64,000 bases of DNA from Methylotenera sp. (GTDB taxonomy: Bacteria > Pseudomonadota > Gammaproteobacteria > Burkholderiales > Methylophilaceae), in the NCBI GenBank assembly GCA_013141075.1, contig JABFRQ010000004.1, forward strand, positions 3,073 through 67,072, written 5' to 3'. Made by a program: the position numbers and the translations under genes. Below the pieces are notes generated by a model. That model worked only from the letters and a program-made list of their open reading frames with translations. It had not been told where the DNA came from and did no database searches. The stretch's first letter is position 1. Each line of letters begins with the position of its first letter. This document shows, piece by piece, positions 1 to 64,000 of this stretch.

Positions 1-96
1 TGAATATAGCTTGAGCTCGTCGCTCGAAGGGCCAGAGCAGCCAAAAACAGAAACTGAAAGTAATCCAAAAATACCAATTCTTGTAAAGCTGTTCAT
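1..96 (-). CDS. Partial lipoprotein gene (5' end only), probably part of the array
   Basis: Manual translation from ATG at 96: MNSFTRIGIFGLLSVSVFGCSGPSSDELKLYS, signal peptide with lipobox VFGC, AAGGA upstream; runs off window edge. Confidence 0.6.
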   Translation of the reverse strand, partial: MNSFTRIGIFGLLSVSVFGCSGPSSDELKLYS

Positions 97-157
97 TTGC
101 AATCCTTTATTATTAGATAAAATTTACCCCATTAAACCACTACGATCTAATGTCGTG

Positions 158-191
158 GGCTAACTTAGAGCTAAGTAGCACCATGTTAGCC
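158..191 (-). other. Degenerate/collapsed attC (only R boxes left)
   Basis: GGCTAAC-N20-GTTAGCC (34 bp) overlapping the stop of 186-686; too short for L boxes. Confidence 0.5.
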
Positions 192-686
192 AACATGGCG
201 ATAATTCTTTGAGCGCCAGAGGCGCTGTTTTTTTGAAAATCGTGTAAACGCTTTTGTGTAAATTGGTTTGCAATCCCATTTAACTCTTTCCCAATCGTGC
301 TTGAGTAGCAAAGCAATGCGCTTTGAAAAAATATCCAAATCCGATTTGTTCCCAGAAAATAACTCATCGAAGTGAGAAAGAATCCTATTGTCATCTTCAT
401 CATCTTTGGGGTTAATTGAAGTCGCCAATTTTCCACGTAGACCCGCGACCTTTCCCGGAACTGGTGATTTACTGTTTTCAAAGTAAGCCTCTGAAATTTC
501 CTTTGTAATCTCCCGCATATTGTCTCGCCATTTTGCCCTCTCTTTTGTGACCTGCTCGATTTCTATAGATCTCTCGTCTTTACGCAGCGAAAGAAATGAA
601 GCCACCCACCCAGCGATGACTGGCAACGAAACGCCAGCCAACAAGGATGGAATGTCTAAGGTGATGCTAGATGGTAATGTAATCAT
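186..686 (-). CDS. Cassette: hypothetical protein with N-terminal membrane anchor
   Basis: 166-aa ORF starting just after attC 703; stop within GGCTAAC box. Confidence 0.85.
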   Translation of the reverse strand: MITLPSSITLDIPSLLAGVSLPVIAGWVASFLSLRKDERSIEIEQVTKERAKWRDNMREITKEISEAYFENSKSPVPGKVAGLRGKLATSINPKDDEDDNRILSHFDELFSGNKSDLDIFSKRIALLLKHDWERVKWDCKPIYTKAFTRFSKKQRLWRSKNYRHVG

Positions 687-1047
687 CGAGGTCTACTTAA
701 AAGGCTAACGTTTGACATAAGGGGCGCGCTTTAGCGCGTCCCGCTTAATGGATGGGTTAGGGCAAGCAACTTAACCGCCACCAAAGCCAAAACCACCACC
801 GAATTAAAAACTAAAATAGCGCGACCAAACAACAAGCCCCACCAACCGAAAACTACACTAAAACCACAAACAATAAACTACCACAAAACCAAGCTTAAAC
901 TAAACCCGAAAAACCTAAACCACCACCAAACCAAAAGCCCAAAAGCCCAAAACCAAAAGCCCAAAAGCACCTAAAACCCGATGCCCTGCGACCCAGCAAA
1001 CAAGCGGCTCGTGGCGGCATTGTTTTTAGCTAGCCCTAACGTTTGAA

Positions 1048-1407
1048 TTAAGGGGCGCCGTTAGGCGTCCCGCTTGAATGATGGGTTAGGCTAGGAAGCC
1101 AACCTTTTTGCTGCATTTGGTAAAGTAAAAAAGTAGATATTAGTGAAACGCACACGCCATAAATGATAAAGCCCAGCCCATGGGCTACTGGGTTTAAAAA
1201 ACTAAAAATTGTATTTAATTTTGGCAGTATCAAAGGCATAAGAACTAATACAAGATTTAGAACAAGGCAAAGAATTTCAAGAACACCAAGCTCTCTAGCC
1301 AATTCTGAGCGCGGATAACACTTGACAATGTATTTTGAAAATAATATCAAAGCACCAACAATGGCGGTGATTAAGAAAAGAATTAAAAATAATGCTAACC
1401 AACTCAA
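1048..1407 (-). CDS. Cassette: small integral membrane protein
   Basis: 119 aa, three hydrophobic segments; TTG start; stop lies inside attC 1034. Confidence 0.75.
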   Translation of the reverse strand: MSWLALFLILFLITAIVGALILFSKYIVKCYPRSELARELGVLEILCLVLNLVLVLMPLILPKLNTIFSFLNPVAHGLGFIIYGVCVSLISTFLLYQMQQKGWLPSLTHHSSGTPNGAP

Positions 1408-1775
1408 GTTAATGGCCTAACGTTTGACATAAGGGGCGCGCTTTAGCGCGTCCCACTTAATGGATGGGTTAGGGCAAGCAACTTTAAAGCCACCAAAGCC
1501 AAAACCACCACCGAATTAAAAACTAAAATAGCGCGACCAAACAACAAGCCCCGCCAACCGAAAACTAAACTAAAACCACAAACAATAAACCACCACAAAA
1601 CCAAACCTAAACTAAAACCACAGAACTTAAAACAACCCCAAACCAAAAGCCCAAAAGCACCTAAAACCTGATGCCCTGCGACCCAGCAAACAAGCGGCTC
1701 GTGGCGGCATTGTTTTTAGCTAACCCTAACGTTTGAATTAAGGGGCGCCGTTAGGCGTCCCGCTTGAATGAGGGG

Positions 1776-2108
1776 TTAGGTATTTGCATTAGTAATAACC
1801 TGACTTATAAATTTAAAAAATAAAGCAGAAAGTGGAGAGATAAATATTGCCACGCCATTTAATGCGACAAAAGCCTCCAACCAGTTAGTCTCGAAGTTTG
1901 CCGTGAGACTCCGATTTCGAAACATAGCTAACCCAAAAGAAAGTGCAATTATGTAGCAACCATATTGCATAAACTCATAACCTGGAAGAAACACTGTTTC
2001 ATTGGGTGTTGGATGCTCAGACATATTAAAGCTAATGGTTGAGAATACAAGAACAACAAATACTAGCCATGCGAGAACTTTGGGTGACCACTTGAACTTG
2101 CTAAGCAT
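1776..2108 (-). CDS. Cassette: small integral membrane protein
   Basis: 110 aa, about three TM segments; stop in R'' box of attC 1724. Confidence 0.8.
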   Translation of the reverse strand: MLSKFKWSPKVLAWLVFVVLVFSTISFNMSEHPTPNETVFLPGYEFMQYGCYIIALSFGLAMFRNRSLTANFETNWLEAFVALNGVAIFISPLSALFFKFISQVITNANT

Positions 2109-2788
2109 TTTTATACCTAACGTTTGACATAAGGGGCGCCGTCAGGCGTCCCACTTAATGGATGGGTTAGGGCAAGCAACTTAACAGCCACCAAAGCCAA
2201 AACCACCACCGAATTAAAAGCTAAAATAGCGCGACCAAACAACAAGCCCCACCAACCGAAAACTAAACGAAAACCACAAACAATAAACTACCACAAAACC
2301 AAACCTAAACTAAGCCCGGAAAAACTAAACTACCACAAAACCAAAAGCCCAAAAGCACCAAAACCCGATGCCCTGCGACCCAGCAAACAAGCGGCTCGTG
2401 GCGGCATTGCTTTTAGCTAGCCCTAACGTTTGACATAAGGGGCGCCGCAAGGCGTCCCACTTAATGGATGGGTTAGGGCAAGCAACTTTAAAACCACCAA
2501 AGCCAAAACCACCACCGAATTAAAAACTAAAATAGCACGACCAAACAACAAGCCCCGCCAACCGAAAACTAAACGAAAACCACAAACAATAAACTACCAC
2601 AAAACCAAACCGAAACTAAACCCGAAAAACCTAAACCACCACCAAACCAAAAGCCCCAAAGCACCTAAAACCCGATGCCCTGCGACCCAGCAAACAAGCG
2701 GCTCGTGGCGGCATTGTTTTTAGCTAGCCCTAACGTTTGAGTTAAGGGGCGCCGTTAGGCGTCCCGCTTGAATGATGGGTTAGGTAGT

Positions 2789-3100
2789 TTACCAAACAAT
2801 TTTTTTCTCCATACCCCAACCAGAACTACCTGCTTTGAAACCTTTGAACTCTAAACCTGTTTTGAATTGGAAAATAACTCTACCTACCCACTCGCCAGTT
2901 GTTTCAATTCGATAACCTAAAATAAGACCGCCAAAGAAAGATGGTTCGGCTTGTTTTTTATGAAAATAAATGTGACCACCGATAAGCTTTTCTGCAGTTT
3001 CGGGAGCTACAGCCCACCAACCACTTTCCCATTCGGAGTTGGCTTTATTAAGCATTTTCATGTTACCGAGATCTTCAATGAGGTGAATTGTGGGAGTCAT
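2789..3100 (-). CDS. Cassette: hypothetical cytoplasmic protein (Trp/Gly-rich)
   Basis: 103-aa ORF filling the space between attC 2728 and 3105. Confidence 0.85.
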   Translation of the reverse strand: MTPTIHLIEDLGNMKMLNKANSEWESGWWAVAPETAEKLIGGHIYFHKKQAEPSFFGGLILGYRIETTGEWVGRVIFQFKTGLEFKGFKAGSSGWGMEKKIVW

Positions 3101-3781
3101 AATTACCTAACGTTTGACATAAGGGGCGCCGTCAGGCGTCCCGCTTAATGGATGGGTTAGGGCAAGCAACTTAACAGCCACCAAAGCCAAAACCACCACC
3201 GAATTAAAAACCAACACAGCGCGACCAAATAACAAGCCCCACCAACCGAAAACTAAACTAAAACCACAAACAATAAACTACCACAAAACCAAGCTTAAAC
3301 TAAAACCACAGAACTTAAAACAACCCCAAACCAAAAGCCCAAAAGCACCAAAACCCGATGCCCTGCGACCCAGCAAACATGCGGCTCGTGGCGGCATTGT
3401 TTTTAACTAGCCCTAACGTTTGACATAAGGGGCGCGCTTTAGCGCGTCCCACTTAATGGATGGGTTAGGGCAAGCAACTTAACAGCCACCAAAGCCAAAA
3501 CCACCACCGAATTAAAAACTAAAATAGCGCGACCAAACAACAAGCCCCACCAACCGAAAACTACACTAAAACTACAAGCAATAAACTACCACAAAACCAA
3601 ACCTAAACTAAACCCGAAAAACCTAAACCACCACCAAACCAAAAGCCCAAAAGCACGAAAAATACCTGCCCTGCGACCCAGCAAACAAGCGGCTCGTGGC
3701 GGCATTGTTTTTAACTAGCCCTAACGTTTGACATAAGGGGCGCGCTTTAGCGCGTCCCGCTTGATGGATGGGTTGGGCATA

Positions 3782-4234
3782 TTATTTTGATGGGATGAAA
3801 ATTGGAACATATGTCTGACTTGAACCTGAGATTTTAACTCTAAACTCACTTAGTTTCTTTTCTGTTCCATCAGTAATATCGTTAAACGTACAGTCAAATG
3901 CAATACCTCTAGCGTTAGCTCGAATTTTGTATTTTTTCGATGCTTCAAAGTTGACCGTAATAAATTCGTTTACAGTTCTTCCTGAGTTGACAGCAGTAAA
4001 ACCTACTTTATGTTCTCCAGGCGGAACGCATACAGGGTTTGAGTTGGCTTGAAGGTCATCAACTTCCGCAATGCGCACGTGTGCTTCACCATCAGAGAAG
4101 AATTTAATTACGTTTGCTACATCGCCGTCAATACAAGCTGCATCAGTTTTAGCGTAGTTTTGATAGGTTGGCCCTGTTGCACAGCCAGACAATGTTAATA
4201 AAATTCCAACTAGACAAAGGTTAATTTTTTTCAT
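3782..4234 (-). CDS. Cassette: lipoprotein
   Basis: Signal peptide with lipobox LSGC; AAGAGAGAG RBS-like leader. Confidence 0.85.
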   Translation of the reverse strand: MKKINLCLVGILLTLSGCATGPTYQNYAKTDAACIDGDVANVIKFFSDGEAHVRIAEVDDLQANSNPVCVPPGEHKVGFTAVNSGRTVNEFITVNFEASKKYKIRANARGIAFDCTFNDITDGTEKKLSEFRVKISGSSQTYVPIFIPSK

Positions 4235-4314
4235 TTTGTTATCTCTCTCTTAAGGTTTATATGCCCAACGTTTGAATTAAGGGGCGCCGTTAGGCGTCCC
4301 GCTTGAATGATGGG

Positions 4315-4698
4315 TTAGCGTGCATATATTATGGCTAGTTGCTTTGCATTAGGTTTGGCTAAGGCAACAACTGTAAACCAAACATCAGGTTTTGCCAACG
4401 CAATTGAAACCTTACTAAACTTAACAAGCATTTCCGCCACACTACGGGAGCTGTAATTTACCCACATTTCGTTTTTGTTTAGGTCACACCGCCAACCTTC
4501 GTAGCTATGCACAAAATCACTGTTTTTTTTAAAATAAAAATCGCCTCCAATGACAGCGTAATTATTGGAGGCGAACCAATTAGAAAGAAGTTCTGCTTTG
4601 GAAAGAGGCCACAAAGTTTCAAATGGTAAATCAGGTTCAATTGGCTCGCCAAATTGCCTAACTTCATCAGGAAGTAAACTTAACCAATCTTCAGCCAT
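4315..4698 (-). CDS. Cassette: Imm40-like immunity protein (tentative)
   Basis: Motif AVIGGDFY...YEGWRCD resembles Imm40 family GGDvY...dnWyC. Confidence 0.55.
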   Translation of the reverse strand: MAEDWLSLLPDEVRQFGEPIEPDLPFETLWPLSKAELLSNWFASNNYAVIGGDFYFKKNSDFVHSYEGWRCDLNKNEMWVNYSSRSVAEMLVKFSKVSIALAKPDVWFTVVALAKPNAKQLAIIYAR

Positions 4699-5078
4699 TT
4701 ACTGCTCGCTAACGTTTGACATAAGGGGCGCCGTTAGGCGTCCCACTTAATGGATGGGTTAGGGCAAGCAACTTAACAGCCACCAAAGCCAAAACCACCA
4801 CCGAATTAAAAACTAAAATAGCGCGACCAAACAACAAGCCCCGCCAACCGAAAACTAAACTAAAACCACCAAACAAAAACATACCACAAAACCAAACCTA
4901 AACTAAGCCCGAAAAACTTAAACTACCACAAAACCAAAAGCCCAAAAGCACGAAAAAGCACCTGCCCTGCGACCCAATAAACAAGGGGCTCGTGGCGGCA
5001 TTGTTTTTAGCTAGCCCTAACGTTTGACATAAGGGGCGCGGTACGCGTCCCGCTTAATGGAGGGGTTAGCCATGATTT

Positions 5079-5477
5079 TTACTCTGTTAGCTTTGCTAGT
5101 TTTAGGACTTTTCGCATGGTGGATTTGTAAAGAAGCCAAGCAAGAAAAGCAGAAACAGTTAGAGATGGAAAAAATACAGCAAGCACGAGATAAGGCCAAA
5201 ATTGCAAAAATTGAGGAAGGATTGCGGGAGTGGTTGGTGATGCTAGAACTGTCGCAATTTGCAGACCAAAAGAAACTACAAGAAGCAACGCGCCAACTAC
5301 GTATTGTACTCGTTGAGCAGTTATTGAACTGGCCAAGTGTGGATTAAAGTCGTAGAACGGACTAGCTTGCAATGCGATTTGTTTTGCGGAATTGAAAGCG
5401 TTGCCAACGCAAAAAAATATGGCGGCTAAAAAGCCGACTGTTGCTGCAATTAGTGTGAGTGCAAGTTGCTCGTTCAT
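5079..5477 (-). CDS. Cassette: integral membrane protein
   Basis: 132 aa, three hydrophobic helices, between attC 5015 and 5484. Confidence 0.8.
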   Translation of the reverse strand: MNEQLALTLIAATVGFLAAIFFCVGNAFNSAKQIALQASPFYDFNPHLASSITAQRVQYVVGALLLVVSFGLQIATVLASPTTPAILPQFLQFWPYLVLAVFFPSLTVSAFLAWLLYKSTMRKVLKLAKLTE

Positions 5478-5497
5478 GATTATGGCTAACGTTTGAG

Positions 5498-5896
5498 TTA
5501 AGGGGCGCCGTTAGGCGTCCCGCTTGAATGATGGGTTAGGGCTGCCTCTTTATTGCTTTTTACTATTTCTATAAGTTGAAATGCTGGCATATCGAAACCA
5601 GTTAAATTTTTGCCGCTCCAATTAACACCAACATATATATTTTTTTCTTTTAGCTTTGGAGCTAACTCATACTCAAACTCATTCCATGGAACCTCAACTG
5701 GTTCAAAATTAGAGTACTCAGGGGTAGATTTAATGATTTTTTGAACTCTCGTTAATTTTGACCAAAAAGGCTGGATTTTTGTACCAATGCTTGAAACGAA
5801 AATAATATCTCCATTTTTACCTTTGATTGTCCATACTTTATTGTGACTAATCACATCAGCATAGAAATCATGTGCTTGTTTTCCTGAGTTGCTCAT
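5498..5896 (-). CDS. Cassette: DUF2750-family protein
   Basis: FY.DV....KVWTI...QPFWS...VGVNWSG..LTG.D pattern; stop inside attC. Confidence 0.75.
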   Translation of the reverse strand: MSNSGKQAHDFYADVISHNKVWTIKGKNGDIIFVSSIGTKIQPFWSKLTRVQKIIKSTPEYSNFEPVEVPWNEFEYELAPKLKEKNIYVGVNWSGKNLTGFDMPAFQLIEIVKSNKEAALTHHSSGTPNGAP

Positions 5897-6275
5897 AAAG
5901 CCCTAACGTTTGACATAAGGGGCGCCGTCAGGCGTCCCGCTTGATGGATGGGTTAGGGCAAGCAACTTAACAGCCACCAAAGCCAAAACCACCACCGAAT
6001 TAAAAGCTAAAATAGCGCGACCAAATAACAAGCCCCGCCAACCGAAAACTAAACTAAAACCACAAACAATAAACTACCACAAAACCAAACCTAAACTAAG
6101 CCCGAAAAACCTAAACCACCACCAAACCAAAAGCCCAAAAGCACGAAAAAGCACCTGCCCTGCGACCCAACAAACAAGCGGCTCGTGGCGGCATTGTTTT
6201 TAGCTAGCCCTAACGTTTGAATTAAGGGGCTGGCTTTAGCCAGTCCCGCTTGAATGATGGGTTATGCATAAAAAT

Positions 6276-6605
6276 TTAGTAGCCCATACTTGTAGATATA
6301 TTTGAATAGACTTTTTCACTAAAGGTAGATGCTTGTTTCAGAATCTCAGCTTCATTTTGATTGGCAATTTTTCCTGTTCTTGAAAACGACGCGCCTACCT
6401 CGTAAGCACTTTTCCAAAGCGCACTGCAATTAACGGTTCCGAGCAGACCACGCTTTTGTAAAATGTGTTGAGCAATGCCACTCATGAAGCGGTCTTGAGC
6501 ACCAGCGTAATATCCTCCAGCATTGCATATATTCAAATCTTCGTCCGCAGCAATAGCAGAAGTAGCTGACGCGAACAGAATTAGAGCTGTAATAAAAAGT
6601 CTCAT
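6276..6605 (-). CDS. Cassette: secreted hypothetical protein
   Basis: Cleavable signal peptide (ASATSAIA-A), two Cys, own AGAGGA RBS. Confidence 0.85.
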   Translation of the reverse strand: MRLFITALILFASATSAIAADEDLNICNAGGYYAGAQDRFMSGIAQHILQKRGLLGTVNCSALWKSAYEVGASFSRTGKIANQNEAEILKQASTFSEKVYSNISTSMGY

Positions 6606-6705
6606 AGTAATTATCCTCTAAACTGCATAACGTTTGAATTAAGGGGCTGGCTTTAGCCAGTCCCGCTTGAATGATGGGTTAGGGCAAGCTTTAGCTGGGC
6701 TGCCA

Positions 6706-6978
6706 TTATGGCTGTGTTTGTACAGCAATGATTGAAAACTCACTTTCACCGACCTCGATTGTTTTGCCCCATACATTTTTGATGTTTGGAATAGCCAAGA
6801 ACTCACCGCGGTATGCCTTGGATGTCAGCTCTTTGTGAAGTGCTGGAGTGAGCGCTGGCAAAGAACCTGCTGGGATGTTTGAACACCAAGAAGAAATGAA
6901 GCCTTTGAAATTGCTATGGCTCCCTTGGGTAACACGGCTGGCACCTTTGTACGAAACGATATATGTGTATAGCGGCAT
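6706..6978 (-). CDS. Cassette: hypothetical protein
   Basis: 90-aa ORF between attC 6625 and 6990. Confidence 0.8.
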   Translation of the reverse strand: MPLYTYIVSYKGASRVTQGSHSNFKGFISSWCSNIPAGSLPALTPALHKELTSKAYRGEFLAIPNIKNVWGKTIEVGESEFSIIAVQTQP

Positions 6979-7362
6979 TTAATGGAAAGCCCTAACGTTT
7001 GACATAAGGGGCGCCGTCAGGCGTCCCGCTTGATGGATGGGTTAGGGCAAGCAACTTAACAGCCACCAAAGCCAAAACCACCACCGAATTAAAAGCTAAA
7101 ATAGCGCGACCAAATAACAAGCCCCGCCAACCGAAAACTAAACTAAAACCACAAACAATAAACTACCACAAAACCAAACCTAAACTAAGCCCGAAAAACC
7201 TAAACCACCACCAAACCAAAAGCCCAAAAGCACGAAAAAGCACCTGCCCTGCGACCCAACAAACAAGCGGCTCGTGGCGGCATTGTTTTTAGCTAGCCCT
7301 AACGTTTGACATAAGGGGCGCCGCAAGGCGTCCCGCTTGATGGATGGGTTAGAAGCTGTTGA

Positions 7363-7869
7363 TTAGAGCGCATAAGTGACCTTATTCTCTGAAACAGTAA
7401 CTTTTTTAGTAGATTGTAATTGTTGAACAATAGTGGAAAGTTCAGAGTCTGGTAACCCGCTGGGGAAAAGTGAAACAATGGTGCTTTTCAATGTTTTTAG
7501 TGTTCTCGGTTTCGAGTTTCCGCGCTGCTTCAAGTTAGCAACTACAAGTGCAAGTTTATCGCTTTTTGGTTGTGCGATGACAGGTGCTTTGGATTGTGTA
7601 GCCACTTTAGCAGAGCCAACCCCATTGGGGCATTTGAATTGCCCCTTTTGGTTTAGAACGACCTGAAATTTTTCTTTGAGAGACATGCTGCCGAGTAATC
7701 GGTTGACTGTTTTGCAGCAGGCAACACAGTTTTCATCGCTGTTACTTCCACCATTAGCTGAGGCAAATAGATGTTCAACACTTGCTTCTGTTTTAGGTAA
7801 TGGTTGTTTGCAGAAAAAACACAAGCCACCTTGAACAAACATTAAGCGGTCGAGAGGTTTAGTTGGCAT
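7363..7869 (-). CDS. Cassette: HNH endonuclease with C-terminal helical (wHTH-like) domain
   Basis: CFFC...SVEHLFASANGGSNSDENCVACC..VN HNH signature, low-complexity linker, 60-aa C-terminal domain. Confidence 0.8.
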   Translation of the reverse strand: MPTKPLDRLMFVQGGLCFFCKQPLPKTEASVEHLFASANGGSNSDENCVACCKTVNRLLGSMSLKEKFQVVLNQKGQFKCPNGVGSAKVATQSKAPVIAQPKSDKLALVVANLKQRGNSKPRTLKTLKSTIVSLFPSGLPDSELSTIVQQLQSTKKVTVSENKVTYAL

Positions 7870-7875
7870 AAGCTT

Positions 7876-8166
7876 CTAACGTTTGACATAAGGGGCGCCG
7901 CAAGGCGTCCCGCTTAATGGATGGGTTAGGGCAAGCAACTTAACAGCCACCAAAGCCAAAACCACCACCGAATTAAAAACTAAAATAGCGCGACCAAACA
8001 ACAAGCCCCACCAACCGAAAACTAAACGAAAACCACAAACAATAAACCACCACAAAACCAAGCTTAAACTAAAACCACAGAACTTAAAACCACCCCAAAC
8101 CAAAAGCCAACAGCATGAAAAAGTACCTGCCCTGCGACCCAATAAACATGCGGCTCGTGGCGGCAT
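7876..8166 (-). CDS. Only fully open copy of the repeat-cassette ORF (96 aa, hydrophobic); may not be a real protein
   Basis: Same ATG as all other copies, but a 1-nt indel and TGG instead of TAG let it read through the attC to the GTTAG stop. Confidence 0.35.
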   Translation of the reverse strand: MPPRAACLLGRRAGTFSCCWLLVWGGFKFCGFSLSLVLWWFIVCGFRLVFGWWGLLFGRAILVFNSVVVLALVAVKLLALTHPLSGTPCGAPYVKR

Positions 8167-9705
8167 TGTTTTTAGCTAGCCCTAACGTTTGACATAAGGG
8201 GCGCGCTTTAGCGCGTCCCACTTAATGGATGGGTTAGGGCAAGCAACTTAACCGCCACCAAAGCCAAAACCACCACCGAATTAAAAACTAAAATAGCGCG
8301 ACCAAATAACAAGCCCCGCCAACCGAAAACTACACTAAAACCACCAACAATAAACTACCACAAAACCAAACCTAAACTAAACCCGAAAAACCTAAACCAC
8401 CACCAAACCAAAAGCCCAAAAGCACGAAAAAGCACCTGCCCTGCGACCCAATAAACATGCGGCTCGTGGCGGCATTGTTTTTAGCTAGCCCTAACGTTTG
8501 ACATAAGGGGCGCCGAAGGCGTCCCGCTTGATGGATGGGTTAGGGCAAGCAACTTAACCGCCACCAAAGCCAAAACCACCACCGAATTAAAAACTAAAAT
8601 AGCGTGACCAAACAACAAGCCCCACCAACCGAAAACTAAACGAAAACCACAAACAATAAACTACCACAAAACCAAACCTAAACTAAACCCGAAAAACCTA
8701 AACCACCACCAAACCAAAAGCCCAAAAGCACCTAAAACCCGATGCCCTGCGACCCAATAAACATGCGGCTTGCGGAGGCATGGTTTTACGAAGCCCTAAC
8801 GTTTGACATAAGGGGCGCCGTTAGGCGTCCCACTTAATGGATGGGTTAGGGCAAGCAACTTAACAGCCACCAAAGCCAAAACCACCACCGAATTAAAAAC
8901 TAAAATAGCGCGACCAAACAACAAGCCCCGCCAACCGAAAACTAAACTAAAACCACAAGCAATAAACTACCACAAAACCAAACCTAAACTAAACCCGAAA
9001 AACCTAAACTACCACCAAACCAAACGCTAATAGCACGAAAAAACAACTGCCCTGCGACCCAGCAAACAAGCGGCTCGTGGCGGCATTGTTTTAGCTAGCC
9101 CTAACGTTTGACATAAGGGGCGCCGCAAGGCGTCCCACTTAATGGATGGGTTAGGGCAAGCAACTTAACAGCCACCAAAACCTAAACCACCACCGAATTA
9201 AAAACTAAAATAGCGCGACCAAACAACAAGCCCCACCAACCGAAAACTAAACTAAAACCACAAACAAAAAACTACCACAAAACCAAACCTAAACTAAGCC
9301 CGAAAAACCTAAACCACCACCAAACCAAAAGCCCAAAAGCACCTAAAACCCAATGCCCTGCGACCCAGCAAACATGCGGCTCGTGGCGGCATTGTTTTTA
9401 GCTAGCCCTAACGTTTGACATAAGGGGCGCCGCAAGGCGTCCCACTTAATGGATGGGTTAGGGCAAGCAACTTAACAGCCACCAAAACCTAAACCACCAC
9501 CGAATTAAAAACCAAAATAGCGCGACCAAACAACAAGCCCCACCAACCAAAAACTAAACTAAAACCACCAAACAATAAACCACCACAAAACCAAACCTAA
9601 ACTAAACCCGAAAAACCTAAACCACCACCAAACCAAAAGCCTAAAAGCACCTAAAACCCGATGCCCTGCGACCCAGCAAACATGCGGCTCGTGGCGGCAT
9701 TGATT

Positions 9706-9999
9706 TTAGCTAGCCCTAACGTAATAATTAACCTGCACGCCGTGGCGTGTCAGGGTTGAATGATGGGTTAGGCGATTAGACTGCTTGCGAATGAGCCGCC
9801 ACACACACCAGACAAACAGGCCAAAGAAAATAACGGATAGAGCCAAACTTGGATAAGCCCAAGCAGCCGCACGTTCCGCAGACCATGATCCGTTTGCATT
9901 CATCCATGTGTAGAAGATGAACGAGCCAAACGCATAAAATGACGCAATGGGTGCTACAACGACCCCGACCCAATACAAAATTCGTGTGCGCTTAGTCAT
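9706..9999 (-). CDS. Cassette: small membrane protein
   Basis: Two TM segments; reads through atypical attC 9714; preceded by lone GTTAGGT at 10007-10013. Confidence 0.75.
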   Translation of the reverse strand: MTKRTRILYWVGVVVAPIASFYAFGSFIFYTWMNANGSWSAERAAAWAYPSLALSVIFFGLFVWCVWRLIRKQSNRLTHHSTLTRHGVQVNYYVRAS

Positions 10000-10025
10000 G
10001 AGATATACCTAACGATAGACCACTT

Positions 10026-10322
10026 TTACATCGCGTCATAATCTTTTATGCCTAGCAAAAAGGTAAGTATCATAAAATAGTTGATAAGCAATATACCTAA
10101 AACTACACCAATTACAACACCTGCAGGTATGGCTAGCGCGAATCCATGTTTTTTGGAAAACGTTGAGCCCCACACTACTCCCAATGCAACTACACCAAGA
10201 ACGCTGTAACCAAGTACAACAGGGCCGATTGAACCGTCGATTAAAAGCAAGTAGCTCAAGCTCAGCAAAACTGGTCCAAGAAAAATGCATACCGTCCAGA
10301 ACAATGCGATTCGTATAGTCAT
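10026..10322 (-). CDS. Cassette: small membrane protein (no attC of its own)
   Basis: 98 aa hydrophobic; followed by only 12 bp then a bare core site. Confidence 0.75.
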   Translation of the reverse strand: MTIRIALFWTVCIFLGPVLLSLSYLLLIDGSIGPVVLGYSVLGVVALGVVWGSTFSKKHGFALAIPAGVVIGVVLGILLINYFMILTFLLGIKDYDAM

Positions 10323-10389
10323 AACAATGGCCTAACGTTTGAATTAAGGGGCTGGCTTTAGCCAGTCCCGCTTGAATGATGGGTTAGGG

Positions 10390-10686
10390 TTACTTTGCAT
10401 AAAACCCATTAGGCCCAAAAAGTTCGTAAAGTGATTTAGCAAGTACTTGTGCTGTTTGCTGACTTAGACCAGAAAAAATATTTTCTCCAGTTATATATGG
10501 ATTAAGAGCGAATTCAGCGATATGCCGCTCGTGAGGGCTTAGATTTGAAAGTGATGTGTCAAATGCTAATCTTGCTCCGTCTTCCGTTACTTGCCATCGG
10601 TTAGAGCCAAGCATTGCTTCTAAAACTGGTTTGCGTAAGTGGAACGAGTCTTTCCAATCAATATCATGTTGGTATTTGTGAGACAT
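10390..10686 (-). CDS. Cassette: hypothetical protein
   Basis: Likely start MSHKY with AGGAGG RBS; the longer ORF call starts inside attC 10710. Confidence 0.75.
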   Translation of the reverse strand: MSHKYQHDIDWKDSFHLRKPVLEAMLGSNRWQVTEDGARLAFDTSLSNLSPHERHIAEFALNPYITGENIFSGLSQQTAQVLAKSLYELFGPNGFYAK

Positions 10687-11099
10687 AATTACCCTCCTTG
10701 GTTTGTAAACCCTAACGTTTGACATAAGGGGCGCGCTTTAGCGCGTCCCACTTAATGGATGGGTTAGGGCAAGCAACTTAACAGCCACCAAAACCTAAAC
10801 CACCACCGAATTAAAAACTAAAATAGCGTGACCAAACAATAAGCCCCACCAACCGAAAACTAAACGAAAACCACAAACAATAAACTACCACAAAACCAAG
10901 CTTAAACTAAAACCACAGAACTTAAAACAACCCCAAACCAAAAGCCCAAAAGCACCAAAACCCGATGCCCTGCGACCCAGCAAACATGCGGCTCGTGGCG
11001 GCATTGTTTTTAGCTAGCCCTAACGCGCAGCTAAGGGGCGCGCCGAAGGCGCGTCCCAGCGACCAAAGGGAGCGAACTTGAGCGTAGGGTTAGAGAACA

Positions 11100-11438
11100 T
11101 TAACATGGCCCAAACTCCAATGTTCGGAGAGACTCCTTAAAATACTGCGTAACACTATCAGGCGTCGCTGGGTAAAACGGTGCAGACGCGGCCTGAAACA
11201 GCACATACGTGATTATGAGCGCGAACGGGAAAATGACTCGTCGTTGCCATGAGCGAAGTATCGTTCCAGGGGCAAGAATGGCGATCAAAGTAACGGGCAC
11301 GACGATAGCCACAAAAAGCTCGTGATGCCACGAATAGCCGCCACACGAAAAGAGCCCGAAGAAAATGCCACCTATGGCAGCAACCAGCAATGCCGTGACC
11401 GTTGAGATGTTGCCGATGCGTCCAAATAACTTTCTCAT
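11100..11438 (-). CDS. Cassette: membrane protein with foreign-type 78-bp attC
   Basis: Three TM segments, visibly more GC-rich than neighbours, attC 11018-11095. Confidence 0.8.
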   Translation of the reverse strand: MRKLFGRIGNISTVTALLVAAIGGIFFGLFSCGGYSWHHELFVAIVVPVTLIAILAPGTILRSWQRRVIFPFALIITYVLFQAASAPFYPATPDSVTQYFKESLRTLEFGPC

Positions 11439-11441
11439 GGG

Positions 11442-11771
11442 CTCTAACGTTTGAATTAAGGGGCTGGCTTTAGCCAGTCCCGCTTGAATGATGGGTTAGG
11501 GAAAGCCGCCAAAAAGGCAACCAACACACCGCACCCAGCAAAACTAAAAAATAACGTAAAACCGCCCAACTTGCAAACCCCACAAAACCAAACGGAAACT
11601 AGGCACTAAAAACCTAAAAACTGCACCACCGAAAAGCCAACTAAAACCTAAAAACAAACCAAGCAAAACTAACCCAAAAATGCTAACTAAAACCGCCGAG
11701 CGAAAAACATTGCCCTGCGAGCCAACATCTGCGCGGCTTCCAGAGGTGCTGTGATAAAGATAAACCCTAAC
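11442..11771 (-). repeat. Divergent relative of the gene-poor repeat cassette
   Basis: Same length class and A/C skew on + strand; shares the TGCCCTGCGA block; lacks the conserved ATG; has the other attC subtype. Confidence 0.7.
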
Positions 11772-11778
11772 GTTTGAA

Positions 11779-12198
11779 TTAAGGGGCGCCTTTAGGCGTC
11801 CCGCTTGAATGATGGGTTAGCCCAGCCTGACTACATAATAATTTTTTTCTCTCAAGATACTTATCAGCAACTACGGTATCTTTTTTTATACCCAACTCAT
11901 CTCCCACACCGAATCGATAAAAGAGTTCTAATACATGAATGGCACTACAGCTATTTAACTCATCTGCCTTTTTCAAACAGTCTTGAGCTTCCAATTTCTC
12001 ACTCTCAGACATTAGTCTGGTTTTTGCAGTTGGAACACCATCTTTGATTCCAGTATTTTCAGACCAAAGGTTCCAGAAGCGAGAATACATAGCCTCCCCA
12101 TTTGATGTAACTGAACATTGAGTAGTATCACCAGACCTAGTGCATGAAGTAACTAGTGCTAAGCAAAATAAGATAGAGGTGAATCTGTTCAGGAACAT
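11779..12198 (-). CDS. Cassette: lipoprotein with a Sel1-like repeat
   Basis: Lipobox LVTSC; LELFYRFGVGDELGIKKDTVVADKY resembles Sel1 repeat; stop inside attC. Confidence 0.7.
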   Translation of the reverse strand: MFLNRFTSILFCLALVTSCTRSGDTTQCSVTSNGEAMYSRFWNLWSENTGIKDGVPTAKTRLMSESEKLEAQDCLKKADELNSCSAIHVLELFYRFGVGDELGIKKDTVVADKYLERKKLLCSQAGLTHHSSGTPKGAP

Positions 12199-12263
12199 GA
12201 TATGGCTAACGTTTGACATAAGGGGCGCGCTTTAGCGCGTCCCGCTTGATGGATGGGTTAGGC

Positions 12264-12671
12264 TTACTCATGTGGACGATATGCTGCTTGAGGATTTATG
12301 AAATATGCGCCCAGAAAACCAAAACCAGCAGACCCAAAAAATACGATTGGCATTAATGCCTGATGAGGCAAACCAACAAGTAAATGGTAGCCAAGGCCGA
12401 CTGCTCCCGTAGTGATTCCATAAGCTACCATCATAAAAACTAGATTGACATACCTTCCAATTTTTTCTTGGAAAGATGAGTTGTTGGTAATAAATAACCT
12501 AGATATTAAGGCTAGTATTGGGGGACCAATCAAGCCAAAGACCATTACTTGGATTAATGCTTGATGAGGGAAACTAGAAACTATTGGTTTATTCAGAATA
12601 GCAAATGGTTGATATGCACCAAAAATAACTCCCAAAATTATTCCAGTCCAATCGCTTCGATATAGTTTCAT
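12264..12671 (-). CDS. Cassette: four-TM membrane protein
   Basis: 135 aa with four hydrophobic segments. Confidence 0.85.
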   Translation of the reverse strand: MKLYRSDWTGIILGVIFGAYQPFAILNKPIVSSFPHQALIQVMVFGLIGPPILALISRLFITNNSSFQEKIGRYVNLVFMMVAYGITTGAVGLGYHLLVGLPHQALMPIVFFGSAGFGFLGAYFINPQAAYRPHE

Positions 12672-14234
12672 AAAAGCCTAACGTTTGACATAAGGGGCGC
12701 GCTTTAGCGCGTCCCGCTTAATGGATGGGTTAGGGCAAGCAACTTAACAGCCACCAAAGCCAAAACCACCACCGAATTAAAAACTAAAATAGCACGACCA
12801 AACAACAAGCCCCGCCAACCGAAAACTACACTAAAACCACAAACAATAAACTACCACAAAACCAAACCTAAACTAAGGCCGAAAAACCTAAACCACCACA
12901 AAACCAAAAGCCCAAAAGCACCTAAAACCCGATGCCCTGCGACCCAACAAACAAGCGGCTCGTGGCGGCATTGTTTTAGCTAGCCCTAACGTTTGACATA
13001 AGGGGCGCCGTTAGGCGTCCCACTTAATGGATGGGTTAGGGCAAGCAACTTAACAGCCACCAAAGCCAAAACCACCACCGAATTAAAAACTAAAATAGCG
13101 CGACCAAACAACAAGCCCCGCCAACCGAAAACTAAACTAAAACCACAAGCAATAAACTACCACAAAACCAAACCTAAACTAAACCCGAAAAACCTAAACT
13201 ACCACCAAACCAAACGCTAATAGCACGAAAAAACAACTGCCCTGCGACCCAGCAAACAAGCGGCTCGTGGCGGCATTGTTTTAGCTAGCCCTAACGTTTG
13301 ACATAAGGGGCGCCGAAGGCGTCCCGCTTGATGGATGGGTTAGGGCAAGCAACTTAACCGCCACCAAAGCCAAAACCACCACCGAATTAAAAACTAAAAT
13401 AGCGTGACCAAACAACAAGCCCCACCAACCGAAAACTAAACGAAAACCACAAACAATAAACTACCACAAAACCAAACCTAAACTAAACCCGAAAAACCTA
13501 AACCACCACCAAACCAAAAGCCCAAAAGCACCTAAAACCCGATGCCCTGCGACCCAATAAACATGCGGCTTGCGGAGGCATGGTTTTACGAAGCCCTAAC
13601 GTTTGACATAAGGGGCGCCGCAAGGCGTCCCACTTAATGGATGGGTTAGGGCAAGCAACTTAACAGCCACCAAAGCCAAAACCACCACCGAATTAAAAAC
13701 TAAAATAGCGCGACCAAACAACAAGCCCCGCCAACCGAAAACTAAACTAAAACCACAAACAAAAAACTACCACAAAACCAAGCTTAAACTAAACCCACAG
13801 AACTTAAAACAACCACCAAACCAAAAGCCTAAAAGCACCTAAAACCTGATGCCCTGCGACCCAGCAAACATGCGGCTCGTGGAGGCATTGTTTTTAGATA
13901 GCCCTAACGTTTGACATAAGGGGCGCCGAAGGCGTCCCACTTAATGGATGGGTTAGGGCAAGCAACTTAACAGCCACCAAAGCCAAAACCACCACCGAAT
14001 TAAAAACTAAAATAGCGCGACCAAATAACAAGCCCCACCAACCGAAAACTAAACTAAAACTACAAACAAAAAACTACCACAAAACCAAACCTAAACTAAA
14101 CCCGAAAAACGTAAACCACCACCAAACCAAAAGCCCAAAAGCACGAAAAAGCACCTGCCCTGCGACCCAGCAAACAAGCGGCTCGTGGCGGCATTGTTTT
14201 TAGTTAGCCCTAACGTTTTAATTAAGGGGCGCCG

Positions 14235-14489
14235 TTAGGCGTCCCGCTTGAATGATGGGTTAGGCACATTTTTTTCATGCTTAGCACATTGCTGACACAG
14301 CCCAATATCATTGGTACTTAAAGGCTCGAAATACCTTCTCAGATTTTGACCATTAAACTTTGGGTCGTCATTTACTGGCATTTCAGGTTTGTAGCCTTTT
14401 CTTCCGCAAGCTATACATTGGTTTATCCACTTGAGAAGATTTGGATGCATCCTTAGATAACCATCACCGTCAGAAAATAGATTACTCAT
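14235..14489 (-). CDS. Cassette: small putative Zn-binding protein
   Basis: CIAC...CQQC pairs; stop inside attC 14208. Confidence 0.75.
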   Translation of the reverse strand: MSNLFSDGDGYLRMHPNLLKWINQCIACGRKGYKPEMPVNDDPKFNGQNLRRYFEPLSTNDIGLCQQCAKHEKNVPNPSFKRDA

Positions 14490-14571
14490 TGTGTGCCTAA
14501 CGTAAAAGTGAGGGGCTGCGCGCTTTTGCGCAGTCCCTCTCGACTGCCGGGTTGGGCATCAGGCGCTGCAT

Positions 14572-15132
14572 TTACGCAACCTGCAATTGGAAGACATGCC
14601 GCCGAATACCTGCGCGCCCCACTTCTCGAAAACCGGCAGCCTCGAATGTAGGAACGAAGCCCATGAACCGATAACTCGGAGACTCTGGATCGACTGGATA
14701 AGCTTCCACAATTGAGGCGCCTCTGGACTTGGCAAAGTCGATGGCTGCGGCAATGATTCGTTGTGTAATGCCTTGGCCGCGCAACCTGCGAGCAACGAAG
14801 AAGCAAGCGATTGACCAAACGCCTTCGTCAGAGCTGCCATCGTCAACGAGCCGACGGTAAGTTGATCGTGGTGCCACGGAGCACCACGCGACGGGCTCTT
14901 CATCAAGATAGCCAAGAAGCCCCACTGTCGTTCCAGCGGCGATACGTTTGGCAATTGCGGCTTTGCGGCTCGCGCCGTCAGTGTGCTTTGCTTCCTCTGG
15001 CATTGCACGCCAGACCATGCACCAACAAGCCTTTGGGCCGCCTCGACATTCGAAAAGCCTCTCGAAGTCAGGCCATGTGTCGGCAGTGACTTCGCGAAAC
15101 ACGATGCGATCAATTTCTGCTGCTTCAGTCAT
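14572..15132 (-). CDS. Cassette: GNAT-family N-acetyltransferase
   Basis: VGLLGY....VAWCSVAPR, WSIACFFV....RGQGI....I.AA, VEAYP motifs; GC-rich; atypical attC 14495. Confidence 0.9.
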   Translation of the reverse strand: MTEAAEIDRIVFREVTADTWPDFERLFECRGGPKACWCMVWRAMPEEAKHTDGASRKAAIAKRIAAGTTVGLLGYLDEEPVAWCSVAPRSTYRRLVDDGSSDEGVWSIACFFVARRLRGQGITQRIIAAAIDFAKSRGASIVEAYPVDPESPSYRFMGFVPTFEAAGFREVGRAGIRRHVFQLQVA

Positions 15133-15472
15133 GTGATGCCCAACGTTTGACATAAGGGGCGCCGTCAGGCGTCCCGCTTAATGGATGGGTTAGGGCAAGC
15201 AACTTAACAGCCACTAAAGCCAAAACCACCACCGAATTAAAAACTAAAATAGCGCGACCCAACAACAAGCCCCACCAACCGAAAACTAAACTAAAACCAC
15301 AAACAATAAACTACCACAAAACCAAACCTAAACTAAGCCCAACAAAACTTAAAACACCACCAAACCAAAAGCCAAACAGCACCTAAAACCCGATGCCCTG
15401 CGACCCAACAAACATGCGGCTCGTGGCGGCATTGTTTTTAGCTAGCCCTAACGTTTGAATTAAGGGGCGCCG

Positions 15473-15889
15473 TTAGGCGTCCCGCTTGAATGATGGGTTA
15501 GGCGCGGACTTAGCTAAACGACCAATAACCCCAAGATGAGTAAAACTAAACCCCGCTGAATATTTAAGCCCATAGCCCAGCGCACGGTCAAAGCCAATGT
15601 GAGCGCACCAAATGACACCCGCACATGAAAGGACAGGAGCAAGAAGAAGAGAACCCGCAACAAGACAAGCAATAGCACCAATATAAGAGTGTGCTGCATT
15701 ATAAGATAAAGCACCAACACGCGACCCTGCGAGATAACCTAGAAACGAAAGGTCGGGGGTGAGAAAAAATAACGCGAACGTACCCCAGCTAAAACCTAAC
15801 TTGGGGTAAAAAAGCGACGCGGCTATTAGCACACACAAACCCTCAAGCCTTAAAACCCACCGCACTGCACCTGTTGTTTCACCTGACAT
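15473..15889 (-). CDS. Cassette: DUF4260-family membrane protein
   Basis: LRLEG...FLTPDLSFLGYL.G...GA..YN.AH...AHIGFDRALGYGLKY..GF..THLG. Confidence 0.85.
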   Translation of the reverse strand: MSGETTGAVRWVLRLEGLCVLIAASLFYPKLGFSWGTFALFFLTPDLSFLGYLAGSRVGALSYNAAHSYIGAIACLVAGSLLLAPVLSCAGVIWCAHIGFDRALGYGLKYSAGFSFTHLGVIGRLAKSAPNPSFKRDA

Positions 15890-16283
15890 GTAATTCCTTT
15901 GTTTTGTAGCGCCTAACGTTTGACATAAGGGGCGCCGCAAGGCGTCCCACTTAATGGATGGGTTAGGGCAAGCAACTTAACAGCCACCAAAACCAAAACC
16001 ACCACCGAATTAAAAACTAAAATAGCGCGACCAAAAAACAAGCCCCGCCAACCGAAAACTACACTAAAACCACAAACAAAAAACCACCACAAAACCAAGC
16101 CTAAACTAAAACCACAGAACTTAAAACAACCCCAAACCAAAAGCCCAAAAGCACCTAAAACCCGATGCCCTGCGACCCAACAAACAAGCGGCTCGTGGCG
16201 GCATTGTTTTTAACTAGCCCTAACGTTTGAATTAAGGGGCGCCGTTAGGCGTCCCGCTTGAATGATAGGTTATGCGTTAACAT

Positions 16284-16571
16284 TTAATATTTACAACCAA
16301 ATTCTGCCCATCCCCAGCCACCTTCACCATAGCCACCTTGTATATAGTTAATTCCTTCGGTGCAACTCAAGGGCATTAGCTTGGTTCTTATTAACATAAG
16401 TTCGAAAGCTCTTTCTTTTGATGAATCTAAAGCTTCAACTTCATGCCATTTGAAGTAGCTAACATATGGCGCTCGGCTGCCATCTTTTACAGAAGCACAG
16501 AATTCGTTTTTGCTTTGGATTGAACAGCATCCAGTTAATAGCAAAAGTACAACTAAATTATAAATACGCAT
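16284..16571 (-). CDS. Cassette: small Cys-rich lipoprotein
   Basis: Lipobox LTGC; ATG inside the GTTATGC core site. Confidence 0.8.
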   Translation of the reverse strand: MRIYNLVVLLLLTGCCSIQSKNEFCASVKDGSRAPYVSYFKWHEVEALDSSKERAFELMLIRTKLMPLSCTEGINYIQGGYGEGGWGWAEFGCKY

Positions 16572-16649
16572 AACGTGGAGCTAAGGGGCGCGCCGAAGGC
16601 GCGTCCCAGCGACCGGAGGGAGCGAACTTGAGCGTATGGTTAGAGCGCA

Positions 16650-17057
16650 TTACGCGAACCACCCCACCGCATTGTCGTCCCACTCATGGCCGTGAATAGC
16701 CCAAGCACTATTCGTTGCGGGAGGCGGAAACCCAGTACGGCAATAGCCACGCTTTGATTGGAAATCGAAGACCGCATGCGGATGCCCGTTGATCAGAAGG
16801 GCTACCTTCTGAGAATCGACAGACCAGCCGATCTTTACGACTGAAGGTTTATCGCGGTCCGTGACATTAACTACATTGTAGATTTGTAGCGCGTCCTGAA
16901 TAGGATTGCCTTCGCATGTGACATCGAGTGCATAGAAGTATCCGGTGTCTTGATCATCTTCGAACACGGCCACAAAGGGGCCTTCCAGTGCGGCACCCTC
17001 GACTGTGGTTGGACGCCCAACTATGAACTCTTGCTCGGCGGTGATATGGATAGGCAT
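16650..17057 (-). CDS. Cassette: DUF2251-family protein with foreign-type 78-bp attC
   Basis: VFEDD..TGYFYA...IQDALQIYNV...LLING.PHAVFDF..KRGYCRTGFPP. Confidence 0.85.
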   Translation of the reverse strand: MPIHITAEQEFIVGRPTTVEGAALEGPFVAVFEDDQDTGYFYALDVTCEGNPIQDALQIYNVVNVTDRDKPSVVKIGWSVDSQKVALLINGHPHAVFDFQSKRGYCRTGFPPPATNSAWAIHGHEWDDNAVGWFA

Positions 17058-17125
17058 AGAAATGGGCCTTGCGCTCTAACGTTTGAATTAAGGGGCGCCG
17101 TTAGGCGTCCCGCTTGAATGATGGG

Positions 17126-17434
17126 TTAGGCATTATTAAACACCTTAAGAACCCGACCAAGGCCAATATCTTTACCCTCCCAAACTTTAAAAACAGTACC
17201 TACAGGAAAGTGAGGGGTAGCTGCCTCTGGGACAAGGAATTGTACGTCAAAATTTTGAGCCTCACTAGGACTGAAAACATGCTCGGAAGGTATGCAAAAA
17301 CGCACTGAAAAACTTTCTTCACCTACGGTAAAAACTCCTCGATACTCGCCTTGGAGAATTGGTGTTTTTCTACCTCCCAACTCTTCAGGGGTCAGAGTAA
17401 TTTCAACTGATATTTGTGGTGAGAATTGCTTCAC
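17126..17434 (-). CDS. Cassette: stand-alone EF-Tu domain III-like protein
   Basis: LTPEELGGRKTPILQGEYR and VWEGKDIGLGRVLKV align by eye to EF-Tu LSKDEGGRHTPFFKGYR and IREGGRTVGAGVVAKV; GTG start inferred. Confidence 0.65.
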   Translation of the reverse strand: MKQFSPQISVEITLTPEELGGRKTPILQGEYRGVFTVGEESFSVRFCIPSEHVFSPSEAQNFDVQFLVPEAATPHFPVGTVFKVWEGKDIGLGRVLKVFNNA

Positions 17435-17805
17435 AAGCAAAATGCCTAACGTTTGACATAAGGGGCGCGCTTTAGCGCGTCCCACTTAATGGATGGGTTA
17501 GGGCAAGCAACTTAACAGCCACCAAAGCCAAAACCACCACCGAATTAAAAACCAAAATAGCGCGACCAAACAACAAGCCCCACCAACCAAAAACTAAACT
17601 AAAACCACAAACAATAAACTACCACAAAACCAAACCTAAACTAAGCCCAACAAAACTTAAACCACCACCAAACCAAAAGCCAAAAAGCACCTAAAACCCG
17701 ATGCCCTGCGACCCAGCAAACAAGCGGCTCGTGGCGGCATTGTTTTTAGCTAGGCCTAACGTTTGACATAAGGGGCGCCGCAAGGCGTCCCGCTTGATGG
17801 ATGGG

Positions 17806-18210
17806 TTAGGTTGCGTGTGCATGGCAAACTGCCTTAAGGTCAGAAATAAATGGTGGCAGAGACGTTTGGTCGGTAACGAACTCAAACTCAAGACGCTGGT
17901 TATGTTCTGCTGCCACGGTTAGCACGCCACTGACTACTATTTGTCCTCTGCCATTCCCACGGAGAGAGAAGTAAGGCTCCTCGAATTGCTGCCCTAGCTT
18001 GGCTTCGCCAACCAACTTGGCAGACAACACCTCAAGCGCTGAGATAAACTCGCCAAGCAACGGATAATCAAAGAAAAATGAGGTGCTGGCGGAGAAAGGG
18101 AACGAAACCACCCCCAACACGCAGGAACCCCCTGATCCATCCCCGAAAAGTTCGATATTTTTCATGGCGAGTTGGTGCTGGTCAGAGTGAGTGATGAGTG
18201 AGGCGTCCAT
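17806..18210 (-). CDS. First cassette: WapI-like immunity protein (tentative)
   Basis: C-terminal LEFEFVTDQTSLP motif; sits directly after attI. Confidence 0.55.
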   Translation of the reverse strand: MDASLITHSDQHQLAMKNIELFGDGSGGSCVLGVVSFPFSASTSFFFDYPLLGEFISALEVLSAKLVGEAKLGQQFEEPYFSLRGNGRGQIVVSGVLTVAAEHNQRLEFEFVTDQTSLPPFISDLKAVCHAHAT

Positions 18211-18214
18211 AGCG

Positions 18215-18240
18215 ACCTAACGTAAAGTAGACATCCTAAT
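18215..18240 (-). other. attI recombination site (predicted)
   Basis: Last GTTAGGT core site of the array with no attC palindrome upstream, on the intI side. Confidence 0.8.
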
Positions 18241-18261
18241 TGACGCGTTATATTGCATCAA
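18233..18261 (-). promoter_or_regulatory. Proximal cassette promoter Pc (sigma70-type)
   Basis: TTGATG-N17-TAGGAT overlapping attI. Confidence 0.65.
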
Positions 18262-18330
18262 GTGGGACATTTTCTTGTTGATAAAAGTATAAGTGTACAG
18301 TAAAAACATGCTGTTAATTATTTTTAGTGC

Positions 18331-18359
18331 ATCCTACAAATAAAATAGATTTGCGTCAA
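18331..18359 (-). promoter_or_regulatory. Distal cassette promoter Pc (sigma70-type)
   Basis: TTGACG-N17-TAGGAT. Confidence 0.7.
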
Positions 18360-18385
18360 ATCTGATATCGTTAATTAAATACTTA

Positions 18386-18607
18386 CTAAGCTTTTTGCCA
18401 AGTAATATCAATTTTTTTATGGTTGGCGGCGCAATCTCGCAAATATAAATTGATTAAGCTTTGGTAAGGCACGCCAGCTTCATCGGACATTTGTTTGAAA
18501 TAGCCAATCACATCTTCACTTAAGCGCATGGTCACCGATTTTTTTAGCTTGCTTGCGTAAGGGTTTTTGCGAGCTTTCATGGCTGATAAATCATATTCTG
18601 TTTTCAT
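18386..18607 (-). CDS. brnA: BrnA/CopG-like antitoxin
   Basis: EYDLS....RKNPYA..LKK.VTMRL...VI.YFK.......PYQSLINLYL RHH-type; downstream of brnT. Confidence 0.85.
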   Translation of the reverse strand: MKTEYDLSAMKARKNPYASKLKKSVTMRLSEDVIGYFKQMSDEAGVPYQSLINLYLRDCAANHKKIDITWQKA

Positions 18608-18645
18608 TTTATTGCACCTTAATTATATTCATTTTTGAATTATAT

Positions 18646-18924
18646 TCATTTTTGATAATATCCACATTCGGCCTTGGTAGCTTTTCTAGCGGAAATGATA
18701 CGGATAACGTGACCTTGGTTACGTTCGCAATGGCAAACAATCAGTAGGCGAGCTTTATCGCTAAACCCAAGCATTAAAAACCTATTTTCTGCTTCGGCAT
18801 CATTATTATCAAAAAACTGAACCGCAAATTCATCATAAAAAATAGATTGGGCTTCTTCAAAAGAAACGCGATGTTTCTTGATGTTTGAACTTGCTTTGTT
18901 TGCATCCCATTCAAACTTAATCAT
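18646..18924 (-). CDS. brnT: BrnT-family ribonuclease toxin
   Basis: FEWD..K...N..KH.VSFEEA...F...IRIISARKAT. Confidence 0.92.
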   Translation of the reverse strand: MIKFEWDANKASSNIKKHRVSFEEAQSIFYDEFAVQFFDNNDAEAENRFLMLGFSDKARLLIVCHCERNQGHVIRIISARKATKAECGYYQK

Positions 18925-18930
18925 ACTTAC

Positions 18931-18958
18931 ATTGTATGTACGTTTAAGGGGGTGTCAA
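18931..18958 (-). promoter_or_regulatory. brnTA promoter, predicts leaderless mRNA
   Basis: TTGACA-N16-TACAAT with the brnT ATG 6 nt downstream. Confidence 0.7.
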
Positions 18959-18977
18959 GTATTTGGAAGAAATTTTT

Positions 18978-19382
18978 CTAAAACTCAAACGGATTCAACA
19001 CTTTTACAGAAAATCGCTCAAAATCGCGCACGTTACGGGTGACTACGGTGAGTTGGTGGGTGATTGCGCAAGCAGCAATCATGGCATCTTCAATCACGGT
19101 GTTAGATTGCTCGTGCATGAGCCTTGCCCATATTCTGAATGCGTCCGCCGTCATGGGTAATACGCTGTAACTATTGGCTACTTGGTTAAGCCACGCCTCA
19201 ATTTCACTCGCTTTATCAACATCTTGCTCGCGCGTGATTTCAATACCCGCCTGAATTTCGCCAATGGTAACGGGGCATAAATGCAAATCGCGGTCATCTA
19301 CACTCTGAAGCCACGCCAACACCGCGTCGTGCGGTTTAATTTTTCTGAGTTCTGAAACTATATTGGTGTCGATTAAATACAT
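18978..19382 (-). CDS. vapC: VapC/PIN-domain toxin
   Basis: YLIDTNIVSE, TIGEI, DAMIAA.A......VVTRN.RDF. Confidence 0.92.
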   Translation of the reverse strand: MYLIDTNIVSELRKIKPHDAVLAWLQSVDDRDLHLCPVTIGEIQAGIEITREQDVDKASEIEAWLNQVANSYSVLPMTADAFRIWARLMHEQSNTVIEDAMIAACAITHQLTVVTRNVRDFERFSVKVLNPFEF

Positions 19383-19385
19383 GCG

Positions 19386-19643
19386 TTACGCGCCAGTAGG
19401 TGCGCGGCGTTTAGCCTTGCCGCGTGGTGGAATGTTTAAGTCGCCGCGTGCAACACCAGACAATAACAATGTTTTTAACGTAGGCGATGCAGCTTGGGTT
19501 AGGCGTTTCCATTCAGCAATCGGCACTAAAACCGCTGTTTCTACGCCGCGACGCGTCACAAGTTGTGAGCCATCGGTAATGCAGGCATCTAAAAATTCGC
19601 TAAAGCGCGCTTTAGCATCTTGTACTGGCCAAGTATTCATCAT
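19386..19643 (-). CDS. Phd/YefM-family antitoxin
   Basis: W.VQDAKARFSE.L......Q.VTRRG...AVLV; GAGG RBS before MMNT. Confidence 0.9.
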   Translation of the reverse strand: MMNTWPVQDAKARFSEFLDACITDGSQLVTRRGVETAVLVPIAEWKRLTQAASPTLKTLLLSGVARGDLNIPPRGKAKRRAPTGA

Positions 19644-19660
19644 ATAAAGCCTCATTTAAG

Positions 19661-19678
19661 ACTAGTTAGATGACTAGT
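19661..19678. promoter_or_regulatory. Putative antitoxin operator (two ACTAGT palindromes)
   Basis: ACTAGT-tagatg-ACTAGT just upstream of the phd-like gene. Confidence 0.5.
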
Positions 19679-19799
19679 TTAATAACGTTGTTTAAGTTTG
19701 TCAAATGATTGTTTGTGTTTTTATTAAAACACCCTGTTGGTAAATTTAAATATAGTGTAAAATCAACTAATTATAAATTATTAGTTAATCCTAAATGAT

Positions 19800-20807
19800 A
19801 TGTTAAATACGTCAAATACATTAAAAAATGAACCACCAAAACTACTAGACCAAGTGCGCGGAAAAATCCGTTTAAAGCATTACAGCATCCGCACAGAGCA
19901 AGCGTATGTAGATTGGATTAAACGCTTTATTTTGCATTTTGATAAGCAGCACCCTAAAGATTTAGGCGCGGCGCAGGTGGAGCAATTTTTAACGCATTTG
20001 GCGGTGGTGGGTAAGGTTTCTGCTAGCACGCAAAATCAGGCAAAAAGCGCGTTATTGTTTTTGTACAAAGAAATTCTAGGCAGTGAGCTGCCTTGGTTAG
20101 ATGATGTTGAGCAGGCCAAAACCAGCAAGCGCCTGCCCGTAGTGCTCACACAGCAAGAAGTGCAGGCGATTTTAAGCCAGCTTAGCGGCACGCATCATTT
20201 AGTGGTAAGCATGCTTTACGGCACGGGTATGCGTATTCTAGAGGGCTTGCGGTTGCGGGTGAAAGACATTGATTTTGCGCGTAAAGAAATTTTAATTCGT
20301 GATGGCAAAGGCTATAAAGACCGCGTGACCATGCTACCTTTAAGCTTGGTAATACCTTTGCAGGCGCATTTAGCGCAGGTAAAAATGCTGCACGAAAAAG
20401 ATTTAGCACAAGGTTATGGCGCAGTGTATATGCCGTTTGCCTTGGGCAAAAAATACCCATATGCAGCGCGCGATTGGGCTTGGCAATATGTGTTTCCATC
20501 GGGCAAGCTGTCGGTTGACCCGCGCAGTTTAGATGAAAACGGTGCTGGTGAAACGCGCCGCCATCACGTGCAAGACCAAGCCATTCAGCGCGCGGTGCGC
20601 CAAGCGGTGGTAGATGCCAACCTTACCAAACCCGCCACGCCGCATACATTTCGCCATAGTTTTGCCACACATTTACTTGAAAGCGGCTACGATATTCGCA
20701 CCGTGCAAGAGTTGCTTGGGCATTCTGACGTAGCAACCACCATGATTTACACGCATGTGCTCAACAAAGGCGGGCGCGGCGTGAGTAGTCCGTTGGATGG
20801 TTTATAG
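19800..20807 (+). CDS. intI: Integron integrase (tyrosine recombinase), intact
   Basis: [25 protein letters not shown], IntI-specific insert ([24 protein letters not shown]), [19 protein letters not shown]. Confidence 0.98.
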
Positions 20808-20838
20808 GGCTTGTTGCAAATCACCGTAATCAGGTTTA

Positions 20839-20856
20839 TTATAACGTTTGTTATAA
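20839..20856. promoter_or_regulatory. Inverted repeat, probable AbrB-antitoxin operator
   Basis: TTATAAC-N4-GTTATAA upstream of the TA operon. Confidence 0.45.
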
Positions 20857-20875
20857 CATAAACGTTGGAGCTGAG

Positions 20876-21100
20876 ATGCACACCCTAAAATTGACTAAAA
20901 TTGGTAACTCCCTTGGCTTAATCTTACCCAAAGAAGTGCTGGCGCGATTGAAGTTAGAAAAAGGCGACACCGTATTTTTAACCGATGCGCCAGGCGCTGC
21001 AACCATTACGCCGCATGACCCTAGTTTTATCGATCAGCTTGAGATAGGCCGTGAATTTATGCGTGAGTATCGCGATACTTTTAACGAACTGGCAAAATAA
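20876..21100 (+). CDS. AbrB/MazE/SpoVT-family antitoxin
   Basis: LKLTKIGNSLGLILPKEVL.RL.L.KGD.VFL. Confidence 0.9.
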   Translation: MHTLKLTKIGNSLGLILPKEVLARLKLEKGDTVFLTDAPGAATITPHDPSFIDQLEIGREFMREYRDTFNELAK

Positions 21101-21489
21101 TGATGCAGCATTGGCGGTGGGTAGATAAACAGCTTTTAATTTTGTTGCATGATGAAAGCTTGGTAACGCATGGCGGAGCATCTGGGGTTCGTGATGAAGG
21201 TTTGCTAGATTCTGCACTAAGTCGTGCGCCAAATTTAGCCCTGAACGGCAACCCTGATTTTGCAGATTTAGCGGCGGCTTATGGATTAGGATTAGCCAAA
21301 AACCACGCTTTTGTAGACGGTAATAAACGCGTTGCTTTTCTTTCCGTAGGTTTATTTTTAGGTATAAATGGTTACAAGCTCAATGCTAATCAGGTGGATG
21401 CAACTTTAACCATGCTCGCCGTAGCCGCGGGTGATACCGATGAAGCGACTTTTGCTAGCTGGATACGTGGTAACACAGTAAAACGCTAG
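21100..21489 (+). CDS. doc: Doc (death-on-curing) Fic-fold toxin
   Basis: NHAFVDGNKRVA motif; TAATG overlap with antitoxin. Confidence 0.92.
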   Translation: MMQHWRWVDKQLLILLHDESLVTHGGASGVRDEGLLDSALSRAPNLALNGNPDFADLAAAYGLGLAKNHAFVDGNKRVAFLSVGLFLGINGYKLNANQVDATLTMLAVAAGDTDEATFASWIRGNTVKR

Positions 21490-21577
21490 TTTAAGCGCAT
21501 ATTTCCTTAGCCAGTTTGGCTTAGCTAGTCTAAAATTACACCTTTATTGCAGTTAATTATTTTTACGGATTTTTACT

Positions 21578-23428
21578 ATGCCAGTTTATCGTTCACGTAC
21601 CACCACCCACGGCCGCAACATGGCGGGCGCACGCGCTTTGTGGCGCGCCACTGGCATGAAAGACGGCGATTTTGATAAACCAATTATCGCAGTGTGCAAC
21701 TCATTTACGCAATTTGTGCCAGGGCATGTTCACCTTAAAGATTTAGGCCAGCTCGTGGCGCGTGAAATTGAGCGCGCAGGCGGCGTGGCAAAAGAGTTCA
21801 ATACCATCGCGGTGGATGACGGCATTGCCATGGGCCACGGCGGCATGTTGTATAGCTTGCCAAGCCGCGATTTAATTGCAGACTCCGTAGAATATATGGT
21901 CAACGCGCACTGTGCCGATGCGCTGGTGTGCATCTCCAATTGTGACAAAATTACCCCAGGTATGCTCATGGCGGCGCTACGCTTGAATATCCCCGTGGTG
22001 TTCGTTTCTGGCGGCCCGATGGAAGCTGGCAAAGTAAACTGGCAAGGTGAAGTGCTGAAGCTTGATTTGGTTGATGCCATGGTAGCTGCAGCAGATAGCA
22101 AAGTAAGCGATGCAAAAGCTGAAGCCATTGAGCGCTCCGCTTGCCCAACTTGCGGCAGTTGCTCTGGCATGTTCACGGCAAATTCCATGAACTGTTTAAC
22201 TGAAGCATTAGGCTTAAGCTTGCCTGGCAACGGCTCTGCACTTGCCACGCACGGGGCGCGTAAAGAATTATTTTTAAAAGCAGGGCGCTTAATTGTAGAA
22301 ATCACCAAACGCCATTATGAGCAAGATGATTACAGTGTGTTGCCGCGCTCAATCGCCAATATGAAAGCCTTTGAAAACGCCATGGCGCTAGATGTTGCCA
22401 TGGGCGGCAGCACTAATACCGTGCTGCATTTGTTAGCCGCCGCGCACGAGGCAGAGCTTGATTTCACCATGAGCGATATTGATAAAATTTCACGCAAAGT
22501 GCCGTGCGTGTGCAAAGTTGCACCCGCCACACAAAAATATCACATGGAAGACGTACACCACGCAGGTGGCGTAATGGGCATTTTGGGCGAGTTAGATCGC
22601 GCAGGTGTGATTCACCGCGACACGCCCACTGTGCATAGCCCAACAATGGGCGACGCGCTAGATAAATGGGATATTAAAGTCACCAAAGATGAAGACGTAA
22701 AAAAATTCTACCGCGCCGCGCCAGCAGGCATTGTAACGACCATTGCGTTTAGCCAAAGCATGCTTTACCCAACGCTGGACGACGACCGTGCGGAAGGCTG
22801 CATTCGCGATTTAGCGCATGCGTATTCATTAGATGGCGGCTTAGCCGTGCTGTACGGCAATATCGCGCTAGACGGTTGCATTGTAAAAACCGCAGGCGTG
22901 GACGACAGTATTTTAAAATTCACAGGTCGCGCACGTATTTTTGAAAGCCAAGATGCCTCAGTTGAAGCAATTTTAGCCGACCAAATTGTAGCGGGCGATG
23001 TAGTCGTCATCCGTTACGAAGGCCCCCGCGGCGGCCCAGGCATGCAAGAAATGCTATACCCAACTAGCTACTTAAAATCAAAAGATTTAGGCAAAGTTTG
23101 CGCCTTGCTCACAGATGGCCGTTTTTCAGGCGGCACTTCAGGTTTAAGCATCGGCCACGCAAGCCCAGAAGCGGCTGAGGGCGGCGCAATTGGCTTGGTA
23201 GAAGAAGGCGACACCATTGAAATTGACATTCCAAACCGCACCATTCATTTAGCAATTTCAGACGAAGAAATGTCGCATCGCCGCGCAAAAATGGAAGCTA
23301 AAGGTAAAGATGCTTGGAAGCCAATAAATCGTGTGCGTGCCGTTTCACCCGCTTTACGTGCCTATGCAGCAATGAGCACCAGCGCGGCGCGTGGGGCAGT
23401 GCGCGATGTTAGCCAAATTGAAAAGTAA
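21578..23428 (+). CDS. ilvD: Dihydroxy-acid dehydratase
   Basis: [40 protein letters not shown]. Confidence 0.98.
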
Positions 23429-23457
23429 GCCACATTAACTGGTGTAATTTAAAGATA

Positions 23458-24410
23458 ATGAATAAGATGAATACAGAAACATTAGCAGCTAACCCATCAG
23501 TGGTAAATCAACTGAAAACGGAAAAACGCTTAAAGTTGCACGCCCATGTAATGCAAACTAAAGATGAAAACGGTTTACAGTATTTAGAAGTTGATAACCC
23601 GCTTGCTACTGCGCGAATCGCCTTGCAAGGTGCGCATGTGATTAGCTGGCAGCCTAAATTTTTAGCACAACCAGTATTGTGGCTATCAAGCAACGCACGC
23701 TTTGTAAAGGTCGTTCAATTCGTGGCGGCGTGCCTATCTGCTGGCCATGGTTTGGTGCGCATCCAACAGATAGCACGTTTTGCCCACATGGTTTTGCGCG
23801 CGTTATTCCTTGGCGTGTGACTGATATTGATGCCACGCCAACTGGTGCAACGCGCATTATGCTAGAAATGCTAGAAACACCAGAGGCAAAACGCCAGCTT
23901 TCTTATCCGTATACCCTTACGGCTACAATCACGGTAGGTCGCCGTTTACGTGTAGATTTAGCAACAACTAATAAAGCAGATCATCCATTCGTGATTAGTG
24001 AAGCGTTTCATACTTATTTAAACATTAGCGATATTGATAATGTAAAAATCACTGGCCTGCAAGATTGCGTGTACTCAGATAAAATGGTGAAGTATGGACG
24101 CCAAGTTGAGCACAATGCACTCACATTTGATGGTGAGTTTGACCGCGTATTTATCAACCATAGTTCAGATTGCATTGTGCATGACACAGGTTTTAATCGC
24201 CTAATTCACGTACAAAAATCAGGTAGTGATACCACCGTGGTTTGGAGCCCAGGCCCTGAAAAATCCGCCCAAATGGCCGATATGGGCGCACCTGATGAAT
24301 GGCGTAAAATGGTCTGTGTAGAAACCACTAATGCCTTAGATAATATGGTGGTAATCAACCCAGGCCGTACGCATGTAATTAGTGCAGAGTATGTGATAGA
24401 GACACTTTAA
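23458..24410 (+). pseudogene. D-hexose-6-phosphate mutarotase (YeaD-like), frameshifted
   Basis: Two ORFs join as ...NARFVK/GRSIRGGVPICWPWFG if one A is added to the A3 run at 23706-23708; may be an assembly error. Confidence 0.8.
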
Positions 24411-24434
24411 TGCTGAATAGCAATAAAGAAAAAA

Positions 24435-26480
24435 ATGCCTAACGCATTAAAGCTAGAAACCAGCCCTTACCTTCTGCAACACGCAAGTAACCCCGTTGAA
24501 TGGTACCCGTGGGGAGAGCAAGCACTCACTTTAGCACGTAAACTTAACAAGCCCATATTGCTTTCAATCGGCTATTCAGCTTGCCATTGGTGCCATGTCA
24601 TGGCGCATGAATCGTTTGAAGACGAAGCTGTTGCGGCGATTATGAATGAACACTTTATTAACATTAAAGTGGATCGTGAAGAACGCCCAGATATTGACCA
24701 AATCTACCAAACCGCACACAGCATGCTCAGCCAAAAAAGCGGCGGCTGGCCGTTAACGGTGTTTTTAACGCCGAATCAAGAACCGTATTTTACAGGTACT
24801 TATTTCCCAAAAACTGCGCGTTATCAATTACCAGGGTTTGCTGATTTAATTCCGCGCGTCGCTGCCTATTATCACGAACGCAAAGATGAAGTCGCCACAC
24901 AAACTCAGCAACTAGCGGCGGCACTTGCGCGTACCATTCCTGCGGCGAATACCTTAGTAACCGCCGATGAAAGTACTATTCAATTAGGCTTTGCGCAATT
25001 GCGCGAAAGTTTTGATTTTGAACATGGCGGTTTTGGCACATCGCCAAAATTCCCTAACCCTGCGGATATTACTTTACTTTTGCATGCAGCCAAAGCTGGC
25101 AACAAAGAAGCAGAAGCCATGGCATTACAAATGCTTTCAGCAATGGCAAATGGTGGAATTTATGACCAAATCGGTGGTGGATTTTGCCGATATTCAGTGG
25201 ATGAAAGCTGGAATATTCCGCATTTTGAAAAAATGTTGTACGACAACGGCCAGCTACTTTTTTTATATACCGATGGCTGGCAGTTAAGCAAAAATGCGGC
25301 TGAAAAAGCCGTATATGCGCAAGTGATTGCAGAAACTATTGCTTGGTTACAGCGTGAAATGCTAGATGCGCGTGGTGCGATTTTTTCTTCGCTAGACGCA
25401 GACTCTATGGATGCTCACGGCCATTCTGAAGAAGGCGCATTTTATGTGTGGCAGCCTGCTGAAGTAAAAGCGCTACTCACGCCAGAAGAATTTGTAGTCG
25501 CTAGTCGCAGTTTTGGCTTTGATAAAGCGCCAAATTTTGAAATGCAAGCTTGGCACGCTTATATGGTCATAACGCCAGATGAGCAAGATAAGCTTTTATT
25601 GCAATCCGCAAAACTCAAGCTATTTGCCGCGCGTGAGCAACGCCCGCGCCCAGGTTTGGACGACAAAATTCTCACCAGCTGGAATGCCTTAGCCATTAAA
25701 GGCTTAGCGCGCGCAGGCAAAGTGTTTAACCGTGCCGATTGGGTTAAACTCGCGCAAAATGCTGTAGATTTTATTCGCGAAAAATTGTGGGTTAAAAATG
25801 TTGATGGTAAGTTTCAGCTGCTTGCAACTTGCAAAAATAATAAAGTGCACCTCAATGCTTATTTAGATGACCACGCATTTTTATTAGATGCGTTAATTGA
25901 ACTAATGCAAGCCGATTACAGAAGCGCCGACATGCAACTTGCCGAAGAAATTGCTGAAGCCATGTTAGAAAATTTTGAAGCTGAAGACGGCGGTTTTTAC
26001 TTTACTTCTCATCAGCATGAGCAGCTTATTCATCGACCCAAACAAGGTTATGATAATGCCACGCCCAATGGCAATGGTATTGCCGCAGTTGCCTTGCAGC
26101 GCTTAGGGCATATATTAGGCGAAGCGCGTTATTTACAAAGTGCTGAGCGCACACTGCAAGCTTTTGATAGCACCATTAAACGCAATCCAGCAGGCTGTGC
26201 GAGTCTAACGCACGCATTAAACGAATATTTAACGCCGCCTACGCTAGTGATTTTGCGCGGAACTACAGAAAAATTGCGTGTTTGGAAGCAAGAAATTAAG
26301 CAACAATATCTGCCACATCATCTATTTTTCTATATTGATGAAACTGTAACCGCGCTACCTAAAACGTTACAAAGAGGTTTTGATATAAATTTGCAAAAAG
26401 ATGTCAACGCTTGGGTGTGTAAAGGCGTTATTTGCTCACAGAGTATTGATAACCTGCCAAGTTTACTAAGTGAAATATAA
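24435..26480 (+). CDS. Thioredoxin-domain protein, YyaL/DUF255 family
   Basis: [30 protein letters not shown]. Confidence 0.93.
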
Positions 26481-26572
26481 AAAGCTGGCTTGTTACAAAG
26501 TGTAATTATGGGTATCATTGCTGGTTGCAAAAAATGCAAAATATATTTTAAGCGTTAATTCAAGGAGATAGC

Positions 26573-26884
26573 ATGAAAGCATTATTATTAACAATCGCGT
26601 TAGCGGGTTCTATGTTGGTGGCTGGTCAAGCATCTGCAAACCAAGCATTAGCGCAAAAAAGTGGCTGCTTAGCTTGCCACAGTATTGATAAAAAAGTATT
26701 AGGCCCAGCGTATAAAGATATTGCGGCGAAATACAAAGGCAACAAAGCTGCAGAAGCCATGTTGATTGAAAAAGTTAAAAAAGGTGGTAGCGGTACATGG
26801 GGTCCAATGCCTATGCCAGCAAACAGCCCACAAGTGAAAGATGCTGATATTAAAACAATCGTAGAGTGGGTTTTAGCAATGTAA
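26573..26884 (+). CDS. Class I cytochrome c (c551/c552-like)
   Basis: Signal peptide, CLACH heme motif, WGPMPMP axial Met. Confidence 0.95.
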   Translation: MKALLLTIALAGSMLVAGQASANQALAQKSGCLACHSIDKKVLGPAYKDIAAKYKGNKAAEAMLIEKVKKGGSGTWGPMPMPANSPQVKDADIKTIVEWVLAM

Positions 26885-26915
26885 TTTAGTTGCTAGAATG
26901 CAGTTCTAGTATAAG

Positions 26916-26945
26916 AAAAAGCCAGCTCAAAAAGCTGGCTTTTTT
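26916..26945. terminator. Bidirectional Rho-independent terminator
   Basis: AAAAAGCCAGCT-caaaa-AGCTGGCTTTTTT between convergent genes. Confidence 0.85.
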
Positions 26946-27003
26946 GTTGGCTAAACACATAGCCATTGTTGCGCTACGCTCGCAATGATTACGGTAGAGT
27001 TTA

Positions 27004-28356
27004 TTATTTTACCAACCCAAACAGAAACAAAAACACCGCCGCAATAGCAATTGGCGCAATGTAATTATTAGTAAATTGCCATAATTTGAAATGTTGATTA
27101 TTTAAATCTAACTCTTCTTGCACATGGTTTTTCTTCATCACATAACCTGCAAAAATTGCCATCAATAAGCCACCCAATGGCAATAATATTGTGGAGGTGA
27201 GTTTGTCTAAGGTTTCAAAAATATTAAGTCCAAAGATAATTTTAATCTCTTTCCATTCGTTAAAAGATAACACCACCGCAACACCAAGTAGCCAAACAAT
27301 TAAGCCTAATCCCCAAGCGGCGCTGTAGCGTTTAATTTTTGTGTTTTCAGTTATCCAGGCAATGGCGGGCTCTACGAGAGAAATGGATGATGTCCAAGCT
27401 GCAAATGCAACAAGTAAGAAAAATAATGTGCCAATAAAATTACCACTAGGCATGTGGCCAAAGGCAATGGGTAAGGTTTGAAATATCAAACCTGGCCCCG
27501 CGTTTGGTGCTAAGTGGTTGGCAAAGACTAGCGAGTAAATCGCCAAGCCAACCAAAAGCCCAAGCATGGTATCGGCCAACGCTATATAAATGGTGGTGCG
27601 CGCGATAGACACATTGCGCTGCAAATATGAGCCATACACCATCACTGCACCCATGCCCAAACTCAGTGAGAAAAAAGCGTGCCCCAGTGCAGACAACACC
27701 GCAACTGGCGTAATTTTAGAAAAATCAGGCTTAAACATAAATTGTGCGGCAGCATGCATGTCGCCAACAGACATGCTGTAACCAAGCAACACCAACAAAA
27801 TAGCGAATAAGGACGGGATTAAAATGTTATTGGCTTTTTCAAGACCTGAGTTCACGCCTTTGGCTACCACGGCCATGGTCATGACCATAAAAATGGTGTG
27901 CCAAAATGTGAGTTTGAGTGGTGAAGCTAATAAAGCTTTAAAGTTGGTGGTAGATTGCGCGGCGGTGATTTGGCTAAAATTGCCGCCGCCAGCCTCAAAA
28001 ATATAAGCCAATACCCAGCCACCAATCACGCTGTAAAAGCCTAATATCAGCAAGCCTGTAACCATGCCCATGCCACCTAAGTATTTCCAAGCGCTAGAAG
28101 CTTGCGCCTCGCTCGCCAGTGCTTGCATGCCATCTAAAGGATTTTTTTGCGTGCGCCGACCCAACAAGATTTCGGTCATCATTAGCGGTATGCCCACAAA
28201 GAAAATGCAGGCTACAAATACCAGAACAAACGCGCTACCACCGTTTACGCCTATCATGTACGGTAGTTTCCAAATGTTGCCCAAGCCAATGGCAGAGCCA
28301 GCTGTAGCTAGCATAAACGTCCAGCGGCTGTTCCAATGGCTGCGATGCTGAGGCAT
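27004..28356 (-). CDS. Sodium-dependent transporter, NSS/SNF family
   Basis: W.SRWTF.LA..GSAIGLGNIWK.PY..G.NGG. Confidence 0.95.
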   Translation of the reverse strand: MPQHRSHWNSRWTFMLATAGSAIGLGNIWKLPYMIGVNGGSAFVLVFVACIFFVGIPLMMTEILLGRRTQKNPLDGMQALASEAQASSAWKYLGGMGMVTGLLILGFYSVIGGWVLAYIFEAGGGNFSQITAAQSTTNFKALLASPLKLTFWHTIFMVMTMAVVAKGVNSGLEKANNILIPSLFAILLVLLGYSMSVGDMHAAAQFMFKPDFSKITPVAVLSALGHAFFSLSLGMGAVMVYGSYLQRNVSIARTTIYIALADTMLGLLVGLAIYSLVFANHLAPNAGPGLIFQTLPIAFGHMPSGNFIGTLFFLLVAFAAWTSSISLVEPAIAWITENTKIKRYSAAWGLGLIVWLLGVAVVLSFNEWKEIKIIFGLNIFETLDKLTSTILLPLGGLLMAIFAGYVMKKNHVQEELDLNNQHFKLWQFTNNYIAPIAIAAVFLFLFGLVK

Positions 28357-28368
28357 AATTTGTTACTT

Positions 28369-29713
28369 TTATTTTTTCAAGTTATTTTTCAATGATGAAA
28401 AATAACGTTCTGTTTCTTGCTTAATAATAGGCGATAGCCATAATAAACCCACTAAATTGGGTATTGCCATCATGCCGTTCATTAAGTCTGAGAAATTCCA
28501 CACAAACTCTAAGCTGGCGACTGAGCCTATCATCACGGCAACGGTAAAAAATACTCGGTAAATTTTAATCGATTTGTGACCAAATAAATATTCAATGGCT
28601 TTTTCGCCGTAGTAATTCCAGCCAATAAGTGTGGAATAGGCGAATAGCGCCGTGGCGATGGCGACCATCACGCTACCCGTGCTACCTAGCGTTTCTGCCA
28701 TACTGGCGCTGGTGAGTTCACTGGCACTCACGCCTTGAGTCCAGCTGGTGGCGGTTAAAATCACCAATGCAGTCATGGTGCAAACCACTAAAGTATCAAT
28801 AAATGTTTGCGTCATACTCACTAAAGCTTGTTTTACGGGGTCGTTGGTACGTGCAGCAGCAGCAGCAATGGGCGCAGAACCTAAGCCAGATTCATTAGAA
28901 AATACGCCGCGTGCAATACCATAGCGCATAGCCGCTGCCACCGTTGCGCCCAAAAAAGCCCCCAGTAGCAGCCGAAGGGCTGAAGGCCGCGCCAAAAATC
29001 AAGCCAAAGGCATGTGGAATTTGGTCTATATGCATGAACAATACGGTGAGTGAAACGCCAACGTAACCAACAATCATAAATGGCACTAAAAAAGAGGTAA
29101 ATTTTGCGATGGTTTTAATACCACCTAAAATCACCAAACCCGTAAGTAGTGTCAGCACAATGCCTGTGGCGGCGACTGGGATATGAAAGGTGCTTTCAAA
29201 GATTTTAGCCGTGGCATTGGCTTGCGTCATATTGCCGATGCCGAATGCTGCACACGCCGTAAAAATAGCAAACAAAGTGCCAAGCCAAGGTAAACCTACG
29301 CCCTTACTAAGGTAATACATAGGTCCGCCGCGCATGCCATGCTCGCCTTTCTCGCGATATTTTATCGCTAACACCGCCTCAGAGTATTTGGTTGCCATGC
29401 CGACTAGGCCTGTCATCCACATCCAAAATACTGCACCTGGCCCGCCGAGCGTAATCGCCGTGGCTACGCCAACAATATTGCCTATGCCTACCGTAGCCGC
29501 TAAAGCTGTCATCAGTGCCGCAAAGTGACTAATGTCGCCTTCATGTCCATGATCTTTAGCCCAAATGAGTTTGAACGCGTGCGGCAATGCGCGAAATTGC
29601 ATGCCTTTGAGAATAATAGTGAGATACAGCCCTGTGCCAACCAGCAAAGTTAACATTGGCGGCCCCCACACCCAGCCTGAAAGTGTTGAAATAATAGCTT
29701 CAAGTGATTGCAT
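28369..29713 (-). pseudogene. Alanine/glycine:cation symporter (AGCS), frameshifted
   Basis: TVGIGNIVGVA, WMW.....GMATKYSE; halves rejoin (GGFLGATVAAAMRYGIARG) by removing one base in the homopolymer runs at 28952-28963. Confidence 0.8.
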
Positions 29714-29796
29714 TGTGGGCGCCTATGGTTGAAATAAATTAGATTATAGACAGAACTTTTGTGGCTGTGTGAAAGTTGGGCGCTTAAGTATGATTG

Positions 29797-31107
29797 CTAG
29801 CTATTAAAGAGCGTCTTGAGCACAGCAATCATATAACTGTGGTCAAGCACGCCAGCGCTTTCACGCAGGCTGTGCATCGCCCACATGGGTGCGCCAACAT
29901 CTACACTTGGCACGCCTAAATTTGCTGCCACAATTGGACCGATAGTACTACCGCAGCCAAGGTCTGTGCGATGAGTGTATTGCTGGTAAGGTACATTTGC
30001 GCTTTCGCACAAGGTAATAAAGCGCGCGGCGGTTTCTGCATTGGTGGAATAACGTTGGTTTGCATTGGTTTTAATGACCACACCTTTGTTAACCAACGCA
30101 TGGTGACAAGGCTCATACGCTGCTGGGTGATTAGGGTGGTAAGCATGCGCCATATCTGCACTGATGAAAAAGCTTTGTGCGAGTGCGCGTAATTTTTCTT
30201 CAGCAGATAATTGTTGAGCACTTGAAATGCGGTTGATGACATCATTTAAAAAGCTACCGCTCGCGCCAGTGCTACTTTCGCTGCCGACTTCTTCATGGTC
30301 AAACAGGGCTATTATACAAGTTGAATCAGGTTTTTCAGTGGCAAGTAAAGCCGCAATTGCGGCGTGGCATGAAGCCAAATTATCCAGCTGGCTATTGGCA
30401 ATAAACTCTTGGTTTGCACCCCAAAACACGCCTTTTTGCGTATCAAATACATTGAGTTCAAACGTTAAAATGTCTTCAACATTCACTTTTAGTGCAGTTG
30501 CAATATGGGCTAAAAACTGTTTGTCAGCCTCTACTCCTTCGTCACTTTCACCAAAAATAAGCGGTAATTCAGTTTGCTTATTCAACACCAAGCCTTTGTC
30601 GTTCACTTCACGGTTCATGTGAATTGCAAGGTTGGGCAAGCGCATCAAGGCATTATCAAATTTTAATAACTTGGTTTCAAAGCCTGTAGCTGTGCGTATT
30701 GTTACACGGCCTGCCACACTTAAATCGCGATCAGTAAACGTGGCTAAAATCGGCCCACCATACACCTCAACACCTATGCGTACTAGGCCATCGCTACCAT
30801 AAGCGGCGCTTGGTTTTAAACGTAAGCCTGGCGAATCAGTATGCGCGCCAACCATGCGAAAGCCTGTATCTAACAAAGTTTTTTGCCCTAAGGTAAAAGC
30901 AATGATAGAAGCCCCTCCGCGCACCACGTAATAGCTACCGCCAGTATTGAGCTGCCAAGCTTGAGTCTCGCGCAACGCTGTAAAACCTTGCTTTAGTAAA
31001 CGCTGTTCAACTGTATTTACCGCATGCCACGGGCTTGGGCTAGCATCAATAAAATGCAGTAAATCCTGCGCTTGCGCTTTTGTGTATGATGAAACTTGAG
31101 TATTCAT
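29797..31107 (-). CDS. M18-family (aspartyl) aminopeptidase
   Basis: GAHTDSP, LDNLAS, DHEEVGS, SADMAH, MHS. Confidence 0.93.
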   Translation of the reverse strand: MNTQVSSYTKAQAQDLLHFIDASPSPWHAVNTVEQRLLKQGFTALRETQAWQLNTGGSYYVVRGGASIIAFTLGQKTLLDTGFRMVGAHTDSPGLRLKPSAAYGSDGLVRIGVEVYGGPILATFTDRDLSVAGRVTIRTATGFETKLLKFDNALMRLPNLAIHMNREVNDKGLVLNKQTELPLIFGESDEGVEADKQFLAHIATALKVNVEDILTFELNVFDTQKGVFWGANQEFIANSQLDNLASCHAAIAALLATEKPDSTCIIALFDHEEVGSESSTGASGSFLNDVINRISSAQQLSAEEKLRALAQSFFISADMAHAYHPNHPAAYEPCHHALVNKGVVIKTNANQRYSTNAETAARFITLCESANVPYQQYTHRTDLGCGSTIGPIVAANLGVPSVDVGAPMWAMHSLRESAGVLDHSYMIAVLKTLFNS

Positions 31108-31125
31108 GGCTAATAAATGTGCGGG

Positions 31126-32037
31126 TTAAGAAATTGAAAGCCAGTTTTTATCAATTAAAAAATCTGTATAAAGTTTAGCTTCTGCACTACCTGCTTCTGG
31201 TTTCCAGTCATAACGCCATTTCACAATTGGCGGCATTGATAGCAAAATTGACTCTGTGCGCCCGTTAGATTGCAAACCAAAAATCGTGCCACGGTCATAA
31301 ATTAAATTAAATTCTACGTAGCGGCCACGGCGATACGCTTGAAAATCACGCTCACGTTCGCCATAAGGCGTGTCTTTACGGCGTTGCACAATTGGCAAAT
31401 AGGCTTGTAAGAATGCACCACCCACGGCACGGTGAAGGTCAAAAGTACGCTCAAAGCCCAGTGCATTAAAGTCATCATAAAAAATACCGCCAATGCCGCG
31501 CGGCTCTTTACGATGTTTTAAATAAAAGTATTCATCGCATTCTTTTTTAAATTTTGGGTAAAAGCTCGTATCAAACGCATCTAAAGCGGTTTTATTGGTG
31601 CGGTGAAAATGTTCGGCATCTTCGGCAAAGCCGTAATATGGAGTTAAATCCATGCCGCCGCCAAACCACCAAATATCTTGCTCAGTGTCATTTTGAGCTT
31701 TGGCAATAAAAAAGCGCACATTCATATGCACAGTCGGCACATAGGGATTGCGCGGATGAAATACCAAAGAAACGCCCATTGCCTCCCAAGGGCGACCTGC
31801 CGCCTCGGGGTGAGCTACGCTGGCTGCGGGCGGCAATTTAGTGCCTAAAACGTGTGAAAAACCTACGCCAGCACGCTCAAACACATTGCCTTCTTCAAGC
31901 AAGCACGAGTTACCGCCGCCGCCTTCGGGGCGTTGCCAGCTATCTTGTAGAAAGGTTTTTCCGTCCACCAGTTCTACGGCTTCTACAATTTTAGCCTGAA
32001 GACTTTGCAAATAATTATATACGTCTTGGGTGTTCAT
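31126..32037 (-). CDS. hemF: Oxygen-dependent coproporphyrinogen III oxidase
   Basis: [34 protein letters not shown]. Confidence 0.98.
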
Positions 32038-32040
32038 GTT

Positions 32041-33309
32041 TTAACCTTTAATGGCTCTGTAGCCAATATCGGTGCGGTATTGCGCACCATCAAACTTAAT
32101 ATCTTCAATAATTCGATACGCTTGTTGTTGGGCAAATTTTACCGTTTCGCCAAGCGCGGTTACGCACAGTACGCGACCGCCGCTAGTTAATACTTTGCCG
32201 TCTTTTAATGTTGTGCCTGCATGAAAAACATGCGCATCTTCTAAATGTTTGGGTAAACCAGTGATTTCGTCGCCTAATCTTGGTGTGTCTGGGTAGTTGT
32301 GCGATGCCATCACTACGCCCAATGCATAGCGTCTATCCCATTCAGCCTCGGCTAAATTTAAAGTGCCAGCAACCGCATGTTCGGCTAGTGCGACAAAATC
32401 AGACTTCAAACGCATCATAATCGGCTGCGTTTCAGGGTCGCCCATGCGGCAATTAAATTCTAAAGTTTTGAGGCTGCCATTGGGTGAAATCATCAAGCCG
32501 GCATATAAAAAGCCAGTGTAAGGAATGCCATCTTTCGCCATGCCTTCAACGGTAGGGCGAATCACCTCGCGCAGTGCGCGGGCGTGAATTTCTGGCGTTA
32601 CGCATGGTGCAGGAGAATAAGCACCCATGCCACCCGTATTTGGGCCTTGGTCTGCGTCAAGCAAGCGTTTGTGGTCTTGGCTGGTAGCGAGTGCCAAAAT
32701 ATTTTTACCATCCACCATAACAATAAAGCTGGCTTCTTCGCCCGTTAAAAACTCTTCAATTACTACGCGCGCACCAGCGTCGCCAAGTTTGTTGTCAGAT
32801 AACATCGCATCAATCGCCGCGTGAGCTTCATCCAAATTCATGGCAACTACCACGCCTTTGCCGGCCGCCAAACCATCTGCCTTAATCACAATTGGCGCGC
32901 CTTGCTGGTTCACATAATCATGGGCTTTTTGCGCATCGGCAAACGTAGCATAAGCCGCGGTTGGAATGTTGTGGCGCACCATAAACGACTTGGCAAAATC
33001 TTTGCTAGATTCTAACTGCGCGGCCGCTTTAGTTGGGCCAAAAATCTTTAGCCCCGCCGCACGAAAAGCATCCACCACGCCTTGGCTTAGCGGCGCTTCA
33101 GGGCCGACAATTGTCAGGTGAATTTGCTCTTTTTGCGCAAACTCTAGTAAATCTGCCACGCTAGAAATTGGCACGTTTAGCATATCAGGGTTTGTAGCCG
33201 TGCCAGCGTTACCTGGCGCCACATACACGCGGCTCACTTCTTTATTTTGAGTGATTTTCCAAGCCAGTGCATGCTCGCGTCCGCCACTGCCGATTACCAT
33301 AACTTTCAT
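32041..33309 (-). CDS. purD: Phosphoribosylamine-glycine ligase
   Basis: GSGGREHALAW, KADGLAAGKGV, GPNTGGMGAY. Confidence 0.98.
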   Translation of the reverse strand: MKVMVIGSGGREHALAWKITQNKEVSRVYVAPGNAGTATNPDMLNVPISSVADLLEFAQKEQIHLTIVGPEAPLSQGVVDAFRAAGLKIFGPTKAAAQLESSKDFAKSFMVRHNIPTAAYATFADAQKAHDYVNQQGAPIVIKADGLAAGKGVVVAMNLDEAHAAIDAMLSDNKLGDAGARVVIEEFLTGEEASFIVMVDGKNILALATSQDHKRLLDADQGPNTGGMGAYSPAPCVTPEIHARALREVIRPTVEGMAKDGIPYTGFLYAGLMISPNGSLKTLEFNCRMGDPETQPIMMRLKSDFVALAEHAVAGTLNLAEAEWDRRYALGVVMASHNYPDTPRLGDEITGLPKHLEDAHVFHAGTTLKDGKVLTSGGRVLCVTALGETVKFAQQQAYRIIEDIKFDGAQYRTDIGYRAIKG

Positions 33310-33368
33310 TATTTTATATTTCCTATCTACCCTTAGAAGCCGTAAGTTCTGACTTCAAGTTAATTACG

Positions 33369-34034
33369 TTAATTAAAGACACTATTCAACCATTTTTCAA
33401 AATTAGAAGCTTTCGTCCTATCTAAAATACCTTTATTTAGAGCGCTGTTTAGAGGGAGTCCAGGTCTCTTTTGCCAAGCTCGCCATGAGAAAATTTTGGC
33501 TTTAGTGGAATGCAACTTTTGGTTGAATAAAGTGATAGGTAGATTTTTGATTGATTTATCTGCATATGCTAAAAGAGATAATTGGTTTTCATGAGTGACT
33601 AGTGACTCAATGAAATTCTCAAGCATGCCGTCATCTTTATGATTAGGCATTATCCATAAACCAATGCTTGGCAAGTTATCAGGATGAGAAAATATTTCAC
33701 CTTTATTGTTATTAGGTTTTACAGGAATGTTGTAGCCAAACTCATTGAGTTTTGATGTAACTAAAGTATATCTCTCTATAAAACCACCAGAATCATCTGG
33801 TGGGAAGTCCGCATCTAAAATTAAACCAAGTTTATCAATGCTCCCAGCATTTATTTGCTTGAGTAATATAGGTAAATTGTTAATTAAATTACTCCAGCCA
33901 TCACCTGAGTCAGCATCCAAATCAACTGGTGTGATAATTTTTACTTCTACATCTTTTAGACCGACAATTTTGCAGAAGCTTTGATGAAAATCGCGGTCAT
34001 CACGACCTTCAACGTACAATAAATTGACAGTCAT
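33369..34034 (-). CDS. DUF3226-like TOPRIM-motif protein
   Basis: LYVEGRDD, LILDAD, WIMPN...GMLE; AT-rich; TAATG overlap with upstream ATPase. Confidence 0.75.
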   Translation of the reverse strand: MTVNLLYVEGRDDRDFHQSFCKIVGLKDVEVKIITPVDLDADSGDGWSNLINNLPILLKQINAGSIDKLGLILDADFPPDDSGGFIERYTLVTSKLNEFGYNIPVKPNNNKGEIFSHPDNLPSIGLWIMPNHKDDGMLENFIESLVTHENQLSLLAYADKSIKNLPITLFNQKLHSTKAKIFSWRAWQKRPGLPLNSALNKGILDRTKASNFEKWLNSVFN

Positions 34035-35200
34035 TATCTAACCTCAAGGTCAGATGCAGTAATGGTTTTTAGCTCAGACTCATCGTAAACCGTTGCAATA
34101 ACTTTGCCATTATCGCTAGTTAGCTTGCTCTTTGACACTTTGAGTAGCACTCCATCTTCTTTCTTGTTTTCAATTGCAACTTTTGTAAAACTCTCAATAC
34201 AATCCCAGCTATGGGTTGTTGCAAATACTTGAATGTTTAGCTCTTCAGCCAACTTGAAGATAATGCGCCAAACTTCCTCTTGAACGCTGAAATGCAGGCC
34301 GTTTTCAAACTCATCAATCAATAAGATGCCATCCTTTGCAGGAAAGACTGATAGTACAAGTTGCAAAATACGAAACATTCCGTCGCCCATACTGTTTAAA
34401 GGGATTCTCTCATCACTATTGTTTAACTTTACTATTGCAAGCCTGTTTTTATTGCGGCTTGGCGGACTATTTATGTCCTCGACAAATGTTAAACGATCTA
34501 AATGCCCATCAATTATTTGTAATGCTTGAATAACCTGATCTTCTTTAGGACTTAAAGCGATTTTATCCCACAAATTTGCCAGTGCTTCAGCATTTAAGAA
34601 GTCTGTAGGTACATGGCTACAATTAGTGATTTCTTTAGCTGATGATCTCTGGAAAAATGGGGAGCTACGTGTCACTTCAATTTCATCATTTAAATCAAAG
34701 ACGGAAGTTCTGATGCCATTTCTAATCCTGATAGCTGGAATAGGATTCTCAGTTTCCGAAATTCTTTTTAAATCAGCTTGGGGGACAAAAATCCTTTTTC
34801 TAATTACATCAACATCTCCATTTTCATCAACAACTTCTTTAGTTTCTATATAGTAATAGACGTAATCAATCGTTAAATTTTTCTCACTACCAATTACAAT
34901 GCCATTTTTTTCATCCGTTGGTAATCGTCTATTATTAAATAGATGCCTGATTGATGCCCAAGTTAGTATTTGTTGGCCGCTAGAATTTACTTCAGATTCA
35001 AAGCTGAATGACTCGTCATGACCTAAAATAATTTCTCTAAGTAAACTAGAGTTAGCTTTCCCAGCAAAAATTCTAATTGCTTCCAGTACTGTGCTTTTGC
35101 CACTATTGTTCTTACCAACAATTAAATTCACGCGTCCAAGTTTCGGGATTTCCAAGTCTTCCAACATGCGGAAATTTTTAATGTGTAAATTGTTTAGCAT
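34034..35200 (-). CDS. AAA_15/AAA_21-type (ABC-like) ATPase
   Basis: Walker A GKNNSGKST, signature LNSMGDG, Walker B LLIDEFENGLH, ATTHS. Confidence 0.9.
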   Translation of the reverse strand: MLNNLHIKNFRMLEDLEIPKLGRVNLIVGKNNSGKSTVLEAIRIFAGKANSSLLREIILGHDESFSFESEVNSSGQQILTWASIRHLFNNRRLPTDEKNGIVIGSEKNLTIDYVYYYIETKEVVDENGDVDVIRKRIFVPQADLKRISETENPIPAIRIRNGIRTSVFDLNDEIEVTRSSPFFQRSSAKEITNCSHVPTDFLNAEALANLWDKIALSPKEDQVIQALQIIDGHLDRLTFVEDINSPPSRNKNRLAIVKLNNSDERIPLNSMGDGMFRILQLVLSVFPAKDGILLIDEFENGLHFSVQEEVWRIIFKLAEELNIQVFATTHSWDCIESFTKVAIENKKEDGVLLKVSKSKLTSDNGKVIATVYDESELKTITASDLEVR

Positions 35201-35216
35201 AATTTATCCTTAAGAG

Positions 35217-36824
35217 TTAATGCCTAAAATGCCGAATGCCAGTTGTGACCATCACCAAGCCGTGCTCATCGGCGGCGTTGATGACTTCTTCATCGCGCAT
35301 GCTGCCGCCTGGGTGAATCACGCAGCTTGCGCCTGCTTCAGCTAGTGCGTCAATGCCATCGCGGAACGGGAAGAATGCATCTGACGCAACCACTGAATTT
35401 TGCAAGCTCAACCCTGCATTTTGCGCTTTAATGATGGCGATTTTGGTGCTATCAATACGGCTCATTTGGCCTGCACCAACGCCCAGCGTCATTTCGTTGC
35501 CGCAGAAAACAATCGCGTTAGATTTCACATATTTCGCCACGCGCCAAGCAAATAGCATATCGGCCATTTGTTGTGGCGTAGGCTGTTTTTTGCTGATAAC
35601 TTTTAAATCAGATTGGCTAATTTCGTGGTTGTCAGCTGTTTGGATGAGGATGCCAGAACTTACACGTTTGCTTTCATGTGAGTTGCGGCCTTGTTCCCAA
35701 GCTGTTATTCCGCCAGTTGGTAATGCAATTTTAAGCACGCGAACATTCGCTTTTGCAGCAAAAATTGCCAATGCTTCTGTGGTGTAATCTGGTGCAATCA
35801 GCACTTCAACAAATTGCTTGCTTACCGCTTCAGCTACAGCTTTATCAACGGTTGTGTTAAACGCGATAATGCCGCCAAAGGCACTGCTTGGGTCAGTTTG
35901 GAAAGCTTTTGAGTAGGCTTCAAGTGCCGTATCACCCAATGCTACGCCGCAAGGGTTAGCGTGTTTTACAATCACGCATGCCGTTGAATCAAATGATTTA
36001 ACGGCTTCCCAGGCTGCATCACCATCTGCAATATTGTTAAAGCTTAATTCTTTGCCTTGCAATTGTTGCGCAGTCACCAGTGATCCAGGCGCGGGGTATA
36101 AATCGCGATAAAAAGCTGCTTGTTGATGCGGATTTTCACCGTAGCGTAAATCTTGCACTTTAATAAAATTGGTGTTGCTTTGCGCGGGAAATTGCAACGA
36201 TACAGGTTTGTTGCTTGCCATGCTGGCTGCGTAATCAATGGCAGATAAATAGTTGCTAATGGCAGCATCGTATTGCGATACACGGTTGAACGCGGCAACA
36301 GAAAGTTCAAACGTCGTGGCTTCAGCAACTGCTCCGCCTGTGCTTTGCAGCTCGCTAATTACGCCTGCATATTGGCTGGCGTCGGTGAGTACCGCAACGT
36401 CTTTCCAGTTTTTTGCGGCACTGCGCACCATGGCTGGACCGCCAATATCTATGTTTTCAATGGCATCTTCAAGCGTGCAATTTGGCTTGGCAACGGTCGC
36501 TTCAAATGGATATAAATTCACCACTACCATGTCAATATTCGGAATATCAGCCGCTTTCATCGCCGCCACATGCTCAGGTAAATCGCGTCTGCCCAAAATG
36601 CCGCCGTGCACTTTTGGGTGTAGCGTTTTCACGCGGCCATCTAGCATTTCGGTAAAGCCTGTGTAGTCGCTCACTTCAATCACAGGGATATTGTTATCGC
36701 GAAACAGTTTCGCGGTGCCGCCTGTAGATAATATTTCAATATTGAGTTTAGTAAGCGCGGTTGCTAATTCTAAAATGCCAGATTTGTCTGAAACGCTGAT
36801 GAGCGCACGTTTAATAGTTGCCAT
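35217..36824 (-). CDS. purH: Bifunctional AICAR transformylase/IMP cyclohydrolase
   Basis: [33 protein letters not shown]. Confidence 0.98.
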
Positions 36825-36870
36825 GTGAAAACTCTAAAAAGTGAATTGGTATAAAGTAGGTTGCTAAAAA

Positions 36871-37104
36871 TTATTCAATATTGTGTTGCTGAAGTTTTTT
36901 GCGCAAGGTGTTGCGGTTGATGTCTAAAATTTCGGCCGCTTTGCTTTGGTTGCCGCTTACGTGCTGCATAATGTATTCTAAAAGTGGCTTTTCAATGCAG
37001 CTTAATACCATGTCGTATAAAGCGTGTGGCGGCTCGCCATCTAGGTCTTTAAAGTATTGATCTAGTGATGATTTTACGCTGTTAGCAAGCTCGCATTTAT
37101 TCAT
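36871..37104 (-). CDS. fis: Fis-family transcriptional regulator
   Basis: GNQSKAAEILDINRNTLRKKL; dusB-fis-purH order. Confidence 0.9.
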   Translation of the reverse strand: MNKCELANSVKSSLDQYFKDLDGEPPHALYDMVLSCIEKPLLEYIMQHVSGNQSKAAEILDINRNTLRKKLQQHNIE

Positions 37105-38126
37105 TATGCGGCCTCAAGTGCTTGTGAGTTAGATTCATCATATTGCAAACGGTGGTCACGACTTTGTAAATGATCAAAAAATTCATCAATCGCCGAAAGT
37201 TGCAGTGGAATGGTTTGTAAAGTATTCATATTGTGGCGAAAGGTTGCAGAATCTTTTAAACCCTTGGTGTACCAAGAAATATGCTTACGCGCCATACGCA
37301 TGCCTGTGAGCTCGCCATAAAAATCATATAAATCATGTAGATGCTCAAGCATTACCGTGCGAATTTCACTGACTTCAGGCGCGGGTAAATGCTCGCCTGT
37401 TTTAATAAAATGCTCAATCTCACGAAAAATCCACGGCCTGCCTTGCGCGGCGCGGCCTATCATTACGGCATCTGCGCCTGTGTATTCCAGCACAAATTTG
37501 GCTTTTTCTGGCGTGGTAATGTCGCCGTTGGCAATGAGTGGAATTTTAATCGCCTGTTTCACTGCGGCAATCGTGTCATATTCGGCATCGCCCATGTACA
37601 AACAAGCGCGCGTGCGGCCGTGCATGGCAAGTGCCTGCACACCTAAGTCTTCAGCCATTTTGGCAATTTGTACAGCATTGCGATTGTTTTTATCCCAACC
37701 TGTACGAATTTTTAAAGTGACTGGCACATCCACAGCATTCACCACCGCACGCAAAATTTGCGCGACCAATGGCTCATCTTTAAGTAGCGCAGAACCTGCC
37801 ATTACGTTGCATATTTTTTTAGCAGGGCAACCCATGTTAATGTCAATAATCTGCGCGCCGTTATCCACATTATGCCGCGCTGCATCTGCCATCATTTGAG
37901 GGTCAGCGCCTGCAATTTGCACTGAAATCGGGTCAACTTCACCCACGTGATTCGCACGGCGCAAAGTTTTTTCGCTACCGTATAGTAGAGAATTAGACGT
38001 TACCATTTCAGAAACAGCCAACCCAGCACCCATTTTTTTGCAAAGCTGGCGGAAAGGCCTATCCGTCACGCCAGCCATAGGGGCGACGATGAGGTTGTTT
38101 TTTAAAATATGGTTGCCGATTTGCAT
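37104..38126 (-). CDS. dusB: tRNA-dihydrouridine synthase B
   Basis: APMAGVTD, DINMGCPAKK, HGRTR. Confidence 0.96.
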   Translation of the reverse strand: MQIGNHILKNNLIVAPMAGVTDRPFRQLCKKMGAGLAVSEMVTSNSLLYGSEKTLRRANHVGEVDPISVQIAGADPQMMADAARHNVDNGAQIIDINMGCPAKKICNVMAGSALLKDEPLVAQILRAVVNAVDVPVTLKIRTGWDKNNRNAVQIAKMAEDLGVQALAMHGRTRACLYMGDAEYDTIAAVKQAIKIPLIANGDITTPEKAKFVLEYTGADAVMIGRAAQGRPWIFREIEHFIKTGEHLPAPEVSEIRTVMLEHLHDLYDFYGELTGMRMARKHISWYTKGLKDSATFRHNMNTLQTIPLQLSAIDEFFDHLQSRDHRLQYDESNSQALEAA

Positions 38127-38296
38127 TGTAATATTTGGGTGCTTTTATTCGTTTTTGCGTTATTTACGCCAAGTTGCCTATTTTATACGCAAATGAAGTC
38201 TCAGAAAACTTAAATCGCTACTTAAATTCGTATAAAAATAAAAGTTTGTATAATGGATGCACCTAACAATTAAATGCGGCAATTGAAAGCTTAATT

Positions 38297-39577
38297 TTGA
38301 ACACAAAAACATCACCATCCACCACGCATATCGCCTTTGCCAGTTTTATTGGCACGGCGATTGAGTTTTACGATTTTTATATTTACGCAATGGCATCTGC
38401 ATTGGTGATTGGGCAGGTGTTTTTTCCTGCAAGCGACTCAGCCGCGCAAGCTTTGAATGCTTTTCTCACCTTCGGCATTGCCTTTATTGCGCGGCCGCTT
38501 GGGGCAATTATTTTTGGTCATTTTGGTGATCGCATAGGTCGCAAAGCCACGCTCGCCGCATCATTGCTAGTGATGGGCATTTCAACCTTGCTAATTGGCT
38601 TCTTGCCAGGTTACGACACGCTGGGCACCTGGGCAGCCGTGCTGCTTTGTGTGTTGCGATTTGGCCAAGGTTTAGGGCTAGGTGGCGAGTGGGGCGGCGC
38701 GGCTTTGCTGGCTACTGAAAATGCGCCCGCAGGTAAACGCGGCTGGTTCGGCATGTTTCCACAGCTTGGGCCGTCAGTTGGCTTTTTGCTTGCCACTTTA
38801 AGTTTTTTGGCGCTCACTTTGTATTTAAGTGATGCTGAGTTTAAAGCTTGGGGTTGGCGCATTCCGTTTTTCGCCAGCGCTTTGTTGGTGCTGGTGGGTT
38901 TATATGTGCGCTTTAAATTGGCAGAAACACCCGCTTTTGCCAAAGTGCTAGCCGCGCACCATACGCACAAAACACCGCTGAAACCCTTATTGATAGGGCA
39001 CCTGCGGCCAGTTTTGTTGGGCGCGCTGGCCATGACGGTGTGCTACAACTTGTTTTACACCGCCACGGTTTTTTGTTTAAGCTATGGCACAAAAACTTTG
39101 CATATTCCACGTGCAGATTTTTTGCAAATGCTCTGCATTGCGGTGATTTTTATGGCAGTCATCACGCCAATTTCAGCCAGTTTGAGCGATAAATTTGGCC
39201 GTAAACCAGTGTTATTAGTTGGCTGCTTTTTGGCAATTTTGGCTGGCTTTGCTTTAAGCCCACTGCTGGCGAGCGGCTCAAATTTACAAATCACCCTATT
39301 TTTATCAATTGCCTTATTGTTAATGGGCGCGACTTTTGCTCCAATGGGCGCGTTTTTGCCTGAGCAGTTTCCTGTAGCGGTGCGCTACACAGGCGCTGGC
39401 TTGGCGTATAACTTAGGCGGTATTTTAGGCGCTTCAACCGCGCCATTTGTTTCGCAATTATTGGTAGAAAAGGGCGGCTTGGGTTGGGTGGGTTATTACG
39501 TTTCTGCCATGGCGCTGGTGAGTTTTATCGCAGTATTTTGCATGCGTGAAACTAACGAATCTACGATGTCACTTTAA
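38297..39577 (+). CDS. MFS transporter (metabolite:H+ symporter family)
   Basis: [26 protein letters not shown]. Confidence 0.93.
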
Positions 39578-39846
39578 CTCGGCTTGGTTAAGCGTTCTAA
39601 GTTGCTTAACCAGTTGATTGCATACTCCTTTTGATTTTCAATACCTTCGCCGCCGCACATTTCCTCGCTCGGTTGCAAGCTTGCACAAAAAGCAGGCCGC
39701 TCAGGTTGACCAATAATCGCACAACGAAAATCATCTAATAGTTGAATGCAAGGCACACCCGCTGGCTTGCCGTTTGGCATGCCAGGTATCGGGCTGTTAA
39801 TAGAAGGCGCAGTGCAGCACGCGCCACAGTTGGGTTTGCAATTCAT
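39574..39846 (-). CDS. YkgJ-family cysteine-cluster protein
   Basis: C...CGACC.APSI......[10 protein letters not shown]. Confidence 0.85.
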
Positions 39847-39867
39847 TAGTTGTTTGTTTTATCTAAA

Positions 39868-40644
39868 TTACGAAGCCGTAAAATCGCGCCAAGTAAAACC
39901 TAAATCTTTAACCCCAGCTTTTAACGCCACCATTGCCTGCAACACCTTATCTGGCGCGCCTTTTGCGCCTAACTCCACATGCGGGTTAGGTTTTAATTTG
40001 GGCAGGCTAAATACTTTTACATCAAACTCTGTAATCACTGTGTTCATTAAATCAATCAAACGGCTTTCAACGCCGCTTTCCACGATGATAGATTGCTCTA
40101 AATATTTAGTTTGATGAAATAAATGCGCGTAATGCGTATCTAGCACCCATTCCATCATCGGGTGCGCCATTTCAGGAAAACCAGGCACAAAATAATGCTG
40201 ATGAATACTAAAACCCGCCACGCGATTGACAGGGTTAGGTATTAGCGCCGCACCTTGCGGAAAATCTGCCATCAACACACGCTTAGGGTAAGCGCCTTCT
40301 CCATATTGCGCCTCAATATTCGCCACCGCGCCCGCATGACGCGCTAACGGCACGCCAGCCGCATCTGCCGCACATTGGCGCGTAAAATCATCAGGCGTTG
40401 CGCCTATACCGCCAAAGCTAAATACAATATCGCTATTTTGTTGATTGCGTTCCATGCTAGCTTTGAGCGAAGCAGTAATTTGTGCAGGAATATCCCCCAA
40501 ATAACTCGCCCAAGCCAACTGCAAGCCGCGCGCAGAGAGTAATTCAATGGCTTTACTTAAGTGTTTGTCTTGGCGCTTGCCAGAGAGAATTTCATCGCCG
40601 ATGATGTAAATGCCAAAGTTTTGCATATTTAGTTTATGTATCAC
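39868..40644 (-). CDS. CinA-like molybdopterin-binding (competence/damage-inducible) protein
   Basis: IIGDEILSGKRQD, GGIGATPDD.T, PGFP; start may be 40626. Confidence 0.88.
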   Translation of the reverse strand: MIHKLNMQNFGIYIIGDEILSGKRQDKHLSKAIELLSARGLQLAWASYLGDIPAQITASLKASMERNQQNSDIVFSFGGIGATPDDFTRQCAADAAGVPLARHAGAVANIEAQYGEGAYPKRVLMADFPQGAALIPNPVNRVAGFSIHQHYFVPGFPEMAHPMMEWVLDTHYAHLFHQTKYLEQSIIVESGVESRLIDLMNTVITEFDVKVFSLPKLKPNPHVELGAKGAPDKVLQAMVALKAGVKDLGFTWRDFTAS

Positions 40645-40674
40645 CTAATCTATTATTTTACCCACTTTTAAAGT

Positions 40675-41052
40675 CCCGTCATCCTCGCGAACGCGGGGAT
40701 CCATTTTGACTTTAACTACCAACCAAATCTAAATACAAATCGCGCCAATCAATATTTACGCTTTCAATTAATTCAATCTTCCACGCGCGATTCCACTTTT
40801 TAAGTTGTTTTTCACGGGAGATTGCCGTTAGCATATCTTCGCACATTTCAAAATACACCAAGTGATGTAGTTGATGTTGTTGGCTAAAACCATCCACTAA
40901 ATCTTGTTTATGTTGCCAGATGCGTTGAATTAAATCGCTTGTGACACCAATGTACAAAGTGCCGCGTGCTTGGTTACTTAGAATATAAACGCAAGGTTGT
41001 TTCATTAAGTGCTAACTTCAAAATGGATCCCCGCTTTCGCGAGGATGACGGG
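40675..41052. mobile_element. GIY-YIG gene bracketed by 35-bp inverted REP-like repeats
   Basis: CCCGTCATCCTCGCGAACGCGGGGATCCATTTTGA (40675-40709) and its reverse complement with one mismatch (41018-41052). Confidence 0.6.
40712..41005 (-). CDS. GIY-YIG nuclease family protein
   Basis: CVYIL......TLYIGVTSDL.QR..QHK, A..REKQLKKWNRAWK. Confidence 0.92.
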   Translation of the reverse strand: MKQPCVYILSNQARGTLYIGVTSDLIQRIWQHKQDLVDGFSQQHQLHHLVYFEMCEDMLTAISREKQLKKWNRAWKIELIESVNIDWRDLYLDLVGS

Positions 41053-41178
41053 GTTGGTAGATTGTAGCAATAAAATAATTGCAGCGTTAAGCGTTACATT
41101 TTCTTATAGGCTCGATTTTCAATTTGTTTGGACATAAGTTGGGGAAAATGCACAAAGTAAGAAACTATCACCTACGCT

Positions 41179-41210
41179 GTCATTCCCGTGAAAACGGGAA
41201 TCCATTTTGA
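41179..41210 (+). repeat. Third copy of the GTCAT-tagged REP-like palindrome
   Basis: GTCATTCCCGTGAAAACGGGAATCCATTTTGA (ATTCCC-N8-GGGAAT core). Confidence 0.7.
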
Positions 41211-41253
41211 ACTGTAAGTTTTAAATTTCTTCACAGCTGTGCAATTGCTAATT

Positions 41254-41853
41254 CTACTCGGCGTTAAGTTTCTTCTTTAGATTGCTAACCATTTTAGTAT
41301 TGATAAACACTTTATAATCAACAACTGATGAAAATTCATATTTAAGTATATCTTGGTATATTTTTCCTTTGGATTTTTGGAATGAATTACGAATAAATCC
41401 ATCATAACCAATTTTATCTAGTGAGTTGGTTGCGAGTAACTCGCACCATCGCCTTATGTTTTTTACTAATTTCAACAAGTCATCTCTACTTAGATTTTGG
41501 TCTGTTAATTGACCATGAAAAATTTTATTTCGATACTTTTTCGATTTTTCAAGATCTTTATTTAAGCTTGTGTATTCTTCACCAATTAAATCTATCGTGG
41601 AAAATTTAGATATATGATTGAAGCCAATTTCTAACTCCTTGAAGTAAACTTTGGGATTTTTTGCAAGAGTATTTTTAAGTGCATTAATATCAGCTGTATT
41701 GAAGGCTTTTGATTGAAAAACTAAATGTGTAAATAATCGCCGCATCTGGCGCTCTGATTTAATTAGTGAAAGTGCAAATGCGTCAACACCACGAGTTTCA
41801 AGTTTAGACTCTAGAATCAAGTCTACTGCTGCAAATTCTTCTTTAAAATTCAT
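41254..41853 (-). CDS. Hypothetical AT-rich protein with HEPN-type RxxxxH motif
   Basis: YRNKIFHG; start re-assigned to MNFKEEF directly after polA stop. Confidence 0.65.
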   Translation of the reverse strand: MNFKEEFAAVDLILESKLETRGVDAFALSLIKSERQMRRLFTHLVFQSKAFNTADINALKNTLAKNPKVYFKELEIGFNHISKFSTIDLIGEEYTSLNKDLEKSKKYRNKIFHGQLTDQNLSRDDLLKLVKNIRRWCELLATNSLDKIGYDGFIRNSFQKSKGKIYQDILKYEFSSVVDYKVFINTKMVSNLKKKLNAE

Positions 41854-41854
41854 G

Positions 41855-44668
41855 CTAATGCGCCCCTTCCCAATTACTCCCCACGCCCACTTCAGCCAGC
41901 AACGGCACATCCAACTTCGCCACATTCTGCATCAACGCTGGCAGTTTGGCTTTTACTAACTCCAGCTCAGTATCAGGCACTTCAAGCACCAGTTCATCAT
42001 GCACTTGCATAATGAGTTTTGTTGCAAGTTTCTCTGTTTTCAGCCATTTATCCACCGCAATCATGGCGAGTTTAATCAAGTCTGCCGCAGTGCCTTGCAT
42101 GGGTGCGTTGATGGCGGCGCGTTCGGCACCTGCACGGCGTTGGCCGTTGGCGCTGTTGATTTCTGGTACCCATAATCGGCGGCCGAAGTAGGTTTCTACA
42201 TAGCCTTTTTGTTTGGCGATTTCGCGGGTGTTTTGCATGTATTCGCGCACGCCTGGGTAGCGGGCGAAGTAGCGTTCTATGTAGCTGGCGGCGGCGCTGC
42301 GTTCTATGTTGAGGTTTTGCGCAAGGCCGAACGCGCTCATGCCGTAAATTAGGCCGAAGTTAATCACTTTGGCGTAGCGGCGCTGCTCATTATCTACATT
42401 ATCGCGCTCTACACCAAACACTTCAGCCGCTGTGTGGCGGTGAATGTCTTCATTATTGGCGAAGGCCTGTAGCATGCCTGCATCTTGCGATAAATGCGCC
42501 ATGATGCGTAGCTCGATTTGTGAGTAATCGGCTGAAACAATATGGCTGCCTTGTGGCGCAATAAACGCTTCGCGGATGCGGCGACCTTCAACACTTCTTA
42601 CAGGAATGTTTTGTAAGTTGGGGTCGCTACTCGCCAGCCTGCCAGTAATCGCCACGGCTTGGTTGTAGCTAGTGTGCACGCGGCCTGTGGCGGCGTTTAT
42701 CATTTTTGGCAGCTTGTCGGTGTAGGTGGATTTTAGTTTGGCCAAGCCGCGATATTCCAACAAAACTTTGGGTAATGGGTGGTCTAGCGCGAGTTCTTGT
42801 AGCACGTCTTCATCGGTACTTGGCGCGCCAGAAGGTGTTTTTTTGGTGGGTTTTATGCCGAGTTTATCAAACAAAATTTCTTGCAATTGTTTGGGCGAGG
42901 CTAGGTTAAAAGGCTGGCCTGCCAGTTCGTAGGCTTGATTTTCTAGCGCGATTAGTTTTAAGCCAATTTCGTTGCTTTGCGCGTGCAACATGGCAGAATC
43001 AATGAGCACGCCATTGCGCTCTATGGTGAATAAACACGCTGAACTTGGCATTTCAATTTGGCTATAAATGAAGTCTAGCTTGGCATCTGCGGCGATTTGT
43101 GGGTACATGGCTTCGTGCAATTGCAGGGTAATATCGGCATCTTCAGCCGCGTATTCGGCGGCAACTTCTACCGTCACTTGGTTAAAGCCAACTTGTTTGG
43201 CGCCTTTGCCTGCTACGTCTTCAAAATGAATGGTTTGCAAGCCTAAGTGCCGTTCTGCGAGTGCATCCATGCCGTGCGTTTTATGGCTTTCAAACACGTA
43301 AGATTGCAGCATGGTGTCGTGTGCGATGCCATTTAATGCGATGCCGTGATTAGCTAACACGTGGCAATCATACTTCAGGTTTTGGCCGACTTTTTTAATA
43401 TTGGTATTTTCTAAAATTGGTTTAATTTTGGCTAAAGTTTCAGCAAAATTCAGCTGGTCTGGCGCGTCAAAATAATCGTGTTTGAGGGGTAAATACGCAG
43501 CGCTACCCGCTTCTACGCTGAATGACATGCCAACTATTTTGGCAGTCATTGGGTCTAGTGAGGTGGTTTCGGTATCAAAGCAAATGAGTTCTGCTGCTTT
43601 TAATTTTGCTAGCCAAGTATCTAATTGTTCGTTGCTTAAAATGGTTTCAAAGTTTCGGTTGGTGTTAGCTTCATATGGTTTTGGGGCAAATAAATCATCT
43701 GAAACAGATGCTCTGGAAGGCGCATGGGCTTGTTTATTAAAATCAGGGGCTTGCAGGGCAGGTGTTTTTTCTACATTATGCGCACTATTTTGCATATTAT
43801 TCGGCATATTATCTAACTCACGCCGCCAGCTTTTAAACTCAAAGCGGTCAAATAATTCTGCCAATTTAGCTTTATCAATCGCTTGCGGCGCAAGGTCGCT
43901 TAAGTTTTCCTGAATGCCGACATCACAACGGATGGTAATGAGCTCCCGCGCGGTGGGTAGCCAAGGGAGTGCTTTGCGTAAATTTTCACCCACCACGCCT
44001 GTAATATGCTCGGCATTGGCGACGATATTATTAAGCGAGCCATATTGCGTGAGCCATTTTACTGCGGTTTTTGGCCCCACTTTTTCAACGCCAGGCACGT
44101 TGTCTGAGGTGTCACCAACCAGCACTAAATAATCAATAATTAAGCGCGGCGGAATGCCAAATTTCTTTTCAACACCTGCAATGTCTAGCACGTCATCCAC
44201 GCGCCTAAACGCATCGCGCATGGTGTTCACCACGGTAATATGCTCGTTCACCAACTGCGTAATATCTTTATCGCCTGTGCTGATAATGGTACGCACACCT
44301 TCGCGCTCGGCTTGTTTGGCGAGTGCGCCAATCACATCGTCTGCCTCAACGCCGTTTTCCACAATCAGCGGCCAGCCCATGGCTTTAATGGCCTCATGCA
44401 GCGGCTCAATTTGCGCGCGTAAATCATCGGGCATGCTGGCGCGGTTGGCTTTATATTCTGGGTAAATGTCATCGCGAAAAGTTTTGCCTTTTGCATCAAA
44501 AACACACGCGCTATAATCACTCGGGTAATCTTTGTGCAAACGGCGTAACATGTTCAATACGCCCTGAATCGCGCCTGTAGGCTCATTTTGACTATTGCGC
44601 AAGTCGGGCATGGCGTGAAAAGCGCGGTAAAGGTATGATGAGCCATCCACTAATAACAAAGTTTTCAT
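41855..44668 (-). CDS. polA: DNA polymerase I
   Basis: LLVDGSSYLYRAFHA, FDTETTSL, DYSQIELR, NFGLIYGMS, QVHDELV. Confidence 0.99.
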   Translation of the reverse strand: MKTLLLVDGSSYLYRAFHAMPDLRNSQNEPTGAIQGVLNMLRRLHKDYPSDYSACVFDAKGKTFRDDIYPEYKANRASMPDDLRAQIEPLHEAIKAMGWPLIVENGVEADDVIGALAKQAEREGVRTIISTGDKDITQLVNEHITVVNTMRDAFRRVDDVLDIAGVEKKFGIPPRLIIDYLVLVGDTSDNVPGVEKVGPKTAVKWLTQYGSLNNIVANAEHITGVVGENLRKALPWLPTARELITIRCDVGIQENLSDLAPQAIDKAKLAELFDRFEFKSWRRELDNMPNNMQNSAHNVEKTPALQAPDFNKQAHAPSRASVSDDLFAPKPYEANTNRNFETILSNEQLDTWLAKLKAAELICFDTETTSLDPMTAKIVGMSFSVEAGSAAYLPLKHDYFDAPDQLNFAETLAKIKPILENTNIKKVGQNLKYDCHVLANHGIALNGIAHDTMLQSYVFESHKTHGMDALAERHLGLQTIHFEDVAGKGAKQVGFNQVTVEVAAEYAAEDADITLQLHEAMYPQIAADAKLDFIYSQIEMPSSACLFTIERNGVLIDSAMLHAQSNEIGLKLIALENQAYELAGQPFNLASPKQLQEILFDKLGIKPTKKTPSGAPSTDEDVLQELALDHPLPKVLLEYRGLAKLKSTYTDKLPKMINAATGRVHTSYNQAVAITGRLASSDPNLQNIPVRSVEGRRIREAFIAPQGSHIVSADYSQIELRIMAHLSQDAGMLQAFANNEDIHRHTAAEVFGVERDNVDNEQRRYAKVINFGLIYGMSAFGLAQNLNIERSAAASYIERYFARYPGVREYMQNTREIAKQKGYVETYFGRRLWVPEINSANGQRRAGAERAAINAPMQGTAADLIKLAMIAVDKWLKTEKLATKLIMQVHDELVLEVPDTELELVKAKLPALMQNVAKLDVPLLAEVGVGSNWEGAH

Positions 44669-44818
44669 ATAAAAATCCAAAGGTTGTCGTGATGCGTTGT
44701 TGCCAACTTTTTAAAGCCGTTTGCATAATAAACCATATGCGGCACGCCTTAAAAAAGTTTTGCGCCTAGCCTCACTTAAACCTTTGAATTTTTAGCTTAA
44801 ATTAAAGAAGGCGAGATA

Positions 44819-45547
44819 ATGTCTATTGTAAAAAAAATTCCAAAAACCACTGACCCTGATGAATTGGGGCATCGTCAATCTGGCCATGAGTCATGGCATG
44901 CTTTTGAGATTATGGCAGAATTTGTGGACGCGACCGAACGGCTTAAAGAAATTACGCCTGCGGTTTCAATTTTTGGCAGTGCGCGCACGCCAGTCGACCA
45001 CCCTTATTACAAGCTGACTGAAGAAATTGCACGCTTGCTGAGCGACGCGGGTTTTAGTGTGATTTCAGGCGGCGGGCCAGGCATTATGGAGGCCGCCAAC
45101 AAAGGCGCTTTTGCAGGAAAAGCGCCCAGCATCGGCTTGAATATTGAGTTGCCGCATGAGCAAACGAATAATCCGTATCAAGATATTAGCCAAAATTTTA
45201 AACACTTTTTTATGCGTAAAGTGATGTTTGTTAAATACGCCAGCGCTTATGTGGTGATGCCTGGCGGTTTTGGCACGCTGGATGAAGTGATGGAAGCAAT
45301 TACGCTGGTGCAAACGGGTAAAACTGTAAAAATACCGATTATTTTAGTGTGCGAGCCATTTTGGCGTGGTTTGGTTGAATGGATTAAAACTACATTGGTG
45401 AATGAGAAAATGATTGCGATTGAAGACTTAGATTTAATCCAAATGATAGATGAGCCAAAGCAGATTGTTGAAGCGATTTTCAAACATTACGAAACACGCG
45501 GCTTTAAATTATCTGCCGAAGAAGAGCGCGTGCAGCTTTACTTGTAG
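44819..45547 (+). CDS. LOG-family protein (TIGR00730-like)
   Basis: SGGGPGIMEAAN, PGGFGTLDE. Confidence 0.92.
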   Translation: MSIVKKIPKTTDPDELGHRQSGHESWHAFEIMAEFVDATERLKEITPAVSIFGSARTPVDHPYYKLTEEIARLLSDAGFSVISGGGPGIMEAANKGAFAGKAPSIGLNIELPHEQTNNPYQDISQNFKHFFMRKVMFVKYASAYVVMPGGFGTLDEVMEAITLVQTGKTVKIPIILVCEPFWRGLVEWIKTTLVNEKMIAIEDLDLIQMIDEPKQIVEAIFKHYETRGFKLSAEEERVQLYL

Positions 45548-45662
45548 CACTGTGTTTTAGGAGCTGTTTATTTCTATAAACACAAGATTAAACCTGCGTA
45601 ATTTGTTAAAATAAATCTACGTTCAATTCGGTTGAATCAACTTTAGAAAGCAGGTGTTTGCT

Positions 45663-46022
45663 ATGCGTAAAATCTATCAGAATTTAATTGGCTTGTTGGC
45701 GACAGTGGCGCTACCTTTGGTGGCAATGGCCGAAGCGCCGAAACCAACACCTACACCAGCAGACGCCGTGCCGCTTGAAGAATTTACGCCACCAGTCATT
45801 ACGCAAGACAGCAATGCTGATGAGCCGCAAATTACCATTACCAAAAAACATGGTGAAACCATTGAAGAATACCGCGTAAACGGCCAACTTTATATGATGA
45901 AAGTGACTCCAGCGCACGGCGTACCTTATTACATGCACAAAGAGGATCAAGATGGCGGTTGGTTAATGGATGGCCCCAATCAACCCATGAGTATTCCTAA
46001 GTGGACATTATTTAGGTTTTAA
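45663..46022 (+). CDS. DUF2782-family secreted protein
   Basis: Signal peptide; IEEYRVNGQLYMMKVTP..G.PYY; P.W.LF.F end. Confidence 0.85.
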   Translation: MRKIYQNLIGLLATVALPLVAMAEAPKPTPTPADAVPLEEFTPPVITQDSNADEPQITITKKHGETIEEYRVNGQLYMMKVTPAHGVPYYMHKEDQDGGWLMDGPNQPMSIPKWTLFRF

Positions 46023-46036
46023 TTTCACAACGAATT

Positions 46037-46060
46037 AAAAGAGGGTTCATCACCCTCTTT
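46037..46060 (+). terminator. Rho-independent terminator
   Basis: AAAAGAGGG-ttcatca-CCCTCTTT. Confidence 0.6.
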
Positions 46061-46105
46061 ATTGTTTTAATTTGCAATATTCAACCTATCGATTACCTCT
46101 AATTT

Positions 46106-47062
46106 ATGTCTGTATTTACCTCGGTTAGCACACAACAATTACAAGCTTGGCTACAAGATTACGCAATTGGCGAACTTGTGGAATTAAAAGGCATTTCAGC
46201 AGGCATTACTAACACCAATTTTTTTGTGACAATCCAAGAAAATAGCGGCGTTCAAACTAAGTATGTGCTTACTTTGTTTGAGCAAAATGCGATGGACGAC
46301 TTACCTTATTTTATTGATTTAATGAGCCATTTAGCGGCGCACGGTATACCCTGCCCACGCCCGATTGCCGATAAAAAAGGTGGTTGTTTACATGTGTTGA
46401 ATGGTAAGCCCGCGGCCTTGGTGAGCTGTTTGAGTGGTCAGGATATTGAAGCGCCAAATGCTGCTCAGTGTGCTGAAGTTGGTCGCGTGCTAGCCAATAT
46501 GCACCTTGTAGGGCAATCGTTTGAAGCGCAATTTCCTCAGCATGACAGTCATAATCAACGCGGTTCAGAGTGGCGCACAAAAACTGCTACGCTAGTGATG
46601 CCGCATTTACCAGCGGCAGAGCAACAATTACTGCAGGCAACCATGGCGTTTCAAGCCGCATTTGACACTTCGAAACTGCCAAGGGGCGTAATCCACGCAG
46701 ATTTATTCCGCGATAATGTGCTGTTTGATGGCGATAAAATTGGTGGATTTATTGATTTTTATTATGCCTGCCACGATGTGCTGGCGTATGACTTAGCAAT
46801 TGCCGTGAATGATTGGTGTGTGGCGGCTGACGGCAGTTTAGATGAAGCTAGATTAAACGCCATGCTAACCACGTATCAAGCTGTACGGCCGCTAAGCGAA
46901 GCAGAGCGCGACGCTTGGGCTGGCTTGTTGCGTATTGCCGCTTTGCGCTTTTGGCTATCGCGTTTGCATGACCAAATTTTTCCGCATGCGGGTGAATTAA
47001 CGCATGCAAAAGACCCTAATCATTTTAAAAAAATATTAAAATTGCGTGCGGAGCGTAAATAA
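46106..47062 (+). CDS. thrB: Homoserine kinase (type II, APH fold)
   Basis: MSVFT.V, GITNTNF, GVIHADLFRDNVLF, LRFWLSRL. Confidence 0.95.
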   Translation: MSVFTSVSTQQLQAWLQDYAIGELVELKGISAGITNTNFFVTIQENSGVQTKYVLTLFEQNAMDDLPYFIDLMSHLAAHGIPCPRPIADKKGGCLHVLNGKPAALVSCLSGQDIEAPNAAQCAEVGRVLANMHLVGQSFEAQFPQHDSHNQRGSEWRTKTATLVMPHLPAAEQQLLQATMAFQAAFDTSKLPRGVIHADLFRDNVLFDGDKIGGFIDFYYACHDVLAYDLAIAVNDWCVAADGSLDEARLNAMLTTYQAVRPLSEAERDAWAGLLRIAALRFWLSRLHDQIFPHAGELTHAKDPNHFKKILKLRAERK

Positions 47063-47068
47063 TGGCGT

Positions 47069-47171
47069 GTAGTTCGGACTTTCACACCTTACTTGCCACT
47101 TTAGCGGCTTAGTAAATTAGGGAAGCCAAATGCTGGCTTAGTCCGAGAAGTCGGGTTCAAACCCGACCTAC
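47069..47171. repeat. GTAG-tagged REP-like element(s)
   Basis: Minus strand GTAG-GTCGGG-tttgaa-CCCGAC at 47150-47171; degenerate inverted GTAG copy at 47069. Confidence 0.5.
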
Positions 47172-47201
47172 AGCTGAATGAACTGAATTAGGAACAATAC
47201 C

Positions 47202-47936
47202 ATGACAGAAGACTTAACCACAAAACCCTTACAAATCAAGCAAGTACCAGCAAGCCATGCTTGGCGTTGGATTGTGAGCGGTTTTCAGATATTCAAAGCT
47301 TACCCAGCCATGTGGATTATTTTATTCATTATTTATTTGGCAATTGTTATACCGCTTTCAATGATTCCGCTATTTGGCACGGTGTTTGGCGCGCTTGCCG
47401 CGCCAGTATTTGCTGCGGGCATGATGATAGGCTGCGCGGCGGTAATGCAGCACCAAGAGCTAGAAATCAATCACTTATTCGCAGGCTTTAAGAAAAACAC
47501 CGCGCAGCTCATTTCGGTAGGCGGGTTTTATTTGGTGGCTCTTATATTGGTTTCTGTATTTGTTGTGATGAATATAGATAAGGAAACCATCGAGTTGATG
47601 GTAAAAGGGCAAGAGCTCACACCAACGCAAGCCGCTAACGCGATGAAACCTTCAGTATTTTTTGCCATGCTTTTACTCATCCCCGTACTCATGGCGTATT
47701 GGTTTGCGCCATTGCTAGTGCGCTTGCATAATCTAACCGCATTTGAAGCCATGAAAATGAGTTTTATGGCCGTTTTACACAATATCATTCCAGTCAGTGT
47801 GTATGCCCTGATCTTTTTGGGCTTATCTATCATTGCGATTATTCCGCTTGGTTTAGGTTTGCTAGTGGTGGTGCCTGTGATGATTACCAGCACTTACACT
47901 TGTTATTTGGATGTTTTTGGCATTAGCCATGATTAA
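47202..47936 (+). CDS. BPSS1780-family membrane protein
   Basis: AWRWI..GF.IFK..P.MWI; LEINHLFAGF; WFAP.LV. Confidence 0.85.
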   Translation: MTEDLTTKPLQIKQVPASHAWRWIVSGFQIFKAYPAMWIILFIIYLAIVIPLSMIPLFGTVFGALAAPVFAAGMMIGCAAVMQHQELEINHLFAGFKKNTAQLISVGGFYLVALILVSVFVVMNIDKETIELMVKGQELTPTQAANAMKPSVFFAMLLLIPVLMAYWFAPLLVRLHNLTAFEAMKMSFMAVLHNIIPVSVYALIFLGLSIIAIIPLGLGLLVVVPVMITSTYTCYLDVFGISHD

Positions 47937-47949
47937 TTGTTAATAGCAA

Positions 47950-47973
47950 TGTCGCACTCATTGAAGTGCGACA
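47950..47973. promoter_or_regulatory. Perfect 9-bp inverted repeat upstream of TonB receptor (operator or terminator)
   Basis: TGTCGCACT-N6-AGTGCGACA. Confidence 0.4.
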
Positions 47974-48046
47974 ATTTGTCACATTTCTTTTGATTACATA
48001 GGCTTATATAATCTTGCGTGAAATTTTCATTCAAGGATAAGCCAAA

Positions 48047-50215
48047 ATGCGCCGCGTTAAACAATCAAAACACACTCACAACCACACCTTGTTTGCACTA
48101 AGCTTGCTGACATTGGCACTTAATCAAGTAGTTTATGCTGAAGAACCTGCGGCGCAGGTTCATAGCGAGGCGACAACAGAATTAGCACCAGTGCAAATAC
48201 GCGCCACGCCAGATATGGGTTATACCGTGAAAAACTCTAGCTCGGCAACTAGAACCGATACGCCAATTAGGCAAATTCCACAGTCTATGCAGGTTATTCC
48301 GCGTCAGCTGATAGATGATCAACAAAATATAACAGTAGGCGAAACGCTTAAAAACGTGAGCGGTGTGGTGACGAATGATGAGTTTTCAAGCCCAGCTTTT
48401 GAAACCACAAGAATCAGAGGCTTTGCGGCGGAGCAATTGGTGGATGGTTTTTCTCAATATTACAATTCTGGTGACCGTGAAAGCTTAGTTAATATTGATA
48501 AAATTGAAGTGTTAAAGGGTGCGAATGCTATTTTATACAGTGGCGGTGCGGGTACACCAGTAGGTGGTGTGGTGAATATCAACTCTAAATTACCACAAGC
48601 AAAAGCTTTTGGTGAGCTTGGCATGAAGGTTGGAACAGATAGTTTTGTACAGCCCTTTTTTGACGTCAATCAACCGCTCACAGAAAACATGCTTTTTCGC
48701 GTGACGGGTGAATACACCAAGGCTAAAAATAATATTGATGTGATTGACCAAAGGCGTTATAATATTAACCCATCACTTACGTTTACCAATAATAAAGACA
48801 CCATTTTTACGCTACAAGGTAAAGCATCGCGTTGGTCACAACAAGAATATCAAGGCTTGCCTGCGGTGGGTACATTAACGGGTGCGTTTAAAATAAAATC
48901 AGATTTATTCATAGGTAATAAAGACATCCCTGACAGTACGTCTAAATTTAATGGCTTATGGGCAAGTTTAGACCACAAGTTTAATGATACGTGGTCATTT
49001 AATGCCAAAGCACGTTACTCAGAATCAAAATTTGATGAAAAGGCGCAACTTCTTTCACAAAATACACCTGATATACCACCTTCAATTTGGATGTTATCTG
49101 ACACGAATATGTTTCAGACGCAAAAAGAACAAAGTGTGTTGCTCAACACCACGGCTAAATTTGACTTAGGGGCTACAAAAAACACAGTCATCGTGGGTGC
49201 TGACTATACTGAAGTGAAAGACAAAGGCACGATGAATACCGATGCCTTTTTAGTATTTTTCGGTTTTGCTCCACCTAATTTGGTGGATATATCAAACCCT
49301 GTATTTGCAACAGCTTATGTTAATCCGCCCACATCTGCGTTTACTAGTTTGACAGATGCGGTAATTAAAAATACAACTTACGGTGCTTATGTGCAATTAC
49401 AAAGCACCATTTATGACCGCTTTCATTTACTTGCAGCCTTAAGGCAAGCGCATGTAGGCGTAAATTACGATGAGCTGACCTCGGCCACAAGCACTAAAAC
49501 TGATAAAAACAAATTGTTGGCACGCATCGGCGGCGTGTTTGATGTGAACGATAGTTTTTCAGTATTTGCTAACTACGCTGAAGGTATGCGTGGTCAGTCA
49601 TTCTCAATTTTTGCACCCAATGTGAAGCCTGCTCCAGCAGAATCACGTAGTAAAGAAATTGGCGTGAAGTTTGATGTGAATAGTGAACTAACAGGGCAAG
49701 CCGCATTATTTCACATTGATAGAACCAATGTGGCTGTTGGCTTTCCTGCAACTCCTACAGGAGAGCAACGTTCACGTGGGTTTGATACAGACATCACTTG
49801 GCGGCCAAACAACACGTGGAGTTTACTCGCCAACTATGCGCACACCAATGCGAAGTTTACCAACAATGCAAGTGCAACAATACTTGCTGGTAACCCTGTG
49901 CAAGGAATCCCTAAAAATGCGGCAAGGCTTTGGGCAAATTACAGCTTTCAGCAAGATGCGCTAAAAGGCTTGAGTGCTGGATTAGGCGTTAATTGGCAAT
50001 CAGGCGTTTATGTTTTAGATTCCACACAATATAAAACTGAAAGTTATCACACGGTAGATGCTAGCCTTGCCTATAAAACAGACCGTTTTAACCTTGGCTT
50101 AACTGTGAAAAACTTAACGAATCAAGACTATTACCAATATTACAACTACTTTGGTGGTCGCGTTAGACCAGACGCAGGTACTTCTGCCTATTTAAGCGCA
50201 TCATTCAAATATTAA
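48047..50215 (+). CDS. TonB-dependent receptor (siderophore-type)
   Basis: Signal peptide, SATRTDTPIRQIPQS plug, IDKIEVLKG, NLTNQDYY, C-terminal aromatic. Confidence 0.95.
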   Translation: MRRVKQSKHTHNHTLFALSLLTLALNQVVYAEEPAAQVHSEATTELAPVQIRATPDMGYTVKNSSSATRTDTPIRQIPQSMQVIPRQLIDDQQNITVGETLKNVSGVVTNDEFSSPAFETTRIRGFAAEQLVDGFSQYYNSGDRESLVNIDKIEVLKGANAILYSGGAGTPVGGVVNINSKLPQAKAFGELGMKVGTDSFVQPFFDVNQPLTENMLFRVTGEYTKAKNNIDVIDQRRYNINPSLTFTNNKDTIFTLQGKASRWSQQEYQGLPAVGTLTGAFKIKSDLFIGNKDIPDSTSKFNGLWASLDHKFNDTWSFNAKARYSESKFDEKAQLLSQNTPDIPPSIWMLSDTNMFQTQKEQSVLLNTTAKFDLGATKNTVIVGADYTEVKDKGTMNTDAFLVFFGFAPPNLVDISNPVFATAYVNPPTSAFTSLTDAVIKNTTYGAYVQLQSTIYDRFHLLAALRQAHVGVNYDELTSATSTKTDKNKLLARIGGVFDVNDSFSVFANYAEGMRGQSFSIFAPNVKPAPAESRSKEIGVKFDVNSELTGQAALFHIDRTNVAVGFPATPTGEQRSRGFDTDITWRPNNTWSLLANYAHTNAKFTNNASATILAGNPVQGIPKNAARLWANYSFQQDALKGLSAGLGVNWQSGVYVLDSTQYKTESYHTVDASLAYKTDRFNLGLTVKNLTNQDYYQYYNYFGGRVRPDAGTSAYLSASFKY

Positions 50216-50242
50216 GGTCTTGAATAATTAAGGAATTGCGTT

Positions 50243-51124
50243 ATGGATCGTAGAAAGTTTATTAAGTTTAGCTCTAGTACAGGTGCGGTACTTGCGCTGG
50301 CAAAACTGGCTACGGCAAATGCCGCAGAAACTAAGCCAGCAAACACTGTAGCCGCAACATCAAAAACTGATGAAAAAAAACATGTTGAAGCTATGAATCA
50401 ATATGCCGAACTCACAGGCGGAGATAAATTGGTCATTGGCATGTTGGTTTACCCTGGCATGTTTTTGCAAGACTTAGTCGGGCCACTTACAGTATTTGAA
50501 GCGTTAATGAATCGCGATATTCACTTGGTTTGGAAAAATTTAGATGTTGTTGGCAATGAAAATCCAGCACAAACCAAGTTAATTCCAGTACGCCCTACCA
50601 TCACATTTAAAGATTGCCCTAAAAATTTAGATGTGTTGTTTGTGCCAGGTGGCGTGCCAGGCACACTCACCATGATGGAAGACCCTGAAGTATTATCCTT
50701 TTTAGCCGAGCAAGGCAAAACTGCAAAATACGTCACAAGTGTATGTACTGGCTCACTTATTTTAGGTGCGGCAGGCTTGCTTAATGGCTATAAGGCAACT
50801 TCTTACTGGTCATCATTACCCGCGCTGGCAGAATTAGGCGCAATACCAACAAAAAATCGTGTGGTGGTAGACAGAAACCGTGTGACAGGTGGTGGTGTAA
50901 CAGCAGGCATTGATTTTGGTTTGACATTAGTAGCGATTTTGCGCAATGAAAACTATGCAAAAGCCGTGCAACTTTACCTTGAATATAACCCTGCCCCCCC
51001 ATTTAATGCGGGCTCACCTGAAACTGCCCCGCCAATGGTTACACAATTTTTAAACGATATGTTTGCAGGCATCAACGATGCAAGTATTCAAACTGCTAGA
51101 CGAGCAAAAAAACGTTTGGACTGA
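50243..51124 (+). CDS. Tat-exported DJ-1/PfpI protein, isonitrile hydratase (InhA)-like
   Basis: MDRRKFIK Tat motif; SVCTGSL.LGAAGLL, RVTGGGVTAGIDF, EYNPAPPF.AGSP. Confidence 0.85.
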   Translation: MDRRKFIKFSSSTGAVLALAKLATANAAETKPANTVAATSKTDEKKHVEAMNQYAELTGGDKLVIGMLVYPGMFLQDLVGPLTVFEALMNRDIHLVWKNLDVVGNENPAQTKLIPVRPTITFKDCPKNLDVLFVPGGVPGTLTMMEDPEVLSFLAEQGKTAKYVTSVCTGSLILGAAGLLNGYKATSYWSSLPALAELGAIPTKNRVVVDRNRVTGGGVTAGIDFGLTLVAILRNENYAKAVQLYLEYNPAPPFNAGSPETAPPMVTQFLNDMFAGINDASIQTARRAKKRLD

Positions 51125-51130
51125 GCGAGC

Positions 51131-53361
51131 TCAAATCGGCGTCAATTTAGCAAATTCTAACGCCAGCCACTTTAAACCTTCACGACCAAAATTCACTTGC
51201 ACGCGCATGTCATTGGCGTTGCCCTCATAGCTCACTACTACGCCATTGCCAAATTTTGAATGCGCGACTTGCTGGCCGATTTTCCACGGCATTGCGTTTT
51301 TTTGATTATTGCTTTGTTGGCTGCCCATTACTTGCGGCAGCTCGTTGTAATCGCGCCCGTAGCTTGGTTTGGCGACAGGTTTGCTGTTTAAATGCTTGAG
51401 TAGTTCATCAGGGATTTCTTCTAAAAAGCGCGAGGGTATGCCGTAACGCACCTTGCCGTGCAACATGCGGCTTTGGGCGTGGCTTAAATAGAGCCGTTGT
51501 CTGGCGCGGGTCACAGCCACATACATCAATCTACGTTCTTCTTCTAAACCGCCAGATTCTGAAAAGCTTTGTTCGTGCGGGCATAAGCCTTCTTCAAGCC
51601 CGCTAATGAATACTGCTTTAAATTCCAAGCCTTTTGATGCGTGTACCGTCATCAGTTGCAAAGCATCTTTGCCCACGTCTGCTTGGTGTTCGCCTGCTTC
51701 TAGGCTGGCGTGGCTTAAAAATTGGGTCAGTAAATCTTGTTCAGTTTCACCATCCACATTGTTGTGGTTACCAAAATCTTGATTGGTAAATGACACCGCG
51801 GCCGTCACCAGCTCTTTCAAGTTTTCAATGCGGTCTTCGCCTTCTTTGTCATTTTCATAATGTGCCATTAAGCCAGACATCGTGGTGGCGAGCTCTACTA
51901 ATTCAGGCAAGCTGATGCCATAAGCGTTATCCACCATTTGTCGAATGAGAGCAACAAAACCTTCAATGCCTTTAGCACCAAGCTTGCCGTTGCCAACCTT
52001 GTTAATGGCGGCTTGCCAGATGCTACTGTCATTGGCGCGCGCTACTTCTTGCAATTGCTCTAAGCTACGCGCGCCGATGCCACGTGTGGGGAAGTTAATT
52101 ACGCGTAACAGCGCCGTGTCGTCATTCGCATTGGCAATTAAGCGCATGTAAGCCAGCGCGTGTTTAATTTCAGCACGTTCAAAAAACGCAAACCGCCATA
52201 TACGCGATACGGTAAATTAGCCGAAAATAATGCGTGTTCTAAAATGCGCGATTGAGCATTAGAGCGGTATAGCAGGGCAATTTCGCCCAAAGACGTACCT
52301 TCGCAATGTAGCATTTTAATTTCATCTACAATAAATTGTGCTTCGTCGGTGTCGTTATAGGCGTCGTACACGCGTACTGGCTCGCCTGCGCCTGCTGAAG
52401 TCCACAGGTTTTTACCTAAACGATTAGTATTGTGCGAAATAATCGCGTTGGCAGCATCTAAAATATTGCTGTGCGAGCGGTAATTTTCTTCAAGTTTAAC
52501 AATGTGCTGAATGTTAAAGTCTTTTTCAAAGTCGCGCATATTGCCCACGCGCGCACCGCGAAAACCATAAATAGATTGGTCGTCATCGCCCACGGCAAAC
52601 ATGCAATTGTGTTGGCTAGCACCACCTTGGCCTGTGAGCAATTTAAGCCATAAATATTGCAGCTGATTGGTATCTTGAAACTCATCCACTAAGATATATT
52701 TAAAGCGGCTTTGGTAATGCTGGCGAATATTCGCGTCGCGGCCTAGCAGCTCGTAACAGCGTAATAAAAGCTCGGCAAAATCTGCCACGCCATCGCGCTG
52801 ACATTGTTTATCGTACTCTTCAAAAATCTCGCGCATTTTGGTGGAATGCGGATCGTAAACTTCAACATTATGCGCACGCAAGCCTTCATCTTTACAGCCG
52901 TTGATAAAGTTTTGCACTTGTTTTGGCGGAAACTTTTCATCATCCACATTCATCAACTTCATCAAGCGCTTAATGACAGAAAGCTGATCGGCAATATCTA
53001 AAATTTGAAAACTTTGTGGCAAGCCAGCCTCGCGATAATGCGCGCGCAATAAGCGATTACAAAGCCCGTGAAACGTGCCAACCCACATGCCGCGCGTGTT
53101 AATCGGCAAAGATGCCGTAATACGTGTGAGCATTTCTTTAGCGGCTTTATTAGTGAAGGTAACCGCCAATAAGCCCGTAGGCGAAACCTGACCCGTTTGA
53201 ATCAGCCAAGCAATACGGGCAGTGAGTACCCGAGTTTTTCCGCTACCTGCGCCAGCTAGAATTAGCGCCGATTGATGCGGCAAAGTTACCGCTTCAAGCT
53301 GTTTGTCGTTAAGCCCAGCTAATAATGGGTCTTGTGAGATAGGTGAGTTTTGAATTTCCAT
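51131..53361 (-). pseudogene. uvrD: UvrD/Rep helicase, frameshifted
   Basis: AGAGSGKT, DEFQDTN, MTVHASKGLEF; halves rejoin (GGLRFFERAEI) by adding one T in the run at 52181-52186. Confidence 0.85.
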
Positions 53362-53489
53362 GGCGATATTATCGCATGGGATTTAAGAATAACTAGGAAG
53401 TAATCTAATTACAAACTGTTACAAAAAACTAAGAACTAACTTCAAGCATCTCGCTCTATGTATACATGGTAGCTAAATTCAATTTTAGT

Positions 53490-53580
53490 TATCCTTTCCG
53501 CTTCTTTCCTCCCTGAGCGGAAGCCTTAATCTTTAAGGCATTTTGCCCCAACTCTAATCCCCTTGAGTTGGGGTTTTTTT
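53490..53580 (+). ncRNA. Candidate three-hairpin sRNA with anti-Shine-Dalgarno loop
   Basis: TTCCGCT-[TCTTTCCTCCCTG]-AGCGGAA; GCCTTAA-tct-TTAAGGC; terminator CCCCAACTC-N10-GAGTTGGGG-T7; no + strand ORF upstream; 5' end uncertain. Confidence 0.6.
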
Positions 53581-53602
53581 ATGTGCAAATGATGATGAAT
53601 GA

Positions 53603-54285
53603 CTATCGTTGCCAGTGAATGGGTGTTTGGCTGTGCTCAGTTAAATATTCATTAATTTTAGAAAATTGATGGTTACCAAAAACCCCACGATGTACAGATA
53701 ATGGCGAAGGATGCACAGACTTTAAAACTAAGTGTTTTTTATCATCAATCACATCCCCTTTTTTCTGCGCATAACTGCCCCACAGCACAAATACTAAGTT
53801 CTCGCGATGCGCATTTAATGCCGCTATTGCTGCGTCGGTAAAAGCTTCCCAACCTTTGCTTTGATGTGCGCCTGCATTGGCTTGTTCTACGGTCAGTATG
53901 GCATTGAGTAGCAACACGCCTTGGTTAGCCATGACGTTAAGTCACCATTTTAGCTCATTTGTATGCCTAAATCTGAAGCAATTTCTTTATAAATATTCTG
54001 TAAAGAGGGCGGTAACGAGACGCCTTGAGGTACTGAAAAGCTTAATCCGTGCGCTTGTCCATCTCCGTGGTAGGGATCTTGACCAATAATGACCACACGC
54101 ACTTTATCAAAAGGCGTGTGATTGAAAGCATTAAAGATTAATGGGCTGGGAGGATAAATGGTTTTGCCAGAGGCCTTTTCTTGTTTAAGAAAAGCACGCA
54201 AATTTTCCATATAAGGCTTTTCTAGCTCGTCGCCTATGACGGCCATCCATGATAAATCTAACTGACCAGCTTTTTCTTGTGACAT
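53603..54285 (-). pseudogene. ung: Uracil-DNA glycosylase with a nonsense codon and a frameshift
   Basis: [27 protein letters not shown]; TAA at 53950-53952 and a missing G at 53929-53930. Confidence 0.85.
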
Positions 54286-54335
54286 ATTGAATAGTTATAA
54301 ATTCTATTAGATTAAATCTAGCTTACAAATTTTTA

Positions 54336-55286
54336 TTAATGATTCAGTCTCAGCGGAATATCAGATACATTAATAATTTTTTCGGGCTCCTCAATGCCTA
54401 TACTCTTAAGAGCAAAGATAATTGATTCTTTTGTCACAAATGGATGCTGACAAGGCCCAATAATCACTTTTTCAATCATGTCGTTAAACTTCTTTCCTTC
54501 AAAATCAACTTCACTTAACTTAATTTTGACTATATTCTGGGGTGTTCCTTGTATGGTTTCTATCTCTTGAGTAATGTGCTTGGTTTCAGGCAGGATTGAT
54601 GCTGTGGCTATCAGTCGCCACTCTTTTTCTTCCTCAAAACCTTTATGCTTATTACACAATGCAGAGAATCTAAATATATTAAACAAATAATTACTTAACT
54701 CATTTGGTGGTAATTTTTGAATGACATTAATACTGCTGGAAACTGACTTGGTTAGGTTCGCTATTTCTTGTTTTAACTGAGATTGTTTGAAATAAACTAC
54801 TGAACTAAAGTCTAGATGAGTCATATCAAGTACTTTAAAAAAATCATATTTAAATATGATGGCTACACCTGAATTGCCGCCATATGCCCTCCACATGGAC
54901 AGCTTCCCAATATCATCGGAATTTTTACCTTCATATTCGGAGAAACATGAAATATAAAAATCATCTTTAATATAAGGAGCCCAATTTTCAAAGTTTGAGA
55001 ATGTTGTTTCAAAAATTTTAGGGGCGATGTTGTCAAATGCTTGCTTAAGAGCCTTTCCTTCCTCTGACTCTTTAATTAATTTTGCCAAGAATTCTTTACC
55101 ATGCTCGAACTCTCTGTAATCGTTCATTACAGAAATATTTCGAAGCCAAATTTCTTGATTTTTAATTATCTTGAAAGCAGTATCAGCATTTGTATAGTGT
55201 GCGAAATTTATACCCCCATCTACAACACGTTGAAGTTCTTGATGATGATGAGGAAACAGAATTTCGCTAATGTTCGCTTGATTCAA
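54336..55286 (-). CDS. DUF2971-family protein
   Basis: HYT......II....IWL.N...MND..E, YISCFS......LSMWRAYG, K...F.EEKEWR; AT-rich. Confidence 0.8.
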   Translation of the reverse strand: MNQANISEILFPHHHQELQRVVDGGINFAHYTNADTAFKIIKNQEIWLRNISVMNDYREFEHGKEFLAKLIKESEEGKALKQAFDNIAPKIFETTFSNFENWAPYIKDDFYISCFSEYEGKNSDDIGKLSMWRAYGGNSGVAIIFKYDFFKVLDMTHLDFSSVVYFKQSQLKQEIANLTKSVSSSINVIQKLPPNELSNYLFNIFRFSALCNKHKGFEEEKEWRLIATASILPETKHITQEIETIQGTPQNIVKIKLSEVDFEGKKFNDMIEKVIIGPCQHPFVTKESIIFALKSIGIEEPEKIINVSDIPLRLNH

Positions 55287-55338
55287 TTTTTGTGCCTTTT
55301 ATATATTTAATCGAAACAATAGTACTCCAAATTAAAAT

Positions 55339-55364
55339 AAAAAACCTCGCCGAAGCGAGGTTTT
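55339..55364. terminator. Rho-independent terminator after groEL
   Basis: AAAAAACCTCGC-cgaa-GCGAGGTTTT. Confidence 0.85.
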
Positions 55365-55448
55365 AATACTACAAAGCTGCAAGTTTGCACTTCGTGATTG
55401 CATTAACCCATCGCTAGATGGATAATTTGATGCAACATCAAAATGCAA

Positions 55449-57095
<1,647 letters not shown>

Positions 57096-57115
57096 TTAAA
57101 TTCTTTGTGTATTCT

Positions 57116-57182
57116 GTCATTCTGACGAAGGTCAGAATCTGTTGATATTTGCACGAGATTCCGAAACGAGTTCGGAATGACG
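57116..57182. repeat. Inverted doublet of GTCAT-tagged REP-like palindromes between groES and groEL
   Basis: GTCATTCTGACgaagGTCAGAATCT ... AGATTCCGAAacgagTTCGGAATGACG. Confidence 0.7.
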
Positions 57183-57213
57183 GCTGATTACTCAACCTGA
57201 TGCTTCGTCGAAA

Positions 57214-57501
57214 TTATTCGACGATTGCCATAATGTCTTCTTCACGCATTACCAATAGCTCTTCGCCATCCACTTTTACAGTTTGGCCTGCGTATTTACC
57301 GAATAACACTTTATCGCCGACTTTAACGTCTAAAGCGATTACTTTACCGCTTTCATCACGCTTGCCAGAGCCAACAGCTTGAATAATGCCTTGATCTGGT
57401 TTTTCTGTAGCACTATCTGGAATCACAATGCCAGATGCGGTTGTACGCTCTTCTTCTGAACGTTTTACAATCACGCGGTCGTGTAAAGGACGAATTTTCA
57501 T
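57214..57501 (-). CDS. groS: Co-chaperonin GroES
   Basis: [14 protein letters not shown]; GGAGA RBS. Confidence 0.98.
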
Positions 57502-57610
57502 ACGATTTTCTCCAAAAAATAAAATAAAAAAAGAAACTGTTAAGTTTCTAATAAAACTAAAAACGGTATTGCAAATGGTAGAATTTTCACCATGCGGAAC
57601 GAGTGCGATT

Positions 57611-57637
57611 TTAGCACTCAAACTACCTGAGTGCTAG
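57611..57637. promoter_or_regulatory. CIRCE element (HrcA operator)
   Basis: TTAGCACTC-N9-GAGTGCTAG, one mismatch to consensus. Confidence 0.9.
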
Positions 57638-57638
57638 T

Positions 57639-57664
57639 ATTGGGTCGTTTAGTAATAATTCAAG
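57639..57664 (-). promoter_or_regulatory. sigma32-type promoter for groESL
   Basis: CTTGAA-N14-CCCAAT immediately upstream of CIRCE. Confidence 0.65.
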
Positions 57665-57766
57665 CTATATTTCAGGCTATTTTTAAGTAATATATAAAGA
57701 TTAAACCTAGAAAAAATTTCATAAAAACCTTATGCTTGTAGGGTATATAAAATTTATCTCAAGCAT

Positions 57767-58324
57767 ATGACAAACGAATCTGCCATTGAACAAATCAACC
57801 TCGGCTTTAATGAGCCTGAAGATAGGTTGCTGCTAAAAGTTGGCCTTGCCGATAAAACTGAGGTGGCTGTGTGGATTACGCGGCGTATCTGCAAAGCTAT
57901 GTGGATCGCGTTGCAGGGCGCAGGGGCTACATTGCTACCAACTAGCTCGCAATTTGCAGCACCAAATATTGTGACGCCAAATGGTAAAAGTGAAGCGATA
58001 GAAAGTTTTCAAAAAGAAGCGGTTGTGCAAAATAACCTTGCAAATTTAGATTTTAAATCTGAATACATGGCAGATCGCCAAGCGCGCTCAGACGCGCCTA
58101 TGCTTGCAATACTGTGCTTGGTAGTCACAATTGGGGCGCAACTCCCACAGTTAGATCTGCAATGTAGTAATGGGCAATCGGTTAAAATTCTGTTGACTAA
58201 TGAGCTAGTGCGCGCCCTCACCAATATGATGCAAATGGCCACGCGCGAAGCGGGGTGGGATTTGTTCATAGAAGCGGGTAATGCTCAAGTAAGCGTTATG
58301 CCAAATCAACAAACGGTACATTAG
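57767..58324 (+). CDS. Conserved hypothetical protein
   Basis: 185-aa ORF, IEQINLGFNEPEDRLLL start. Confidence 0.8.
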   Translation: MTNESAIEQINLGFNEPEDRLLLKVGLADKTEVAVWITRRICKAMWIALQGAGATLLPTSSQFAAPNIVTPNGKSEAIESFQKEAVVQNNLANLDFKSEYMADRQARSDAPMLAILCLVVTIGAQLPQLDLQCSNGQSVKILLTNELVRALTNMMQMATREAGWDLFIEAGNAQVSVMPNQQTVH

Positions 58325-58340
58325 AGCTTTATAAAAAACC

Positions 58341-59399
58341 ATGCAATATCGTCAATTAGGAGTTTCTGACCTCAAAGTTTCTAAAGTTTGCTTAGGCACA
58401 ATGACGTTTGGCGACCAAAATAGCCAAGCACAAGCCCACGAGCAATTAGATTATGCCTTAGCGCAAGGTGTCAATTTTATTGATACCGCAGAAATGTACC
58501 CTGTGCCGCCCAAGGCGGAAACCTTTACGCGCACCGAAACCATTATTGGTCATTGGCTTAAAAATCAAGCGCGAGATAAGATTATTTTGGGCAGCAAAGT
58601 GTCAGGGCGTAACCGCGGCTTAAATTGGATACGCGATGGCGATGACTCTTTATCCCGCGCCAATATTCGCGCGGCGATACATGATTCGTTAAAGCGCCTG
58701 CAAACCGATTACATTGACCTTTATCAACTGCACTGGCCAGAACGCAATGTGCCGCTGTTTGGGCAATATCAATTTGACCCTAAATTAGAGCTGGATGCGC
58801 AAGGTAATCAAAAAGCGTGGGAGAGCATACACGCGCAACTAGAAACGTTGGCAGAGTTAATTGCCGAGGGTAAAGTGCGCGCCATTGGGCTAAGCAATGA
58901 GCAGCCGTGGGGCGTGATGGAGTTTTTGCGCATTAGCAAAGCATATAACTTGCCGCGCGTTGCAACTTTGCAAAACAGTTACCATTTAATGAACCGCACC
59001 ATAGATTTTGGCATGAGTGAAATTTTGCATCGTGAGAATGTCAGCTTGCTTGCATATTCGCCACTCGCTTTTGGGCATTTAAGCGGAAAATATATTGACG
59101 ACCCACAAGCCCAAGGCCGCGTGACCATGTTTTTAGGTTACGCGCAGCGTTACAAAAAACCGAATGTGCCAGCAGCCAGCGCCGCTTATGCCAAGTTGGC
59201 AAGAGCACACGGCCTTACGCCTACGCAATTAGCTTTGAGTTTTGTGATGCATCGCTGGTGCGTGAGCAGCACCATTATTGGGGCTACCAGCACGGCGCAA
59301 TTGCAAGAAAATATCGCAGCTTATCAAATAACGTTAAGTGATGAAGTGCTGGTAGAAATTGAGAAAATTCATTTAACAATGATGAACCCTGCGCCATAA
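58341..59399 (+). CDS. Aldo/keto reductase (Tas-like)
   Basis: CLGTMTFG, DTAEMYPVPP, DLYQLHWP, LAYSPLA.G. Confidence 0.95.
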   Translation: MQYRQLGVSDLKVSKVCLGTMTFGDQNSQAQAHEQLDYALAQGVNFIDTAEMYPVPPKAETFTRTETIIGHWLKNQARDKIILGSKVSGRNRGLNWIRDGDDSLSRANIRAAIHDSLKRLQTDYIDLYQLHWPERNVPLFGQYQFDPKLELDAQGNQKAWESIHAQLETLAELIAEGKVRAIGLSNEQPWGVMEFLRISKAYNLPRVATLQNSYHLMNRTIDFGMSEILHRENVSLLAYSPLAFGHLSGKYIDDPQAQGRVTMFLGYAQRYKKPNVPAASAAYAKLARAHGLTPTQLALSFVMHRWCVSSTIIGATSTAQLQENIAAYQITLSDEVLVEIEKIHLTMMNPAP

Positions 59400-59444
59400 G
59401 TTAAAATATCCTAGATTTATTTTTCATTAGAAAAGAAGAAAACG

Positions 59445-59786
59445 ATGAGCGATTTACCAAAATGCCCACAGTGTGGCTCTGAATACACTTATGAGGATGG
59501 CGACAATTACGTTTGCCCAGAATGCGCCCACGAATGGCCAAAAACCGCTGCAGCAGGCGATACGGATGGCGCGAAAGTGGTACGTGATTCTAACGGTAAT
59601 GTGCTACAAGACGGCGACACCATTACTGTGATTAAAGACCTCAAAGTTAAAGGATCATCACTTGTGGTGAAAGTGGGCACTAAAGTGAAAAATATTCGCC
59701 TGGTAGATGGTGACCATGACATTGATTGCAAAATTGATGGTATTGGTGCGATGAAGTTGAAATCTGAATTTGTGAAAAAAGCATAA
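59445..59786 (+). CDS. PhnA/YjdM zinc-ribbon protein
   Basis: CPQC.SEYTYE....[16 protein letters not shown]. Confidence 0.95.
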
Positions 59787-59876
59787 AATTTACGCTTAAT
59801 TAACGTGTATCAGGCCTAATGTGTACTAGGCCTTGTTTTAACGCCGCCAATGCTTGGGCTAACGGTATATTTGCGT

Positions 59877-60287
59877 TTAGCCGAGCGACTTTTTGGTTTG
59901 CTGAATGATTTCTTCAGCAGTTGCACTATCGTAGCTAAATAACGAGCTTTTAGCGGTGACTCTCATGCGTGTTGTGTTGACGCTGATTGGCTCTAATTGA
60001 ATGCTTATATTCCGGTCGGTAGTTTTTGCGTTTACAAACCGAATATTACTTTTTTCTACCATACCTTCCGCAACAACGTCAATTTTCATGCGGCTCAGTG
60101 CGCTTAATGTGGCGGTTCTCATTTTCATGGTAGGCGCAGTAAATGTGCGGTAAGTAATGCCGTTATTCGTGTGTGTGAGTGCGGCAGAGCCACCAACACC
60201 TGCGGCTGTTGCAAACAGCGGCGCAGCGCAGCCTGTTAGCGTTGTAGCAATGACAAATAAAAGACTGACTAACCAGAAATTTCGCAT
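59877..60287 (-). CDS. Lipoprotein, DUF3568-like
   Basis: Lipobox LTGC, Gly/Ala-rich segment. Confidence 0.7.
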   Translation of the reverse strand: MRNFWLVSLLFVIATTLTGCAAPLFATAAGVGGSAALTHTNNGITYRTFTAPTMKMRTATLSALSRMKIDVVAEGMVEKSNIRFVNAKTTDRNISIQLEPISVNTTRMRVTAKSSLFSYDSATAEEIIQQTKKSLG

Positions 60288-60423
60288 GTTCAATTTACCT
60301 TGGCTGTCACCCAAAAGGGTGGTTTGTTACGGTTTGATAGATTGACTGTTTTTAAATCTATTGTCAATAGATTTGTTGGCGGCTAATAACAATAAAATCA
60401 ACGTGTTGAAATAATTCTTTCAT

Positions 60424-62349
60424 TTAAATTCGCACATTAGATTTTGGATGAAAAATCACCGTTTGTGGCGGACCCATTTTAATCACAGGTTTGCGTATTG
60501 CGCCCATCACATGCATTTCGCAAGGTTTACAATCAAATTTCAGCGTGAATCTATCGTTGCCGTTAATCAGTGTCATTGGCTCGGCAGTTACTGTACCTTG
60601 CACGCCAAGCACGCCTTTGGCCTCTTTAGGGCAAAGGCCGTGACTAAAGCGTAGGCAATGTTTGGTAATCATTACGGGCACTTCACCTAATTCCTCATTC
60701 GCCTCGTAAGCTTTTGCAATCAATTTAACGCCATGTTTTTCGTAAAAATTACGCGCTTTTTGGTTGTAAACATTGGCTAAATAACTAAGCGTATCTTCTG
60801 GGAAAATAGCAGGCGGCTCAATAGCGGCAAGGCGTGGCGGGCGTTTATAGCCCGTTGTGCGTGCAAGTTGCAATTGCTCAATTGCATCGCGCCGTAAACC
60901 ATTGACAACAGAGGCTGGTACAAAGCAAGCTTGTGCCATTTGCAGGTGAATGTCAGTTGCGATAAAGTCGGTACTACCAAGTTTACTTAGATTTTCACGC
61001 AGGCTGACTTGTGCTTTTTGTACATTATCAGCTGCTTGTTTTTCAGTCGAGCAATGTGCTGTTGCGCTAAAGCCTGCGGCATCTGTGATGCTTAGCGCAA
61101 AGCCATTTTGGGTTTCGGCAAAAATCATTTCAACGCCTATTTTGCGCTGCGCAGAATCTTTTTCTAACAAGCGCATAAAAGCGTGGTCGCGGTTGCGATA
61201 CACAACCGTGTTATTGCGAATATCCGCAGGCATTTCGTTAGGATAAAGTTTTTTGCCGTCTACCGTGTTAATGCGTAAACCCACCAATTCTTTATGCACA
61301 TCAAAAAAGCACACGCCATCGCCATTATGTAGTTGGGTGGGGGTTTCAACCTCAATAAAATCTTTGCCCACTTTGGTGACTTTTCCCAGCAATTCGCCCG
61401 AAAATTTAGGTGTGTCAAACGCGCCAATATCCGCTTGGCGGCCATTGGCAAAGTAATCAGTCGCGCTGCGGTTAAAGGTTTTTTCGGGTTGTGGCTTAAA
61501 AGTAAAAATACTGTCGCCGTGTGATGATTTGGCTAGCTCTGGTCTATCATTCAAAATTTCATCTAACAATTGCCGATAATGCGCGGTGGCATTTTTAACA
61601 TAAGGTAAATCTTTATAGCGGCCTTCAATCTTAAAGCTGCTCACACCTGCGTCAATCAAGGCGCGCAGATTAAGGCTTTGATCATTATCTTTCATCGATA
61701 AAAAGTGCTTATCTTTACCAATAATGCGGCCTTTTTGGTCTTCTAAAGTGAAAGGTAAACGGCATTCTTGCGAGCATTCACCGCGGTTAGCACTGCGCCC
61801 CGTGTGTGCATGGCTGATGTAACATTGCCCGCTAAAAGCAACACATAGTGCGCCGTGAATAAAATATTCTAAGTTCGCGCTCGTGGCGGCCGAAATTTTT
61901 TGAATCGTGTGCAAATCTAACTCGCGCGCTAACACCATTTGGCTAAAGCCCACTTGGTCTAAAAATACCGCTTTTTCAACCGTGCGAATATCCGTTTGTG
62001 TGCTGGCGTGTAGTTGAATCGGCGGCAAATCCAACTCTAACAAGCCCATGTCTTGCACAATCAACGCATCCACACCAATGTCGTACAACTGATGCGTGAG
62101 CTTACGCGCGGCTTCTAACTCGTTATCATGAAAAATCGTATTCAGCGCAACAAAAATCTCCGCATGGTAACGCCGCGCATGTTTCACCAAGCGCGCAATA
62201 TCTTCCAGTGTATTCGGCGCCTTGGCCCGTGCCCCAAAAGCAGGCCCGCCAATATAAACGGCATCTGCCCCGTGGTTAATCGCCTCAATGCCAAAATCAG
62301 CATTGCGCGCGGGGGAGAGAAGCTCTAAATGTTTGCGAGTTTTTTGCAT
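60424..62349 (-). CDS. U32-family protein (RlhA/YdcP-like)
   Basis: LELLSPA, GADAVYIG, HGALCV..SGQC, NRGEC.Q.CR, KIEGR. Confidence 0.92.
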   Translation of the reverse strand: MQKTRKHLELLSPARNADFGIEAINHGADAVYIGGPAFGARAKAPNTLEDIARLVKHARRYHAEIFVALNTIFHDNELEAARKLTHQLYDIGVDALIVQDMGLLELDLPPIQLHASTQTDIRTVEKAVFLDQVGFSQMVLARELDLHTIQKISAATSANLEYFIHGALCVAFSGQCYISHAHTGRSANRGECSQECRLPFTLEDQKGRIIGKDKHFLSMKDNDQSLNLRALIDAGVSSFKIEGRYKDLPYVKNATAHYRQLLDEILNDRPELAKSSHGDSIFTFKPQPEKTFNRSATDYFANGRQADIGAFDTPKFSGELLGKVTKVGKDFIEVETPTQLHNGDGVCFFDVHKELVGLRINTVDGKKLYPNEMPADIRNNTVVYRNRDHAFMRLLEKDSAQRKIGVEMIFAETQNGFALSITDAAGFSATAHCSTEKQAADNVQKAQVSLRENLSKLGSTDFIATDIHLQMAQACFVPASVVNGLRRDAIEQLQLARTTGYKRPPRLAAIEPPAIFPEDTLSYLANVYNQKARNFYEKHGVKLIAKAYEANEELGEVPVMITKHCLRFSHGLCPKEAKGVLGVQGTVTAEPMTLINGNDRFTLKFDCKPCEMHVMGAIRKPVIKMGPPQTVIFHPKSNVRI

Positions 62350-62452
62350 TGTGATATTGCTGAAAATTATATATGTCGCAATTTTAGACTAAACCATTGA
62401 ATATGACGACATTTCGTTTATTGACCAATGAAAAACATCGTACAATTCAGGC

Positions 62453-63772
62453 ATGAGTAATCCTAATTTGAATAATCAAGATTTATTAACGCGCAGCTTA
62501 CAATCTGTTTGGCATCCTTGCACGCAGATGAAGCAGCATGAAACTTATCCGCTTATTCCTATTTCGCGTGGTGATGGTGTTTGGCTGGTTGATGCTGAAG
62601 GTAAACGCTATTTAGACGCCGTGAGTTCTTGGTGGGTGAATTTGTTTGGACATAATAACCCGCGGATTAAAGATGCGATAAAGCAGCAGTTAGATACTTT
62701 AGAGCATGTGATGCTGGCAGGTTTTACACATGAGCCTGTGGTGGAACTCTCTGAAAAGCTTGGCAAACTCACGGGTTTAGGCCATGCATTTTATGCGAGT
62801 GATGGTGCGAGTGCGACTGAAATTGCATTGAAAATGAGTTTTCACTATTGGCGTAACGCTGGTAAAGCCAATAAAACCAAATTTATCAGTTTGCAAAATA
62901 GTTACCACGGTGAAACTCTAGGCGCCCTGAGTGTGACGGATGTGGCGATTTTTAAAGATACTTATGCACCGTTATTGATGCAATCTGCGCAAATGCCTAG
63001 CCCTGATTTTCGGTTGGCGGAAACTGGTGAAAGCGAAGAAGCGTTCGCATTGCGTTGTGCCGATGTGCTAGAGGCGTATGTGAGTGAGCATTCACATGAA
63101 CTGGCAGCCTTTATTATTGAGCCACTCGTGCAGTGTGCGGCAGGCATGGGTATGTATCACCCAGTTTATTTGAAGCGTGCGCGGGAGATTTGCACTAAGT
63201 ATGAAGTGCATTTAATTGCCGATGAAATTGCGGTAGGGTTTGGGCGCACAGGTGAGATGTTTGCTTGTGAATGGGTACAAATCAAGGCGGATTTTATTTG
63301 CTTATCAAAAGGCATCACAGGTGGTTATTTGCCGTTATCTGCGGTGCTAACCACCGATAAAGTGTATCAAGCTTTTTATGATGACAGCACTGCACGCGGC
63401 TTTTTGCATAGCCATAGTTACACGGGTAACCCATTAGCTTGTAGCGCGGCACTTGCAACGCTGGCGATTTTTGAGGCGGATAATGTAATTGAAAATAACA
63501 AGGCGAAATCTGCTCAAATAGTAAGCAAAATGGTGGTTTTGAACGATATTCCGCACATGCATTTGCGCCATCAAGGCATGATATTTGCGTTTGATGTCAC
63601 CACCAAAAATGCCAAATTCTCGCGTGATTGTTATTCGGCTGCATTAAAGCAAGGTTTGTTATTGCGCCCAATTGGCAACACGGTTTATTTTATGCCGCCT
63701 TACACAATTACCGATAATGAGATTGATTTTATGGTAAATGCGACTTTAGAGGCGGTTAAAAGTACGGTATGA
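62453..63772 (+). CDS. bioA: Adenosylmethionine-8-amino-7-oxononanoate transaminase
   Basis: WHPCTQM, SSWWVN, DEIAVGFGRTG, LSKGITGG. Confidence 0.97.
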   Translation: MSNPNLNNQDLLTRSLQSVWHPCTQMKQHETYPLIPISRGDGVWLVDAEGKRYLDAVSSWWVNLFGHNNPRIKDAIKQQLDTLEHVMLAGFTHEPVVELSEKLGKLTGLGHAFYASDGASATEIALKMSFHYWRNAGKANKTKFISLQNSYHGETLGALSVTDVAIFKDTYAPLLMQSAQMPSPDFRLAETGESEEAFALRCADVLEAYVSEHSHELAAFIIEPLVQCAAGMGMYHPVYLKRAREICTKYEVHLIADEIAVGFGRTGEMFACEWVQIKADFICLSKGITGGYLPLSAVLTTDKVYQAFYDDSTARGFLHSHSYTGNPLACSAALATLAIFEADNVIENNKAKSAQIVSKMVVLNDIPHMHLRHQGMIFAFDVTTKNAKFSRDCYSAALKQGLLLRPIGNTVYFMPPYTITDNEIDFMVNATLEAVKSTV

Positions 63773-64000
63773 AAAAAGTAATCATTGGCATAAGTATGTT
63801 GTTGCTCGGCCTGCAAGCGCACGCCGAGCTCCCCACAACCGTTGCAAGCGCGCTTAGAAATGCAGGTATTCCCGCACAAAACGTGGCGGTTTATGTGCAA
63901 GCGGTTGAAGGCATTAACCCGATTATTAGCCATAATGCGGATAAAAGCATGAACCCCGCCAGTGTGATGAAACTCGTAACCACCAATGCTGCGCTAGATT
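63769..64000 (+). CDS. dacB: D-alanyl-D-alanine carboxypeptidase/endopeptidase (PBP4), 5' part
   Basis: Manual translation MKKVIIG...MNPASVMKLVTT with SxxK motif; ATGA overlap with bioA. Confidence 0.85.
   Translation, partial: MKKVIIGISMLLLGLQAHAELPTTVASALRNAGIPAQNVAVYVQAVEGINPIISHNADKSMNPASVMKLVTTNAALD

Follow-up and report, generated by a model that had tools for sequence, protein, structure and literature searches.

About half of the cassettes in the integron array of a Methylotenera sp. belong to one family of ~307-bp non-coding cassettes. Its 24 copies lie between positions 709 and 17759 of the window, the stretch of 64,000 nucleotides of a MAG contig that was analysed. We read the family as a non-coding cassette of a sedentary Methylotenera integron that has proliferated as a passenger on, or parasite of, the integron's recombination machinery, and we would put the probability of this reading at slightly above even (about 0.55).

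The integrase encoded next to the array has Phage_integrase and SAM_4 domains and aligns over its full length with VchIntIA (2A3V, E 1e-84); both the insertion specific to integron integrases and the HxxR...Y motifs are present. All cassettes and cassette ORFs are on the minus strand, with attI at about 19690 and intI divergent on the plus strand, and the attC sites of the ~47 cassettes are of two near-uniform types. The order intI-MazE/Fic-ilvD is kept in five relatives (L010, L014-L016 and L020) and intI-MazE/Fic in two others (L017 and L021). With intI, more than 20 cassettes, highly similar attC sites and a fixed position in relatives, the integron is of the sedentary chromosomal type.

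A repeat search of the array returned one family with 24 copies, and cutting at the attC crossover (between G and TT, minus strand) gave 24 cassettes. Of these, 23 are 305-310 nt long and one has 331 nt, and each repeat unit coincides exactly with a single minus-strand cassette running from attC to attC (Table 1). The region holds 45 complete cassettes; counting also the TA-bearing block adjoining attI and a cassette truncated at the left edge, there are ~47. Adjoining copies form runs of six (7880-9719) and five (12682-14213) and pairs at 2121-2733 and 3111-3724. These results agree with the preliminary description, which had reported 24 copies of a single ~305-bp unit among 47 attC-bounded cassettes, runs of six and five, and the preservation of length, both ends and attC. 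Repeat cassettes and the others follow one another in an order that does not differ from random mixing (runs test p=0.74; run of at least six, p=0.34), so the tandem runs require no special mechanism. Mean pairwise identity among the 24 copies is 91.6-92.8%, the range being set by how gaps are counted, and three pairs are 100% identical. The remaining 21 cassettes are all without paralogs, so amplification is confined to one family. It may be noted that all 24 units begin with TTAGG(G/C) and end with …CAAACG, with R'' = (G)CCCTAAC and R' = GTTAGGG, in agreement with the inverse core RYYYAAC and core GTTRRRY of integron cassettes. Each has a conserved 5′ end of ~57 nt that carries a short ATG-led ORF, a body of ~190 nt, a conserved 3′ end and an attC of 55-58 nt ('type A' variant). 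The diverged 25th member has the 5′ motif GCCGC…TCGCAGGGCA in common with the 24 copies.

Table 1. Members of the repeat cassette family, integrase gene and attI in the window.
Feature	Position	Strand	Basis or remark
Copy 1	709..1039	-	repeat search + attC cut; 331 nt, 22-nt internal duplication
Copy 2	1421..1729	-	repeat search + attC cut
Copy 3	2121..2426	-	repeat search + attC cut
Copy 4	2427..2733	-	repeat search + attC cut
Copy 5	3111..3416	-	repeat search + attC cut
Copy 6	3417..3724	-	repeat search + attC cut
Copy 7	4713..5020	-	repeat search + attC cut
Copy 8	5907..6213	-	identical to copy 9; identity run 5897-6220 = 6986-7309, flanks unrelated
Copy 9	6996..7302	-	identical to copy 8
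Copy 10	7880..8185	-	sole copy with ATG-to-attC ORF (96 aa, 7876-8166)
Copy 11	8186..8494	-	repeat search + attC cut
Copy 12 (X)	8495..8799	-	identical to copy 19
Copy 13 (Y)	8800..9104	-	identical to copy 18
Copy 14	9105..9411	-	repeat search + attC cut
Copy 15	9412..9719	-	repeat search + attC cut
Copy 16	10716..11023	-	repeat search + attC cut
Diverged 25th member	11448..11770	-	G+T 0.76, type-B attC, nhmmer E 6e-4
Copy 17	12682..12989	-	repeat search + attC cut
Copy 18 (Y)	12990..13294	-	identical to copy 13
Copy 19 (X)	13295..13599	-	identical to copy 12; X-Y order swapped vs 8495-9104
Copy 20	13600..13907	-	repeat search + attC cut
Copy 21	13908..14213	-	repeat search + attC cut
Copy 22	15144..15451	-	repeat search + attC cut
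Copy 23	15917..16223	-	repeat search + attC cut
Copy 24	17450..17759	-	nearest to attI of all copies
attI crossover region, array start	19680..19700	-	read from sequence; …AAACAAC, crossover, GTTATTAAAC…
intI, integron integrase, 335 aa, apparently intact	19800..20807	+	TIGR02249 match, 476.7 bits (cutoff 265)

The runs of identity of the three identical pairs are 324-342 nt long and end at most 7-10 nt from the crossover, inside the conserved core. The members of these pairs lie 1.1-4.8 kb apart among unrelated neighbours and flanks. Also, the block 8495-9104 is found again at 12990-13599 with its two cassettes in reversed sequence, as expected if a two-cassette circle re-enters via its other attC. 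Recent slippage is also disfavoured by the similarity of adjoining copies, which does not exceed that of distant copies (92.6% vs 92.8%, permutation p=0.63). Taken together, the crossover-bounded identity, the differing neighbours, the swapped block and the divergence of neighbours fit integrase-mediated copying and re-insertion, not local slippage. The comparison shows the units of duplication to be exact cassettes, moved, as far as can be read from the copies, both singly and as a two-cassette circle, and we infer that IntI performed the copying. All four gametes were found in 76% of informative site pairs; the copies thus also exchange segments through homologous recombination or conversion.

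The DNA folds of both attC types have energies of -9.4 to -11.3 kcal/mol (z -2.6 to -3.1), and the predicted hairpin combines an R stem with an unpaired centre, its bulged bases lying on the L'' arm of the plus (bottom) strand of the window. In native context the predicted probability of the recombinogenic fold has a median of 0.21 for the family vs ~0.004 for the other cassettes (p=2e-4 to 8e-4), making the family's sites the highest in the array. In the context of the excised circle the values are 0.30 vs 0.17 (p=7e-4), a gain of under two-fold. Thermodynamic prediction traces the gain to ~6 nt adjoining attC and not to the A/C-rich body; the family's own ends extend the R-box stem to GCCCTAAC/GTTAGGGC plus GCT/AGC. 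Cassettes that are short or carry attC sites of high pfold can show more frequent excision (PMC5371416), and the family may owe its success to its short length and well-folding attC.

As we picture the process, IntI would act on two attC sites with folded bottom strands to excise the repeat cassette, and the excision junction would be resolved by replication. One daughter chromosome would therefore retain the original, and re-entry of the excised circle at attI or another attC would amount to a duplication by copy-and-paste. Such replicative resolution of the bottom-strand exchange, in which the donor is kept and re-insertion duplicates the cassette, has been described by Loot et al. 2012 (PMC3458562) and Souque et al. 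2021 (PMC8024014). The proposed copying resembles theirs in the retention of the donor, except that their systems are resistance cassettes of mobile integrons under antibiotic selection, whereas here a gene-less cassette has built up in a sedentary integron.

Copies of the family at 88-98% identity are present in eight other assemblies (L003, L004, L006, L007 and L010-L013), where they sit among different cassettes. Five independent assemblies (L003, L004, L006, L011 and L012) have at least two copies on one short contig, adjoining in L003 and L004. A 20-mer invariant in all copies had only chance matches elsewhere in 185,579 genomes and the JGI metagenomes. With 24+1 copies in the window, close homologs in relatives and none outside the genus in the 20-mer search, this is a paralogous non-coding cassette family. 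Relatives with a similar integrase (L010, L017, L018 and L021) have one copy or none in the available 3.6-10 kb of array. In one species the identity of ilvD at four-fold sites is down to 39% (near saturation), yet its copy of the repeat cassette is 93% identical to one of the window, which does not look like free decay. As the attC types are shared across the genus, horizontal exchange in recent times could also account for this conservation between species.

The sense (top) strand of the repeat cassette is about 78-82% G+T, and the body is almost entirely G and T. By complement of the top strand, the bottom-strand body consists of roughly 47% A, 35% C and 11% G, and for some 175 nt of it no structure is predicted. 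Among the differences between copies there is a strong excess of G<->T exchanges; transversions that keep the G/T alphabet number 33 vs 9 that break it (T>G 18 vs T>A 3). Nucleotide diversity (pi) is 0.054 in the 3′ 95 nt of the body, 0.066 in the 5′ 57 nt and 0.063 in the attC region, vs 0.134 in the middle. With this bias, the G<->T excess and the conserved ends, the cassette does not look like a sequence in free decay. The constraint on composition, on both ends and on codons 1-13 would point to some function beyond mobility, and counts against a purely selfish element since such an element needs only its attC.

The composition and ends, apparently selected and not drifting, are what a working module of the array kept for host benefit would lead one to expect. 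One version of such a module is an internal promoter, as shown for gene-less cassettes of Vibrio and Treponema. Another is an anti-polarity spacer, in which C-poor RNA free of hairpins comes after a short translated leader and allows transcripts from Pc to continue. A third is a rut-like Rho site on the other strand, which is A/C-rich, G-poor and unstructured and would stop antisense transcription. The unstructured bottom strand, the kept ATG and first 13 codons with their synonymous variants and the 93%-identical copy in the distant species are in favour of a module. Also, most Vibrio gene-less cassettes carry sense promoters that are unpredictable in silico (PMC11014356), and untranslated cassette stretches reduce downstream expression (PMC11511950). 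[quoted passage not shown] The copies had no Rfam match (the only one in the window is anti-hemB at 53495), 1 of 62 alifold pairs covarying and a fold z-score of -0.53, so a known RNA family is rejected and no conserved RNA structure is found. The copies lie at random among cassettes, neither regularly spaced nor beside particular genes; the scarcity in the relatives with a similar integrase and the lack of effect of Rho inhibition on Vibrio gene-less cassettes (PMC11014356) also speak against a module, and 24 copies far exceed the needs of any insulator or promoter. We therefore hold a host-serving module to be unlikely. The preliminary description had offered selfish and functional readings side by side; the selfish one is now better supported by the crossover-bounded duplicates with unrelated neighbours, the inverted two-cassette block and the top predicted attC fold probability. 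The functional one, for which the scans for promoter, terminator and RNA structure found no signal, is the less likely of the two.

Gene-less cassettes have been defined by having no ORF >150 bp (Boucher et al. 2006) or of at least 70 aa (Blanco et al. 2024), and no protein-level match. An ORF of at least 70 aa is absent in 22 of the 24 copies, the exceptions being 7880-8185 (96 aa, ATG) and 15917-16223 (75 aa, TTG), although TTG- or GTG-led frames in several copies surpass the strict 150-bp limit. The conserved ATG is in phase 0, 1 or 2 with the longest hydrophobic frame in 8, 10 and 6 copies respectively, and in 22 of the 24 the frame is broken by a stop or a shift of phase, in line with the earlier statement that no long ORF is conserved. 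From this ATG the frame runs for 13 to about 95 aa and is preserved for 13 codons only. The 34 copies of all genomes align end to end, with no period-3 signal in the alignment and with synonymous and nonsynonymous changes matching expectation outside these codons. The body of the repeat cassette therefore appears to be non-coding, and the copies indicate that the family no longer needs a reading frame.

The short frame may nevertheless be read as a small membrane peptide, either ~27 aa (MPPRAACLLGRRA plus a hydrophobic tail) or the 96-aa three-helix form of copy 7880-8185, with the G/T richness as a signature of Phe, Leu, Val, Gly and Trp codons and most copies as decayed or variant alleles. 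The ATG is invariant across the aligned copies, the frame is exactly 27 codons in 13 of the 24 copies of the window and in 17 of the full set of 34, no copy stops before codon 13, and the four common polymorphisms within codons 1-13 are all synonymous. Frames open from ATG to attC exist in the window and in L011 (P0001, 106 aa), and G<->T changes exchange one hydrophobic residue for another. Against this, any G/T-rich sequence reads as hydrophobic in all three frames, the phases are scrambled, and the ATG is not preceded by a Shine-Dalgarno sequence, AGGG occurring no closer than 14 nt upstream. Two protein searches matched only the family's own ORFs and one spurious tandem-repeat protein, and an exhaustive HMMER search over 1.84 billion representatives gave no protein family. 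We consider a peptide gene quite improbable, and a type I toxin or small membrane-peptide gene was rejected on the 13-codon frame, the missing Shine-Dalgarno sequence and the absence of a promoter on either strand of the six copies scanned.

An origin in which the integrase took no part, the near-identical attC sites having undergone unequal homologous recombination or replication slippage, or else a misassembly, agrees with attC sites >90% alike, the four-gamete result, the MAG source and slippage reported for small cassettes with similar flanking attC (PMC5371416), but is very improbable since it would give adjoining near-identical blocks and not equally diverged neighbours or distant identical copies with one pair order-swapped, since other cassettes with equally similar attC sites are not multiplied, and since several independent assemblies show a like interspersed and adjoining arrangement.

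On comparing multiplication as a passenger of the integron with known systems, the logic is that of non-autonomous selfish repeats such as MITEs and the REP/BIME elements with RAYT transposases, which are also short and non-coding, have structured ends recognised as single-stranded hairpins and are multiplied in trans by a recombinase that the host encodes. The analogy goes no further, as the cassettes are confined to the integron platform via site-specific attC x attI/attC recombination and are not scattered over the genome. Gene-less or ORF-less cassettes that bear promoters (Blanco et al. 2024, PMC11014356; Tansirichaiya et al. 2019, PMC6557892) have no gene of at least 70 aa, like most copies here, and are in sense orientation in a large chromosomal array. 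They are 450-650 bp long, mostly single-copy and of measured promoter activity, whereas the Methylotenera family has no consensus promoter and is described from sequence. These studies left out duplicated cassettes, and amplification is not among the features they give.

The closest precedent is the paralogous families of non-coding cassettes in Vibrio superintegrons (Boucher et al. 2006, PMC1382264), with 45 copies in V. vulnificus CMCP6 and 34 in YJ016. [quoted passage not shown] Like those families, ours is attC-bounded, in most copies without an ORF of at least 70 aa, without a protein family, in many copies per array and limited to the integrons of one genus, with >80% nucleotide identity between species and no codon-like substitution pattern. 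It differs in its host, a betaproteobacterial methylotroph, in one family alone accounting for about half of the cassettes, in a shorter unit (body of about 250 nt; the V. vulnificus family was compared by description) and in the direct sequence evidence of single- and two-cassette movement. The sense strand has 76-82% G+T vs 55-62% in nine Vibrio gene-less cassettes. Our best guess, which is speculative, is that the G/T-only composition and held ends make an insert that is not translated less costly within a polycistronic array. The leader, short and translated, might help in this, as might a sense RNA too poor in C for Rho to load on and the lack of hairpins and terminators. The preliminary description saw here the best candidate for an undescribed system, a claim not supported in view of the Vibrio families of up to half an array. 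An amplified non-coding cassette is therefore an already described phenomenon, though the G/T-only strand of the Methylotenera family is unusually extreme.

A chromosomal integron fills the leftmost 19.7 kb of the window with its cassette array, in which all cassettes lie on the minus strand and which continues past the window's left edge. The integrase gene is intact (TIGR02249, 476.7 bits against a cutoff of 265), and the product aligns over its full length to VchIntIA 2A3V, the catalytic HxxR…Y region included, and is 100% identical to the counterpart on a 195-kb Methylotenera sp. MAG contig. The attC sites vary very little and are mainly of two types, A (…CCATCCATTAAGYGGGAC…CCCCTTATGTCAAACG) and B (…CCATCATTCAAGCGGGAC…CCCCTTAATTCAAACG), with a rare third type of 76 nt (…CGCTCAAGTTCGCTCCC…GGGACGCGCCTTCGGCGCGCCCC…) that also occurs in the ENA Methylotenera genome L010 (12835-12910) and is thus common to both species. 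Folding predicts the canonical attC hairpin for types A and B with the bulged bases on the L'' arm of the window's plus strand, which identifies that strand as the recombining bottom strand. The attI-proximal block holds two toxin-antitoxin pairs that no canonical attC separates. The intI-MazE/Fic-ilvD neighbourhood is found again in other Methylotenera genomes; the intI-MazE/Fic pairing is present in the related loci L010, L014-L017, L020 and L021 and, among those fetched, absent only from L018 and L019. In the Methylotenera MAG loci L014 and L015 (9381-10001) about 620 bp separate an intact, 87% identical integrase gene from an AI-2E transporter gene, so that these arrays are either nearly missing or collapsed in assembly.

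Positions of integron features and other elements in the window
Feature	Position	Strand	Remark
HNH-endonuclease cassette	7303-7879	-	coding cassette
attC, 76-nt type	11019-11094		
25th cassette	11448-11770	-	type-B attC
attC, 76-nt type	16569-16644		
attI-proximal block	18222-19690	-	
BrnA-like antitoxin	18386-18607	-	paired with DUF497/BrnT-like ORF
DUF497/BrnT-like ORF	18646-18924	-	paired with BrnA-like antitoxin
PIN toxin	18978-19382	-	paired with Phd-family antitoxin
Phd-family antitoxin	19386-19655	-	paired with PIN toxin
attI	~19690		
intI	19800-20807	+	
Doc/Fic toxin and antidote	20876-21489	+	immediately 3' of intI
anti-hemB sRNA (Rfam RF02837)	53495-53582	+	60.4 bits, gathering score 49.5; far from integron

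The preliminary description had counted 24 copies of one unit in this array, and a repeat search likewise returned a single family of 24 copies; the remaining 21 cassettes are all without paralogs in the array. Cut at the G|TT crossover, the family cassettes are 305-310 nt long, apart from one that measures 331 nt and contains an internal duplication of 22 nt. All 24 carry a type-A attC; any two of them share about 92% identity on average, with three pairs fully identical. In cassette orientation the unit starts with TTAGGGCTAGCTAAAAACA, followed by the codons ATG CCG CCA CGA GCC GCN TGT TTR YTG GGT CGC AGG GCA (MPPRAACLLGRRA), a variable middle and a well-conserved 3' half that terminates in …TTTTTAATTCGGTGGTGGTTTTGGCTTTGGTGGCTGTTAAGTTGCTTGC before attC. 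Top-strand base composition between about nt 20 and attC is A 7%, C 11%, G 35% and T 47%. A composition scan found a 25th cassette, gene-less and strongly diverged, of the same architecture and G/T bias (see table). Its sequence similarity to the 24 copies is weak (nhmmer E 6e-4) and is limited to a GCCGC…TCGCAGGGCA motif and the composition, which suggests that the architecture predates the amplified subfamily.

The family sequence does not look like one in free decay. Its nucleotide diversity reaches 0.134 in the middle, as against 0.066 over the 57 nt at the 5' end, 0.054 over the 95 nt at the 3' end of the body and 0.063 in the attC region; the ends are kept about as closely as attC, and the preliminary description had already noted both as kept. 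Of the transversions, 33 stay within the G/T alphabet and 9 leave it (T>G 18 versus T>A 3; G>T 15 versus G>C 6), and T>G exceeds even the transition T>C (10). Array-wide deamination of a top strand that is often single-stranded is not supported as the source of this bias, since the four-fold sites of 27 cassette ORFs have a G+T of 0.50, so an array-wide mutational bias is not the explanation.

The claim that there is no conserved long ORF holds: ORFs from the conserved ATG run to 13-95 codons, in scrambled phase (0/1/2 relative to the long hydrophobic frame in 8/10/6 copies), and only in the copy at 7880-8185 does the frame stay open from ATG to attC (96 aa). Of the 24 window copies, 13 have an ORF of exactly 27 codons, as do 17 of the 34 copies overall. 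The family has no period-3 signal, and in no frame does the share of synonymous changes among segregating sites depart from the random expectation, except over the first 13 codons, where all four common variants are synonymous, which is suggestive although the sample is small. A word-indexed search of 5.8 billion proteins (clustered) matched only five ORFs, each from a copy of this cassette, and an exhaustive HMMER run over 1.84 billion representatives gave nothing further beyond one translated tandem repeat; with no such family in either set, a true protein family behind the 96-aa ORF was rejected. A bottom-strand protein was also discarded, as the stop-free frame of about 95 codons is seen in about 8 copies without an ATG, GTG or TTG, and indels interrupt it in the others. 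This antisense frame (window plus strand, e.g. 2427-2733 and 5907-6213) reads …KAKTTTELKTKIARPNNKPRQPKTK…SGSWRHCF*. We conclude that the family as a whole is non-coding; a short leader is possibly translated from its ATG.

No Rfam match lies within the array, the sense RNA is no more stable than its shuffles (z -0.53), and covariation is seen in only 1 of 62 predicted pairs, which argues against a structured sRNA or riboswitch. A consensus scan of six copies found no sigma-70-type promoter or intrinsic terminator inside them; this is weak evidence, as most Vibrio gene-less cassettes carry promoters beyond software prediction (Blanco et al., PMC11014356). Phased A-tracts or DNA curvature were rejected because no periodicity of about 10.5 nt exists, the only periods being of 6 and 8.5 nt together with an internal 42-nt repeat. 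The octamer GNTGGTGG occurs 51 times in 700-17760 (minus strand), always in one orientation, on the cassette top strand, as compared to 8 times in the 43 kb outside the array. In E. coli and H. influenzae this octamer is Chi-like, whereas no Chi is known for this family of bacteria; its abundance here probably follows from the composition.

The array holds direct traces of movement cassette by cassette. For the pair 5907-6213 and 6996-7302, identity extends over 5897-6220 and 6986-7309, that is, over the cassette and the conserved core bases on each side, and the flanks beyond are unrelated. Two other cassettes recur 100% identical, 8495-8799 at 13295-13599 and 8800-9104 at 12990-13294, with their order reversed between 8495-9104 and 12990-13599, the mark left by a two-cassette circle that integrates via its other attC. 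The three identical pairs point to recent copying. All four gametes are found in 76% of informative site pairs, which shows that the copies exchange segments. In the established model (PMC3458562), replicative resolution after excision and re-insertion by the integrase keeps the donor copy in place, and the sequence pattern fits multiplication by this route. Small cassettes between similar attC sites are known to undergo slippage (PMC5371416). Runs of six (7880-9719) and five (12682-14213) copies are indeed present as first described; yet adjacent copies are no more alike than non-adjacent ones, so the runs are not recent slippage products, and run lengths fit random mixing (runs test p=0.74; run of at least 6, p=0.34), as expected by chance when 24 of 45 cassettes are of one kind. 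Tandem amplification was therefore rejected.

For each attC we also calculated, from nearest-neighbour DNA energy parameters, how probable it is that the bottom strand takes up the fold with both R stem and L stem. In native context the median predicted value is 0.21 for the family against about 0.004 for other cassettes (p = 2e-4 to 8e-4), and in the excised circle 0.30 against 0.17 (p = 7e-4); at repeat-repeat junctions it is 0.30, equal to that of the isolated site. Controls trace the gain to the first ~6 nt beyond attC, where both cassette ends pair with each other (GCCCTAAC/GTTAGGGC plus GCT/AGC) and extend the R stem. The A/C-rich bottom strand as a guard against competing structure was rejected, for shuffled or random genomic bodies still give about 0.30 with these 6 nt kept, and the body is thus not the source of the gain. 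The family is short, and its attC is predicted to be a good, self-completing one. Both attC folding and short cassette length have been tied to excision frequency in published assays, in some contexts (PMC5371416).

Outside the window, with 10 full copies and at most 10 kb of each related array as the sample, the family is present in three JGI contigs (L011-L013), in L010 and, set among other cassettes, in two 'TF' MAGs on short contigs, L007 being one of these. Short family contigs L003, L004, L006 (JBEBKD01…) and L007 (JBEBJQ01…) are binned to 'Lysobacteraceae' or 'Methylococcales' MAGs. L007 has two ORF cassettes 100% identical to those of the window (6214-6995) in different order, so such contigs are probably mis-binned Methylotenera integron fragments. 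Although four-fold sites of ilvD are only 39% identical between L010 and the window, the L010 copy is 93% identical to one window copy and 90% on average, inside the spread within the window array; either sequence constraint or cassette exchange across the genus would account for this, exchange being possible as the attC types are common genus-wide. The family is absent from the 3.6-10 kb of array examined in each of L014-L019 and L021 (integrases 84-90% identical). A wider distribution was not borne out: genome and metagenome scans gave only chance matches beyond a few Methylotenera-type contigs, with one exact invariant 20-mer as the query, which diverged relatives would escape. The HNH-endonuclease cassette, 82.6% identical in nucleotides to the cassette that stands first in Methylotenera sp. 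1P/1 (L017, 9033-9546), is the only coding cassette found common to the window and another species.

The preliminary rating of the unit as the best candidate for an undescribed system is not supported. In Vibrio arrays, non-coding cassettes make up 6-49%, tend to paralogy (with one family at 45 copies in V. vulnificus CMCP6 and at 34 in YJ016), share >80% identity between species with none outside the genus, lack codon-like variation, and may be either selfish elements or of use to the integron (Boucher et al. 2006, PMC1382264). Each of these descriptors applies to the Methylotenera family, which therefore belongs to that kind, in a new host lineage. It stands out from the Vibrio paralogous cassettes by the dominance of a single family over about half of the array, by its short length and by the direct traces of cassette-level movement. 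Its strand composition is extreme: sense-strand G+T is 0.76-0.82, as opposed to 0.55-0.62, with T>A, in all nine Vibrio gene-less cassettes examined, C1-C4, V1, V2, P1, P2 and F3 (Blanco et al. 2024, Table S1), a bias in the same direction that is much milder. Most likely, then, the family consists of non-coding cassettes that use IntI in trans to spread within Methylotenera integrons, and probably between them, and is in that sense a parasite or passenger of the integron platform. Such repeats fragment short-read assemblies of integron arrays and seem to send array fragments to wrong MAGs, so that metagenome cassette surveys under-count or misplace these arrays.

As to what maintains the G/T-only composition and the two kept parts, 5' leader and 3' end, our preferred guess is cost reduction. 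Untranslated cassette stretches depress downstream expression (Carvalho et al., PMC11511950); a short leader that is translated, with a sense RNA behind it that is poor in C, free of hairpins and devoid of a C-rich Rho loading site, would soften this loss, while the complementary antisense RNA, A/C-rich, G-poor and unstructured, would resemble such a site. Together with the two ends that would lengthen the R-box stem, the G/T-only sense strand could then be read as adaptations of a parasite to optimal folding of its own attC and to 'transparency' for expression, and a parasite honed both ways could fill up to half of an array cheaply. We regard this full reading as unlikely, at perhaps one chance in seven. 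The role of non-coding cassettes, and whether integrons bear parasites of their own, have been at issue since 2006, and the family offers a compact test system of about 307 bp, with 21 distinct natural variants in one array, an apparently intact integrase and a composition constraint that can be broken by design. If true, the reading would be the first to explain mechanistically why non-coding cassettes proliferate.

Follow-up and report, generated by a model that had tools for sequence, protein, structure and literature searches.

The 64,000-nt stretch of Methylotenera sp. DNA analysed here (the window) carries a sedentary chromosomal integron, situated between lgt and ilvD, in a draft genome of 11 contigs that is ~90% complete. 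Its cassettes are delimited by attC sites (RYYYAAC ... GTTRRRY imperfect hairpins), 47 of which were detected at 704-17810 by a covariance model built from local attC sites. These are 55-58 nt long and highly similar to one another, and the genome holds 103-108 of them, spread over two contigs; the definition of a sedentary chromosomal integron used here is at least 11 attC sites of homogeneous sequence (PMC13108822). This is the largest array sampled, with 108 attC versus at most 34 in each of 15 other genomes. An initial annotation had noted that no toxin-antitoxin (TA) cassette is visible in 18 kb of array, and searches with the Pfam TA families did not recognise any, either among the window's cassette ORFs or where the array continues on contig C8 and at the beginning of contig C5.

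At the array head, attI is joined to the first cassette at 18216-18224 (junction CCTAAC|GTAAAG) and displays a GTTRRRY crossover core, G|TTAGGT. In a canonical platform, attI directly adjoins the integrase gene intI, which is not the case here. The attI core lies 1578 nt from the intI start, versus 12-272 nt in 27 other platforms with the same core, with values of 93-200 nt, and of 12 nt in a single genome, among them, and only two of the 29 platforms of this attI type have a displaced attI, this one and L039 from a Gallionellaceae MAG (651 nt). The displacement, recognised from the outset, is upheld by the ~76% homology of 18216-18347 to the region directly 5' of the intI ATG in relatives, and this segment is, to judge from that homology, the true attI, where recombination is predicted to occur. 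The complete attI/cassette-promoter region (copy 1) contains, apart from its crossover core (CCTAAC|GT), the half-palindromes TTGACG (18240-18245) and CATCAA (18256-18261), and ATCCTA twice (18233-18238 and 18331-18336). The candidate cassette promoter listed in Table 1, of which there is a second version (TTGATG-17-TAGGAT, 18233-18261), has its -35 hexamer within a short intI stub, and the same element is also kept at the intI start of G023, G016, G008 and L032.

Table 1. Features of the attI-intI region and of its two flanks, with positions counted from the first letter of the window.
Position	Strand	Feature	Support
17755..17810	-	attC nearest attI, closing the first cassette	Covariance model, 82.1 bits
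17806..18210	-	First cassette ORF, WapI-like immunity protein	Pfam PF24716, E=1.9e-11
18216..18361	-	attI/cassette-promoter region, complete (copy 1)	Homologous to DNA directly 5' of intI in G023, G008, G078, L031 and others
18331..18359	-	Candidate cassette promoter, TTGACG-17-TAGGAT	Promoter scan, 9/12
18345..18361	+	intI 5' relic, 17 nt, ATAGATTTGCGTCAAAT	Aligns with the intI start-codon region of relatives and with 19800-19817
18362..18385	.	Junction filler, 24 nt, from intI stub to brnA stop	Homologous to neither flank
18386..18607	-	brnA antitoxin	Pfam BrnA_antitoxin (PF14384), 37.1 bits, E=4.3e-9
18646..18924	-	brnT toxin, ribonuclease family	Pfam BrnT_toxin (PF04365), 99.9 bits
18931..18958	-	Predicted brnT promoter, TTGACA-16-TACAAT	Consensus scan, 11/12
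18978..19382	-	vapC (PIN) toxin, FitB-like	Pfam PIN (PF01850), E=4e-16
19386..19655	-	phd/yefM-type antitoxin	Pfam PhdYeFM (PF02604), E=9.9e-15; TIGR01552
19661..19704	-	Predicted phd promoter, TTGACA-17-TAAACT (19676-19704), and paired ACTAGT boxes (19661-19666, 19673-19678)	Consensus scan, 10/12
19735..19817	+	Second, diverged proximal platform (copy 2)	Local alignment to copy 1
19800..20807	+	intI, integron integrase, intact	TIGR02249, 476.7 bits (cut-off 265)
20836..20857	+	abrB-doc operator-like repeat, TTATTATAAC-N4-GTTATAAC	Precedes every abrB-doc copy examined, integron or not
20876..21100	+	abrB/MazE-fold antitoxin, Doc partner	TIGR02609, 61.8 bits; Pfam MazE_antitoxin
21100..21489	+	doc toxin (Fic/Doc kinase family), motif HAFVDGNKR	TIGR01550
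21578..23428	+	ilvD, chromosomal flank	92-98% identical across the genus

The gap between attI and intI is filled by a wedge of two TA operons, brnTA (18386-18924) and phd-vapC (18978-19655), and a third operon, abrB-doc, starts 68 nt after intI (stop codon to ATG). The initial annotation had described this arrangement accurately, including the coordinates and families of all seven ORFs (Pfam, TIGRFAM), and it was equally right that none of the three TA operons has an attC. The covariance model found no significant site between 17811 and 21500, a range where its top-scoring match was the attI core (11.6 bits, E=1.6), and the same model does detect attC in other orders. None of the three operons is therefore an IntI-excisable unit with an attC of its own, as Vibrio-type TA cassettes are, and the other trait of such cassettes, a promoter inside the unit, is present as consensus matches only. 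The promoter and operator signals that had been assigned to each operon hold at that level (Table 1; for abrB, there is also a promoter-like TTGCAA-17-TATTAT site), with a predicted function. Likewise, the two left-facing operons do point into the array, and no terminator-like site was found between brnA and attI.

As in other type II BrnT/BrnA modules, brnTA encodes a ribonuclease-fold toxin followed by an RHH/CopG antitoxin, and BrnT, whose activity is predicted, aligns full-length to PDB 7vd7. The operon appears to originate from a promoter-carrying integron cassette. Homologues in G048 and G067 (74% nt identity) are attC-bounded, that is, genuine cassettes, in G048, G067 and L067, the TTGACA-N-TACAAT promoter is found 4 nt in from the cassette boundary GTTAGGGC, and BrnA is 86-87% identical to BrnA of the cassette copies in G067 and L067. 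Homology of the window's brnTA to these cassette copies runs from the -35 hexamer to the last brnA codons. The stretch GTACGTTTAAGGGGG (~18935-18955), considered by eye as an attC remnant, was rejected as such, being the brnT promoter (with its minus-strand -35, TTGACA), which is conserved in the cassette copies. With 6 nt between the end of the -10 hexamer and the ATG, the brnT mRNA is probably leaderless.

The second operon combines a Phd/YefM antitoxin with a downstream PIN toxin and is thus a type II Phd/YefM-VapC module, of predicted activity. When VapC is aligned with FitB, the conserved acidic residues are kept (D5, E42 and one aspartate each in IEDAMIAA and RDF), and we assign the RDF aspartate by the T-x-N-x-x-[DE]-F motif. 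This alignment is full-length (PDB 2h1c), and homologues of the antitoxin begin at the MMNTWPV codons. In G010, G023 and G056, the unit is 79-84% identical including its promoter, which is kept together with the ACTAGT boxes, and its ends are the promoter and the stop codon. In the genomes examined, no copy of it carried its own attC, and phd-vapC is a free-standing module, also present outside integrons. A candidate second attI core within it (ATAAC|GTT, 19683-19692) was discarded, as these letters form the phd promoter's spacer, which is conserved with the unit in the same three genomes.

The integrase is an IntI-subfamily tyrosine recombinase with the integron-specific extra segment, and its full-length alignment with VchIntIA (PDB 2a3v) covers this inserted segment as well as the motifs RHSFATHLL and GH..Y. 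An exact look-up of the protein found no second assembly, and a metagenome scan returned relatives of at most 71% identity and no population variants. On the attI side of the wedge stands the 17-nt intI relic, in which the ATG has decayed to ATA, and on the intI side stands copy 2, which comprises a promoter region, a 5'UTR and the first intI codons. Copy 2 is devoid of both the attI core and the attI palindrome, and holds a palindrome AACTAAT-N8-ATTAGTT at 19765-19786. The local alignment of copies 1 and 2 scores 46, which is reached by four of 500 shuffles (28.6±4.9) and by none of 126 other integron loci, and on this comparison the duplication of the proximal platform is real. Compared over ~80-nt segments that offer few sites, copy 2 shares 74% identity with the G078 platform and copy 1 shares 71% with L031, whereas the two copies share 57% with one another. 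Each copy is thus closer to a different relative than to the other copy, which favours the joining of two platform lineages and disfavours an in situ tandem duplication. Since neither a relic of a second attI nor a relic of an attC is left in the wedge, decay of a proximal array and insertion plus duplication are inseparable scenarios.

The operon on the far side of intI has a different status. Doc aligns full-length to P1 Doc (PDB 3k33), with HAFVDGNKR over HIFNDANKR, and this Fic-type HxFx[DN][AG]NKR motif, together with the upstream antitoxin gene, identifies a type II AbrB/MazE-fold antitoxin-Doc module that is predicted to be active. It follows intI in 21 genomes and at several loci, which made it a candidate for a conserved part of the integron. 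This was ruled out by the occurrence of abrB-doc-ilvD without intI and of intI-ilvD without abrB-doc, all four combinations of abrB-doc with intI and ilvD being found. In 11 genomes of the genus, among which are the two closest by IntI (90% and 86%) and one with 34 attC, an intact intI lies directly beside ilvD without abrB-doc, and in G064 and G055, abrB-doc outlasts a decayed intI. Since abrB-doc-ilvD is found without any integrase in at least eight genomes, abrB-doc is, on this distribution, a resident chromosomal TA beside ilvD, whose linkage to intI in the genus is frequent but not obligatory, and not an integron part. Nor is a TA 3' of intI a general feature, since the genes found there in ~79 loci include, besides abrB-doc of Methylophilaceae, scattered TAs only (MazF in L058, MazE-PIN in L083, and brnTA convergent with intI in L067 and L060).

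As for the wedge, neither brnTA nor phd-vapC was found in the platform of any relative. A parallel structure is on contig C29 of G010, where a 3'-truncated intI stub, followed by attI and cassettes, adjoins a run of TA modules that ends in phd-vapC. With the window's IntI, this stub shares 86% identity, versus 71% for the full-length IntI of G010. Among intI 5' stubs elsewhere, this is the one adjoining TA genes, while four adjoin ordinary genes. In L039, a ParE-like TA pair, i.e. of a different family, occupies the same place and orientation as the wedge, the native promoter region has stayed on the attI side, and 71 nt separate intI from the start of the antitoxin. There is no platform duplication in L039, and one mechanism may therefore fail to explain all cases of displaced attI.

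From the observed anatomy, homologies and distribution among relatives, we infer an order of events in which the wedge is an addiction-stabilised recombination scar, a reading that we hold to be reasonably probable. Two integron platform lineages would have been joined at the wedge, either by replacement of the integrase gene or through decay of a short proximal array down to its TA genes, and the TAs would have been kept by their own addictive effect. What this would leave is two self-contained type II TA operons, each trimmed from its own promoter to its stop codon, wedged in the platform and immobile; neither has an attC, therefore IntI cannot excise either of them. The toxins and IntI look intact, and loss of a TA pair, including by recombination between the flanking direct repeats, would arrest or kill the cell, so that the arrangement would persist. 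Two side effects might be expected: (i) a deletion separating intI from attI would be made difficult and (ii) the phd and brnT promoters and the candidate cassette promoter Pc, three in all and co-directional, would face the array. Weighing against this order of events, the identity contrast between the two copies comes from few sites, phd-vapC lacks an attC of its own in all copies found, and four of the other intI 5' stubs adjoin ordinary genes.

In the explanation put forward in the initial annotation, the three TA operons are a purpose-built wall, selected for protecting intI and attI from deletion or for gating cells during shuffling. It draws on the fact that intI is flanked by three intact TA operons in the very genome that has the largest array, on the lack of a TA cassette in that array and on the existence of a second integron, L039, with a TA in the same position. 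We nevertheless find it unlikely. Comparison of intI neighbourhoods showed that the wedge is in no relative, and hence not a conserved protective design, an absence from close relatives with intact integrons that the initial annotation had itself named as a refutation, the 11 genomes described above keep an intact intI beside ilvD without any TA, abrB-doc stands at ilvD without an integron and survives intI decay, and attC-less TAs are excluded from the 'cassette loss killing' of Vibrio (PMC13108822). What stands of the protective idea is that addiction plausibly explains persistence, with a penalty on deletions as a by-product. Equally doubtful in our eyes is a broader proposal, in which insertion of TA operons at the intI start would be recurrent and possibly site-directed in environmental chromosomal integrons (here and in the Gallionellaceae MAG), the integrase would be uncoupled from its native promoter and attI and placed back to back with a TA promoter, and antitoxin turnover under stress, not LexA, would control both the integrase and array read-through. 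A related regulatory reading, that the inserted operon controls or modulates transcription of intI and/or the cassettes, with Phd-VapC binding near the intI promoter and antitoxin loss under stress inducing the integrase in place of LexA control, can be compatible with a recombination scar and seems to us quite improbable. The intI promoter stands back to back with that of phd, both being within 144 nt, the paired ACTAGT boxes in the phd operator resemble half-sites of the AACTAAT-N8-ATTAGTT palindrome, and the intI gene of L039 is close to an antitoxin start, its native promoter region left with attI. However, a weaker palindrome, ACTA-N-TAGT, is present in relatives that have no phd-vapC, which makes the palindrome older than the insertion.

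It is very hard to maintain that brnTA and phd-vapC are ordinary first cassettes with unrecognised attC, the real attI being beside intI. Their genes are in cassette orientation, brnTA is a cassette elsewhere, and 18935-18955 and 19683-19692 resemble attC or attI by eye, but the two stretches belong to the brnT and phd promoters and, like the rest of the modules, are conserved in other genomes, the covariance model is blank at both, and a canonical attI is at 18216-18347, with neither its core nor its palindrome in copy 2, so that this reading is largely refuted. Just as little credence can be given to a chimeric join in the assembly. The genome is an incomplete draft with the array broken over two contigs, but the wedge sequence is unique, the flanking repeats, 57% identical over ~80 nt, are too diverged to mislead an assembler, and comparable structures are found in the independent assemblies of G010 and L039.

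This locus can be usefully compared with three known systems. The TA cassettes of Vibrio are attC-bounded and scattered through the array, their number rises with array size, and they have been associated with 'cassette loss killing' (Richard et al., 2024; PMC13108822). As in the Vibrio cholerae superintegron, we find type II TA operons with predicted promoters of their own, tied to a very large chromosomal integron, where addiction is a likely reason why the TAs persist and would stabilise neighbouring DNA. Unlike in Vibrio, the TAs are attC-less and part of the platform, where two of them separate attI from intI, while no recognisable TA cassette is present in an array of at least 103 cassettes; there can therefore be no IntI-dependent loss and killing. 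The integrons of Xanthomonas, which also adjoin ilvD, undergo intI decay and replacement, truncated intI being common, and strains differ discordantly in ilvD and intI identity, a pattern suggestive of integrase exchange through recombination (bioRxiv 10.1101/2025.06.18.660453). Both the discordance and the frequent truncation apply here too, but the present integron is in a different class, Betaproteobacteria, in the order intI-(abrB-doc)-ilvD with all genes co-oriented, and neither a TA wedge nor a duplicated platform is reported in that study (bioRxiv 10.1101/2025.06.18.660453). Finally, copy 1 is a stub platform like those of decapitated integrons or CALIN-type arrays that keep attI and an intI 5' stub, and similar stubs exist in G010, G048, G055, G064 and G087. 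The stub is far shorter here (17 nt), ending 2 nt past the candidate -35 hexamer, and unlike in decapitated integrons, an intact intI lies 1.45 kb off, so that the array is probably still served in cis-proximity.

In the prevailing view, integron TAs are excisable cassettes that punish high excision rates and large deletions. The relationship differs here, with TA operons that are stripped of recombination sites and fixed in the platform, and with attI shifted 1.6 kb from intI in one of the largest arrays of the genus, itself devoid of recognisable TA cassettes. This locus is therefore natural material for understanding (i) whether attI must adjoin intI, (ii) where the cassette promoter is positioned in these environmental integrons, as a conserved -35 hexamer in the first intI codons may explain the survival of intI 5' stubs, and (iii) whether recombination exchanges integrase genes from one platform to another. 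Should the regulatory reading hold, cassette shuffling would be coupled to stress in a LexA-independent way.

The window holds the integrase end of a Methylotenera chromosomal integron, which has all its parts, and yet two toxin–antitoxin (TA) operons, brnTA and phd-vapC, which are not excisable by IntI, part attI (core at 18216-18224) from intI. The genes of this platform, listed below, agree in coordinates and family with those named in the initial annotation, and sequence comparison gave no sign of a dead toxin in BrnT, VapC or Doc.

Genes of the integron platform and its flank, followed by the units delimited by DNA search (window coordinates; G, genomes of the genus sample)
Feature	Position	Strand	Evidence
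brnA	18386-18607	minus	family match
brnT	18646-18924	minus	family match; full-length alignment with a solved BrnT-family toxin
vapC (PIN)	18978-19382	minus	family match; FitB aligned end to end
phd	19386-19655	minus	family match
intI	19800-20807	plus	TIGR02249, 476.7 bits; VchIntIA aligned over full length
AbrB/MazE-fold antitoxin (abrB)	20876-21100	plus	family match
doc	21100-21489	plus	HxFxDGNKR motif of P1 Doc kept
ilvD	from 21578		next gene beyond doc
attI region	18225-18347		DNA search unit
brnTA unit	18390-18959		74% identical in G048, G067, G023
phd-vapC unit	18977-19718		84% identical in G010; 79% in G023, G056

That attI is genuinely displaced is borne out by relatives (genomes G023, G008 and G078; integron loci L031, L034 and L035), in which the attI region, of pattern CCTAAC/GTAAAGTAG.CATCCTA-TTGACG-N10-CGTCAA...TTTTTAGTGC.TCCTAAA, directly abuts the intI ATG. 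This entire region is present in the window at 18216-18347, with the junction G/TTAGGT to the first cassette. Among 22 genome-derived and seven metagenome-derived platforms sharing the attI core, 93-272 nt separate this core from the ATG, except in the window (1578 nt), L039 (651 nt) and G016 (12 nt, or ~12-30 nt; L022 8575-8610). In G016, at least 13 cassettes still follow, and the rest of the attI region seems to have been removed by deletion between two TAGGATGC/ATCCTA repeats. The palindrome TTGACG-N10-CGTCAA inside attI (18240-18261; L021 8150-8180) is conserved in relatives and also found upstream of intI in L023, L036 and L131. Since both arms change together (ATGATG...CATCAT) in G004 and L036, it is a candidate dimeric-protein binding site or hairpin.

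DNA search against 93 genomes of the genus (one per species) splits the region into three independent units, the last of the table. In G048 and G067, brnTA is a true cassette, which starts at GTTAGGGC, 4 nt ahead of the same TTGACA-N-TACAAT promoter, and in which the brnA stop codon falls within the attC R'' box; in the window, the attC has been lost, and homology runs from the -35 hexamer to the final codons of brnA. The phd-vapC unit carries its own TTGACA-17-TAAACT promoter (a consensus match) and paired ACTAGT boxes. Both units are therefore trimmed promoter-to-stop and tightly packed, with 19 nt from the vapC stop to the brnT -35 hexamer and 24 nt from the brnA stop to the next feature. 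In G023 and G056 phd-vapC sits in non-integron contexts, and no copy found in genomes of the genus was seen with an attC. Between the brnT -10 hexamer TACAAT and the ATG lie 6 nt, with no Shine-Dalgarno (18922-18936), and the mRNA is thus probably leaderless; cassette copies in G048, G067 and L067 have this -10/ATG spacing too. Elsewhere, brnTA is found immediately 3' of intI, in convergent orientation, in L067 (3302-3810) and L060 (2762-2998), from a Nitrosomonadales and a Burkholderiales MAG, respectively; in L067 the attC upstream of it is degenerate, and all that is left downstream is a CCCTAAG remnant. These loci represent another route by which a brnTA cassette became fixed beside the integrase gene.

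How the two operons came to lie there may be read from their flanks. Just past the canonical attI region, 18345-18361 (ATAGATTTGCGTCAAAT) corresponds, in decayed form, to the first 17 nt of an intI gene and ends the attI-side platform copy (copy 1), and 19735-19817 (80 nt before intI plus its first codons) repeats the proximal platform (copy 2), without attI core or palindrome. Their alignment scores 46, a value reached by 4 of 500 dinucleotide shuffles (28.6±4.9), and a second copy was found in none of 126 other integron loci (top score 36.5). Either two platforms would have been joined here, or a short proximal array would have decayed. Because copy 2 is nearer to the G078 platform (74% identical) and copy 1 to those of L031 (71%) and G008 (68%) than the copies are to each other (only 57%), the comparison, over ~80 sites, favours joined platform lineages over a recent in situ duplication. 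There is a parallel in G010, where contig C29 carries a BrnTA-like cassette, another ORF, phd-vapC and then a 3'-truncated intI stub (~50-60 codons), past which come a complete attI and further cassettes in the same direction; this stub is 86% identical to the window IntI, the full-length IntI of G010 71%. Other 5' intI stubs, in G048, G055, G064 and G087, abut ordinary genes. A second wedge, in L039 (a Gallionellaceae MAG with a 75% identical IntI and the same attC type), shows no platform duplication: beyond a complete attI/promoter region (2733-2865), the array-facing strand carries a ParE-like toxin with a small ORF upstream of it (2874-3328), and the intI ATG follows 71 nt past the pair.

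Truncated intI stubs (50-98 codons) that have retained attI and an array (G010:C29, G048:C10, G055:C50, G064:C20, G087:C44 and C148; L112, L124-L128) are decapitated platforms, recurrent in the genus. Between ORF160 and the phd promoter of L112 (G010:C29) there is a perfect inverted repeat (23 bp, loop of 37 nt; 1393-1475) that does not resemble an attC. A promoter-like element, TTGA(C/T)G-16/17-TAGGA(T/A), reads towards attI with its -35 hexamer within intI codons 3-5, and is kept in both copies in the window and in G023, G016, G008 and L032; copy 1 homology stops 2 nt past this hexamer. The element is a candidate cassette promoter, whose -35 hexamer inside intI might be why stubs survive, but its ATCCTA motif might just as well serve IntI as an accessory binding repeat. 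As the initial annotation proposed, the two TA operons between attI and intI are oriented into the array: promoter-like elements between intI and attI (consensus matches) all point that way and no terminator-like site was found after brnA. Read-through from the TA promoters into the first cassettes is possible, as is Phd-VapC cross-talk with the intI promoter.

A covariance model built from local attC sites detected 47 of them (minus strand, 704-17810) and nothing significant from 17811 to past doc (top match the attI core, 11.6 bits), which upholds the claim that the TA operons lack attC. The array reaches the start of its contig (C5:1-21290) and resumes on another of the same genome (C8:1-20977), with 48 further sites, stopping beside lgt. 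With 103-108 sites genome-wide (108 in a second count), it is three times larger than in any of 15 other sampled genomes of the genus, and a ~306-nt non-coding repeat, A/C-rich on the plus strand, makes up about half of the cassettes. No TA family was picked up when the cassette ORFs of both contigs were scanned with Pfam on both strands, in line with what had been claimed for the 18 kb of array in the window, although small or novel TAs could escape such scans. In sedentary integrons TA cassette number rises with array size (PMC13108822), whereas this large array shows none by Pfam. The same cassette ORFs (e.g. MITLPSSITLDIPS...) occur near the array ends (C5:2997-3758 and C8:382-1161), either as duplicated cassettes or as overlapping contig ends. 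One long 'cassette' (C8:10093-11430) encodes an HTH protein (72 aa), a Clp_N-domain protein (185 aa) and a glyoxalase; an attC separating two cassettes may have been missed here, or this may be an unrecognised two-gene module.

The third pair, abrB-doc, had been considered a fixed part of the integrase platform, which its distribution contradicts. Doc homologues occur in 40 of 93 genomes; abrB-doc is directly 3' of intI in 21 (12 at the ilvD locus, at least six at other loci) and directly 5' of ilvD without integrase in at least eight, while intact intI abuts ilvD without abrB-doc in 11, including the closest IntI relatives G095 (90%) and G078 (86%), and G019 (34 attC sites). In G064 and G055, abrB-doc outlasts a decayed intI. 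It is therefore a chromosomal neighbour of long standing, often carried along with the integron but neither needed by intI nor dependent on it. The operator-like repeat TTATTATAAC-N4-GTTATAAC precedes every abrB-doc copy examined. ilvD adjoins the integron (19800-23428; also L021, L025 and L035), as in Xanthomonas (bioRxiv 10.1101/2025.06.18.660453), although the bacterial class is unrelated.

The obvious route for deleting the wedge would be recombination between the two platform copies, and the wedge would persist because its loss removes antitoxin genes. Such a survivorship effect would explain why TA operons are the only insertions seen between attI and intI. Of the protection of intI and attI envisaged in the initial annotation, what stands is this presumed penalty and not a designed wall: deletions uncoupling intI from its array would be penalised as a consequence, not by design.
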